NCBI GenBank assembly: GCA_002269645.1
Contig: NIVC01000197.1
Span: 372,001 to 436,000, forward strand
Direction of reading: 5' to 3'
Length of the DNA stretch: 64,000 nucleotides
Source: Macrostomum lignano
Taxonomy: Eukaryota
Every line of letters starts with the position of its first letter. The first letter of the stretch is position 1. The notes under the pieces are model-generated. The model did no database searches. It was not told where the DNA came from and worked only from the letters and a program-made list of their open reading frames with translations. Positions 1 through 64,000 of this stretch are shown piece after piece. Position numbers and translations under genes: made by a program.

Positions 1-155
1 AACTGCTACTAGTGGTAGTAGTGCGGGGGCATTCTTCACAAAATATCAACAACTAGATTGCTTTGTAAAATATCAATGAGCTACAATAGCAGAAAACAAA
101 GCTGAAAATAAATTATAGTAATTGACAAGACCAATACTAACAAACAAGCGCTTAC

Positions 156-225
156 TGAATGTAGACATGAAGCTCGAAGAGTCCCAGTCTCTCGCCTGCT
201 TTTCGTCAGAGCTGGAATCCGACCT
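156..225 (-). CDS. MADD: MADD probable coding exon 10 (70 nt)
   Basis: gttccag|RSDSSSDEKQARDWDSSSFMSTF A|gtaagc; phase 0 start fits exon 9; no homology support. Confidence 0.6.
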
Positions 226-253
226 CTGGAACAGTGAAAGGCGATGAAGATGG

Positions 254-423
254 TGAAGCTGTGATTCCCCTGCCCAGTTTACTGAAGCTGTGATTCCCCT
301 GCCCAGTTTACTGAAGCTGTGATTCCCCTGCCCAGTTTACTGAAGCTGTGATTCCCCTGCCCAGTTTACTGAAGCTGTAATTCCCACCCCAGTTTACTGA
401 AGCTGTAATTCCCCCTCCCCAGT
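254..423. repeat. Intronic minisatellite, 29-bp unit GCTGTGATTCCCCTGCCCAGTTTACTGAA, about 5.5 copies
   Basis: Directly visible tandem copies. Confidence 0.95.
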
Positions 424-425
424 AC

Positions 426-898
426 CGAGTCCAACAGCAAACTTGCCTTCCTAATGTCGCAGTAGTGCGTATAGGCGATCTCCAACAGCAGCATGGCGGA
501 GGCCACCCCGCCGCCGCTTCCGTCACCCCCTTCGCCGCCTCCGCCGGCGCAGTGCTGGGCGGTCAGGCCGGCAACGGCGGCTCGCAGCACGTCGAGCAGG
601 CCGCGAAACACGGCTGGCCGGAGCGGCACGTCGGCGAGGCGACCGACGCCAACTTCGTCCGCGCCGACGGCAGGCGAGGTCGGGGCGGGCGGCCGCTGGC
701 GCAGCAGCTGCAATAAGAAGGCGCGGCAGCGCTCCTGGGCCATCAGACTGTTCAACCGCATCGACCGGGTGATGAACCCGACGCCTTGGCCGGCGAGCAC
801 GCTGGAGGCGATTTCCCGAAGGAATCGCTGCTCCTCGTCCAGGCCGGCGCCCGTCACTGTGGGAGGCTGGCGACCCTGATGCCTGACCGTCTGCTGGG
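426..898 (-). CDS. MADD: MADD coding exon 9
   Basis: EQRFLREIASSVLAGQGVGF...VFRGLLDVLR...LLLEIAYTHY matches MADD [20 protein letters not shown]...LLEIAQTHY; donor TCG|gtactg. Confidence 0.9.
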
Positions 899-959
899 CT
901 GCAGGGCAACAAGGGGCAACGTGACCTCGACTCGCCAATGATGGCATCGGACAGATGCA

Positions 960-2812
960 ATGACACAAATGAAAATGCATGTCAGATCCAATTGTGTCAG
1001 AGCCAATGAAAATTGTGTCAGACCCAATGAAAATTGTGTCAAACTCAATGAAACTGTGTAAGATCCAATGAAATTGTGTCAGACCCACAATGAAACTGTG
1101 TCAGACCCACAATGAAACTGTGTCAGACCCACAATGAAGCTGTGTCAGACCCACAATGAAAGTGTCAGACCCAATGAAACTGTCAGACATTATGAAATTT
1201 GTGTAAGACCCACAATGAAACTGTGTCAGACCCACAATGAAACTGTGTCAGACCCACAATGAAACTGTGTCAGACCCACAATGAATCTGTCAGACCCACA
1301 ATGAAACTGTGTCAGACCCACAATGAAACTGTGTCAGATCAACAATGAAACTGTATCAGACCCAATGAAACTGTTTCAGGCCCAATGAAACTGTGTCAGA
1401 CCCAATGAAACTGTGTCAGACCCACAATGAAACTGTCAGACCCAATGAAAACTGTGTCAGACCCAATGAAAACTGTGTCAGACCCAATGAAAACTGTGTC
1501 AGATTCAATGAAACTGTCAGACCCAATGAAAACTGTGTCAGACCCACAATGAAAACTGTGTCAGACCCAATGAAAACTGTGTCAGACCCAATGAAAACTG
1601 TGTCAGACCCAATGAAACTGTGTCAGACTCAATGAAACTGCGTCAGACTCAATGAAAATTGTGTCAAACTCAATGAAACTGTGTCAGACCCAATGAAAAC
1701 TGTGTCAGACCCAATGAAACTGTGTCAGACCCAATGAAACTGTGTCAGACCCAATGAAACTGTGTCAGACCCACAATGAAACTGTGTCAGACCCACAATG
1801 AAACTGTGTCAGACCCACAATGAAACTGTGTCAGACCCACAATGAAACTGTGTCAGACCCACAATGAAACTGTATCAGACCCAATGAAACTGTGTCAGGC
1901 CCAATGAAACTGTGTCAGACCCAATGAAACTGTGTCAGACCCACAATGAAACTGTGTCAGACCCACAATGAAGCTGTGTCAGACCCACAATGAAAGTGTG
2001 TCAGACCCAATGAAACTGTCAGACATTATGAAATTTGTGTCAGACCCACAATGAAACTGTGTCAGACCCACAATGAAACTGTGTCAGACCCACAATGAAA
2101 CTGTGTCAGACCCACAATGAAACTGTCAGACCCACAATGAAACTGTGTCAGACCCACAATGAAACTGTGTCAGATCCACAATGAAACTGTATCAGACCCA
2201 ATGAAACTGTTTCAGGCCCAATGAAACTGTGTCAGACCCAATGAAACTGTGTCAGACCCACAATGAAACTGTCAGACCCAATGAAAACTGTGTCAGACCC
2301 AATGAAAACTGTGTCAGACCCAATGAAAACTGTGTCAGATTCAATGAAACTGTCAGACCCAATGAAAACTGTGTCAGACCCACAATGAAAACTGTGTCAG
2401 ACCCAATGAAAACTGTGTCAGACCCAATGAAAACTGTGTCAAACTCAATGAAACTGTGTCAGACCCAATGAAACTGTGTCAGGCCCAATGAAACTGTGTC
2501 AGACCCAATGAAACTGTGTCAGACCCACAATGAAACTGTGTCAGACCCACAATGAAACTGTGTCAGACCCACAATGAAACTGTGTCAGACTCAATGAAAC
2601 TGTGTCAGACCCACAATGAAACTGTGTCAGACCCACAATGAAACTGTGTAAGACTCAATGAAACTGTGTAAGACTCAATGAAACTGTGTCAGATTCATTG
2701 AAACTGTCAGATCCAATGAAAACTGTGTCAGACCCAATGAAAACTGTGTCAGACCCAATGAAAACTGTGTCAGACCCAATGAAACTGTGTCAGGCCCAAT
2801 GAAAACTGTGTC
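960..2812. repeat. Intronic minisatellite, 20-23-bp unit AATGAAACTGTGTCAGACCC(AC), about 1.85 kb
   Basis: Directly visible tandem copies; contains an internal duplication with 836-bp offset. Confidence 0.97.
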
Positions 2813-2872
2813 GCAACCTACAGAAGCATGACAGGTCTAGTTCGTCAGTCAGAATAAATGTGTCAGGCTCAC

Positions 2873-3204
2873 CCAACACTTCGCCAAATCTCGTTCCCGC
2901 ACGCCTTCCAATGCTATCGCCGATGCCGGAGAAGAAGCCGCCGCCGCTGCCGCCGCCTCCGCCGCCGCCGCTGCCGCCGCCTCCGCCGCCGCCGCCGCCG
3001 CCGCCAACGCCCAGGCTGGAATCGTCGTGACTGTAGCGAGTCTGGGAGCGCAGGTTGCTCAAATCGGAGGTGCTGGAGTAGCGGACGCTGCCGGACCGGC
3101 TGAACGGCGTCGGAGCAACGGAGCTCGGTCGGCTCAGGACGCTGTCAGCGACGGAGGCCGCTGAGGAGGGTGGAGGGCCGCCACCTGTCGCCGACCGGAG
3201 CGAT
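2873..3204 (-). CDS. MADD: MADD coding exon 8 (Ser/Gly-rich linker)
   Basis: GC-rich open frame; acceptor gcccag, donor G|gtgagc; phases match neighbouring exons. Confidence 0.78.
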
Positions 3205-3285
3205 CTGGGCGGGCAAAATGTTGGTTGCGTAATGAATTTTTTTATAATTACTGTTATTAAATACTAACAGTGTTTGTATTTTTAC

Positions 3286-3332
3286 CTGGCTGTCAGGGTG
3301 GACATTGAATGCGAGAGATGGCTGCTGGAGAG
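3286..3332 (-). CDS. MADD: MADD coding exon 7 (47-nt micro-exon)
   Basis: tttcag|LSSSHLSHSMSTLTA-R|gtaaaa; supplies the phase 0 to phase 2 shift needed to join exons 6 and 8. Confidence 0.7.
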
Positions 3333-3736
3333 CTGAAATTATTATTAAAGCGTGCAGGGATTCAGTTTTGAGTAAATAATGACACTGTCTTTCACCCGAC
3401 GGAAAATCCGTGGAAATTCCGCGAACTACCAATAAAGTCTGTCTCATTCTCTCCGGAATTTTTCTGGGTGACTGCTTAACCAAGGACTACTGTAGTACAA
3501 CAGAACGTTAGACTCAAAGATTTGGTAATTTTTTGAAGGCCTATTTCCTAGAATACATTGAATATGCATTGAAATTCAATTATGTAACTACAATAATTGT
3601 TCAAGAATACCTGCGTGCAACATTTTTTATTACAAATAAACTTGATTCAAGAAAGAACAAAAAAGTCTAGCTTTGTATCTACAAGTTTGGGTATATGAAA
3701 TAAAAAGAAAATAATATTTTCCTGTTCATCCTGTTA

Positions 3737-3993
3737 GGGGGTTCGATTCTCGACCCACTGGAACAATTTGTGTCCTTGAGCAAGACACTTAACTCTGCAT
3801 TGCTTCAGTTCACCCAGCTGTAAAATGGGTGCCAGCATTAGCTGGGGTAATTGAGGGTGTGTGTGGTGACCCCCCAGTCCTTGGACTGAACAGCCGTACG
3901 CAGCCTTCAGACGCACCGCGCAATAGCTGCGGCTGAGCTGTCGGTTGCACTTCTGGCCCAATTGGGGCAGGTGTGATCAATTATTATTATTAT
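3737..3993 (+). mobile_element. tRNA-derived SINE with CORE-like domain, 5'-truncated copy
   Basis: B box GGTTCGATTC; CORE-like TGTCCTTGAGCAAGACACTTAAC...CTGTAAAATGGG; (ATT)n tail; second copy at 17811-18089. Confidence 0.85.
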
Positions 3994-4013
3994 GCTATAC
4001 TACAGTGGTCCTT

Positions 4014-4620
4014 GTGCTCAATCTGGGATGGCTGACTGCTCAATTCGGGATGGGAGACTGCTCAATCTGGGATGGGAGACTGCTCAATCTGGGATGGGAG
4101 ACTGCTCAATCTGGGATGGGAGACTGCTCAATCTGGGATGGGAGACTGCTCAATCTGGGATGGGAAACTGCTCAATCTGGGATGGGAGACTGCTCAATCA
4201 CGGATGGGAGACTGCTCAATCACGGATGGGAGACTGCTCAATCTGGGATGGGAGACTGCTCAATCTGGGATGGGAGACTGCTCAATCTGGGATGGGAGAC
4301 TGCTCAATTCGGGATGGGAGACTGCTCAATCTGGGATGGGAGACTGCTCAATTCGGGATGGGAGACTGCTCAATCTGGGATGGGAGACTGCTCAATTCGG
4401 GATGGGAGACTGCTCAATCTGGGATGGGAGACTGCTCAATCTGGGATGGGAGACTGCTCAATTCGGGATGGGAGACTGCTCAATCTGGGATGGGAGACTG
4501 CTCAATTCGGGATGGGAGACTGCTCAATCTGGGATGGGAGACTGCTCAATCTGGGATGGGAGACTGCTCAATCTGGGATGGGAGACTGCTCAATCTGGGA
4601 TGCATGTCAGCTCAATCTGG
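4014..4620. repeat. Intronic minisatellite, 22-bp unit GGGAGACTGCTCAATCTGGGAT
   Basis: Directly visible; explains the overlapping repetitive ORFs at 3945-4951. Confidence 0.97.
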
Positions 4621-4670
4621 AGATCTTTGCTATCTGGGATATGCTTCGGCATATGGTAAAGTTCCCTTAC

Positions 4671-4733
4671 GCAGTCTCCGAGCCCTTCATCCAACTCGTC
4701 ATCTTCTGCATCTTCGCTCAACTCGCTGGAGGA

Positions 4734-4771
<38 letters not shown>

Positions 4772-5305
4772 TCCGGCCGTCCTCCTGTTCGTCGTCTCCG
4801 GCTGCGTCAATTTCGTCGCCGAACTCGTCGGTCGCCGGTTTGGTCGAAAATTTCGGCGGGCGAAACGCCGCAGCGAATTCGGCCGGGCCGAGGGCCGCAG
4901 GGGCGACGCTGTTATTACTGCTGGGCAGGTTGGCGCCGGTTGCCATGGTAACCAGCTCCTGCGGGGACACGGCCTCTGGCCAGACAGGCCGAAACTCGGC
5001 GCCAAGGAACAGCTGGGAGGGCTGGCAGCAGTCGTGACAGACGCGGCTCAAATCGCAGCTGAACCACTTGGCCTTGTCGCCAACAGCTGCTGGGTCGCGC
5101 AGGCCGCTGCTGATTCTCTCATAGGCGAGATTGTCAGGCGTCTGGCACCACTCGGCCAGGTATTCAACGGCCTGGGTGCGGGCAAGAGCGTCCGTGAAGG
5201 CGCCGACCGCTCGACGCGGCCGGGAGCGCAGGAAGGCGCGGTATTGGAAGGCCACAACAGGTCTGGGGCGGGCGCGAAGGCAGCGGCTGTGTTCGGCAGC
5301 GTTGC
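4671..5305 (-). CDS. MADD: MADD coding exon 6 (dDENN plus Gly/acidic tract)
   Basis: RPRPVVAFQ...LARTQAVEYLAEW...DPAAVGDKAKWF; acceptor atccag, donor TGC|gtaagg. Confidence 0.92.
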
Positions 5306-5470
5306 CTGGATAATCGGAAATAAAATAAATAGTTCAGCATGTCTTTTTATTCACTACAGAACAGTAGTTAGAGCCTTACAGCTTCAGTCGCCAAACAAAT
5401 ATACCCTAAAAGAGCACTTAACCTCTGAACTTCTGAAGCGTGCACTGAAAGAGGCATGGTTAGTTAACAC

Positions 5471-5929
5471 TGAAGCATGCTTTGACCCTGAAGCATGCTG
5501 TGACCTTGAAACATGCCATGATCTTGAAGCATGCTATGACCTTGAAGCATGCCGTGATATTGAAGCATGCTGTGACCTTGAAGCATGCCGTGATATTGAA
5601 GCATGCTGTGACCTTGAAGCATGCCGTGATATTGAAGCATGCTGTGACCTTGAAGCCTGTCGTGACCTTGAAGCATGTCGTGATATTGAAGCATGCTATG
5701 ATCTTGGAGCATGACGTGACCTTGAAGCATGCCGTGATATTGAAGCATGCTATGATCTTGGAGCATGACGTGACCTTGAAGCATGTCGTGATATTGAAGC
5801 ATGCTGTGACCTTGAAGCATGCCGTGATATTGAAGCATGCTGTGACCTTGAAGCATGCCGTGATATTGAAGCATGCTGTGACCTTGAAGCATGTCGTGAC
5901 CTTGAAGCATGTCGTGATATTGAAGCATA
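5471..5929. repeat. Intronic minisatellite, 18-bp unit (TGAAGCATGCTGTGACCT / TGAAGCATGCCGTGATAT alternating)
   Basis: Directly visible. Confidence 0.97.
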
Positions 5930-5971
5930 CTAAAGGTATGTCTAAACCCCCCCCCCAACCCTAATCCTCAC

Positions 5972-6179
5972 CAAGCAGCGCTGGCGACGCAAAAAACTGC
6001 GCCATAGCGACGCGAATACCAACATCAACGGAGTCAACGTCGTTGCCGAACACCAGCTGGTGACGCATCGACGATGGCGGAGGCGGCGGCGGGAGCTGCG
6101 ACTGACCGGACGAAGTGGCCACCAGGGAGTCCAGGTTGGCGATAGGCCGTGACTGGCTCTCCCGCATGCTGGTCAGGGC
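5972..6179 (-). CDS. MADD: MADD coding exon 5
   Basis: ALTSMRESQ...[21 protein letters not shown] matches MADD [21 protein letters not shown]; donor G|gtgagg. Confidence 0.92.
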
Positions 6180-6404
6180 CTGATGAGGCGATTAGCGTTT
6201 GTTAATGTACATTTGTGCAAAATTATCTCTATAATGATTAACATGATAATTAGGTACCAAAACACCTGGCACTAGTTTGTCACACAATTACGTACTTATC
6301 ATACGAGTAAGTGCACTGCTGGAGAGCCGTAAAGCAAAACGCTAGGATTAAAAATTCTGTAGCTAAGTGCAATCAACGGCCAAAATTGCACAGTGATAAG
6401 GATT

Positions 6405-6618
6405 AGGATTGAGATCAGAATCGGTATCAGGAAGGGATTCGAATAGGGATCAGGAAAGGGATTGGGATCAGGAAAGGGATTAGGATCAGGAAAGGGATTA
6501 GGATAGGGATCAGGATCGAGATTATACCAGGAAAGGGATTCTAATCGGGATTAGGATACGGATCAGGAAAGGGATTATGATCAGGATCGGGATTAGGATA
6601 GGGATCAGGATTGGGATC
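6405..6618. repeat. Degenerate 6-mer-based repeat (GGGATC/AGGATT/AGGAAA)
   Basis: Directly visible. Confidence 0.85.
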
Positions 6619-7095
6619 CTGTCTTGACACAGGAGTTTGGATTCAAGGCAATCTATATTTTTACGAAGGAATGAAGCGAGGGAAATAGGAAGGAAAAAGG
6701 AAACAAATGCATATAAAAAGCATTTCACCTCAAATGGAAAGCATAAATACGCAAAAGGGTTAAAAAGCACTAATTAGTTAGTAAACGTTTTTATAAATTA
6801 TCAATACTTTACTCTAAAATAAAAAATATAAGGAAATCTTGTGCGTGCGCGTGTGCGTACACAGTGCATACTACTCACGAGTAACACACGTAGCGAGTGA
6901 TTTTTAAATTAAAAAATAATAAATCGATAGAAACACACAGAGATAAGAGCATTCGCTGAGACTCACGTCCAGATACTGAAATTGGAGAGATATTGCGAGC
7001 CTTGTATGCATAGCATGCTGCCATTTTTACTGCGATAATGACATGCATTTAAAATATTGTGCTGTTAATTATGACTAGCCAACCAAGCTATTTAC

Positions 7096-7179
7096 CTGAT
7101 TCAACTGCTTACATAGCAGTTTCTGCTCCTGTTCGGGCAAGCTGTCCAAATTGCACAGTTTTGACGCGCCGGAGTTTAC
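7096..7179 (-). CDS. MADD: MADD coding exon 4 (84 nt)
   Basis: ttacag|VNSGASKLCNLDSLPEQEQKLLCKQLNQ|gtaaat; phase 0/0; aligns with MADD LPILPEPESLELKKHLKQ. Confidence 0.85.
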
Positions 7180-7254
7180 CTGTAAGGAATGCCAACAAGT
7201 GCTAATTATACTACTGATAAGCAACACAGGTAGTATGCGAGGAACTTTTTCTAG

Positions 7255-8935
7255 ATTTTTGGAGATTCTAGCGCCAAAAATCGCAGGTGAGATGCTAGCG
7301 CCAATTAAAAATTGCAGGTGAGATTCTAGCGCCAATTAAGAATCACAAGTGAGATTCAAGCGCCAATTTAGCACCGCAAGTGAGATTCTAGCGCCATATT
7401 TAGCTTCTCAAGTGAAATTCTAGCGCCATATTTAGCTACTCAGGTGAAATTCTAGCGCCAATTTAGCGCCGGAGGTAAGATTCTAGCGCCAATTTAGCAC
7501 CGCAGGTGAGATTCTAGCGCCATATTTAGCTTCTCAAGTGAAATTCTAGCGCCATATTTAGCTTCTCAGGTGAAATTCTAGCGCCATATTTAGCTTCTCA
7601 AGTGAAATTCTAGCGCCATATTTAGCTACTCAGGTGAAATTCTAGCGCCAATTTAGCGCCGCAGGTGAGATTCTAGCGCCATATTTAGCTTCTCAAGTGA
7701 AATTCTAGCGCCATATTTAGCTACTCAGGTGAAATTCTAGCGCCAATTTAGCACCGCAGGTGAGATTCTAGCGCCAATTTAGCGCCGCAGGTGAGATTCT
7801 AGCGCCATATTTAGCTTCTCAAGTGAAATTCTAGCGCCATATTTAGCTTCTCAGGTGAAATTCTAGCGCCATATTTAGCTTCTCAAGTGAAATTCTAGCG
7901 CCATATTTAGCTACTCAGGTGAAATTCTAGCGCCAATTTAGCGCCGCAGGTGAGATTCTAGCGCCATATTTAGCTTCTCAAGTGAAATTCTAGCGCCATA
8001 TTTAGCTACTCAGGTGAAATTCTAGCGCCAATTTAGCGCCGCAGGTGAGATTCTAGCGCCAATTTAGCGCCGCAGGTGAGATTCTAGCGCCAATTTAGCA
8101 CCGCAGGTGAGATTCTAGCGCCATATTTAGCTTCTCAAGTGAAATTCTAGCGCCATATTTAGCTTCTCAGGTGAAATTCTAGCGCCAATTTAGCGCCGCA
8201 GGTGAGATTCTAGCGCCATATTTAGCTTCTCAAGTGAAATTCTAGCGCCATATTTAGCTACTCAGGTGAAATTCTAGCGCCAATTTAGCACCGCAGGTGA
8301 GATTCTAGCGCCATATTTAGCTTCTCAAGTGAAATTATAGCGCCATATTTAGCTACTCAGGTGAAATTCTAGCGCCAATCTAGCGCCGCAGGTGAGATTC
8401 TAGCGCCATATTTAGCTTCTCAAGTGAAATTCTAGCGCCATATTTAGCTACTCAGGTGAAATTCTAGCGCCATATTTAGCTTCTCAGGTGAAATTCTAGC
8501 GCCAATTTAGCGCCGCAGGTGAGATTCTAGCGCCATATTTAGCTTCTCAAGTGAAATTCTAGCGCCATATTTAGCTACTCAGGTGAAATTCTAGCGCCAA
8601 TTTAGCACCGCAGGTGAGATTCTAGCGCCATATTTAGCTTCTCAAGTGAAATTATAGCGCCATATTTAGCTACTCAGGTGAAATTCTAGCGCCAATCTAG
8701 CGCCGCAGGTGAGATTCTAGCGCCATATTTAGCTTCTCAAGTGAAATTCTAGCGCCATATTTAGCTACTCAGGTGAAATTCTAGCGCCAATTTAGCACCG
8801 CAGGTGAGATTCTAGCGCCATATTTAGCTTCTCAAGTGAAATTCTAGCGCCATATTTAGCTACTCAGGTGAAATTCTAGCGCCAATTTAGCGCCGCAGGT
8901 GAGATTCTAGCGCCAATTTAACGCCGCAGGTGAGA
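7255..8935. repeat. Intronic minisatellite, about 32-33-bp unit ATTCTAGCGCCA(A/TA)TTTAGC-N5-CA(G/A)GTGA(G/A), three variants
   Basis: Directly visible; variants recur in an A-B-C order. Confidence 0.97.
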
Positions 8936-9155
8936 TTTCTTGCAGGTAAGGCAACATGACGCCCCATTTTAATTAGGGAATGAGGGTAGACAGGAGACCC
9001 CTTGACCTCCAGCAATAATCCCGAGGCCTGGGCAGCTGCCCCCTGCCCCCATCTTCCGGGCCCCCTCCACTCTAAGAGCCTCAGGTACTGCACTGACTAA
9101 CTGATTACTTAAACTAGCACGCCAAATTCTTCGCAAAACAAAACCAATGGCTCAC

Positions 9156-9560
9156 CTTGGCGGAGTCCAGATCAACCAGCAGCACCTCCGATGGCAGCTG
9201 AAAGTCTGGCCGGCCAGTCAGGAATCCCGCCGGCAAGCCGATCAGGTAGGGCGTCGGCGCCAGCAGCAGCTGCTCGGCGCCTGTCATGCCAGCGGGCAGC
9301 AGGGGGATCACGGGGAACACGTACTGCAGCGGGTACAGCAGAGCCACCAGGCTCAGCACGCTGTCAGACAGGCATCCGGGATCGGCCGACTGCAGAGCCA
9401 CCTTGTGCTCCAACAGCAGGGTGGCCAACACGCGCATGCACAGCCCGGCGCCCAGCCGGCTGAGCGGAGTGTGCACCGAGTAGTCGGCGAGGGGCAGGCG
9501 GGACCGGTCAGGCAGGGCCAGCAGCAGGGGCGAGTAGAGCGACTCGGGCAGCACCGACAG
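9156..9560 (-). CDS. MADD: MADD coding exon 3 (core DENN)
   Basis: ALPDRSRLPLADYSVHTPL...LEHKVALQS...YPLQYVFPVIPLLP...[15 protein letters not shown]...VLLVDLD; acceptor cgccgcag, donor AAG|gtgagc. Confidence 0.95.
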
Positions 9561-9576
9561 CTGCGGCGTGGTGAGC

Positions 9577-10636
9577 ACACAGACTGGCAATTTGGACACT
9601 TTTACATACTGGCATAGACTGGCAATTTTGACACTTTTACACACTGGCATAGACAGGCAATTTTGACACTTTTACACACTGGCATAGACAGGCAATTTTG
9701 ACACTTTTACACACTGGCATGGACAGGCAATTTTGACACTTTTACACACTGGCATAGACAGGCAATTTTGACACTTTTACACACTGGCATAGACAGGCAA
9801 TTTGAACACTTTTACATAATGGCATAGACAGACAATTTGGACACTTTTACACACTGGCATAGACAGGCAATTTTGACACTTTTACACACTGGCATAGACT
9901 GGCAATTTGAACACTTTTACATAATGGCATAGACAGACAATTTGGACACTTTTACATACTGGCATAGACAGACAATTTGGACACTTTTACATAATGGCAT
10001 AGACAGACAATTTGGACACTTTTACATACTGGCATAGACTGGCAATTTGAACACTTTTACATAATGGCATAGACAGACAATTTGGACACTTTTACATAAT
10101 GGCATAGACAGACAATTTGGACACTTTGACATACTGGCATAGACAGGCAATTTTGACACTTTTACATACTGGCATAGACTGGCAATTTGGACACTTTTAC
10201 ATAATGGAATAGACAGGCAATTTTGACACTTTTACACACTGGCATAGACAGACAATTTGGACACTTTTACATAATGGCATAGACAGGCAATTTTGACACT
10301 TTTACACACTGGCATAGACTGGCAATTTGAACACTTTTACATAATGGCATAGACAGACAATTTGGACACTTTTACATAATGGCATAGACAGACAATTTGG
10401 ACACTTTTACATAATGGCATAGACAGACAATTTGGACACTTTGACATACTGGCATAGACAGGCAATTTTGACACTTTTACATACTGGCATAGACTGGCAA
10501 TTTGGACACTTTTACATAATGGAATAGACAGACAATTTGGACACTTTTACATACTGGCATAGACAGGCAATTTGGACACTTTTACATACTGGCATAGACG
10601 GACAATTCGGACACTTTTACATACTGGCATAGACTG
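9577..10636. repeat. Intronic minisatellite, 35-bp unit GGCATAGACAGGCAATTTTGACACTTTTACACACT
   Basis: Directly visible. Confidence 0.97.
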
Positions 10637-10712
10637 AGAAAGAATGGCGTAACGCTATTATGTGAAGACTGGCTTATCGAACACCTAAAAATGTCATAAG
10701 CCCGAATCCTAC

Positions 10713-10857
10713 CTGCAGTTTGGTGGCGCCAGGCGCGGGGGCGGGCGCGGACAGCAGGCGCAGGATCCAGGTCTCCACGGCGCGTGTATTAATAAGCGCA
10801 GATTCGCTAGCAGAGTGCGGCCTCTGCCAGCCCGCCAATAAGGCCCATACGGTGTCC
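10713..10857 (-). CDS. MADD: MADD coding exon 2
   Basis: Acceptor tctcctag; WILRLLSAPAP resembles MADD WIYRLLRSPVP; donor CAG|gtagga. Confidence 0.88.
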
Positions 10858-10886
10858 CTAGGAGACAGCGAGACGGTTAAAGACAA

Positions 10887-11090
10887 TGTGCGTACATTAC
10901 ATTGCTGATATGGGGAGGGTGTCGGTCAGTCTGGAGCGTGTGTAAATTGCTGATATGGGGAGGGTGTTGGTCAGACTGGAGCGTGTGTACATTGCTGATA
11001 TGGGGAGGGTGTCGGTCAGACTGGAGCGTGTGTACATTGCTGATATGGGGAGGGTGTTGGTCAGACTGGAGCGTGTGTACATTGCTGATA
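10887..11090. repeat. Intronic minisatellite, 45-bp unit, about 4.5 copies
   Basis: TGTGTACATTGCTGATATGGGGAGGGTGTCGGTCAGACTGGAGCG repeated. Confidence 0.95.
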
Positions 11091-11143
11091 AGGGAACGGA
11101 AGCCAGTCAAGGCAATTAAACAGAGCAGTTGAAAACGACGCAC

Positions 11144-11550
11144 CCAAAGCCGTCAACAATGGCTCTAAGCACTCGCAGACACTCGGTCAGCTTCGAATAA
11201 AAAGCGTGATGCCCGATGGCGCACAGGCAGAGCGGCAGGTGGCCAAAGCCAGTTGTGGAAAAATTCAGACAAGCGCCATGGCGCACAGTGCCGGAGTCCT
11301 TCTCGGTGAGGGTGAAGCCGAAGCTGCGCCCAGAAGGAGGCAGCGCGGTTGGCCAGCGCGCCTCCGGCTGGCAGAAGTGCACAATGTCCGGGGGCAGGCT
11401 GAAGTCCGCGTGATCAGCTGGCGGGTAGCGGCGGAGCAGGCAGGGGCGGGCGAAGGCGGCGTCAAGCTCGGAGGTGGTTGGCGCAGGGCCAATCAGCACG
11501 ACATAGTCTAGCAGGCGGGGACACTGCGACCCCAGCTGAGCACTGCTCAT
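11144..11550 (-). CDS. MADD: MADD coding exon 1 (uDENN)
   Basis: MSSAQLGSQCPRLLDYVVLIG...[24 protein letters not shown]...FTLTEKDSG matches the MADD uDENN; donor GG|gtgcgt at 11143, phase 2. Confidence 0.93.
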
Positions 11551-13173
11551 GGTGTTTGATCATCTGCCGGCGCCTGCAGGTATTATTAAAAATTATTAAA
11601 TAAAACTCCATAGGGAGAAACAGGGAAAGAATAAGAAATTACATGTTAGCAGACATAGTTCATGTGCACTTGTTATGGTAGTTTAGTTTTGCAAGTAGCC
11701 ATTGGTAAGACAAAAGGGAGAAGTGGCAGGGGATGCCCTACTAAGTAGCAACTTCATTATATTATCACTTAGCTATATGAATATTGAATAATTTAAGTGT
11801 AAATATATAAAATGGTAGAGTGAGATATAAAGTGGCATGATCAGCATATATAGTGATTGAAAACTAGAAGGGTTAGGATAAATTGCAAATGAGAAAAAGA
11901 CACAATTATGCAATATAGAAATATTCTTTTTGATCTTATTGATATGTAATAATAGAACACTGCTAGAACTCTCTAGATTTTTATTATAAAATTAATTAAA
12001 TTAAGAATAGAGTTATATTATCTTAGTATACTAATATCTACAGTATAGCTACATAACTAATTTTATCTCTAAACTATAATGGCCATTGACATTTTGTTCT
12101 CAGACTATTTTGCATCCAAACCAAAATGTTCACAGACCAGTTTAGCCATATTAATTGCCAAGCCATATTCAAGAAGATGGCAATAGGCCTATTTTTCCTG
12201 TGTATAGTCTGTAGTATAGTGTATAGTCTAACATATTGGTACATAAAAAATAGTTTATACTTTGGCATATAAAAGTTTAATAAAGTTAAATGACAAAAAT
12301 TGAGTTTTTAAAAAAGTAACAAAACCAATTTTGCTATATATAAAAATGATTTTATGTGTTTTACATAAATTATTTTTCTAATTCTAACCATCTATTTTTT
12401 GCAAATTGCAACTTAAATATACAATAAAAAAGTGTTTTTATAATTGATTATAATTAAAAATGTTATCTTAATTAGAAAATTACATATAGAAAAGCTTAGC
12501 TCTGCACTGTCTATTCATCAGAAACTGCAAAGCCATGGCTAATTGAACTAACATCTAAGGTCAAGGAGATTTTTGACTAAGAGCCATTAACTAATATAAT
12601 AAAATATGAGCTTTATATTAAATGTTTAAAATGCCCTTTATTTTTGTGGAAATAATAATAGAATCAAATGGCTTAGGGCTAACAAATGTTTTAATCAGAA
12701 TAGAGTGCCCTTGCCTTATTAGGCCCTAAGCTGGAACTTGGAACCTTAGTCTTTTACTCAACTCAATGAACTTTTTAGACCTTAGTCTTTCCCTAAAATG
12801 AAATTAGAAAGAATTTTGGTGCATAACTTTAGTTTTTTGGCATATACTAGTGTGCAATCATCCATTGCCAAAATTTCATTCTAGCATCAGCATGCACTTG
12901 CCACCTTCCTAACCAAAGTATGGTGTATGGCTAGCAAAAAGCATTGAATTTAAAATAATTATTTCTAACTATTATATTAAACTATATAAGAATTATTTCT
13001 TCAATTTATCTATTACTTTTATATAAAATTAATATTACTAATGATGGTATGGTGCTAATGCTAAAATTATAATCATTGTTATAAGAAAAAAGAACATGGC
13101 AGAGTAGTCTCAGCCTTGTACTTGTAGTTGTAGTGTTAGTTAGTGCTACGCATTTTTCAAGTTCTTTTGGTTC

Positions 13174-13215
13174 AAAAATGACTCCTAAGTACTTTAATTT
13201 ATGCACTTTTTCTAT
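13174..13215 (-). mobile_element. Possible decayed non-LTR retrotransposon RT relic
   Basis: IEKVHKLKYLGVIF resembles the [IL]ExVxxFKYLGVxI motif at the end of CR1/L2/RTE RT domains; no other RT motif seen nearby. Confidence 0.35.
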
Positions 13216-16200
13216 GTTTAGATAATCAAAGAGAATTTGTTCAGTCTCCTGTGTATCCTCAGTTTTTGTTCGTTTTTGTCTATGCATACAATGCACAGAT
13301 ATAATTCTTTCTGTAATGTTAAAGAAAGATTCGAAACATTTCGAAGAAAGATTCGCTTTCAAATTTTCGCCAGACTCGCCCATAAACAACAGTAGTCGTA
13401 ATTGTCGTTGACAGGAAGTAATGCTCCATCAGAAGAAGCTTCATTATTAGAAGAAGAAAAGCAAAGTGTATTTTTTCCTTTGCTTGCTGCATATGTATCG
13501 TAGCCTGCGGCGGCATAGCCTTTATATTTTTTGCAAGGCAATTTAGCAAAAAACATAGTAAGGAATCAAATCGTACCTGCACACGTAATCGACTCATCGA
13601 CTTATCGGAAAAAAAAACTCTTCCTTTAGACAGCCATTCGAACTAGTATTTTAAACGTAGAAAATCTCTGATAAAAAACTTTGTATTTCAAAATTTATTT
13701 AAGAAGTAAAAAAGCCATGCATGCAACGTTTTGCTTCTCCTTTGAACAAGTACATGATGAACATGCAAGTGAGCTAACTGCGACTGCGGCGTCCTTTATA
13801 AACGATATAGTGAAGTCGTCCTTGGTTAGTACATGCACATGAGTAACATGCCATGCGTATATGTATGTTGCACGAAATTTCTTGCAGAGTTAGTGGAAAA
13901 TTTTATTGCCTCATCGCGAATTATTTACACAGCTACATGTACATGTACGTTCATACAACACGCACCTATAACAAACTAAGGAGAAAAGCACTAGATCTAA
14001 TATTATAAAGAGTTCGACTCTGATATCCACAATTCAATTGATATGTCATGCAGTGCAGTGTGCACCATTCACAGATGCATCCTGTTGCTCTGTTTTAATC
14101 AATAAACGCATTGCATGAGCAGAGAAGTGGGAGAGGCTGCATAACACGCAATATTTTTCTACTTCTGTTTATGTGCATTGCCGAGATTTGAGCCTGCAGC
14201 TCCCAAAAATGCGCGACATCCACACTCCGACTGCATCCATTCCTTTTCCCTCTGCAACACTTCTGCTACTCCACCCTTTTCCCTCTTCCTTTCTACTCAC
14301 CCCATATCATCTATTCCTCTCTTTATTCCCTTGCCTTTCTGCCCCCTCTGTCCTGCTGACACAGCAGATTCAGTTGGGAGGCGAAATAGGGAATGGAAGG
14401 GCGGCTGCTCTCAATGCTGCAGGCCCCCCGTGCGCTCCCCAAGCCCTTAAAGTCGTAATCCTTCCCTTATTTTTTCCCTCTCTCCACACGGCAGCATACA
14501 GGATCTCCTACAGCAACTGCTATATACTGTAGCCAGAATATACAGGCAAGACGGTAGGGGGGAGTTGGTCAATGTTATATGTAGTGGGGAATTCCCCTCT
14601 GCCCCACACTCATGCAGCCCCTCCTCCCTGTCCAGGGGACTAAGGTCGAGCGTATAAATATATATATACACATACACATGCGCGGCACAGGGGCATATAG
14701 GAAGAGTTGAGAGCTTGGGGAGCTGAAAAGGACTGGAAATAGAGGACCACTGGCGGCAGCATATTTGGCATGGAGGGCGCCATACAGGGGGCAGTGTTGT
14801 GGCAATAGCAGAAGGGAATGATGGGGCTTGGAAGGCAACTGGGGGATACAGGGGGATAGCAGCATGCAGTGGAGGAGGAGAAGAGGAGGGGCAGTCGAGT
14901 CTTTCACTCTCTCTCTCTCTCTCTTCACCAGTCTCCTTCCTAAGCCTGCATCCCCTGAGGGACTGCAACCCCCCTGACTGCGCCCCCTGCATGGCATCGC
15001 TTCATTCCTCTATTTCTTGTCCTCCAAGCCTATATGCGAAAGCTGCCCGCTGCCTAGCTCAGTGCAGACTCCTTTCCCCCTCCAGATTGACTCAGCTCCG
15101 CGCTGAGCAGCAGTTCAAGGAAGGGGAAAGCTGCAAAGGGGGAGAGGGGCTGGTGTGGAGCGGAACAAAAATAACTCTTCCTTTAGACAGCCATTCGCCC
15201 AAAGCTTCCTTTATCTGGCCCACTCCTCTCTAACCTTAAATCCCCCATCCCCTTTCCAGTTCCCGTTCCATGTCCGAACTGCCTCCTTGTATAGGAAAGG
15301 AAAAAAGCGGAGAGACAGCGACAGAGGGAGGAGGAGAGAGAGAGAAAAAACGAAGAGTTGTTCGGTGGGTCGGCCGGCAGGGCGGATTTGGGACTGCGAC
15401 TTCGGGGATTTGGAATCGGCGGGGAGGATTGGGATCCCAAAAAGTCGCTTGAGGCAGAGGGGCGAGAGAGAGAGAGAAAATAAGGAATTAGGGAAGTGTG
15501 GCAGATTGGGGTGGAGGGGTGAGGGAAGAGCTTCAGAGCGAGTGCAGTCAGTCTCCGTACGACTGCACCCTCCTCGCCACTGTCCCGGCCAGTGTGGGTT
15601 GTCATGACTACGGCGCATTGATTGACAGAGTCCCCTGCCTCTCCGTGTACCGCAGTCCAAGCCTCTGTCGCTGCCCCCACAGTATGCCTCCCTGTCGCCC
15701 TCTGAACACGAGGAGAGGCTTGCTGCCCCGCGGCCGCCAACCTCAAGCTGATTTCTTCTCGCTTCCTCTGCCCGGTTCTTTGCGTCCTCCTCCTTTCTTG
15801 TCCCCCCCCCCCTGCCCCCAAGCGGGGGATAGGGGAGAACCGGGATTGCCGGGAGCTGATTGGTGGCTGGGCAGGGGACACCGCACTCGGGAGGGGGGAT
15901 AGGAGAGGGTTCCACGGCGACTCCTCTCTCCCGGCGGGACCGAGCGGGCCGGCATCTTCTCCCGTTCGCAAGCCCAGAGCAGGCCGTCGCGGGAGTCGGA
16001 GCACCAACTCAGCTCTTGCCTTGCGCTTTACCCAGATCTTCGAGTCGCAAAGTAGAGAGCGATCGCGCCAGGCCTTCTCCCAAAAGGAGCCCTCCTGTTT
16101 TCCTTACTCTCGTCCCGCTCCGGCAATCGAGTGAGGCCCGAGCGCTCGCACCAGGGCCTTGCTTGCTCCCCTCCCCAGAGCCTGCACCCTCACTCCGCAG

Positions 16201-16786
16201 CTCCTTGGCTCCCCTCCGCTAAGCACTCACTATACTACATTTTGTCCCTCCCCCACCCTCATCTACCCCGAGCCATCATCTTCTCTCTAATATCCCATCC
16301 TCTTGCCTTCTCCTCCCATCCCCTTTTTGCCACTCTCTCGAATCCTGCGCCTCGAATGCTTGCCGCCGAAGGAGGCGCCAGAGCGTACAGCTAAGCAAGC
16401 AGAGCGCAGTGCGCCTCAGCCGGTGCCGAGCATCGCTTCCAACGCCCTTCCTCCCCTCCCCCTTTATCCCCCTTTTCCTGCTCCTGACCACTTTCATTCT
16501 CCATCCCCGTAGGTCATAAACAAACAACGGGACTGAGAGGTCTCATTTCTATCTACTCAGCTACTCATCGGGCTCAGGTCAGTAACCGTACCAGCAGGAT
16601 TGCTAGCAGCCGGCCTGTTTCTATCTGCATCGTTGTCTCCTGGCTGCAGCTAAGCGCCGGTGGTACCAGAACTGAAGCTCTGAATGGCCCAGCGAGTCGG
16701 GTAGGCCAACTCTGAGCGGACACGACAGCGCATCTCTTCACTGAGTGCCGATTCGTTTCAATCGCAATAATTTTTTTCTCGAAAAA

Positions 16787-17254
16787 ATGGACTTCGAAGT
16801 TCCACATGGCATGCAAGGACCGCCGATGTCCTCCATGGCCGGTCCTTCGCCCAACAGATACCTGCAGCAGCTGCCGCCGCCTCCGTCCCCCGATTTTGGA
16901 CCACCGCCGCCGCCGCCGCCGCCACCGCCACCGCATTCGATGGGCCCTCCGCCACCGCCGCCACCGCCTCCGTCGCAGATGATGCCAGGCCCAGGCTGGG
17001 GATGCGGACCGCCGCCCATGTGTCCGCCTGGGCCGCCGATGCACCCCCATCCGCATCACCACCAGCAGCAGCACCATATGGGCCCGCCGCCGCCTCCACC
17101 GCCGCCCCCTCCGCATCAGTCGCACATGCTGCCGCCGCCGCCACCGCCACCGCCACCCGGCGGGATGTTCTTCCGACCGCGGATACCGCCGTACGTGGGC
17201 ACGCCGGATGTCCGCATTCACGAGATGAACAAGCGGCTGCAGCAGAGGCCGGAT
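16787..17254 (+). CDS. LDB1: LDB exon 1 (Pro/His-rich N-terminus, start of dimerisation domain)
   Basis: ATG 16787; ends DVRIHEMNKRLQQRPD|gtgagc; the start codon choice is inferred. Confidence 0.85.
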
Positions 17255-17347
17255 GTGAGCGAAACTTTTCTAATCTCTCTCATTGCAATCGAATTTAAAA
17301 AACTCGTACTCAAATTTATGTTGATAAACTTGCCCCGGAAAATGCAG

Positions 17348-17459
17348 GGCGACTGTGACGGACAGAACCTGTGGTGGGACCAATTCGCCACCGAATTCTT
17401 CGAAGATGATTCCGTTATGACAATCCAGCTCATGCTGGAAGACGGGCCTAAGCGATACA
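17348..17459 (+). CDS. LDB1: LDB exon 2
   Basis: NLWWDQFATEFFEDDSVMTIQLMLEDGPKRY matches LDB1 NLWWDAFTTEFFEDDA...LEDGPKRY. Confidence 0.96.
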
Positions 17460-17591
17460 GTGAGTCTGCAGTTGCTTTGAAATTCCACAGCTTACCGGAC
17501 CAAAACTAAATCACCTTAAAAACATCTCTCCATCTATGAGCTGAACCAAAATGTAACTCGAAGACTTCAATCAATCACCTCGGCAACTTCC

Positions 17592-17790
17592 TGAAGAATC
17601 AGTCTTTCACCCACCTTGAAAATCAGTCCTTCACCCACTTTGAGAATTAGTCCTTCACCCACCTTGAAAATCAGTCCTTCACCCACTTTGAAAATCAGTC
17701 TTTCACCCACCTTGAAAATCAGTCCTTCACCCACTTCGAGAATTAGTCCTTCACCCACCTTGAAAATCAGTCCTTCACCAACCTTGAGAA
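17592..17790. repeat. Intronic minisatellite, 24-bp unit TGAAAATCAGTCCTTCACCCACCT
   Basis: Directly visible. Confidence 0.95.
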
Positions 17791-17810
17791 TCGCCAGTAC
17801 ACCCACATTG

Positions 17811-18089
17811 ATAATAATAATATAATAATTGATTACACCTGCTCTGATGGGCAGATGTGCAACCGACAGCTCAGCCGCAGCTATTGCGCGGCGCATCTGA
17901 AGGCTGCGTGCGGCTGTTCAGTCCAGGGACTGGGGGGTCGCCACACACACCCTCAATTACCCCAGCTAATGCTGGCGATGTAGAGTTAAGTGCATTGCTC
18001 AAGGACACAAATTGTTCCAGTGGGATCGGGAATCGAACCCCGACCTTCAAGTCGTGAGTCCAACGGTCTAACCACTAGGCTACAACCCC
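17811..18089 (-). mobile_element. tRNA-derived SINE, copy with full head and an internal CORE deletion
   Basis: Minus strand GGGGTTGTAGCCTAGTGG (A box)...GGTTCGATTCC (B box); body matches 3737-3993; (ATT)n tail. Confidence 0.88.
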
Positions 18090-18271
18090 TGTTGGCTACA
18101 AACCTTGAGCAGGCTTACTATAGCTCGCATGAATCTTGCAAGTTTCATGATCAAACTTCTCATTTGGCTCTCCAGCATTGCTTAAACGAACACTTCTACC
18201 AGTGTCTCGCAAACTTCCTCCGAAGACGTCGATCAGCGAAAACAACCACAACAACCCCCCCCCCCCCACAG

Positions 18272-18570
18272 CAATCGGCAGGACGCTGATTCCGCGCTAT
18301 TTCCGTAGCATCTTCGAGGGCGGCGTGGTTGACCTGTACATATTCCTAAAGAACGCCAGAGAATCTTTGCACGGACCCACCCTGACGCTGGACTGCGAGC
18401 GAGGCGAGATGCACGCAACGCACGTGAAGCCGGTCCTGACCAACGTTGTTACGGAGGGCCGCCTCGTTCTGGATTTTGCGTTCGACGAGCTGATGCGCAT
18501 TCGCGGCTGGCTGTTCCAGATACGCAGCTGCAGGGAGATGATTCCCAGGCAGGTTATGTGCGGTCATCAG
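18272..18570 (+). CDS. LDB1: LDB exon 3
   Basis: TIGRTLIPRYFRSIFEGGV...TEGRLVLDFAFDELMRIRGW...REMIPR; donor CAG|gtgagt. Confidence 0.96.
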
Positions 18571-18814
18571 GTGAGTCAGGTGGCAAATCGAGGGCAGCAT
18601 AATGCTTGTATGCTTGGGAAAGCCGACTACAACCGGCCTAAGAAAGGCTGCACTTCAGTTGATATTAGAAAGTTTATTATTACTACCTCATGCATAGAAA
18701 CGTTAATTGGGACATTTATCTATCCATAAACCTCGGGAGAGTTATTGTAACTCTGCATAGACCATGGGATAGTAACCATTCCTCGATCGGTACGTACCCA
18801 TATACCCATCTACT

Positions 18815-19510
18815 GACCTCGGAAGAGTATCAGAACCTCTCTAATTACCTCGGAAGAGTAGCTGTACCTCTCTATTGACCTCGGAAGAGTAGCTGTACCT
18901 CTCTATTGACCTCGGAAGAGTAGCTGTACCTCTCTAATTACCTCGGAAGAGTAGCTGTACCTCTCTATTGACCTCGGAAGAGTAGCTGTAACTCTTGACT
19001 TACTTGACTTAGCTGCAGGGGGCTCCATGCGTCCGGAAGCAGCGAGGAGGCGTTGCCACCCATTTCGCTAACCCCTGGCGACCACGGGCAGCTAGTGCTG
19101 CGGTGTCGCGCAGGGAATTCTGGTGGTGCCGGTGTCCGTTGCGCGGTCCCTCTCCGGAGGGTCCAGGAGGTGGATTGTCGCTCGCCCGGTAGCCCTTAGG
19201 TAGCGGACGAGCTGGCAGAGATTCTCGGGCCTGAAAAAGTCGGAGAGGTCCGGGTTTGGGCCGAGGTAGGTGAGCCTGTCCTGAGTAAAGGCGAGGCAGT
19301 CACAGATAAAGTGCTCCGCATTCTCGACACCGGAGAGGCAGAAAGGGCATTCCTCAGAAAGGGAGTTGGCGATGCCTGGCAAAACAGCCATGACCGGAGA
19401 GGGCCATGGTCACCGCCCTGATGTCCCTGTGGTTGAGTCCAAGCAGGGCCCTGCGCAGGGTGGAGGGTAGCTGTACCTCTCTAATTACCTCGGAAGAGTA
19501 GCTGTACCTT
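18815..19510. repeat. Intronic minisatellite, 31-bp unit GTAGCTGTACCTCTCTATTGACCTCGGAAGA, interrupted by a LINE fragment
   Basis: Copies at 18815-18990 and 19467-19510. Confidence 0.9.
18991..19466 (-). mobile_element. 5'-truncated non-LTR retrotransposon 3' end (I/R1-group-like), frameshifted
   Basis: [12 protein letters not shown] followed, after a frameshift, by the zinc knuckle [18 protein letters not shown]; TAAGTCAAG-type repeat tail; GTAGCTGTA on both sides (18982-18990, 19467-19475). Confidence 0.82.
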
Positions 19511-19725
19511 CCCGAATTCCCCGAAAGGATAACCTATCCATAGAAATATCAAAGTCCTCCCATAGACTTCAGAAAGGCACCATGGATACCAGACAGGTAA
19601 GCATCATCATAGATATCGGTAGCATGCTACCCTCAAGACCATGTAAAGCGATGCTTTCAATGAACTTAGCTAACTTCCATAGGCGCGGTAAAAACATCTT
19701 ACGTACCGCTTATTAAACCTTTCAG

Positions 19726-19927
19726 GACATTCATATGCTTGAGCAGATGGCTAAGAACGTCACTCGGCAAGGTGTCACGTGTCACACTCTGCACTTTCTG
19801 CGCCTCTGTGTCATCCTTGAGCCGATGCAGGAGCTCATGAGCCGCCAGAAGGCGTACGGGCTGCAGCCGAGAGACTGCCTTAAGACTACGCTATTCCAAA
19901 AGTGGCAGCGCATGGTGGCTCCACCAG
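19726..19927 (+). CDS. LDB1: LDB exon 4
   Basis: KNVTRQG...LRLCVILEPMQELMSRQKAYGLQPRDCLKTTLFQKWQRMVAPP. Confidence 0.96.
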
Positions 19928-20011
19928 GTTCGACAATTGTTGCAGTGCCCTTTTAGGAAATCACCGAAATCTCTAAATCTCAGTGCTCTTGTCTGAAATC
20001 CATACAACTCG

Positions 20012-20293
20012 TCTACCTCTCCCTCCAGACACCCTCTCCCAGCCCTCCCTATAGACACTCTCCCAGCCCTCCCTCCAGACACCCTCTCCCAGCCCTCCCT
20101 ATAGATACTCTCCCAGCCCTCCCTCCAGACACCCTCTCCCAGCCCTCCCTATAGACACTCTCCCAGCCCTCCCTCCAGACACCCTCTCCCAGCCCTCCCT
20201 ATAGACACTCTCCCAGCCCTCCTTCCAGACACCCTCTCCCAGCCCTCCCTATAGACACTCTCCCAGCCCTCCCTCCAGACACCCTCTCCCAGC
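20012..20293. repeat. Intronic minisatellite, 50-bp unit made of two related 25-bp halves
   Basis: ATAGACACTC recurs at 20051, 20101, 20151, 20201, 20251. Confidence 0.95.
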
Positions 20294-20409
20294 CCAATGG
20301 CACACTAACCGATCTCAGTAGAGTATCGTATCGTACGTAGTTTTGTCGCAAAGCATTTCAGCAGAACCCTGAAAGCGAGTCCTCAACCCCGATTTCTCTT
20401 CGATCCCAG

Positions 20410-20600
20410 AGTCAAATCGCCAGCCAAGCAAGCGAAAGAAGCGCAAAAACAACAACAGCAACGCAAATAGCGGCGATGCCGCTGGCGCTGGCGCTGGCGG
20501 CGGCGGTGGAGGAGGCGGAGGCGGCGGCAGCAAAAGCAAGAAGAAGGCTTCAGCAGCAGCAATGGCGCCAGCTGCAATTCCTAACTTTGCTCAGCCTGGG
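20410..20600 (+). CDS. LDB1: LDB exon 5 (NLS)
   Basis: cccag|ESNRQPSKRKKRK...; donor GGG|gtcagt. Confidence 0.88.
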
Positions 20601-20681
20601 GTCAGTGTTGGTCATTGTACTTTTATCAATACTGTCTCAAAAACCGCGTGTACATGTCCTAGCCCGCTCAAACCGCCACAG

Positions 20682-21237
20682 GACGTGATGATTGTCGGCG
20701 AACCGACTCTAATGGGCGGCGACTTCGGCGAAGAGGACGAACGGCTCATCACCCGGCTAGAGAATCGCCAGTTCGATCACACAGCCGCGGCGACGTCTTC
20801 TTCCTCGCATTCGAGGCACCCGGCGTCGATGTCTATGGAGCCTCCGCCGCCGCCGCCGCCGCCGCCGCCGCCTCAGCAGTCGCCGCACATGATGCAGCAG
20901 GGCCCGATGCTTCAGCCGCCGCTGATGCCTCATCCTCATCAGCAGCATCCTGGCCAGCTTCACCATCAGCACCAGTTAATGCAGAATCAACAACAGCACC
21001 AGATGCTGCCGCCGCCCCATCATCCACAGTTTCCCGTGTCGTCCTCGACTCCAACGTCGATGATGATGGCGCCACCGAGCCTGTCAATGATGATTGACGA
21101 GTTTGGCGGGGGGTGCGGCGGGATGCTGCCTGTCAGTCAGCAGCAGCAAACGCCAGTAGGTAGATTTACCAGTCTGCTCAATCATCAGGATTCGAAGCCG
21201 GGGACGCCTGTGCAAATGCCTCCCTACTCAATGGCTG
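20682..21237 (+). CDS. LDB1: LDB exon 6 (LIM-interaction domain plus P/Q/H-rich segment)
   Basis: [32 protein letters not shown]; donor G|gtgagc. Confidence 0.92.
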
Positions 21238-21255
21238 GTGAGCAAGGTCAAAAGT

Positions 21256-22006
<751 letters not shown>

Positions 22007-22030
22007 AAATTTCTTTTTCCATCCCTGCAG

Positions 22031-22623
22031 ACTCTCCGCTAAGCGGCTCAAAGTCGTCCGGCTTCGCGAGCGCTGGCAGCGGCTGGTCATCGTCAATGCT
22101 CGGCTCTTCCGACAGCGGCATCATGACGCCTCCTCCGCAACAGGTGTCGCAACCGCAACAGCAGCAGCAGCAGCCTCCACCTCCACCTACGTCGTCTGCG
22201 GCGCCCCCGGCGCCGCCACCACCGGCGCCAACGCCGCAGCAGACGCAGCCGTCTACGTCAGCATCATCCTCATCCTCATCATCTTCATCATCTTCATCTT
22301 CTTCTTCTTCTTCATCAGCGTCGTCGTCGTCTTTGCATTTCGTCGGCAGCGGCAGCGGCTGTGCAGGAGCTGGCGGAGTTGGGGGCAGCGGCGTCACCAG
22401 CAGCGCAAACGGCAGCAGCGTCGTTTTGGAGTCAGCAGCTGTCGACAGCAGCGGCGGCGGCGGCAGCAGCGGTGGCAGCAGCGGCGGCAGTGGGCCGGAT
22501 AACTGCAGCTCAGAGAGTCCTCCATCGTCCACTTCAGCTGGCGGTCCGACTGCCAGTCAATCGCACGAATCATCCGGGGCCGCGGCCGGTGTGGGACTCG
22601 AACCCACGGCCATCACTGCGTGA
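22031..22623 (+). CDS. LDB1: LDB exon 7 (S/G/Q low-complexity tail, stop codon)
   Basis: Pyrimidine tract plus ctgcag acceptor at 22030; phase matches exon 6; TGA ends at 22623. Confidence 0.78.
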
Positions 22624-23424
22624 CCTTCCGCCGTAAATTCTACCCTAAACAGCTCCCAAAAAATTATCAGACCCGATCTCCGTCGGATGTTCCATCCAGT
22701 GGCTGCGGTCGGCGGTTTGTTGCAGATCCGACGGCCATCCACGCAATCTAGCTTGAGCATTAGCTTCACGTTCATCGCCGAGTGTAAGTATGTACCTGTT
22801 GTATTCTAACGCTGCACTCAGTCTGCACGATGAGGGATCAACTCGGTTTTCAAGTCCGATTTGCTTTGAATCACATTCGAACATAAGCAAAAATGCAGAA
22901 CGCCTCGCACCTGTGCTTTGATGTCTTGTCCACGCGCCCGAGCTGCACTGCTCTCTTCATTCTATGGTAGCCATGAATGCAGTATGCCATATCGTAGCAA
23001 CTTTTCAATTTCAACTTTGTTTAAAAACACGTTTTGTCCAGTATTTCTCAATGCTCTCTGACCGAGAGGAGCCGCAGGCAAACCCCGTGAGCTCCGGGCC
23101 TCACCATTGCGAGTCGTGTCGCTGTGATTCAGCTTGCTCCCTCCCTGCAACCCCGTATTCCTTAAATGCTGCAATTACAGCTGAACATTTTTTAATATTC
23201 GTTGGATTTGCCTCCTTATTGATGCTTCTCTGAGTTCCCATTCCTAATATTGCTTCAATGCCGTTTTTGTGTGAGAAAGGAACCTTTATCTGTTAAGGTT
23301 TACAGGTAACACTGCAATGTAAAATGTTGGGTTTTTTGACAATTCCTTGATAGAATGGAAGCTTATGGCTGCTGTTTATGGCTTGTACACAGTTCTCTGT
23401 GCCTTGGGCTAGCTCTCACGGGCC

Positions 23425-23461
23425 AGATAGAGATAGAGATAGAGATAGAGATAGAGATAGA
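23425..23461. repeat. (AGATAG)n microsatellite
   Basis: Directly visible. Confidence 0.85.
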
Positions 23462-25093
23462 GTCTGCCAACCTATGTATGCGGAATCGAACTTATAGGGA
23501 CTCAAAAGTGAGAAAAGTTCAAATTTGAGATAAAAATTCCATTTAGAACTATACTTCACTCGAAGACAATGTGTTTTTTTATCGTATCCGATGTGTGCTG
23601 ATTTCTTATAATTTCTTGGTCGAGCGAACATGTCGCCCGGTTACCCAGTATTTTTCGTGTTTGGGCAGCTCGCATGTCCAGAAAGGCCAGCAGCCACCAG
23701 CAAAAATGTGCACCAGCGGTTTTCTAGGGTCACTGTGTAACTATTGCAAGCTTTGCGTCAGTCGCCAGTCTCCTAATCGCACTTTCTTAGTAGAAATAGA
23801 CACCAAGGCAGATTGAACGGCATACCAGCTACATGTTCTTATTGGTTAAAAGTGTAGAAATTCCTAGAAAAAACAGCCAATTTGAGCTAAGCATATCAAA
23901 AATAAAAGCAATGGATCATGATCTATTTTCAGGTATTGCATTAGATTGTAATTCGTGTATGCGAACTACGAGCGAGTACACCAAGAGAGACGTTTTCCTC
24001 GTTTAAAGCAATTTGTCACACCAAAGACGAATGAAGTTCATCTGTCTTTATAATATGCGCATCTGAATCAATTTCAACATTAGTGCATGCTTTACTGCTT
24101 ATTATATTAATTTCACGATGAAGCATACTTTATTAATGTGTAAACTAAGTAAAGCCATACAAACATGCTGTATGTAAAACACGCTGTCATTTTGTATTGT
24201 CACCTGCACTGCAGTACGACTTAAAAATGCGCGCTTGTTATATTGATTTTGTGCTTTACACACTGCAGATCTCTCTCTATATATACTGTCCTGTCATGTT
24301 GTTGACACATTCTCTGCATTATATATATATATATATATAATATAATTATATACCTATTGTCAACTTGTTGCGACATCTGCATACACCGCCATAAAATTGC
24401 CTGTTTTAAAAAAGGAAAATACTACAAATGATGAATTTGTTGCATCGATAATGCGTTCGGAGAACGCCGTTTGATCTCGTTTAATTCTTTGCTGCGATCA
24501 CTAGTAGTGACTCATGAAACCGGCAATCCTGGAAAATTACACTTGACAGGGTTGGAGAACTACACTAATTAGTGTCATCATTACATCGGCACGCAATCTA
24601 AAAAAACTTGTGGTGCGGCTGCCACCAGACCGCCACCAGACGGGACTACCCGTCTGTAACAGACGAAGTTTCTTGACCCTAACTGTATATTAGAAATGGA
24701 CGATTAAAGGACACTATGCGCAGGACTGTCTCGTGGTGCTCATCCTACGGGGACTTATTAAGAAGCATTGTTACTGCATTGTTACTGCACTCACTACTCA
24801 TCACATTTCATGCCACGTCTCTTAGTATAAATAAGCAAACAGACCGAAGCAAACGAGTTGAATTGCTAATGCCCTGAATTACTGGCCCTCCTTACCCGCT
24901 CGGTTATAACTAAAGTGGAATTAATAAGTTAGGATTGAGAAATTAGGAGATGACTAGCAATCTTCGCCCCCCGATGGGGGACATCTGGATAGAATCTCTG
25001 TTCTCTACAATTAACAAAAAGACAGCCAAAAAATCCTTCACAAAGACAACAGACAAACTGCTCAAATGAAGTGAATTGCAATAAGAAATCTTC

Positions 25094-25690
25094 CCAAGAC
25101 CACAAGCATCCCCCAGATAGCAAGCATCCTCCAGATAGCAAGCATTTTCCCAGATAGCAAGCATTTCCCAGATAGCAAGCATCCCCAAGATAGCAAGCAT
25201 CCTCCAGATAGCAAGCATCCCCCAGATAGCAAGCATCCCCAGATAGCAAGCATCCCCCAGATAGCAAACATCCCCCAGATAGCAAGCATTCCCCAGATAG
25301 CAAGCATTCCGCAGATAGCAAGCATCCCCAGATAGCAAGCATCCCCAAGATAGCAAGCATCCCTCAGATAGCAAGCATACCCCAAGATAGCAAGCATCCC
25401 TCAGATAGCAAGCATACCCCAGATAGCAAGCATCCCCCAGATAGCAAGCATCACTCAGATAGCAAGCATCCCTCAGATAGCAAGCATCCACCAGATAGCA
25501 AGCATCCCCCAGATAGCAAACATCCCCCAGATAGCAAGCATCCCCAGATAGCAAGCATTCCCAGATAGCAAGCATTCCCCAGATAGCAAGCATTCCCCAG
25601 AAAGCAAGCATCCTCCAAATAGCAAGCATCCTCCAAATAGCAAGCATCCCCAAGATAGATAGCATCCCCAAATAGCAACCATCCACCAGA
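25094..25690. repeat. 17-18-bp satellite CCCCCAGATAGCAAGCAT in H1 (also about 30640-31170, 37950-38085, 43605-44160)
   Basis: Directly visible; source of the GDACYL / MLAIWG pseudo-ORFs. Confidence 0.97.
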
Positions 25691-25789
25691 CAATAAGTAG
25701 CTAGAGCGACAATTTCCTTAGCTTTATAGTGGCTCCTTTAAATTGGCATGGCGCTTTATACCTTTACATTTGAAATTGGATATCTTGAA

Positions 25790-28700
25790 TGTTTGACATG
25801 GTGGCTCTTTTATGTTTGACATAGTGGCTCTTCTATGTTTGACATAGTGGCTCTTTTATGTTCGACATGGTGGCTCTTCTATGTTTGACATGGTGGCTTT
25901 TTTAGGTTTGACATGGTGGCTCTTTTATGTTTGACATGTTGACTTTTTTATGTTCGACACGGTGGCTTTTTAATGTTCGACATGGTGGCTCTTTTAGGTT
26001 TGAACCGGTGGCTCTTTAATGTTTGACATGGTGGCTCTTTAATGTTCGACATGGTGGCTCTTTTATGTTCGACATGGTGGCTCTTTAATGTTTGACATGG
26101 TGGCCCTTTAATGGTTAACATGGCGGCTCTTTAATTTTCGAAATGGTGGCTCCTTAATTTTCGAAATGGTGGCTGTTTTATGTTTGACATGGTGGCTCTT
26201 TAATGTTCGACATGGTGGCTCTTTAATGTTTGACATGGTGTCTGTTTTATGTTTGATATGGTGGCTCTTTAATGTTCGACATGGTGGCTCTTTAATGTTT
26301 GACATGGTAACTCTTTTATGTTTGATATGGTGGCTCCTTAATTTTCGAAATGGTGGCTGTTTTATATTTGACATGGTGGCTCTTTAATTTTTAACATGGT
26401 GGCTCTTTTAGGTTTGAAACGGTGACTCTTTAATGTTTGACATGGTGGCTTTTCTATGTTCGACATGGTGGCTCTTGTATGTTCGACATGGTGGCTTCTT
26501 TAGGTTTGAAATGGTGGCTCTTTAATATTTGACAAGGTGGCTCTTTAATGTTCGACATGGTGGCTCTTTAATGTTTGACATGTTGGCTTTTTAATGTTCG
26601 ACATGGTGGCTTTTTAATGTTCGACATGGTGGCTCCTTTAGGTTTGAAATGGTGGCTCTTTAATATTTGACAAGGTGGCTCTTTAATGTTCGACATGGTG
26701 GCTCTTTTAGGTTTGAACCGGTGGCTCTTTAATGTTTGACATGGTGTCTGTTTTATGTTTGACATGGTGGCTCTTTAATGTTCGACATGGTGGCTCTTTA
26801 ATGTTCGACATGGTGGCTCTTTAATTTTTAACATGGTGACTCTTTTATGTTCGACATGGTGGCTCCTTAAGGTTTGAAATATTGGCTCTTTAATGTTTAA
26901 CATGGTGGCTTTTCTATGTTCGACATGGTGGCTTTTCTATGTTCGACATGGTGGCTCTTGTATGTTCGACATGGTGGCTCTTTTAATGGTCGACATGGTG
27001 GCTCTTTAATGTTCTTCATGTTGGCTCTTTTATGTTTGACATGGTGGCTTTTTTATGTTTGACATGGTGGCTCTTTTATGTTCTACATAGCTGCTCTTTT
27101 ATGTTCGACATTGTGGCTCTTGTATGTTCGACAGGGTCGCTCTTTTAGGTTTGAAATGGTGGCTCTTTAATATTTGACAAGGTGGCCCTTTAATGTTTAA
27201 CATGGCGGCTCTTAAATTTTCGAAATGGTGGCTGTTTTATATTTGACATGGTGGCTCTTTAATGTTCGACATGGTGGCTCTTTAATGTTCTTAATGGTGT
27301 CTGTTTTATGTTTGACATGGTTGCTCTTTTATGTTCGACATGGTGGCTCTTTAATTTTTAACATGGTAACTCTTTTATGTTTGATATGGTGGCTCTTTTA
27401 TGTTCGACATGGTGGCTCTTGTATGTTCGACATGGTGGCTTCTTTAGGTTTGAAATGGTGGCTCTTTAATATTTGACAAGGTGGCTCTTTAATGTTCGAC
27501 ATGGTGGCTCTTTTAGGTTTGAAATGGTGGGTCTTTAATGCTTGACAATGTGGCTCTTTAATGTTTGACATGGTGGCTCTTTAATGTTCGACATGGTGGC
27601 TCTTTAATGTTTGACATGGTAACTCTTTTATGTTTGATATGGTGGCTCTTTTATGTTCGACATGGTGGCTCTTGTATGTTCGACATGGTGGCTTCTTTAG
27701 GTTTGAAATGGTGGCTCTTTAATATTTGACAAGGTGGCTCTTTAATGTTTGACATGGTGGCTCTTTAATGTTTGACATGGTGGCTCTTTTAGGTTTGAAA
27801 TGGTGGCTTTTTAATGTTTGACAATGTGGCTCTTTAATGTTTGACATGGTGGCTTTTTAATGTTCGACATGGTGGCTCTTTTAGGTTTGAACCGGTGGCT
27901 CTTTAATGTTTGACATGGTGGCTCTTTAATGTTTGACATGGTGTCTGTTTTATGTTTGACATGGTGGCTCTTTAATGTTCGACATGGTGGCTCTTTTAGG
28001 TTTTAACCGGTGGCTCTTTAATGTTTGACATGGTGGCTCTTTAATGTTTGAAATGGTGGCTCTTTAATGTTCGACATGGTGGCTCTTTAATTTTTAACAT
28101 GGTGACTCTTTTATGTTCGACATGGTGGCTCCTTTAGGTTTGAAATATTGGCTCTTTAATGTTTAACATGGTGGCTTTTCTATGTTCGACATGGTGGCTT
28201 TTCTATGTTCGACATGGTGGCTCTTTTATGTTCGACATGGTGGCTCTTTTATGTTCGACATGGTGGCTCTTTTATGTTCGACATGGTGGCTCTTGTATGT
28301 TCGACAGGGTCGCTCTTTTAGGTTTGAAATGGTGGCTCTTTAATATTTGACAAGGTGGCTCTTTAATGTTCGACATGGTGGCTCTTTAATGTTTGACATG
28401 GTGGCTCTTTTAGGTTTGACAAGGTGGCCCTTTAATGTTTAACATAGCGGCTCTTAAATTTTCGAAATGGTGGCTCCTTAATTTTCGAAATGGTGGCTGT
28501 TTTATATTTGACATGGTGGCTCTTTAATTTTTAACATGGTGGCTCTTTTAGGTTTGAAACGGTGGCTCTTTAATGTTTGACATGGTGACTCTTTAATGTT
28601 TGACATGGTGGCTTTTCTATGTTCGACATGGTGGCTCTTGTATGTTCGACATGGTGGCTTCTTTAGGTTTGAAATGGTGGCTCTTTAATATTTGACAAGG

Positions 28701-29900
28701 TGGCTCTTTAATGTTCGACATGGTGGCTCTTTAATGTTTGACATGGTGGCTCTTTTAGGTTTGAAATGGTGGGTCTTTAATGCTTGACAATGTGGCTCTT
28801 TAATGTTTGACATGGTGGCTCTTTAATGTTCGACATGGTGGCTCTTTAATGTTTGACATGGTAACTCTTTTATGTTTAATATGGTGGCTCTTTTATGTTC
28901 GACATGGTGGCTCTTTAATGTTTGACATGGTGGCTATTGAATGTTTGACATGGTAACTATTTTAGGTTTGAAATGGTGGGTCTTTAATGCTTGACAATGT
29001 GGCTCTTTAATGTTTGACATGGTAACTCTTTTATGTTTGATATGGTGGCTCTTTTATGTTCTTAATGGTGTCTGTTTTATGTTTGACATGGTGGCTCTTT
29101 AATTTTTAACATGGTGGCTCTTTTAGGTTTGAAACGGTGGCTCTTTAATGTTTGACATGGTGACTCTTTAATGTTTGACATGGTGGCTTTTCTATGTTCG
29201 ACATGGTGGCTCTTGTATGTTCGACATGGTGGCTTCTTTAGGTTTGAAATGGTGGCTCTTTAATATTTGACAAGGTGGCTCTTTAATGTTCGACATGGTG
29301 GCTCTTTAATGTTTGACATGGTGGCTCTTTTAGGTTTGAAATGGTGGGTCTTTAATGCTTGACAATGTGGCTCTTTAATGTTTGACATGGTGGCTCTTTA
29401 ATGTTCGACATGGTGGCTCTTTAATGTTTGACATGGTAACTCTTTTGTGTTTAATATGGTGGCTCTTTTATGTTCGACATGGTGGCTCTTTAATGTTTGA
29501 CATGGTGGCTATTGAATGTTTGACATGGTAACTATTTTAGGTTTGAAATGGTGGGTCTTTAATGCTTGACAATGTGGCTCTTTAATGTTTGACATGGTAA
29601 CTCTTTTATGTTTGATATGGTGGCTCTTTTATGTTCGACATGGTGGCTCTTTAATTTTCGACATGGTGGCTCCTTTAGGTTTGAAATGGTGGCTCTTTAA
29701 TGTTTGACATGGTGGCTCTTCTATGTTCGACATGGTGGCTCTTTAATGTTCGACATGGTGGCTCTTTAATTTTTAACATGGTAACTCGTTTATGTTCGAT
29801 ATGGTGGCTCTTTTATGTTCGACATGGTGGTTCTTTAATGTTCGACATGGTGGCTCCTTTAGGTTTGACATGGTGGCTCTTCTATTGCGCTTTTTTTATG
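25790..29900. repeat. 23-bp satellite ATGTTTGACATGGTGGCTCTTTA in H1
   Basis: Directly visible. Confidence 0.97.
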
Positions 29901-29934
29901 TTTAGCAGTTTTTTTGTTTTTAAGGTGTTTTAAT

Positions 29935-30015
29935 AAAAAAATTATTTTGCGCTTCTAAGACTCGAACCCAGGTCGCTACATTAGCATTCCAGTCTGTTCG
30001 CATCAGGGCTATCTC
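29935..30015 (-). promoter_or_regulatory. tRNA-like Pol III module in H1 (A-box-like, B box, T-run); homologues at 34342-34422, 37231-37310, 42903-42983, 47437-47517
   Basis: GATAGCCCTGATGCGAACAGACTGGAATGCTAATGTAGCGACCTGGGTTCGAGTCTTAG followed by a T run about 15 nt later. Confidence 0.6.
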
Positions 30016-30497
30016 TTTTCAATTGGAGAACATGAATTGTGGCCCTTATAATTCAATTCTTACAGCAAGTCAATTGGAGTAAAAAGTTATGACATAATCA
30101 ATTTCTCAGTCAGCCAGTATCAGTCTCACTTCGAGTTAGCAATATGGTTACGCAATTTCAATCAAGTCGTGTGTGCATTTCTTCGGCACTGTTTTCAACT
30201 TGTTGTGATGCAATCTTTATCAGAATTGAAATTCAGTCAGTCAGTTTTTCTCTAGCATTCTTACAATGCATTTCAAGTCGAAAATTTGGCTTGACCTTTG
30301 CAAAAAAGCGTGTTTTTCGAATATTTAATCCCTTTAACATTGAGCAATTTCTTAGCCAAGATGCATGTACTGTGCCAGGAAAATTTCTGATCGAATGATG
30401 CAAGTTTGAAGAAAATCGGTTGAGCCGTTTTTTCTGAAATCAATCGCATACCCATATACATACATACATACAGACAACTCATTTTTAGTATATAGGA

Positions 30498-33400
30498 CTA
30501 GCAATCTTCGCCCCCCGATGGGGGACATCTGGATAGAATCTCTGTTCTCTACAATTAACAAAAAGACAGCCAAAAAATCCTTCACAAAGACAACAGACAA
30601 ACTGCTCAAATGAAGTGAATTGCAATAAGAAATCTTCCCAAGACCACAAGCATCCCCCAGATAGCAAGCATCCTCCAGATAGCAAGCATTCTCCCAGATA
30701 GCAAGCATTTCCCAGATAGCAAGCATCCCCAAGATAGCAAGCATCCTCCAGATAGCAAGCATCCCCAGATAGCAAGCATCCCCCAGATAGCAAGCATCCC
30801 CCAGATAGCAAACATCCCCCAGATAGCAAGCATTCCCCAGATAGCAAGCATTCCGCAGATAGCAAGCATCCCCCAGATAGCAAGCATCCCCAAGATAGCA
30901 AGCATCCCTCAGATAGCAAGCATACCCCAAGATAGCAAGCATCCCTCAGATAGCAAGCATACCCCAGATAGCAAGCATCCCCCAGATAGCAAGCATCACT
31001 CAGATAGCAAGCATCCCTCAGATAGCAAGCATCCCCCAGATAGCAAGCATCCCCAGATAGCAAGCATTCCCCAGATAGCAAGCATTCCCCAGATAGCAAG
31101 CATCCCCCAGAAAGCAAGCATCCTCCAAATAGCAAGCATCCCCAAGATAGATAGCATCCCCAAATAGCAACCATCCACCAGACAATAAGTAGCTAGAGCG
31201 ACAATTTCCTTAGCTTTATAGTGGCTCCTTTAAATTGGCATGGCGCTTTATACCTTTACATTTGAAATTGGATATCTTGAATGTTTGACATGGTGGCTAT
31301 TTTATGTTTGACATAGTGGCTCTTCTATGTTTGACATGGTGGCTCTTTTATGTTTGACATAGTGGCTCTTTTATGTTCGACATAGTGGCTCTTCTATGTT
31401 TGACATGGTGGCTTTTTTAGGTTTGACATGGTGGCTCTTTTATGTTTGACATGTTGACTTTTTTATGTTCGACACGGTGGCTTTTAATGTTCGACATGGT
31501 GGCTCTTTTAGGTTTGAACCGGTGGCTCTTTAATGTTTGACATGGTGGCTCTTTAATGTTCGACATGGTGGCTCTTTTATGTTCGACATGGTGGCTCTTT
31601 AATGTTTGACATGGTGGCCCTTTAATGGTTAACATGGCGGCTCTTTAATTTTCGAAATGGTGGCTCCTTAATTTTCGAAATGGTGGCTGTTTTATGTTTG
31701 ACATGGTGGCTCTTTAATGTTCGACATGGTGGCTCTTTAATGTTTGACATGGTGGCCCTTTAATGGTTAACATGGCGGCTCTTTAATTTTCGAAATGGTG
31801 GCTCCTTAATTTTCGAAATGGTGGCTGTTTTATGTTTGACATGGTGGCTCTTTAATGTTCGACATGGTGGCTCTTTAATGTTTGACATGGTGTCGGTTTT
31901 ATGTTTGATATGGTGGCTCTTTAATGTTCGACATGGTGGCTCTTTAATGTTTGACATGGTAACTCTTTTATGTTTGATATGGTGGCTCTTTAATGTTCGA
32001 CATGGTGGCTCTTTAATGTTCGACATGGTGGCTCTTTAATGTTCGACATGGTGGCTCTTTAATTTTTAACATGGTGACTCTTTTATGTTCGACATGGTGG
32101 CTCTTTTATGTTTGACATAGTGGCTCTTCTATGTTTGACATGGTGGCTCTTTAATGTTTGACATGGTGGCTCTATTATGTTTGACATGGTGGTTCTTCTA
32201 TGTTTGACATGGTGGCTTTTTTAGGTTTGACATTATGGCTCTTTTATGTTTGACATATTGGCTTTTTAATGTTCGACATGGTGGCTTTTTAATGTTCGAC
32301 ATGGTGGCTCCTTTAGGTTTGAAATGGTGGCTCTTTAATATTTGACAAGGTGGCTCTTTAATGTTCGACATGGTGGCTCTTTTAGGTTTGAACCGGTGGC
32401 TCTTTAATGTTTGACATGGTGTCTGTTTTATGTTTGACATGGTTGCTCTTTTATGTTCGACATGGTGGCTCTTTAATTTTTAACATGGTAACTCTTTTAT
32501 GTTTGATATGGTGGCTCTTTTATGTTCGACATGGTGGCTCTTGTATGTTCGACATGGTGGCTTCTTTAGGTTTGAAATGGTGGCTCTTTAATATTTGACA
32601 AGGTGGCTCTTTAATGTTCGACATGGTGGCTCTTTTAGGTTTGAAATGGTGGGTCTTTAATGCTTGACAATGTGGCTCTTTAATGTTTGACATGGTGGCT
32701 CTTTAATGTTCGACATGGTGGCTCTTTAATGTTTGACATGGTAACTCTTTATGTTTGATATGGTGGCTCTTTTATGTTCGACATGGTGGCTCTTTAATGT
32801 TTGACATGGTGGCTCTTTAATGTTTGACATGGTAACTCTTTTATGTTTGATATGGTGGCTCTTTTATGTTCGACATGGTGGCTCTTGTATGTTCGACATG
32901 GTGGCTTCTTTAGGTTTGAAATGGTGGCTCTTTAATATTTGACAAGGTGGCTCTTTAATGTTTGACATGGTGGCTCTTTAATGTTTGACATGGTGGCTCT
33001 TTTAGGTTTGAAATGGTGGCTTTTTAATGTTTGACAATGTGGCTCTTTAATGTTTGACATGGTGGCTTTTTAATGTTCGACATGGTGGCTCTTTTAGGTT
33101 TGAACCGGTGGCTCTTTAATGTTTGACATGGTGGCTCTTTAATGTTTGACATGGTGTCTGTTTTATGTTTGACATGGTGGCTCTTTAATGTTCGACATGG
33201 TGGCTCTTTTAGGTTTGAACCGGTGGCTCTTTAATGTTTGACATGGTGGCTCTTTAATGTTTGAAATGGTGGCTCTTTAATGTTCGACATGGTGGCTCTT
33301 TAATTTTTAACATGGTGACTCTTTTATGTTCGACATGGTGGCTCCTTTAGGTTTGAAATATTGGCTCTTTAATGTTTAACATGGTGGCTTTTCTATGTTC

Positions 33401-34889
33401 GACATGGTGGCTTTTCTATGTTCGACATGGTGGCTCTTGTATGTTCGACATGGTGGCTCTTTTATGTTCGACTTGGTGGCTCTTGTATGTTCGACAGGGT
33501 CGCTCTTTTAGGTTTGAAATGGTGGCTCTTTAATATTTGACAAGGTGGCCCTTTAATGTTTAACATAGCGGCTCTTAAATTTTCGAAATGGTGGCTCCTT
33601 AATTTTCGAAATGGTGGCTGTTTTAGGTTTGACATGGTGGCTCTTTAATGTTCTTAATGGTGTCTGTTTTATGTTTGACATGGTGGCTCTTTAATTTTTA
33701 ACATGGTGGCTCTTTTAGGTTTGAAACGGTGGCTCTTTAATGTTTGACATGGTGGCTTTTCTATGTTCGACATGGTGGCTCTTGTATGTTCGACATGGTG
33801 GCTTCTTTAGGTTTGAAATGGTGGCTCTTTAATATTTGACAAGGTGGCTCTTTAATGTTCGACATGGTGGCTCTTTAATGTTTGACATGGTGGCTCTTTT
33901 AGGTTTGAAATGGTGGGTCTTTAATGCTTGACAATGTGGCTCTTTAATGTTTGACATGGTGGCTCTTTAATGTTCGACATGGTGGCTCTTTAATGTTTGA
34001 CATGGTAACTCTTTTATGTTTGATATGGTGGCTCTTTTATGTTCGACATGGTGGCTCTTTAATTTTCGACATGGTGGCTCCTTTAGGTTTGAAATGGTGG
34101 CTCTTTAATGTTTGACATGGTGGCTCTTCTATGTTCGACATGGTGGCTCTTTAATGTTCGACATGGTGGCTCTTTAATTTTTAACATGGTAACTCTTTTA
34201 TGTTCGATATGGTGGCTCTTTTATGTTCGACATGGTGGTTCTTTAATGTTCGACATGGTGGCTCCTTTAGGTTTGACATGGTGGCTCTTCTATTGCGCTT
34301 TTTTATGTTTAGCAGTTTTTTTGTTTTTAAGGTGTTTTAATAAAAAAATTATTTTGCGCTTCTAAGATTCGAACCCAGGTCGCTACATTAGCATTCCAGT
34401 CTGTTCGCATCAGGGCTATCTCTTTTCAATTGGAGAACATGAATTGTGGCCCTTATAATTCAATTCTTACAGCAAGTCAATTGGAGTAAAAAGTTATGAC
34501 ATAATCAATTTCTCAGTCAGCCAGTATCAGTCTCACTTCGAGTTAGCAATATGGTTACGCAATTTCAATCAAGTCGTGTGTGCATTTCTTCGGCACTGTT
34601 TTCAACTTGTTGTGATGCAATCTTTATCAGAATTGAAATTCAGTCAGTCAGTTTTTTCTCTAGCATTCTTACAATGCATTTCAAGTCGAAAATTTGGCTT
34701 GACCTTTGCAAAAAAGCGTGTTTTTCGAATATTTAATCCCTTTAACATTGAGCAATTTCTTAGCCAAGATGCATGTACTGTGCCAGGAAAATTTCTGATC
34801 GAATGATGCAAGTTTGAAGAAAATCGGTTGAGCCGTTTTTTCTGAAATCAATCGCATACCCATATACATACATACATACAGACAACTCA
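30498..34889 (-). mobile_element. Non-autonomous Helitron H2 (very similar to H1); its last about 16 bp are displaced to 37795-37810 by H3
   Basis: Direct GA|CTAG junction with H1 at 30497/30498; same termini and arrays. Confidence 0.85.
31280..34300. repeat. 23-bp satellite array in H2
   Basis: Directly visible; same variants as H1. Confidence 0.97.
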
Positions 34890-35115
34890 CTAGCAATCTA
34901 CGCCCCCCGTTGGGGAGCCAAAGAAATGCAATACACGTTTTTTTAATAAACTACATGTATCCTTGAAATCTTAAAAAATCTCCTGTCAAACCTTGTAAGC
35001 CTTGACATGTCAGTAATTCCCCCCCCCCACAAGCTTTAACATATCAACTTCCCCCCTTGACATCTCAGCAATGCCCCAAATAAGCCTTGGAAATCTAAAA
35101 ATATCTGTCAACCTT

Positions 35116-35177
35116 CTAACCCTAACCCTAGCCTAACCCTAACCCTAACCCTAACCCTAACCCTAACCTAACCCTAA
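35116..35177. repeat. Interstitial telomere-type tract (CCCTAA)n, about 10 units, inside H3
   Basis: Directly visible, with two imperfect units. Confidence 0.93.
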
Positions 35178-35989
35178 AGCATTGAAATTTCAGTAATTCT
35201 CTCTAAGAGTCATTATAGCACTACTACAGCATTATAGCGATTCCCTGCAAGCCTCGACATCGTAGAGATTCCAAATGAATCTCTTAACTTCGACATGAAG
35301 CTTATTTTATTTTTTACATTACGCTTTTTTTATCAGCGATCCCTCCCCAGAGGAGGCATCAAATAATGTAATAAAAAGTTTTCAATAAACTACATGTAGC
35401 TTCTGACTTTAGCCTTGAAATCTCATTTATACCCCCGTGAACCTTGACATCTCAGATATTCCCCCCGTAAGTCTTAACATGTCAGCGATGGCCCCCATAA
35501 ACCTTGAAATCTAAAAAATCCCCTGTTATTCTGTTAACCTTGAAATCCGATAAAATATAACCCTCAACCCACACCTGACCTAAACCTAACTTTAACCCAA
35601 CCTAAAGCCTTGAAATCTCAGCAATTCTTCTCCCTAAGCCTTGACATTTTAGTGATTCCTTCTTTAAGAATCACAGCACTATAACGATTTCCACCAAGCT
35701 TTGACATCGTAGCAATTCCCAAATGAATCTTTTAACTTCGACATGACTTTTCTTTTATGTATACGTAGTGCTACTTTTATTTTTTACATGACTCTTCTTC
35801 TATCAGCGCCCCCCCCGTGGCGAGCCAACAAATAATGCAATAAAAAAATTGAGTAAAGTACATGAACTTTGAAGTAGCTTCTGACTTTTGCTTTGACATC
35901 TCAGAACCCCCCCCGTAATGTCAGTTATTCTCTGAGAGCCTTTACGTCTCAGTTTTTCTCCCCAGCACAGCATTATAGCTGCATTTAAT

Positions 35990-37165
35990 TTTTACATGAC
36001 ACCCTTCATGTCTGACATGACGCTTCTTTTATTCTACCATGATGCTTCTTAATTTTTTAAATGACACTTTCATTAGTTTTTAAATGAGGCTTCTATGATT
36101 TTTTCTTGACGCTTCTATGATTTTTATATGACGCTTCTATGATTTTTTACATGACGCTTCTATGATTTTTACATGACGCTTCTATAATTTTTTACATGAC
36201 GCTTCTATGATTTTTTACATGACGCTTCTATGATTAATTACATGACGCTTCTATGATTTTTTAAATGACGCTTTTACGATTGTTTATGACGCTTCTCTGA
36301 TTTTTTACATGACGCTTCTATGATTGTTTACATGACGCTTTTATGATTGTTTACATGACGCTTCTATGATTGTTTACATGACGCTTTTATGATTGTTTAC
36401 TTGACGCTTTTATGATTGTTTACATGACGCTTCTCTGATTTTTTACATGACGCTTCTATGATTGTTTACATGACGCTTTTATGATTGTTTACATGACGCT
36501 TCTATGATTGTTTACATGACGCTCCTATGATTTTTTACATGACGCTTCTATGATTTTTTACATGACGCTTCTATGATTTTTTAAATGACGCTTCCATGAT
36601 TTTAAAATGACGCTTCTACGATTTTTCACATGACACTTCTATGATTGTTTACATGACGCTTCTATGATTTTTTACATGACGCATCTATGATTTTTTAAAT
36701 GACGCTTCTATGATTTTTATATGACGCTTCCATGATTTTTTAAATGACGCTTCTATGATTTTTATGACTCTTCCATGATTGTTTACATGACGCTTCTATG
36801 ATTTTTATATGACGCTTCTATGATTGTTTACATGACGCTTCTATGATTGTTTACATGACGCTTCTATGATTGTTTAAATGACGCTTCTATGATTGTTTAC
36901 ATGACGCTTCTATGATTTTTTACATGACGCTTCTATGATTGTTTACATGACGCTTCTATGATTGTTTACATGACGCTTCTATGATTTTTATATGACGCTT
37001 CTATGATTGTTTACATGACGCTTCTATGATTGTTTACATGACGCTTCTATGATTTTTTACATGACGCTTCTATGATTGTTTACATGACGCTTCTATGATT
37101 TTTTACATGACGCTTCTATGATTGTTTACATGACGCTTCTATGATTTTTTACATGACGCTTCTAT
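35990..37165. repeat. 23-bp satellite ATGACGCTTCTATGATTTTTTAC in H3
   Basis: Directly visible. Confidence 0.97.
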
Positions 37166-37810
37166 GATTTTTACATGACGATTCTTTTTAAAAAGTCTTT
37201 TAGTTTTCCTGACGTTGAAAAGCTTTAATTAAAAAATTATACTCTATGAAAATTCGAACCATCGTCGCTGCATTTAACAGTTCAGTTTGTTCACCTCTAG
37301 GCTAGCTCTCATCGTTTTGATAACATCAAATTTTGCACTTATATAATTCAACACTTTAAAATCCAAGCATAGAGTAAATCACACGAAGCAGTTATGACAT
37401 AATCAGTTTCTCAGTCAGTCAGTATCAGTTAACAATATGGTTACGCAATCTAAATCAAGTCTGGTGCTACGCTTCCACACTGCATTTTCAATTCAAGTCG
37501 GAGTTACAATTCAGTTATGATGCAATCTATTTCAGAATCAGAATTCAACCAGTCAGTTTTTTCTCTAGCATTCTTACAATGCATTTCAAGTCGAAAAGTT
37601 TGCTTGACCTTTGCAAAAAAGCATGTTTTTCGAATATTTAATGCCTTTAGCATCAAGAAATTTCTTAGCCACGATGCATGTACAGTCACGGGAAAATTTC
37701 TGATCGAACAGTGCAAGTTCGAACAAAATCGGTACAGCCATTTTTTCTCTAATCGATCACATAGACACAGACAGACCATTTTTAGTATATAGGATTTTTA
37801 GTATATTAGA

Positions 37811-40800
37811 AGCAATCTTCGCCCCCTTTGGGGACATCTGTATATAATCTCTGTTCTCTACAAGTAATAAGAAGATAGCCAAATAAAGCTTTCACAAAGA
37901 AAACAGACAAACTACTCAAATGAAGTGCAATGCAAAATAAAATCATCCCAAGACAGCAAGCATCCCCCAGATAGCAAGCATCCCCCAGATAGCAAGCATC
38001 CCCCAGATAGCAAGCATCCCCCAGATAGCAAGCATCCCAGATAGCAAGCATCCCCCAGATAGATAGCATCCCCAAATAGTAAGCATCCACCAGACAATAA
38101 GTAGCTAGTGCGACAATTTCCTTAACATTATAGTGGCTCCTTTAAAATTCGCTCACTTTTACGTTTGAAATTGTGTATCTTTTATGTTTGACATGGTGGC
38201 TCTTTTATGTTTGAAATGAAGTCACTTATATGTTTGACATGGTGAATCTTTTAAATGTTTTACAGGTTGGCTCTTTAATTTTCAACATGGTGGCTCTTTT
38301 ATGTTCGACATAGTGGCTCCTTTATGTTCGACATGGTGGCTCTTTTATATTAGACATGGTGGCTCTTTTATGTTCTACATGGTGGTTCTTTTATGTTCGA
38401 CATGGTGGCTCTTTAATATTCAACAAAGTGGCTTTTTAATGTTTGACATAATGACTCTTTACTGTTCAAAATGGTGGCTCCTTAATGTTTGACATGGTGG
38501 CTCTTAAATGTTCGCCATGGTGGCTCTGTTATGTTTGACATGGTGGCTCTTTAATGTTTTACATGGTGGCTCTTATGTTTGCCATGGTGGCTCTTTTATG
38601 ATTGACATGGTGGCTCTTTAATGTTTGACATGGAGTCACGTATATGTTCGATATGGAGTCATGTATATGTTTGACATGGAGTCACGTATATGTTTGACAT
38701 GGTGGCTCCTTTATGTTTGACATGGTGGCTCTTTACTGTTTGACATAGCGGCTCTTTAATATTCAACAAAGTGGCTCTTAATGTTCGACATGGTGGCTCT
38801 TAATGTTTACATAGTGGCACTTTAATATTCAACAAAGTGGCTCTTTAATGTTTGACATGGTGACTCTTTAATTTTCAAAATGGTGGCTCTTTAATGTTTG
38901 ACATAGTGGCCTTTAATGTTCAACATAGTGGCTCTTTAATGTTCGACACGATGGCACTTTAATGTTCGACATGGTGGCTCTTTTATATTAGACATGGTGC
39001 TCTTTTAATGTTCGACATGGTTGCTCTTTAATGTTTGACATGGTAGCTCGTTAATGTTCGACACGATGGCACTTTAATGATTGACATGGTGGTTCTTAAT
39101 GTTCGACATGGTGGCTCTTTAATGTTCGAAATGTTTTTTTTTGTTTTACAGTGCTCTTTAATGTTCAACATAGTGGCTCTTTTTTGTTTGAAATAAAGTC
39201 TCTTTATACGTTTGACATGGTGGCTCTTTAATGTTCGGCATGATGGCTCTTTAATGTTCGACATGAAGTCACGTATATGTTTGATATAGAGTCACATATA
39301 CGTTTTTCATAGTGGCTCTTTAATGTTTGACATGGTGGCTCTTTAATGTTCGACATGGTGGCTCCTTTATGTTCGACATGGTGGCTCTTTAATGTTTGAC
39401 ATGGTGACTCTTTTATGTTTGACATGGTGGCTCTAATGTTTGACATGGTGGCTCTTTTATGTTTGACATGGTGGCTCTTTAATTTTTGACATTGTGGCTC
39501 TTTAATGTTCGACATGGTAGCTCCTTAATGTTTGACATGGTGGCTCTTTAATGTTGGACATGATGGCTCTTTAATGTTCGACATGGAGTCACATATATGT
39601 TCGACATGATGGCTCTATAATGTTCGACATGGAGTCACATATATGTTCGACATGATGGCTCTTTAATGTTCGATATGGAGTCACATATATGTTCGACATG
39701 ATGGCTCTTTAATATTCGAAATAGTGGCTCTTTTATGTTTGACATGGTGGCTCTTTTATGTTTGACATGGAGTCACGTATATGTTTGACATGGTGGCTCT
39801 TTAATGTTTGACAAAACAAAACAAAATAAAACTATTTTATGTTTGACATGGTGGCTCAATAATGTTTGACATGGTGGCTCAATAATGTTTGACATGGTGG
39901 ATCTTTTATGTTTGACATGGTGGTTCTTTAATGTTTGAAATGGAGTCACGTATATGCTTTACATGGTGGCTCTTTTATATGTTTAACATGGTGGCTCTTT
40001 AATGTTTGACATGGTGGCTCTTTAATGTTTGACATGGTGGCTCTTTAATGTTTTAAATGGAGTCACGTATATGTTTGTCATGGAGTCACGTATATTTTTT
40101 ACATGGTGGCTCTTAAATGTTTGACATGGTGGCTCTTCAATGTTCTTCATGGTGGCTCTTCAATGTTCTTCATGGTGGCTCTTTTATGTTTGACATGGTG
40201 GCTCTTTAATGTTTGACATGGAGTCACGTACATGTCTGACATGGTGGCTCTTTTATGTTTGACATGGAGTCACGTATATGTTTGACATGTTGGCTCTTTA
40301 ATGTTCGACATGGAGTCACGTATATGCTTTACATGGTGGCTCTTTTATTTTTGACATGGTGGCTCTTTAATGTTCAACATGGTGGCTCTTTTATGTTTGA
40401 CATGGTGGCTCTTTTATGTTTGACATGGAGTCACGTATATGTTTTACATGGTGGCGCTTTTATGTTTGACATAGTGGCTTTTTTACGTTTGACATGGTCG
40501 CTCTTTAATGTTTGACATAGTGGCTCTTTAATGTTCAACATAGTGGCTCTTTAATGTTCGACACGATGGCACTTTAATGTTCGACATGGTGGCTCTTTTA
40601 TATTAGACATGGTGGCTCTTTTATGTTCGACATGGTGGCTCTTTAATGTTTGACATGGTAGCTCGTTAATGTTCGACACGATGGCACTTTAATGATTGAC
40701 ATGGTGGTTCTTTAATGTTCGACATGGTGGCTCTTTAATGTTCGAAATGTTTTTTTTGTTTTACAGTGGCTCTTTAATGTTCAACATAGTGGCTCTTTTT

Positions 40801-43464
40801 TGTTTGAAATAAAGTCTCTTATACGTTTGACATGGTGGCTCTTTAATGTTCGGCATGATGGCTCTTTAATGTTCGACATGAAGTCACGTATATGTTTGAT
40901 ATAGAGTCACATATACGTTTTTCATAGTGGCTCTTTAATGTTTGACATGGTGGCTCTTTAATGTTCGACATGGTGGCTCCTTTATGTTCGACATGGTGGC
41001 TCTTTAATGTTTGACATGGTGGCTCTTTACTGTTTGACATGGTGGCTCTTTTCTGTTTGACATGATGGTTCTTTTATGTTTGAAATGGTAACTCTTTAAT
41101 GTTTGATATAGTGGCTCTTTTATGTTCGACATGGTGGCTCTTTTATGTTTGAAATGGTAGCTCTTTAATGTTTGATATAGTGGCTCTTTAATGTTCTACA
41201 TGGAGTCGCGTATATGCTCGACATGGTGGCTCTTTAATGTTTGACATGGTGACTCTTTTATGTTTGACATGGTGGCTCTAATGTTTGACATGGTGGCTCT
41301 TTTATGTTTGACATGGTGGCTCTTTAATTTTTGACATTGTGGCTCTTTAATGTTCGACATGGTAGCTCCATAATGTTTGACATGGTGGCTCTTTAATGTT
41401 GGACATGATGGCTCTTTAATGTTCGACATGGAGTCACATATATGTTCGACATGATGGCTCTATAATGTTCGACATGGAGTCACATATATGTTCGACATGA
41501 TGGCTCTTTAATGTTCGACATGGAGTCACATATATGTTCGACATGATGGCTCTTTAATATTCGAAATAGTGGCTCTTTTATGTTTGACATGGTGGCTCTT
41601 TTATGTTTGACATGGAGTCACGTATATGTTTGACATGGTGGCTCTTTAATGTTTGACAAAACAAAACAAAATAAAACTATTTTATGTTTGACATGGTGGC
41701 TCAATAATGTTTGACATGGTGGCTCAATAATGTTTGACATGGTGGATCTTTTATGTTTGACATGGTGGTTCTTTAATGTTTGAAATGGAGTCACGTATAT
41801 GCTTTACATGGTGGCTCTTTTATATGTTTAACATGGTGGCTCTTTAATGTTTGACATGGTGGCTCTTTAATGTTTGACATGGTGGCTCTTTTATGTTTGA
41901 CATGGAGTCACGTATATGTTTGACATGGTGGCTCTTTAATGTTTGACAAAACAAAACAAAATAAAACTATTTTATGTTTGACATGGTGGCTCAATAATGT
42001 TTGACATGGTGGCTCAATAATGTTTGACATGGTGGATCTTTTATGTTTGACATGGTGGTTCTTTAATGTTTTAAATGGAGTCACGTATATGTTTGTCATG
42101 GAGTCACGTATATTTTTTACATGGTGGCTCTTAAATGTTTGACATGGTGGCTCTTCAATGTTCTTCATGGTGGCTCTTTTATGTTTGACATGGTGGCTCT
42201 TTAATGTTTGACATGGAGTCACGTACATGTCTGACATGGTGGCTCTTTTATGTTTGACATGGAGTCACGTATATGTTTGACATGTTGGCTCTTTAATGTT
42301 CGACATGGAGTCACGTATATGCTTTACATGGTGGCTCTTTTATTTTTGACATGGTGGCTCTTTAATGTTCAACATGGTGGCTCTTTTATGTTTGACATGG
42401 TGGCTCTTTTATGTTTGACATGGAGTCACGTATATGTTTTACATGGTGGCGCTTTTATGTTTGACATAGTGGCTTTTTTACGTTTGACATGGTCGCTCTT
42501 TAATGTTCTACATGGTGGCTCTTTTATTTTTGTCATGGTAGCTCTTTAATGTTCGACATGGTGTCTCTTCAATATTTGACATGGATTCATGTATATGTTT
42601 GACATGGCTCTTTAATGTTCGACATCCAGTCACGTATATGTTTTACATGGTGGTTCTTTTATGTTTGACATGGTTGCCCTTTAATGTTCGACATGGTGTC
42701 TCTTTAATATTTGACATGGAGTCACGTACATGTTTGACATTGTGGGTCTTTTATGCTTGATATGGTGGCTCTTTAATGTTTTACATGGTAGCTCTTTTAT
42801 TTTTAATATGGTGGCTCTTTTATGTTCAATATGGTGGCTCTGTAATGTTCGACATGGTGGCTCTTTTATGTTTAGCATTTTGTGTTTTTAAGGTGTTTTA
42901 ATAAAAAAATTATTTTGCACTACTAAGATTCGAACCCAGGTCGCTACATTAGCAGTCCAGTCTGTTCGCATCTAGACTATCTCTTTTCAATTGGAGAACA
43001 TGAATTTTGGCCCTTATAATTCAATACTTACAGCAAGTCGTTTAGTGTAAAAAGGTGTATGACATAATCAATTTCTCAGTCAGCCAGTATCCGTCTCAAT
43101 TGAAGTTAGCAATATAATTACGCAATTTTAATCAAGTCTTGTGCGCATTTCTTCGACACTGTTTTCAACTTGTTGTGATGTAATATTTATCAGAATCGAA
43201 ATTCAGTCAGTCAGTTTTTTCTCTAGCATTTTTACAATGCAATTCAAGTCGAAAATTTGGCTTGACCTTTGCAAAAAAGCATGTTTTTCGAATATTTAAT
43301 CCCTTTAAAATTGAGCAATTTCTTAGCCAAGATGCATGTACCGTCCCAGGAAAATTTCTGATCGAATGGTGCAAGTTTGAAGAAAATCGGTTGAGCCATT
43401 TTTTCTGAAATCTATCGCATACCTACCCACATACATACAGACAACTCATTTTTAGTATATTGGA
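37811..43464 (-). mobile_element. Non-autonomous Helitron H4 (terminal CTAG eroded)
   Basis: Begins AGCAATCTTCGCCCCCTTTGGGG; ends TTTTTAGTATATTGGA; 18-bp and 23-bp arrays. Confidence 0.82.
38180..42870. repeat. 23-bp satellite array in H4 (private variant CATGGAGTCACGTATATG)
   Basis: Directly visible. Confidence 0.97.
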
Positions 43465-46400
43465 CTAGCAATCTTCGCCCCCCGTTGGGGGACATCTGTA
43501 TAGAACCTCTGTTCTCTACAAGTAACAAAAAGATAGCCAAAAAAAGCCTTCGCAAAGAAAACAGACAAAATACTCAAAGGAAGTGCAATGCAAAAAGAAA
43601 TCATTCCAAGATAGCAAGCATCCCCCAGATAGCAAGCATCCCCCAGATAGCAAGCATCCCCCAGATAGCAAGCATCCCCCAGATAGCAAGCATCCTCCAG
43701 ATTGCAAGCAACCCCGGATAGCAAGCATCCCCCAGATAGCAAGCATCCCTCAGATAGCAAGCATCCCCCAGATAGCAAGCATCCCCAAGATAGCAAGCAT
43801 CCCCAAGATAGCAAGCATCCCCCAGATAGCAAGCATCCCCCAGATAGCAAGCATCCTCCAGATTGCAAGCAACCCCCGGATAGCAAGCATCCCCAGATAG
43901 CAAGCATCCCCAGATAGCAAGCATCCCCTAGATAGCAACCATCCCCCAGATAGCAAGCATCCCCCAGATAGCAAGCATCCCTCAGATAGCAAGCATCCCC
44001 CAGATAGCAAGCATCCCCCAGATAACAAGCATCCCCCAGATAGCAAGCATCCCCAGATAGCAAGCATCCCCCAGATAGCAAGTATCCCCAAGATAGCAAG
44101 CATCCCCCAGATAGCAAGCATCCCCTACATAGATAGCATCCCCAAATAGCAAGCATCCACCAGACAATAAGTAGCTAGTGCGATAATTTCCTTAGCATTA
44201 TAGTGGCTCCTTTAAAATTCGCTTACTTTTACGTTTGAAATTGTGTAAATTTTATGTTTGACATGGTGGCTCTTTATGTTCTACATGGCAACTCTTTTAT
44301 GTTTGAAACGATGGCTTTTTAATGTCTGACATGGTGGCTCTTTTATGTTTGACACAGTGGCCCTTTAATGTTCGACAAAGTGGCTATTTAATGTTTGACA
44401 AGGTGGCTTTTAAATGTTTGACATGGTGGCTCCTTAATGTTCGAAATGGTGGCTCTTTAATGTATGACATAAAGACACATATATAATTGACATGGTGGCT
44501 CTTAAATGTTTGACATGGTGGCTCTTTATTGTTTGACATAGTGGCTCTTTAATGATCGACAAAGTGGCTCTTTAATGTTCTTCATGGTATAGCTCTTTTA
44601 TGTTCGACATGGTGGCTCTTAAATGTTTGACATGGTGGCTCTTTAATGTTAGAAATGGTGGCTCTTTTGTTTGACATGGTGGCTCTTTAATATTCTACAT
44701 TGTGGCTCTTAAGTGTTCGAAATGGTGGATCTTTTAGGTTTGACATGATGGCTGTTTAATGTTTGACATGGTAGCTCTTTTATGTTGACATGGTAGCTCT
44801 TTTAGGTTTGACATGGTGGCTGTTTAATGTTTGACATGGTAGCTCTTTTATGTTGACATGGTAGCTCTTTTAGGTTTGACATGGTGGCTGTTTAATGTTC
44901 AACATAGTGGCTCTTTAATATTCTACATGGTGGCTCTTTTATTTTTAACATGGTGGCTCTTTTGTTTTACATGGTGGCTCTTTAATGTTTGACATAAAGT
45001 CACTTATATGTTCGAAATGGTGGCTCTTTAATATTTTACATTGTGGCTCTTAAGTGTTCGACATGGTGGCTCTTTTAGGTTTGACATGGTGGCTCTTTTA
45101 TATTCTACATTTTGGCTCTTAAATTTTCGACATGGTGGCTCTTTTTGGTTTGACATGGTGGCTCTTTTATGCTTGATATGGTGGCTCTCTAATGTTTAAC
45201 ATGGTGACTTTTAATGTTAGACATGGTGGCTCTTTAATGTTCGACATGGTGGCTCTTTGATATTCGACAGGGTGGCTCTTAAATGTTTGATATGGTGGCT
45301 CTTTATGTTTGACATGTTGGCTCTTTTGTGTTTGACATGGTGGCTCTTTCATGTTTGACATGGTGGCTCTTTTTGTTGAAATGGTGGCTCTTTTTTGTTC
45401 TACATGGTAACTCTTTTATATCTGATACGGTGGCTTTTTTAATGTCTGACATGTTGGCTCTTTTATGTTTGACATAGTGGCTCTTTAATGTTCAAAATGG
45501 TGGCTCTTTTATGTTTGACATGGTGGCTCTTTAATGATTGACATGGTGGCTCTTTAATGTTCGACATGGTGGCTCTTCTATGTTCGAAATGGTGGCTTTT
45601 TAATGTTCAAAATAGTGGCTCTTTTATGTTCGACATGGTGGCTCTTTAATGTTCGAAATGGTGGCTCTTTAATGTACGACATAATGGCTCTTTAATGTTT
45701 GAAAATGTGGCTTTTGAATGTTTGACATGTTGGCTCTTTAATGTTTGACATGGTAGCTCTGTTATGTTCGACATGGTGGCTCTTTAATATTCCTCATGTT
45801 ATAGCTCTTTCATGTTTGACATGGTGGCTCTTTAATGTTCGAAATAGTGGCTCTTTAATGTTCGAAATGGTGGCTCTTTAATGTTTGACACAAAGTCACA
45901 TTTATGTTTGACATGGTGGCTCCTAAATGTTTGACATGTTGGCTCTTTTATGTTTGACATGTTGGCTCATTTATGTTTGACATAGTGGCTCTTTGATGTT
46001 CGAAATAGTGGCTCTTTTATGGTCGACATGGTGGCTCTTTAATGTTCGAAATGGTGGCTCTTTAATGTTCGAAATAGTGGCTCTTTTATGTTCGACATGG
46101 TGGCTCTTTAATGTTCGAAATGGTGGCTGTTTAATGTTCGAAATGGTGGCTCTTTTATGTTTGACATAAAGTCACTTATATGTTTTACATGGTGCCTCTT
46201 AAATATTAGACATGGTGGCTCGTTTAGGTTTGACATGGTGGCTCTTTTATGTTTGACATGTTGGCTCTTTAATGTTCGACATGGTGGCTCTTCTATATTC
46301 GAAATGGTGGCTTTTTAATGTTCAAAATAGTGGCTTTTTTATGTTCGACATGGTGGCTCTTTAATGTTCGAAATGGTGGCTCTTTAATGTACGACATAAT

Positions 46401-48000
46401 GGCTCTTTAATGTTTGACAATGTGGCTTTTGAATGTTTGACATGGTGGCTCTTTAATGTTTGACATGGTAGCTCTGTTATGTTCGACATGGTGGCTCTTT
46501 AATGTTCGAAATAGTGGCTCTTTAATGTTCGAAATGGTGGCTCTTTAATGTTTGACACAAAGTCACATTTATGTTTGACATGGTGGCTCCTAAATGTTTG
46601 ACATGTTGGCTCATTTATGTTTGACATAGTGGCTCTTTGATGTTCGAAATAGTGGCTCTTTTATGGTCGACATGGTGGCTCTTTAATGTTCGAAATGGTG
46701 GCTCTTTAATGTTCGAAATAGTGGCTCTTTTATGTTCGACATGGTGGCTCTTTAATGTTCGAAATGGTGGCTCTTTAATGTTCGAAATAGTGGCTCTTTA
46801 ATGTTCGACATGGTGGCTCTTCTATGTTCGAAATGGTGGCTTTTTAATGTTCAAAATAGTGGCTCTTTTATGTTCGACATGGTGGCTCTTTAATGTTCGA
46901 AATGGTGGCTCTTTAATGTACGACATAATGGCTCTTTAATGTTTGACAATGTGGCTTTTGAATGTTTGACATGGTGGCTCTTTAATGTTTGACATGGTGG
47001 CTCTTTAATGTTTGACATGGTAGCTCTGTTATGTTCGACATGGTGGCTCTTTAATGTTCGAAATAGTGGCTCTTTAATGTTCGAAATGGTGGCTCTTTAA
47101 TGTTTGACACAAAGTCACATTTATGTTTGACATGTTGGCTCTTTTATGTTTGACATAGTGGCTCTTTGATGTTCGAAATAGTGGCTCTTTTATGGTCGAC
47201 ATGGTGGCTCTTTAATGTTCGACATGGTGGCTCTTTAATGTTCGAAATGGTGGCTGTTTAATGTTCGAAATGGTGGCTCTTTTATGTTGACATAAAGTCA
47301 CTTATATGTTTTACATGGTGCCTCTTAAATATTAGACATGGTGGCTCGTTTAGGTTTGACATGGTGGCTCTTATATGTTTGACATTGCGCTTCTTTGATG
47401 TTTAGCAGTTTTGTTGTGTTTTTAAGGTGTTTTAATAAAAAAATCTTTTTGCACTACTATGATTCGAACCCAGGTCGCTACATTAGCATTCCAGTCTGTT
47501 CGCATCAGGGCTATCTCTTTTCAATTGGAGAACATGAATTGTGGCCCTTATAATTCAATTCTTACAGCAAGTCAATTGGAGTAAAAAGTTATGACATAAT
47601 CAATTTCTCAGTCAGCCAGTATCAGTCTCAATTTAAGTTAGCAATATGGTTACGCAATTTAAATCAAGTCGTGTGTGCATTTCTTCGGTACTGTTTTCAA
47701 CTTGTTGTGATGCAATCTTTATCACAATCGGAATTCAGTCAGTCAGTTTTTTCTCTAGCATTCTTACAATGCATTTCAGGTCGAAAGAGCTGCTTGACCT
47801 TTGCAAAAAAGCATGTTTTTCGAATATTTAATCCCTTTAAAATTGAGCAATTTCTTAGCCAAGATGCATGTACCGTCCCAGGAAAATTTCTGATCGAATG
47901 GTGCAAGTTTGAAGAAAATCGGTTGAGCCATTTTTTCTGAAATCTATCGCATACCTACCTACCTACCTACCCACAGACAACTCATTTTTAGTATATAGGA
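43465..48000 (-). mobile_element. Non-autonomous Helitron H5
   Basis: GA|CTAG junction with H4 at 43464/43465; ends TTTTTAGTATATAGGA at 48000. Confidence 0.85.
44250..47390. repeat. 23-bp satellite array in H5 (enriched variant TTCGAAAT(G/A)GTGG)
   Basis: Directly visible. Confidence 0.97.
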
Positions 48001-49943
48001 AGCCAATGGGGGGGATACCGGGCCGACTACACCACACATGGGCATATGCAGCGCAATAGAGAAAGAAATACCTAATTGCAGACGCAGCCGACGGGCAGGG
48101 CTGCTTGGCACAGTGGTCGTCGGATGGTCACGGCGCGGCTGCAGTCACGGACGATCAGTCCAGACGAGACGCGCCAGGAGGTAAAGCCAAGGGAAGTCAC
48201 AGCTCAGCACGTGGTTACAGCTCTCAGCACATGGTTGCAGCTCGCACGTTACAGCTCAGCACCCAAAATGGAGAAGGGGCTCCGAACGGTTGTTTTACAG
48301 CTCCGAAGGTCCGTAATGAAACGGAAGGGGAAGGGAGGAAAGGTTGTGAAAGGGAAGGGTATAAGAAAACCTTAAACGGTGAAGGAAAGGGTAAAACCGT
48401 AGCCGCTCAGGGCTCAAAACAGTGTAGCTCTTATTTATAGCCCTGAGATCAAGTGTCACGCAATCTCGTGAGCGTGATGCGTGATATTGAAGGCCTTGAC
48501 TTGTCGTTGACCTCCGTTACCAAGCAACCCTGACGACGTCACCCGTCAGCCGCTCTGTGATTGTGTGAGAAAAAAGATTTATGATGGGGGATTACGTACG
48601 TAACAAGCAGAAAAAAGCTTGGGGAGATAAAAGTCCAGAAAGGGTCATGTCACACGCATGAATGATTTCGAACAATGAAAGCAGGTGGAGTTGGTGCGCG
48701 GGGGAGTGGGGTGGGCGATAAGCCATGATCGAGCTGTTATATCGATGACTCTCATCTCATGGGTCTTCACGGGGGGGGGCAGGAATCACAATGAAAGAAG
48801 GGAGGGCGCGCAAAATTAGTCGGGGACCAGGAGTGCCTACATCAGTGTGATTAACAGACAAAACTATATTTTTCCTTATTGATTTGCATGTTATGTAACA
48901 TGTGTAACATACTAATTTGAATAAAAAGGAATTAAAGTGACTATTCTTTGGTGAAAATGGTTTGCAGTGCCAGAATTTTGCTGTCTGTTGTGAAGGACAC
49001 TTTGAACAATTTTGGATGTTCAGAAAGAAAGCCATTCAAAGAAAACATTCAAATATGCTCAACGCTCGTACCAAAAATGTCCTAAAATTTGAATGAACTG
49101 GACTAAGGCGAGGCAAACACCCTTTTCCGTACTCACTGAATAGTTTTATACGCTTGAAAACTAAAAAATCTAATTTGACTGCATCAAATGCTTTTTAAGT
49201 TAGGAAAGTAAAGGAAATATGATTTTTGTTTATTTTTACTGTTTCAATCCTGTTTCTTAGAAGAACAGGTGGAGTCTGCGATAATCATCAATAGATAGAT
49301 GTTTATGTGTCTTTACTCTTTAACCCAGGGATAAATATGTAATGTGTAAAATTTACTCAATGTATATTTAATACGTTTTCCTGCATGTTTTGTGCTTCGC
49401 TAGGCCTATAGATAGACTATATAACGGGTATTATTAGGTCTATCATATCAACCACACCAGTTACCAGTAGATAACTAGATTACTCACTGTAGTGTATATT
49501 CAATTATTCATCCTTATGTCGTGTCATCGACATTTTCATGCTAAGCTTGTGACTAGAGGCATATGCCTAAGTGGAATCTAACTAGGCGCTATATGTGTAT
49601 ATTATTTAGACCTTAGGCCTACTATTACTAGACTTATAGATAGATAAGTTTTGCTAGGTGATAGCCTATAGGCCTAGGTGAGATTGGCAATTGCCATGCC
49701 TGCACAAGTTTTGTGCAGCTGTAAGCTGTGCAAATTTTCAAATTTTGTGAAATGCACAAAAAATGAAGAAATCCCTTTTTCTATGCAAATGAGATAGTTA
49801 TAGTCAATTGATTTTCTCATTTTCTCATGTTAAAATCTCAATCTCATGTAGGCCTAAAATCATTTTAATAACAATTTAACATTGATACATGTAACATTGG
49901 GTAGGCTCTTTAGTGAAAATAGAAACCTTCATTGGCTGTTGGC

Positions 49944-50344
49944 TAGAGGTCGGACGGGATTGAAATATTCGGGCGGGATCGGGATCGGGAATAATTTTTT
50001 TCTCGGGATCGGGATCGGGATCGGGATTTCGGGAATCGGGATCAGGTCTTTTAGTGTATTGTCCATGTAAAGTTAAACAAAATTGAGAAAAGATTGTCAA
50101 GATCAAGAAGTAAAACACAACGAATTTGATATGAAGTTTTGTAACCAACAAAGTAAATAATGTAACGAGTACAAGTTAAAGCAAAATACCTTCAAGTAAT
50201 CACTAATTCTATAAACTATTTAATCAAAAGACCTGTTCCCGAATCTCGAGTTTTTTAGGGTCGGGATTCTCGTCCCGCGGGAATTCAATTTTCCTCGGGA
50301 TCCCGAGATTTCGGGATCGGGATCGGGATCCCGTCCGACCTCTA
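49944..50344. mobile_element. hAT-superfamily MITE, 401 bp
   Basis: 17-bp TIR TAGAGGTCGGACGGGAT; 8-bp TSD CTGTTGGC (49936-49943, 50345-50352); subterminal GGGATC repeats. Confidence 0.93.
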
Positions 50345-50674
50345 CTGTTGGCACATGACCAAGATTGCCATACACCAAGATAGCCATAGCTCTAGGCCTA
50401 AATGTCTAAATAGATTAAATTAAGCCTAGGTTTATATATTGGCAGTTGTTATTTGTCTGGTAACCAGACAAATAGCCTTTCTGCTATATGTCCAGTTAAA
50501 TTGCTAATATAAGTATCTTATTTGTTTCCTGATGAATATTCTAGATTTTTAAGACCTTTTCTTGTATACTGATTAATATTTTCTTATATACTAGTCTCTA
50601 GAGTGTAAGCAAGTAGTATATTCAATTTGGCATAATTTGGTGTATAAGACACACACTAGTATAACCATGCTTGG

Positions 50675-50830
50675 GCGCAACCTTGGGATTCACCCGGCCG
50701 CTTCCACCGGCAACACACACATGTATGTCGCTATTGGACAGAATAGTAGTCACGTGACTGCTCTCAGCCAATAGCGACTTACATGTCTGCGTTGCCAATA
50801 GAAACGGCCGGGTGATTCCCAAGGTTGCGC
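50675..50830. mobile_element. 156-bp palindromic mini-element (MITE-like)
   Basis: 26-bp TIR GCGCAACCTTGGGA(T/A)TCACCCGGCCG, further internal paired blocks, centre AGTCACGTGACT; no TSD found. Confidence 0.65.
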
Positions 50831-51007
50831 ACGTATGAGTATAACAATATAATAATCAAGATACGAGTAAGAAGTCTTTGAAGTCTAGGAATATTTACCC
50901 TAGTGGTTTTTATGAACTAGATATTTTAGCATTATCAATTTAACTGGACAAATAACAAATTGTCTATTTGTCCGGTATTAACCGGATAAATAAGAAAGCA
51001 TGGTCAG

Positions 51008-52711
51008 GATGGCAACCAATCAAAAGGGCGACAGATCAAAAGGGCGACAGTTAAAATGGCGACAGTTAAAAGGGCGACAGTCAAAAGGGCGACAGTCAAA
51101 AGGGCAACAGTCAAAAGGGTGACAGTCAAAAGGGCAACAGGGTATTAGACCAAGAACTACTTAAGTGGAGGGACAGGAAACCTTGTTTCTTAGAAAATCT
51201 TAGAATCTTAGCAATAACAATTTTTGTGCTGACAATTTGTACTTGTATATTAGGATGGGATTCTAATATTTAATGTACACTCATACATTGTACATTGAAA
51301 CATAGATCAGTGGGGTTTATTTATTTCATTCACTGAAATCACTATACCATATGGCTCATTCCATATAAGCATGGTCGTAACATGACAGGCTATTTTTACT
51401 TATAAAATGAAATATAATAATAGAATATACTAAACCAATATTTTAAATGAAAGATAATTTTGTCAAAAATATTTTTATAGAGTTTCATGTAGATATCATC
51501 ATTAGTATAGATGCTATAAAACCTTGAATGGCACTTATGGTCGTAACAACAGGATTTTTGACATATAGAAACTAAAAGGTAAAAGTCTTATAACATTTTT
51601 ATTTTTGATATTTTGCAATACATTTTTTAAAATTTGACTAAGAACATCTTTAGTAATCATACTCTTTTTGTAGAATATATAAACTCAAAAAGGCAACAAA
51701 GATACAAAAGAAAAGGCAGCCTTATGGTCGTAACATTATGGTTGTAACATATTTTTTTCTGTCAATTCAGTAACTTTGAGGTACTAATATATTAAAAATA
51801 TAATAGATTATTTGGTCACCAATACTTTTATCTGATGATGCAAGTACTATACTTTTATCTATAGTTTGTTTCAACCTTCCAAAGCTTTCTATTTGTTTTT
51901 AAAAGGTACACAAACTTAATGATGTCTTTTGCTTAGAAAAATGTCTAAATTTTTACAAAAATGACTTTTTGCCACTTGATAGCATACTAATCTAACATTT
52001 TATCATTCATTTATTCTTAGATTGTAGATATTATACATAAAAAACATTTGGTAAAAAAATTGGCTGATAAGGCAATGGCAAGCAAAAATATTGACTTTTT
52101 TCTATTTTCCAAAAATGTCCATCTTATATGGAATGAGCCATATAAGTGCTGAGTGTGGTTGCCACGCCTGAATTTAAAAAGCTGCTCTTTTACAATTACT
52201 GTCTTAAGTTTTTTGTTGGCACCAAACTAGGACTGTGAAATTCTATTTCACAGAAATAGATTTTTTTCACAGAAATTATTTCACAGAAAAGGTGCAGCTC
52301 CTCTCCCAAGGAGTAATGCGCCACGTACAGTGCAACAGATACCAAAGTATGCAGGCCCAGTACTTCAAATACTGGAGAGAATTCAGGCGTGGCAACCGCT
52401 CAGTGGATGATCTAATAGTGAAATAAATGGACCTCACTGAACCACATTTTAACATTTAATAGTGTGTCCAATACGTGTCCAGCTTTTATACAACCCCATT
52501 TTAACTGCTCGTACAATTTTAACAATGCATTTTAACAAATACAAGTATGATACATGTTTACTGCTTTTAACAAATACTTTTAATGTATGTGGAACTTGTA
52601 TTTTCAATATAAATACACTGTAACTGTCGCCCTTTTGACTGTCGCCCTTTTGACTGTCGCCTTTTTAACTGTCGCACTTTTGATCTGTCGCCCTTTTGAC
52701 CTGTCGCCGTC
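51008..52711. mobile_element. Foldback element with modular TIRs of 15-bp repeats (CAAAAGGGCGACAGT)
   Basis: About 8 units at 51020-51140 and about 6 inverted units at 52620-52708; no TSD found. Confidence 0.7.
51353..52139. mobile_element. MITE, 787 bp, TIR GGCTCATTCCATATAAG, flanked by ATAT
   Basis: 17-bp perfect TIR; ATAT on both sides; internal repeated (T)ATGGTCGTAACA; superfamily uncertain. Confidence 0.8.
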
Positions 52712-55700
52712 AAGATCTAGTAACCAGAAAAATAACCACATTGCTATTCGTCCAGTCACTGGACAAATAAAAACTGCCTTATATATTTTGTGAACTCATT
52801 TCTAATTGGTAGGCCCTAGTAATTAGGAAAATATATGCTATAAATAATTTAATTGTATTACATTATAATCATTTCCTTTGGCTTTGGCTTTAGCTTTTAT
52901 TGTAGCCTGACCTAGGGGCCTATAGATATTTATCCACTAGGCCTATATATAGCAAGTAACCTAGCAACAAAATAAATACTTTGTTGCATATTTATCCTAA
53001 ATTTTTGCATAGCTAGCATTACCACTAGCAATGGTTTCTTGATAAATTGATAGTGATAGATTTATAGATGTAATGATAGAGAATAAATTGGCATAAACAC
53101 TGAAAAAGATTAAGTTTTTGTACTATAGGTAATTATGATTGATTAAATAATAATTAATATAATAATAGCTATTATGTTGCTAATTAATGGTAGTAAGAGA
53201 GTAGATAGAATAGAAATTCAATGTTGTGGCCATCTTGGTATGTGGCTATCTTGGTCTTATACCCCTTCATCTTCATGGAAGCTTAGATAAATGTTCTAGA
53301 TTTTTGTTGGCCCTAAAATGGTAGCTACAGAAAAAAATTAGACATTTGGACCTTGCAGATTAGGTAGGCCCAATTGCCTATTATATATATATATAAATGA
53401 CACTTAAGTACATTTTTTTAAAATAAGCAAATCTTCATGTATATCTAAATAAAAAAATAAAAAACTAAATCAATTTATAAAGTGAAAATATTAACCAAAT
53501 GACTTGTCAAAATGCAAAGCATATATTAATTTTGTAAAAAAAGCTTTTTTGTTGCATAACAGAATAAAATAAATAAGAATAGGTAGCCTTGGTTGCATAA
53601 ATGTTATTCTACTTTGCAAATATTTATTCTAGCTTGAGTGGAAATACTAGAGATAAGCCCTACTCTAGGCTTAAGAATACAAGCCTAGGCTTAAAGTGTA
53701 ACTTCTAGCCAACCTAGCCAATCTGGCCACTATAAATTGTGGTAGACTAGGGATAAGTTACAAGTGCCCACCTAAAAGAATATAAACATAGTAATAATTA
53801 GCTGATAAGACATTTAGTCTCAATAAGACATTCATAATTACTCATGCAGTTTACCTAAAATTCCTTTAATTTTTACTTTTGGGTTTCTTTCATATGTAAG
53901 TCACATTTTTGGTCAAAAAGTAAGTTGCATAGCCAGTGTAAATCAAGTAGTTGCACATGTATACTTAGGAAGTTAGGGCCTATATATATCCCTATATATA
54001 AACATAAACAATATGAATAAAAACAAATTAAAATATAACTTATTACTAAAAAGTAAAATTTCAACTTTTTTTAAATATTAAAATTAATAAAAGTTTTATA
54101 TAACATCAAGTATTTTAGCCTAACCTTGAAAAAAACTTAGTAATCTTTATAATCGTTTTATATCTTCTATCTATAATAAAGATCATGTCCACTATACCAA
54201 AACATTTTTTGGAAAATATTGTATGCCATATGCCAGGAAAGAGTTTGGCCTTTGTGCTAAAAAAATGATATGCTATGCTTTAAAAATTGCCTAGCCTGCA
54301 CTAAGCTACATTGCAACATGAACTATGCTATCTATATTGCATGTACCAAGGTTTTAATATAAGGCTTTTATATCAAAGTATACCAAAATTTTCTAAGTAA
54401 TAAGGCCTTAGAAGAAGAGCAATAGCAATATCTTTTGAAAAACTTTGATTTAAAAAAGCCAATTTTATTTTAAAGTAAAACACTAAGGCTTATACCTTTA
54501 AATTCATATGAAAAAAATCACTTTTAGTTTTTAAAAATGTATAACAACTTTTTTACTCATCTAATTTCTATGTTTTCTAAATAAATATATATCATTTTTA
54601 GTTTTTTTATCCTTCAACTATTATATGAGAGCTCATAAGAAAAAATCTAGTATAGCTAGAATAACCAAAACCTTTGTAAAATCTCATAGAAAAGATAGCT
54701 TTAGGCCCAAAATAAATAGGAAAACTACAGGAAAACACATTAGCAATTTTTCCTATAATTATTTATTATCTAATATTTTTCCTCTTACAAAAAGCATAAT
54801 TTAGCATATTAAAATATGTTTCCTAACTAGGATAATAAAACTATCTTGTTAAAAAGTAATAACAGTAAGAATTTTTGGAAGAAATAAAAAATCAAATATA
54901 AAAAAATGGTTAGAAATTGAAAAGATTTTTTAAACTAAAAACAATAGTTTAAGTTTTAATGGCTTTGTATGTTATAATGACTTTTTATGCTAGAACTTTC
55001 CTTTTTTTGTTTAATTTAAAAAAATTTAAAGCCTTTCTTTTTGTATGTCATAGTTTTTTTAATAAGCCATTTCTATGAAAAAGAAGACATTTTGTTATAA
55101 TCCTAATGAAAGCCAGACTATATATTTATGATGTTTGTCTCTGTAAAATGTATTTTCCTCTTTCTAGTTTGTACTTGCTTTGTATTCTATCTAATTATAT
55201 TGCAAAGGTAATCATTCACAAAAAGCCTTTTTATTTGAAGTTGCCTTTAACTATAGAAATTGTTTCTACATTTCTAGCAATAGATTATATATTAGTTCTA
55301 CTTAAATTTCACAATTAATAAGTCTTAAAATCCCAAAAACCTAATAATTATAAAACTACTGATACTTCAAATGAAATATGAATCACAATAAATACAATAT
55401 GTAACTTATTTAAATATTATCCTGTTTAGAAAAAAACGTGGTGCTAATTTGGCAGGGTCCAAACTCAGGATGCTAGAATTAAAGTTGATTTCTCACGATA
55501 TTTAGTAGGATATGAATGCCTAAAAAATTACACAAACAATTTTAAGCATAAATTGGCTATGGGAATTGGCAAGGTCTTGTCAAGAACAGACAAAAATTAA
55601 CAAATTAATATCAAGTAAGACACCCTTACCTCTTGCATTGTGATTAAGATAGTTTATACCCTAATGGAACCAAAATGCTTTATTCTTATAGCATCTTGTG

Positions 55701-55893
55701 CAGGGCAGGAAATCAATTGGCAAACTTATTTGCCAATTGATTTCTGTCTGGACAACTGCTGAAAGAGCAAGCATGGGATGCTCACTTCTGTACTTTCATT
55801 TTCACTTTTGCTCACTACACAGATATTGTTATAATTCTATTTGATAGTTACTTTTGTTCCTAATTATTTAGCACCGTCTCTGTGAATTTTCTG

Positions 55894-56853
55894 ATGCCGC
55901 TTCCGCCACCCCCGCCGCCTCCTCCGCCTCCGCCGCCGTCATCGTCTGGGCCTCCGGCCCCGCCTGCGGCAGGCAAGAAGGCCACAGGCAATCGCGGCGC
56001 CCTGCTAGGCGACATCCGTAGCGGCGCCCGGCTGCGCAAAGTGCCCGACAGCCAGAAGCGGGACAGAAGCGAGGCCCAACTGGGCGACAGCAAGTCCGCC
56101 CCGCCACTCTGCAGCTCCAGCAACAACCGCCGAACGTCGGTCTCGTCAGCTTCTACTGACACTTCCAGCGGCGGCTCTGGTGGCTCCACAGGCGGCGCCG
56201 GCGTCGGGGTCCCCATAGGCGGCGGCAGCGTCGGTTCGCTGTTCCAGCAGGAGTTGGCCAACAAGTTTGCCAGCAGGGCCTCTAACGGCGCTCTGCCGGC
56301 GCAGAACGGCGCCAGACTGTCGTCCACCAAGCTGCCGCCCCCGCCGCCGCCGACGTCGCAACCAACGCAGGCGCAGAGACAGCAGGCGCCGATGCGTCCA
56401 GCTGACCGCGGCGCCGCGCCGCCTCCGCCGCCGCAGAGCAAGAAGCCCGCATTGAGTCCGGCTAAATCGCAGCAGCCATCCCGACCGCCGCCACCTCCGC
56501 CGCCGCCGTCGCAGCACTCCAGCCGACGCTCAGCACCCGAGCCGCCAGCCGTGCCCGCCCGCAGCCGCCCGGTCAGCACCGGCGGCGGATATGCGCCGCC
56601 TCCGCCCCCGACCCCTGCGTCCTCGGCGCCATCCCGGCAGCCGCCGCCTCCGCCGCCTCCGTCTCGGCCACCAACTGGTCGCTCGGTCACGGCGCCTGCG
56701 CCGCCTAAATCGCGCTCGTCCGCCCCACCTGCGCTGGCCGACTTCGAGACCCGATTCAAGTTCAGGCCGCCCAGCTCGCTGCCGCCGCCGAAGAAGTTCA
56801 CCGGTACTGAGAAGTTCAAAGCCAGCGTGCCGCTGCCCCGGCACAGTCACTGA
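55894..56853 (+). CDS. WIPF: WASP-interacting protein / verprolin family, single coding exon, 319 aa
   Basis: N-terminal poly-Pro plus WH2 RGALLGDIRSGARLRKV...DRS; Pro-rich middle; C-terminal WASP-binding-like DFETRFKFRPPSSLPPP. Confidence 0.9.
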   Translation: MPLPPPPPPPPPPPPSSSGPPAPPAAGKKATGNRGALLGDIRSGARLRKVPDSQKRDRSEAQLGDSKSAPPLCSSSNNRRTSVSSASTDTSSGGSGGSTGGAGVGVPIGGGSVGSLFQQELANKFASRASNGALPAQNGARLSSTKLPPPPPPTSQPTQAQRQQAPMRPADRGAAPPPPPQSKKPALSPAKSQQPSRPPPPPPPPSQHSSRRSAPEPPAVPARSRPVSTGGGYAPPPPPTPASSAPSRQPPPPPPPSRPPTGRSVTAPAPPKSRSSAPPALADFETRFKFRPPSSLPPPKKFTGTEKFKASVPLPRHSH

Positions 56854-57294
56854 ATCCTCAGCTATCGTTTTTAATTCCCCGCATATTCTAGCGTCTCCCT
56901 AGTCTGTTGCTGCGCCTTCAAGCCAAAAAAGCTGGAGCGACGTCTTGGTTTTCAGCTGCAAGATTATTTTTTGAAATGCGCTATTTTTCTACGAATAACA
57001 ACTAGAACAGAAAATCCAGTCTCGCACAAGTCTCGAATATGCCGGGCAGTCTGGTCTTCCTGAGTGTTTTTAATAATCTTGACAATATTTCTGTTTCCAA
57101 ATTTGTCTGGAGCGAATTGCAAGTCTGGGACCAGGTTTGAGCTGACATTTTTAACACAACCTGTGCATCTCCGTTTTGCCTTGCGGGCTATCATTTTGTC
57201 GTGCAATGACGCGCTTCTGTCTTACTACCAAATCCAGCTCTGCCTTTGCTGCCGCCACTGTAAACTGGCTTCTGGTCTGTCATTGCAGCTCTCT

Positions 57295-57405
57295 TCTCTG
57301 TCTATCTCTCTAATACCCCTCTCTCTGACCTCTCTCTGACTCTCCTGATGTCTCCTAGCTGACTCTCTGTCTCTCTGTCTCTCTCTCTGTCTCTCTCTCT
57401 GTCTC

Positions 57406-57496
<91 letters not shown>

Positions 57497-57595
57497 CTCT
57501 CCTCTTGACTCTCCCCGCTTACTCTCATGTCTCACTCTCTCTCTCCTTTCCTTCTCTCTCTGTCTGTCTTCTGACTCTGTCTGTCTTTCTCTCTA
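57295..57595. repeat. (CT)n / (CTGT) microsatellite
   Basis: Directly visible. Confidence 0.95.
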
Positions 57596-58530
57596 ACCCT
57601 GTCTCCTCTTTACAGTTTTCGATATCCCACTCTTTTTTTCGCTCTTCCCACCAATGAAATCAGAAAGCCTCATATTTACACCTGTTTCATATTTAATATT
57701 CGAGTGTCTCAAAAGCGTCTCCCCAGACTCAGTCGCAGGGTCAAGGCAGCTTTCTGTTTGTTGCAGTTGATCCCCATGAGCACAGCTCAGACCATTTACT
57801 GAGGCAAATTGAATTGCGCAGATTCCATATAAAATCAATTCGTCTATATCTATGCATTGCTCTTCTGAATAGTCAACTGCAGCATGACACAAACTCTCCC
57901 ATTTACCCCGAGTGGCACCCGCCTGCACACATTCCTGCGTCCTTCATTTCAGTTATCAGATTTATTGTCTTCAGTGACCAATTGTATAATTAGCCTGGTC
58001 TGTCATTAACACGTGTGCATGGCAATTATTTATATATTAATTTTCTAAACCGCGTGCACAGAGACCGCCAGCTTTGTTCTTTTTATATAGGATTTGGATT
58101 GCTAGCACAAATCTATACAATGTATGTCTTTTGAGTTGTAAAAATTCACTGAAGAGCGAATATATCTATTGCATATATTATAAAACTAACCTATATAATC
58201 GCTCATTTCTGTTGCCAATCTAAGCTAAACTGTCTCGTTGTTTAATAAGTCTCATTAATTATTTTAATTGCTTATTAAGCAATTGAAACAAGTCAAGATG
58301 CATAGACAGGTTACAGTGTATTATCAATGTTATCAGTATTGCAATTGTTTTCAATTGAGGCTGCACTTCAGATGTACTCTACAGTGCCACATTAACCGTC
58401 TAGCCGATGCGTACAGTATATCATGTATATTGCTGGATATGTCAAATTTCGAGCAGATTAGCATGGGGAGTTCGCATCAAAGCCGTGCGAAGTTGCAGTT
58501 CACCACAAGAGCCACTCAAATGCTGGGCCG

Positions 58531-59490
58531 TCACTTGACGGGCCGGATGGCGTCCAGCACGGCGCAGATGTCGCCCTCTTTGGCCAGCAGCAGCCGGGTC
58601 AGCCAGCCTCCGTCATCGCTGAAGCCCATGGCCTGCATGTGCTCCAGCGCTCGAGCCACTCGAGGGTCCGGCGTCTCCCCGCTGTTGTCATGGCGACCGG
58701 CGGCAACGGCCGCGGCCTCCTCCGGCCGCTCGTCAGTCGCCATCGCCTCGGCGGAGGTGGCGGCGGGCGGAGGCGGTGGAGGCGGAGCGGCCTGCTGGGA
58801 GGTGGCAGCGGTGGCGGCTCCTTCAAAGGCGGCGGTGGCGGCGGACGGAGGCGGTGGTGGCGGAGCGTCCTGCTGGGAGGTGGCAGCGGTGTCGGCTCCT
58901 TCGAAGGCGGCGGTGGCGGCTCCTTCGAAGTCGGCGGCAGCGGCTGCAGCGGCCTCGGCAGCCTTGGCGAAGAAGTCACGGAACCGCGGGCCGCCCCATC
59001 GTCCCCGGCCGCAGGGACCGCGGCGGAAGCAGCGAGCTGCCGGGAGGTCGTCAGGCCGCCTGATGAGGAGCATGGGATGCTGGCTGTGGCTGCCGCCTGT
59101 CATGCAGGCCGAGCAGAGGTCAAAGTCGGGGCACAGGAGGCACTTGAACCGCTGGCCCGTCACGCCGGACTCGCAGCCATCGCACATGACGCCCTCGTGG
59201 ACGACCGTCGGGTCGCCGACGCTGACAAAGACTTTGACAGCGTCGCCGGAGCCGCCGTCCCGTCTGGCGGCGAGGCTGCGGACGGCCTCCTGCAGCTCGC
59301 CATTGGTTGTCATGGTGACCCTGTCACCCTCCTCATCCTGCCAGCGAAGCCGCAGCTGCTGCGTTGGCGCGATGGAGAAGACGGCCTGCAGCTGCTCCAC
59401 CAGGCTGGCGTAGGTGGCCTGGCCCGCCAGGCTGAGGCGCCGGATCTCGTTGCCATAGTAACACTTGAACGGTACGACCGATGAGGCCAT
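58531..59490 (-). CDS. SQSTM1: Sequestosome-1 / p62 (Ref(2)P-like), single exon, 319 aa
   Basis: PB1 (FKCY...EIRR...WQDEEGDRVT), ZZ (HEGVMCDGC...RFKCLLCPDFDLCSAC...HSQHPML), UBA (DPRVARALEHMQAMGFSDDGGWLTRLL...GDICAVLDAI). Confidence 0.94.
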   Translation of the reverse strand: MASSVVPFKCYYGNEIRRLSLAGQATYASLVEQLQAVFSIAPTQQLRLRWQDEEGDRVTMTTNGELQEAVRSLAARRDGGSGDAVKVFVSVGDPTVVHEGVMCDGCESGVTGQRFKCLLCPDFDLCSACMTGGSHSQHPMLLIRRPDDLPAARCFRRGPCGRGRWGGPRFRDFFAKAAEAAAAAAADFEGAATAAFEGADTAATSQQDAPPPPPPSAATAAFEGAATAATSQQAAPPPPPPPAATSAEAMATDERPEEAAAVAAGRHDNSGETPDPRVARALEHMQAMGFSDDGGWLTRLLLAKEGDICAVLDAIRPVK

Positions 59491-60051
59491 GATTAGCTTG
59501 TCTGGTCTGAAGCTGGGGACTCTTGGATGCCTTCTCAAAGTCTCAGCTGAGGCTGAAGTGAGCTGACTTGTCTGCGGCTTTTGCTGCGGCTTTTTATGCT
59601 GCTGGCCGGGCCGCCACGATTTCGCTGCGCATCGGCCACGAATTGCAGCGTCGGCGCTACGTTTGCCCCGGGCTTTCCTTTTGGGGATTCCCTGATGCTA
59701 TTTTTAGACATTGCGTGCGGCCTGGGTATAGGGAGACGGAAACGTAGTGCGGACGTATTGTTCTGAAGTGTACAGCTTTTAAGGGACTGTTAATTGTAGT
59801 TTTTTTTCGAGTTCTGTTATTGACATCTCATACGTTGTTTCGACGTATTCTTACTGTCAGTTTTACCCGGCCTTTGTTCCTTCTTAGTGAGCTTATAGAT
59901 ACTATCTTTGGCAATATGAGTATATGTATCAATATTTGTATTATTGAAACACTGTAATTTTTCAAGCGTTAATTGCTCTATTTAGTCTATAATTAGGAAG
60001 CAATTGATTTTCCTAATGAGCTTAAATCTCTTACGAGCTATAGACAAAATG

Positions 60052-60899
<848 letters not shown>

Positions 60900-60923
60900 C
60901 TGGCGGGGTTCAACAAATGATGA

Positions 60924-61262
60924 TTCACTTGAGTGGGTGCCATTTCACTTGAGTGGGTGCCATTTCACTTGAGTGGGTGCCATTTCACTTGAGTGGGTGC
61001 CATTTCACTTGAGTGGGTGCCATTTCACTTGAGTGGGTGCCATTTCACTTGAGTGGGTGCCATTTCACTTGAGTGGGTGCCATTTCACTTGAGTGGGTGC
61101 CATTTCACTTGAGTGGGTGCCATTTCACTTGAGTGGGTGCCATTTCACTTGAGTGGGTGCCATTTCACTTGAGTGGGTGCCATTTCACTTGAGTGGGTGC
61201 CATTTCACTTGAGTGGGTGCCATTTCACTTGAGTGGGTGCCATTTCACTTGAGTGGGCGCCA
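60924..61262. repeat. Intronic minisatellite, 20-bp unit CATTTCACTTGAGTGGGTGC, about 17 near-perfect copies
   Basis: Directly visible. Confidence 0.98.
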
Positions 61263-61275
61263 CCAGCGGTTTTAC

Positions 61276-61655
61276 CTTGGATTCCGGCCAACTGGCACAA
61301 GCAGAAGCCGGATATGGTGTACTCCTCGTTGCCAAGGTCGGGCACCAGCACTGTCCGTGCGGACTCGCCGTCCTCCGCTGGCCCGGCCACCGCCCACACT
61401 CGCTGGTTGTTGACGTCGCGCACTATTGCGGCAACCCCAGGTTCGCCTTCCCCTCTACTCGACCCTGGCCAGAACTGGAGGCTGTAGGGCGGCCCTGGAA
61501 AGTGCAGGACAGCGCACGGCCGGAACTCTAAGTGAGGAGCGCCCTGGCGACTGCAGAGGCGCCGGCGCAGCGCTGCCAGGCTGAGGCGGCTGGGTTCGGA
61601 AGAGCTGAGAGCCGGCTGCCAGAGGCTGACGAGGTTGGCTAAGGCGGCCAGCGAC
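61276..61655 (-). CDS. RING gene exon 2
   Basis: cccag|RSLAALANLV (typical post-RING helix), open GC-rich frame, donor G|gtaaaa. Confidence 0.8.
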
Positions 61656-61671
61656 CTGGGGTGGGTGCGAT

Positions 61672-61987
<316 letters not shown>

Positions 61988-61999
61988 ACACGTACTTAC

Positions 62000-62265
62000 C
62001 TGTATGGCGCGCTACCCGAGCAGGGTGAGCGGCACACCGGGCAGCGAATCTGTATCGCAGTGGCAGTCGCTGATGAAGCCGCCATCGGCTCCCAGTTGCC
62101 AGGCAAGCAGGTCCGGCAGACGGTGTGCCGGCAGGGCTCCAGCGACAGCGGATCTTGGCAGGCCCGGCCGCAGGCGGGACAGTCAAGCAGGCTGCGCATC
62201 TCCGCCAGCAGCTGCGTGGATGCCTCAGTCGGTAGGTTGAAAATTGCTTCACTCATTATTTGCAT
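62000..62265 (-). CDS. RING gene exon 1 (C3HC4 RING)
   Basis: CPAC...PCRHTVCRTC...CPVC; donor AG|gtaagt; acceptor ttcag immediately before the ATG. Confidence 0.88.
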
Positions 62266-62810
62266 CTGAAGTGAGTAGCGTAGTAAGGAAATTGTAATTA
62301 TCTATATATGTCAGTATGAGATGTACAGGTGCAGTAAGATGGTTTAGTATAAACAAGCGAATGTAAATTGGGGCTACACGCAATCTGTGAAATCGTACTT
62401 GTAAAGTGCACGATGTACTTACTTTTCGGAATGAATTTCTTCCTTCCTGGCAGGTATTTACTAGTAAAGCCTTTCTTAAGTCCTATTACGACTGGAAAAA
62501 GTTGTTTTACAATTTCATTTCTTTTTTTCAAAGAATTGTTGTTAATCGTCATCCAACGGTGTAGAATTTTGTAGCTGTTCCAGTGTTCCACGCTTTTTCA
62601 CGCGGTCCCGATAAGATAAAGCCCGAACATTAGGGTATGTACGCCACGCACAAAACCTTGAATCAGTTTTACTGCACTCTCGACCAATTGCCCACATTAT
62701 ATTATATTGTGCACTATCGGCGGTGCTCTAGATTCTGTGTAAGCTCAAGTATGGCACAGTCTAAGACAAAGGCAAAAATGAAACAGAGTTGAGGCATTCC
62801 AAGTCGCAAA

Positions 62811-63204
62811 TCCTGGTCTCTTTGGACCATAGACAGAAGCGTGTCTTTCTATCTTGCGTCGGTCCTGGTCTCTTTGGACCATAGACAGAAGCTTATCTTT
62901 CTATCTTGTGTCGGTCCTGGTCTCTTTGGACCATAGACAGAAGCTTATCTTTCTATCTTGCGTCGGTCCTGGTCTCTTTGGACCATAGACAGAAGCTTAT
63001 CTTTCTATCTTGTGTCGGTCCTGGTCTCTTTGGACCATAGACAGAAGCTTATCTTTCTATCTTGCGTCGGTCCTGGTCTCTTTGGGCCATAGACAGAAGC
63101 TTATCTTTCTATCTTGTGTCGGTCCTGGTCTCTTTGGACCATAGACAGAAGCTTATCTTTCTATCTTGTGTCGGTCCTGGTCTCTTTGGACCATAGACAG
63201 AAGC
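62811..63204. repeat. Minisatellite, 52-bp unit, about 7.5 copies
   Basis: GGTCCTGGTCTCTTTGGACCATAGACAGAAGCTTATCTTTCTATCTTG(T/C)GTC repeated. Confidence 0.96.
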
Positions 63205-63816
63205 GTAAATATGCGGATCTTACCATAGACAAATTCATTCACTCCACGCTTGGCTGTTTTACAACACATCTCGCCGCAAAAATTGCGTCCTTTTGTCGGG
63301 CTTTCATTTTACTTGCAGTTGTCCATGTCAAAAAGCCGTGCATTGAAACCAACAATTATCGCACGAATTAAGATGCATCCAAGCAAATAAAAATGTCTAA
63401 AGTCTGTTTCAAAGCAAATTAATGGCCATCAAGCGGTGTTGCTAAGCGCTGGAGATACATTTAGGTACTATTAAACTAACAGATATATGTGGTGACCGGA
63501 ACAACGGATTAGCTCTATCGGCAAAGCCGTCAAAGCGAATGTGTTTCAGTGCTTAAGATCAAAGATGAGCAAGCATATTAGTATAAGAAAGCCAGAGCGG
63601 TGAATATTAACGATGGTATGCGACCGAGGGAACTGTAGAGTGGGAGATATAGCCATAGACTATATACTAGTGTGACAAGCTTCGACTGGGGCTGCGTCAT
63701 GTCCCCCTGTAACGGGAGTGACGTGAACATTGATACGAACAGTAAGAACATTCCCTAATACTTTGTTGTCAAGGAGCCGAGGCGAGAACATACGCTATAG
63801 TGTTATCAGAGGCTGT

Positions 63817-63999
63817 TTAGCATGTCGGTAACATTTCAAACAATGACACGTGATGGTCGGCCACGGAGCAAAGCGGTCGGGGGCCGCGATTGGTTTGACG
63901 TGGGGATGTGCCTGAAGACTCAGCAGGGGCCACCGGGTCTTCCTGACGGCCGGTTGTGCTTTCGGGCTGCGTTTCCGGGTCCGCATCTGTGGCATTCCC
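63817..63999 (-). CDS. Possible last coding exon of a gene entering from the right edge
   Basis: GC-rich open frame GNATDADPETQPESTTGRQED...MLPTC-stop; no homology recognised. Confidence 0.25.
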   Translation of the reverse strand, partial: GNATDADPETQPESTTGRQEDPVAPAESSGTSPRQTNRGPRPLCSVADHHVSLFEMLPTC

Positions 64000-64000
64000 G

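What the first reader, a model, noticed from the sequence alone, without database searches (positions are those of the whole stretch)
24954..48000. The 23-kb satellite block is a head-to-tail chain of five divergent Helitrons acting as satellite carriers
Seen: five units on the minus strand start TCC(T/A)ATATACTAAAAATG and end in a conserved CCCC-N3-GGGG stem (loop varies: GAT/GTT/TTT on +) about 13-15 nt before CTAG. H1/H2 (30497|30498) and H4/H5 (43464|43465) are fused CTAG-to-TC with no host base between them. About 0.15-0.25 kb at one end and about 0.6 kb at the other are conserved, while the interior is 1-5 kb of satellite. Established: TC...CTRR ends, a 3' hairpin and A|T targets define Helitrons, and rolling-circle replication can produce head-to-tail arrays. 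Inference: H1 and H2 are very similar but H3, H4 and H5 differ, so this is not one replication burst. It is either repeated insertion at Helitron ends or an old concatemer whose units homogenised separately, giving a three-level hierarchy (monomer, element, chain). No RepHel ORF is present.
Basis: partly seen in the sequence, partly recalled or inferred. Interest (0 to 1): 0.9.

Follow-up and report, generated by a model that had tools for sequence, protein, structure and literature searches.

The report
Stacked satellite-carrying Helitrons in a flatworm
The 23-kb block is a real head-to-tail stack of five non-coding rolling-circle transposons (Helitrons) of the flatworm Macrostomum lignano, each carrying its own minisatellite arrays; both features are already known for Helitrons, but here the stacking is very common genome-wide and seems to arise because insertion sites look like the element's own starting end.

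Summary
Window 24954-48000 (minus strand) holds five non-autonomous Helitrons joined end to end with no host DNA between them. Each has a TC... 5' end, a GC hairpin 12 nt before a ...CTAG 3' end, an 18-bp array and a 23-bp array.

Corrections:
- H3 is not a fifth link. It is nested at an A|T 16 nt inside H2's 5' end.
- H4 lacks the final AG.
- The chain's own 5' flank is T, not A. Two paralogous empty sites show a CA|TC target, no duplication, and 2 nt lost.

The genome is M. lignano Mlig_3_7. Genome-wide:
- There are about 2,400 such 5' ends; 22-35% abut another copy's CTAG.
- The 3' flank is T in 60/60 sampled ends. The 5' flank is A in about 65% of solo copies.
- 37% of 3' ends are followed by T-N5-7-CTAA (about 2% expected), which mimics the element's own 5' end.

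A 9.1-kb autonomous partner (Rep + Pif1 helicase, no endonuclease) has the same termini and both satellites.

The chain is not one replication burst: the units differ in age and subfamily. Repeated insertion at element ends fits best.

Satellite-carrying Helitrons and tandem Helitrons are already known, so this is a new member of a known kind. The end-mimicking target motif is the interesting extra.

The parts
24954..30497 (-). H1, a non-autonomous Helitron of 5,544 bp. On the + strand it reads: 3' terminal module with hairpin (24954-25102), 18-bp array (25103-25690), spacer, 23-bp array (25783-29880), 5' module of about 600 bp ending in the 5' end TCCTATATAC (29881-30497).
   Evidence: The 3' flank is T followed by CTAA at +8. 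About 20 other genomic copies differ from its 5' module by a single indel.
30498..34889 (-). H2, main body (4,392 bp). It is 99.8% identical to H1 in both terminal modules, but its arrays are rearranged and about 1.1 kb shorter. Its 5' end is cut after nt 16 by H3.
37795..37810 (-). The displaced first 16 nt of H2's 5' terminus (TCTAATATACTAAAAA), left upstream of H3 by the nested insertion.
   Evidence: The same structure (first 16 nt of a 5' end followed by a full 5' end) occurs 13 times in the genome.
34890..37794 (-). H3, a 2,905-bp Helitron of a divergent subfamily, nested at A|T between nt 16 and 17 of H2. It has a different 3' module containing a (CCCTAA)n run (35116-35177), a diverged 23-bp satellite (36015-37185), and a 5' module 76% identical to the others.
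   Evidence: At least 12 perfect copies of its 5' module exist elsewhere, so it is young.
37811..43464 (-). H4, 5,654 bp. Its 3' end is ...GATTGCT, lacking AG. It has an 18-bp array (37947-38094), a 23-bp array (38156-42873) and a 5' module ending TCCAATATAC. It is the oldest unit.
   Evidence: The best non-self match of its 5' module is 97%, then 93%.
43465..48000 (-). H5, 4,536 bp. It has an 18-bp array (43609-44164), a 23-bp array (44250-47403) and a 5' module (47404-48000). It is the 5'-most unit and abuts host DNA.
   Evidence: At least 7 perfect copies of its 5' module lie on other contigs with different flanks.
24804..24953 (.). Host flank on the 3' side of the chain. It is itself part of a dispersed repeat.
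   Evidence: The joined flanks match two empty sites at 97% over 300 nt and about 35 further copies at 72-81%.
48001..48150 (.). Host flank on the 5' side of the chain.
   Evidence: The empty site has 2 extra nt (TG on the + strand, CA on the element strand) at the junction.

Best explanation
The block consists of five non-autonomous canonical Helitrons of Macrostomum lignano. They are deletion derivatives of a 9.1-kb autonomous Helitron family that already carries an 18-bp and a 23-bp minisatellite near its 3' end.

All five occupy one single point of the host sequence. The stack was built by several separate insertion events, not by one rolling-circle concatemer.

Proposed mechanism (inferred):
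- The transposase picks target sites that look like the core of its own left end, 5'-A|T-N5-7-CTAA, compared with the left end T-N8-CTAAAAA.
- This recognition motif lies wholly 3' of the cut and nothing is duplicated or destroyed. Each insertion therefore leaves the old target intact behind its 3' end and adds a perfect new target, its own 5' end.
- Re-insertion at the same spot, or 16 nt inside a left end as H3 did, gives exact CTAG|TC head-to-tail fusions between unrelated subfamilies.

The arrays travel with the elements. They then change in length and order much faster than the unique ends, by slippage or unequal exchange.
For: Shown:
1. Helitron hallmarks and genome-wide flanks. There are 2,392 exact 5' ends and 2,106 exact 3' ends of one type. 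The 3' flank is T in 60/60 sampled ends, and the 5' flank is A in 24/36 distinct solo flanks.
2. An empty site exists for the entire chain, with an A|T target and no duplication.
3. An autonomous partner lies at G000:C40:95636-104728. It has the same 5' end, its first 311 bp are 91-96% identical to the window units, and it has the same hairpin and GATTGCTAG 3' end. It contains both satellites and Helitron_like_N + PIF1 exons, but no endonuclease.
4. The chain is not one burst. The 5' modules range from 76% to 99.8% identity. By best non-self matches, H4 is old (97%), while H3 and H5 have perfect copies elsewhere.
5. H3 splits H2's 5' end at an A|T, leaving 16 nt upstream. This structure recurs 13 times in the genome.
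6. Fusion is a family trait. There are 530 exact GATTGCTAG|TCCWATATACTAAAAATG junctions. In the sample, 28/80 5' ends are fused to a CTAG of at least 5 different 3'-end types, in mixed pairings.
7. Target motif. 29/39 solo 3' flanks have CTA at +7 to +9, versus 7-8/39 in control windows (p = 3e-6). Genome-wide, 781/2,106 3' ends are followed by T-N5-7-CTAA, against about 2% expected from base composition. The chain's own 3' flank has the motif.
8. Arrays are carried. Eight copies, with 7 distinct flanks, share a colinear 1.5-kb array.

Inferred: that resemblance to the left end is what drives targeting.
Against: - The age order along the chain is not monotonic: the oldest unit, H4, sits in the middle. 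A simple 'always add upstream' rule therefore fails, and insertion must also occur at internal junctions or behind a resident 3' end.
- The motif offset in host targets (CTAA at +7 to +9) is 1-3 nt shorter than in the element's 5' end (+10).
- H1 and H2 are 99.8% alike. They could equally be a local duplication or a dimer from one template.
- Some of the 530 junctions may be copies of pre-formed dimers transposed as a unit, or redundant haplotigs. The assembly has 180-312 Mb of redundancy (PMC5730564).
- No reads were available to validate this particular 23-kb assembly.
- No biochemical data exist for this transposase.
Confidence: 0.7

Rival explanations
1. An old rolling-circle concatemer. 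One replication or transposition event that bypassed the 3' terminator laid down five identical units, which later diverged and homogenised their arrays separately.
For: Tandem Helitron arrays are usually read this way (PMC5876387; 10.1101/2021.06.02.446622). The junctions are exact CTAG|TC. H1 and H2 are 99.8% identical.
Against: - H3 differs by 24% in the 5' module and about 50% in the 3' module, and it physically splits H2's terminus.
- H3 and H5 have perfect copies on other contigs, whereas H4's best relative is 97%. The units therefore entered at different times and from different masters.
- Genome-wide, junctions pair different 3'-end and 5'-end subfamilies.
Confidence: 0.07
2. Local duplication or unequal crossing-over. 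One or two insertions were multiplied in place by recombination between the shared arrays or modules, and gene conversion accounts for the H1/H2 similarity.
For: H1 and H2 share 81% of their monomer types and have 99.8% identical ends, but their arrays are rearranged. Nearby segmental duplicates of elements together with their flanks exist elsewhere, e.g. identical flanks 9.5 kb apart on C19 and 3.8 kb apart on C23.
Against: This cannot create units of different subfamilies (H3, H4, H5) or the split terminus. It also does not explain the target motif or the mixed junctions genome-wide.
Confidence: 0.15
3. The units are Helentron-derived elements (HINE / DINE-1-like), as in the oyster Cg_HINE satellite carriers, rather than canonical Helitrons.
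For: A tetranucleotide microsatellite, (GTAT)n or (GGTA)n, sits right after the 5' end and is followed by central tandem repeats, as in HINEs (PMC7492417, PMC4067079). The chain's own flanks read T|T.
Against: - There are no subterminal inverted repeats.
- The 3' end is CTAG with a hairpin 12 nt upstream.
- Genome-wide the target is A|T, and the empty site shows A|T.
- The partner RepHel has no endonuclease domain after the helicase.
Confidence: 0.04
4. Assembly artefact. The chain, or part of it such as the H1/H2 repeat, was produced by mis-joining repetitive long reads.
For: Mlig_3_7 is a Canu assembly of early PacBio data, with only 64% error-free bases by REAPR and much redundancy (PMC5730564). 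H1 and H2 are near-identical neighbours.
Against: The same exact junction occurs 530 times on hundreds of contigs. Units differ in array content, so they are not a collapsed or expanded single copy. The split-terminus structure is internally consistent.
Confidence: 0.05

Closest known systems
[quoted passage not shown]
   Same: It is a canonical Helitron with TC...CTAG ends and a hairpin about 13 bp from the 3' end. It has no coding capacity, and its interior is made of two distinct blocks of tandem repeats that vary in length between copies. Its termini are shared with protein-coding relatives.
   Different: Mothra's repeats are longer units in shorter blocks. No frequent head-to-tail stacking and no extended target motif were reported. 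The host is a plant. Here the autonomous partner itself carries both arrays.
Cg_HINE satellite carriers of the Pacific oyster (PMC7492417) and DINE-1/HINE (PMC4067079)
   Same: These are non-autonomous rolling-circle elements with a 5' microsatellite and central satellite-like arrays, sometimes two arrays in series. They are dispersed genome-wide and create no target duplication.
   Different: They are Helentrons: they have subterminal inverted repeats, a TT target and endonuclease-bearing partners. The monomers are 140-180 bp in arrays of only about 2-5 copies. Here there are no subTIRs, the target is A|T, the 3' end is CTAG, the monomers are 18 and 23 bp in arrays of up to about 200 copies, and the partner has no endonuclease.
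Tandem or abutting Helitrons in Myotis (Pritham & Feschotte 2007, as cited in PMC5876387 and PMC4778049) and Helitron-1_DPe arrays on the D. pseudoobscura Y (10.1101/2021.06.02.446622)
   Same: Exact 3'-end-to-5'-end junctions occur with no host DNA between. [quoted passage not shown]
   Different: Those arrays are mostly copies of one element and are attributed to rolling-circle read-through. Here about a quarter to a third of all ends are fused, partners are often of different subfamilies and ages, and a specific 3'-side motif (T-N5-7-CTAA) that mimics the left end accompanies solo insertions.
IS608/IS200-IS605 and IS91 (bacterial HUH transposons; cited in PMC5876387)
   Same: These are single-strand HUH transposition systems without target duplication. 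The target sequence is the same short sequence that the enzyme recognises next to a transposon end ('transposon-directed target site selection').
   Different: They are prokaryotic, have a tetranucleotide target on the other side of the end, and have no helicase fusion (IS608). This is an analogy of mechanism only and was not tested here.

Membership tests
Canonical Helitron (Helitron1-type rolling-circle transposon) | 5' terminus TC and 3' terminus CTRR | tested here: met
   The 5' end is TCC(T/A)ATATAC and the 3' end is ...GATTGCTAG in H1, H2, H3 and H5. H4 lacks the last AG. The genome holds 2,392 such 5' ends and 2,106 such 3' ends.
Canonical Helitron (Helitron1-type rolling-circle transposon) | Short GC-rich hairpin about 10-15 nt upstream of the 3' end | tested here: met
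   A 5-7 bp stem, (GT)CCCCC-N3-4-GGGGG(GC), ends 12 nt before the terminus. Predicted folding energy is -12 to -16 kcal/mol.
Canonical Helitron (Helitron1-type rolling-circle transposon) | Insertion between A and T without target-site duplication | tested here: met
   The 3' flank is T in 60/60 sampled ends. The 5' flank is A in 24/36 distinct solo flanks. The empty site of this chain reads CA|TC with no duplication, and the occupied site lacks 2 nt.
Canonical Helitron (Helitron1-type rolling-circle transposon) | No terminal inverted repeats | tested here: met
   No inverted match of at least 8 nt was found between the first 60 nt and the last 120 nt.
Canonical Helitron (Helitron1-type rolling-circle transposon) | An autonomous relative encoding Rep (HUH) + Pif1-like helicase and sharing the termini | tested here: met
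   L178 (C40), 9,093 bp, has the same 5' end, 311 bp of shared 5' sequence, the same 3' module, and Helitron_like_N (E = 4e-46) plus PIF1 exons. Whether the protein is active was not tested.
Helentron / HINE (DINE-1-like) | Subterminal inverted repeats of 11-15 bp at both ends | tested here: not met
   none found.
Helentron / HINE (DINE-1-like) | Insertion into TT or T-rich sequence | tested here: not met
   The 5' flank is A in about 65% of solo copies and T in only about 15%.
Helentron / HINE (DINE-1-like) | Partner transposase with a C-terminal AP-endonuclease domain | tested here: not met
   No endonuclease domain was found in or after the helicase exons of either RepHel lineage examined.
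Helentron / HINE (DINE-1-like) | 5' microsatellite followed by central tandem repeats and a 3' palindrome | tested here: met
   (GTAT)n or (GGTA)n follows nt 27, then the arrays and the 3' hairpin. This architecture is shared with HINEs but is not exclusive to them.
Rolling-circle concatemer (single-event tandem array) | Neighbouring units derive from one template: same subfamily and same age | tested here: not met
   Identity between units ranges from 76% to 99.8%. The units have different best relatives and ages. Only H1/H2 would qualify.
Classical satellite DNA | Long homogeneous arrays independent of mobile elements, often heterochromatic | tested here: inconclusive
   There are 35,237 exact 23-bp cores, an estimated 2.8 Mb. 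On the one contig inspected (C1), four of the five array blocks lie next to listed element ends, and the small block near 1.258 Mb has none. Long free-standing arrays were not searched for, and chromosomal location is not testable here.

The most novel reading that the evidence does not exclude
This Helitron lineage practises self-mimicking target choice. Its RepHel cuts host DNA at pseudo-left-ends (A|T-N5-7-CTAA) and, best of all, at the genuine left ends of resident copies. Insertions therefore regenerate and multiply their own targets, and they build mixed head-to-tail stacks automatically. That would be a transposase-encoded route from dispersed minisatellite carriers to a higher-order, satellite-like array (monomer, element, chain). 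It would also be the first extended sequence-specific target rule described for a eukaryotic rolling-circle transposon.
Probability: 0.4. Interest if true: 0.65.

Novelty: new member of a known kind. Interest (0 to 1): 0.45.

Why it matters
The finding gives a curated, apparently young Helitron family for the flatworm model M. lignano: an autonomous element, non-autonomous derivatives, termini and a target rule. In that genome 'simple and tandem repeats' make up 15% of the assembly and hamper assembly work, yet I found no description of Helitrons in the papers I could search.

It shows that part of that tandem-repeat load, about 2.8 Mb for the 23-bp repeat alone, is delivered by transposition.

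If the end-mimicking target motif holds up, it offers a testable explanation of why Helitrons pile up head to tail, without invoking concatemer replication. It would also make a convenient system for studying how transposon-borne minisatellites grow into higher-order arrays.

Tried and rejected
- ARAGORN and Rfam found no tRNA or RNA family in the tRNA-like stretch of the 5' modules or anywhere in the window.
I fell back on 60-80-nt flanks, so full-length neighbours could not be aged genome-wide.
- The simple prediction 'each new copy inserts upstream, so units get younger towards the 5' end' was tested with best-hit identities and failed: H4, in the middle, is the oldest.
- Helentron/HINE classification was considered because of the 5' microsatellite and the T|T flanks of this chain. 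It was rejected on subTIRs, target and partner protein.
- BLAST of H1 against H2 across the arrays was uninformative and was replaced by k-mer diagonals.
- A first candidate partner, C4120, turned out to be a second Helitron lineage with a related 5' end but a different, non-CTRR 3' end.
- Pfam scans of large window ORFs served only to identify the host.
Full report
**What is in the window**

The interval 24954-48000 stands out as a lower-GC block (33-42%), strand-skewed through the 23-bp arrays, made mostly of two short tandem repeats. One has an 18-bp unit (CAAGCATCCCCCAGATAG on the + strand) and the other a 23-bp unit (TCTTTAATGTTTGACATGGTGGC).

The reverse complement of TCC(T/A)ATATACTAAAAATG ends at 30497, 37794, 43464 and 48000. 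A 2-mismatch copy ends at 37810. Only 0.02 matches are expected by chance.

On the + strand, each unit starts with CTAG + 9 nt + CCCCC(C)-N3-4-GGGG(G). Read on the minus strand, every unit has the following layout:
- 5' TCC(T/A)ATATACTAAAAATGAGTTGTCTG.
- A tetranucleotide microsatellite.
- A unique 5' module of about 600 bp.
- A 23-bp array of 1.2-4.7 kb.
- A spacer of about 90 bp.
- An 18-bp array of 0.15-0.6 kb.
- A 3' module of about 150 bp, with a hairpin 12 nt before ...GATTGCTAG-3'.

Identities between units:

| Comparison | 5' module | 3' module |
|---|---|---|
| H1 vs H2 | 99.8% | 99.5% |
| Among H1, H4, H5 | about 92% | 88-92% |
| H3 vs the others | 76% | about 50% |

The junctions 30497|30498 and 43464|43465 are exact CTAG|TCC fusions.

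**Corrections to the anatomy**

H2 lacks its first 16 nt at 34889|34890. Exactly 16 nt of a 5' end (TCTAATATACTAAAAA) lie at 37795-37810, immediately upstream of H3's 5' end.

The structure on the element strand is therefore: H4 ...GATTGCT + H2(1-16) + [H3: TCC...CTAG] + H2(17-end). H3 is a nested insertion at the A|T between nt 16 and 17 of H2's left end. It is not a serial link of a concatemer. H4's 3' end lacks the final AG.

The outer flanks of the chain on the element strand read ...GGCT|TCC ... CTAG|TCATCTCCTAAT.

**The chain is one insertion point**

I joined 150 nt of each flank and searched the genome. Two loci (C3698:54084-54389 and C606:415388-415693) match the whole 300 nt at 97%. 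About 35 further loci match at 72-81%, so the host sequence is itself an older dispersed repeat.

On the element strand the empty sites read ...GGCTCA|TCATC.... The occupied site reads ...GGCT[chain]TCATC.... This shows three things:
- The 3' boundary is exact.
- The target was an A|T and there is no target-site duplication.
- Two nt (CA) are missing at the 5' junction, or were gained in the paralogues.

This explains why the chain's own 5' flank is T rather than A.

**Which organism**

A single-exon p62/sequestosome-like ORF at 58531-59697(-) is 87% identical to a Macrostomum lignano protein.

The assembly has 764.4 Mb in 5,269 contigs, with a longest contig of 2,680,987 bp. These figures match Mlig_3_7 (PMC5730564). 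That paper reports:
- 15% simple and tandem repeats.
- 180-312 Mb of redundant sequence.
- Only 64% error-free bases by REAPR.

Copy counts below are therefore inflated by redundancy, but ratios are not affected.

**Family-wide behaviour**

The exact 5' end occurs 2,392 times. The exact 3' end GGGGCGWAGATTGCTAG occurs 2,106 times. The exact fusion GATTGCTAG|TCCWATATACTAAAAATG occurs 530 times, which is 22% of 5' ends.

I sampled the first 80 5' ends in contig order:
- 28 are fused exactly to a ...CTAG belonging to at least five different 3'-end types.
- 4 are within a few nt of a 3' end.
- 3 follow partial 5'-end duplications.
- 45 are solo.

Pairings of 3'-end type with 5'-end type are mixed. 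For example, an H1-type 3' end is fused to an H3-type 5' end, and the reverse also occurs.

Solo 5' flanks end in A in 24 of 36 distinct cases.

Of 60 sampled 3' ends, all 60 are followed by T. Eleven are fused to a full 5' end, and seven more to variant or partial 5' ends.

These are the canonical Helitron rules (TC...CTRR, hairpin, A|T, no duplication; PMC4067079, PMC4778049). There are no subterminal inverted repeats.

**The autonomous partner**

Helitron_like_N (PF14214) hits at least 150 places in the genome, several of them within 3-10 kb of copies of this family and in the same orientation.

At C40:95636-104728 (locus L178) lies a 9,093-bp element with these features:
- The same left end, with its first 311 bp 91-96% identical to H1, H2, H4 and H5 (87% to H3).
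- A multi-exon RepHel: an exon bearing an OTU-protease-like motif (Pfam did not confirm it), Helitron_like_N at E = 4e-46, PIF1, and the Pif1 2B and C-terminal helicase domains.
- No endonuclease.
- A 0.44-kb 23-bp array, a 0.17-kb 18-bp array, the same 3' module, the hairpin, and GATTGCTAG.

This element is itself fused head to tail on both sides. The window units are thus deletion derivatives in which the arrays have expanded up to tenfold. The window itself has no RepHel sequence.

A second RepHel lineage at C4120 has a related left end, TCTCTATACTAAAGTTGACG + (GTCT)n. Its 3' end is different and non-CTRR: hairpin CTCCTCCGAAGGAGGAG + TTCCAC. It too is fused behind a 3.0-kb copy of the first family.

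**Are the satellites carried?**

Yes. Among 28 dispersed copies whose 5' module is 98-100% identical to H5, eight (seven distinct flanks) share a colinear 1.5-kb array that is at least 97% identical on the main diagonal. Four others share a second version.

H5's own array is not colinear with these. H1 and H2 have 99.8% identical ends but differ by many array indels.

Arrays are therefore copied by transposition and then restructured much faster than unique sequence changes. Further details:
- Monomer repertoires are unit-specific. H1/H2 share 81% of monomer types, and other pairs share about 20%.
- H3's 23-bp monomer matches the others at 13-14 of 23 positions with the same period, which suggests it is a diverged homologue.
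- The 23-bp core occurs 35,237 times, about 2.8 Mb by extrapolation.
- On contig C1, four of the five blocks of it lie next to listed element ends. The small block near 1.258 Mb has none listed.

**How the chain formed**

A single rolling-circle concatemer is excluded for the chain as a whole, for three reasons.
- The units belong to different subfamilies.
- H3 physically interrupts H2.
- The age proxies differ, as tabulated below.

| Unit | Best matches of the 601-bp 5' module on other contigs |
|---|---|
| H5 | at least 7 perfect |
| H3 | at least 12 perfect |
| H1 | about 20 copies differing by one indel |
| H4 | 97%, then 93% |

Random insertion cannot explain fusions at a quarter to a third of all ends.

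Solo insertions reveal a strong signal on the 3' side:
- CTA starts at +7 to +9 in 29/39 distinct flanks, versus 7-8/39 in control windows (Fisher p = 3e-6).
- Genome-wide, 781 of 2,106 3' ends (37%) are followed by T-N5-7-CTAA with otherwise unrelated spacers. About 2% is expected from base composition.

The element's own left end is T-N8-CTAAAAA, and variant left ends in the genome have N5-N8. The chain's own 3' flank also carries the motif (TCATCTCCTAA).

My reading is inferred, not shown. The transposase recognises the same short feature when it nicks a left end and when it nicks a target. Because this feature lies entirely 3' of the nick and nothing is duplicated, an insertion leaves the target usable and adds a perfect new one. 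That invites further insertions at the same point. The internal A|T at nt 16/17 of the left end is a secondary hotspot, used 13 times genome-wide.

The non-monotonic age order, with old H4 between young units, means that insertions also occur at internal junctions. This is expected if the -1 base matters little; it is A in only about 65% of solo copies.

H1/H2 may instead be a local duplication or a dimer.

**Comparison with what is known**

- Non-autonomous canonical Helitrons built from two tandem-repeat blocks are known (Mothra, PMC4683698).
- Helentron-derived satellite carriers are known (Cg_HINE, PMC7492417; DINE-1/HINE, PMC4067079).
- Paramecium Helitrons have a left end-satellite-right end layout (PMC13085455).
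- Head-to-tail Helitron junctions and arrays are cited as support for rolling-circle transposition (PMC5876387) and were quantified on a Drosophila Y chromosome (10.1101/2021.06.02.446622).
- The Helraiser study lists abutting 5'/3' insertions in bats and an AT-rich preference strongest on the 3' side (PMC4778049).
- I found no description of Helitrons in M. lignano in the searchable literature.

The finding is therefore a new member of a known kind. Three things go beyond the literature I could read:
- The frequency and mixed composition of the fusions.
- The nested insertion into a left end.
- The specific end-mimicking target motif.

These observations are solid as counts, but their mechanistic reading is untested.

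**Caveats**

- No reads were available to verify this locus.
- Flank samples are small (36-39 distinct flanks) and come from the first contigs in listing order.
- Redundant haplotigs inflate absolute counts.
- Some T-N5-7-CTAA flanks are degraded or variant left ends rather than naive host DNA. For example, TCCATATACTAA recurs.
- The activity of the RepHel is unknown.

Noticed in passing
window 34890-36010 (H3 3' region), including 35116-35177: H3's 3' part consists of about three degenerate repeats of about 450 bp, each beginning with a hairpin-like C-run/G-run segment resembling the 3' terminus. One contains about 10 telomere-type repeats (CCCTAA on the + strand, TTAGGG on the element strand). 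These may be relics of older truncated 3' ends or of multiple terminators.
   Followed up: partly
window 29940-30010, 34350-34420, 37250-37300, 42910-42980, 47450-47520: Each non-autonomous 5' module contains a tRNA-like stretch on the element strand (...GCGACCTGGGTTCGAGTCTTAG...). This part of the module (nt about 310-600) is absent from the autonomous element. ARAGORN and Rfam do not call it.
   Followed up: partly
23-bp and 18-bp arrays throughout 25103-47403: On the element strand every 23-bp monomer contains GCCACCATG (a perfect Kozak-type context), and every 18-bp monomer contains a G5 tract (CTATCTGGGGGATGCTTG). I saw no evidence of function. This may be coincidence.
   Followed up: no
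L176/L177 (G000:C4120:1-17500, reverse strand 3081-16335): A second Helitron lineage of about 13 kb has Rep + Pif1 exons. Its left end is TCTCTATACTAAAGTTGACG + (GTCT)n. Its right end is the hairpin CTCCTCCGAAGGAGGAG followed by TTCCAC, with no CTRR. It is also found fused head to tail with itself and with the first family.
   Followed up: partly
L001 / L176 (G000:C4120, around 14420-17520): A 3.0-kb copy of the window's family is flanked on both sides by the same approximately 65 nt of the second lineage's left end (TCTCTATACTAAAG...CATTTCGACAA). This looks like either a chimeric element that acquired a foreign left end or a 3' transduction re-inserted by homology.
   Followed up: no
window 24804-24953 and 48001-48150: The host sequence interrupted by the chain is itself a dispersed repeat, with at least 35 copies at 72-81% identity over the joined flanks. 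Its class is unidentified.
   Followed up: no
L035, L072, L103 (G000:C1:781193, C13:325406, C28:253435): In three separate places a copy is inserted at the same A|T inside an H3-type 5' module (...GCGTAACCATA|TCC...). This is either a second internal hotspot or a composite that has itself been copied.
   Followed up: no
window 51020-51140 and 52623-52708: Two short arrays of a 15-bp unit lie in inverted orientation (TCAAAAGGGCGACAG and ACTGTCGCCCTTTTG) about 1.5 kb apart in AT-rich DNA. They may be the subterminal repeats of a small DNA transposon.
   Followed up: no
window 993-2812, 4015-4620, 5471-5928, 7282-8920, 9581-10634, 20019-20295, 21257-22007, 60924-61262, 61687-61987, 62811-63204: The rest of the window is packed with at least ten unrelated mini- and microsatellite arrays (units of 3-95 bp). 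This is in line with the 15% tandem-repeat content reported for this genome. Whether any of them are also transposon-borne was not checked.
   Followed up: no
window 58531-59697 (-), 20373-21266 (+), 55864-56853 (+): Host genes flank the block. They are a single-exon p62/sequestosome-like ORF (PB1 + ZZ + UBA), an ORF with a LIM-interaction domain (LDB-like), and an ORF with a WH2 motif. Coding parts are 50-56% GC, against 28-40% in the surrounding DNA.
   Followed up: partly
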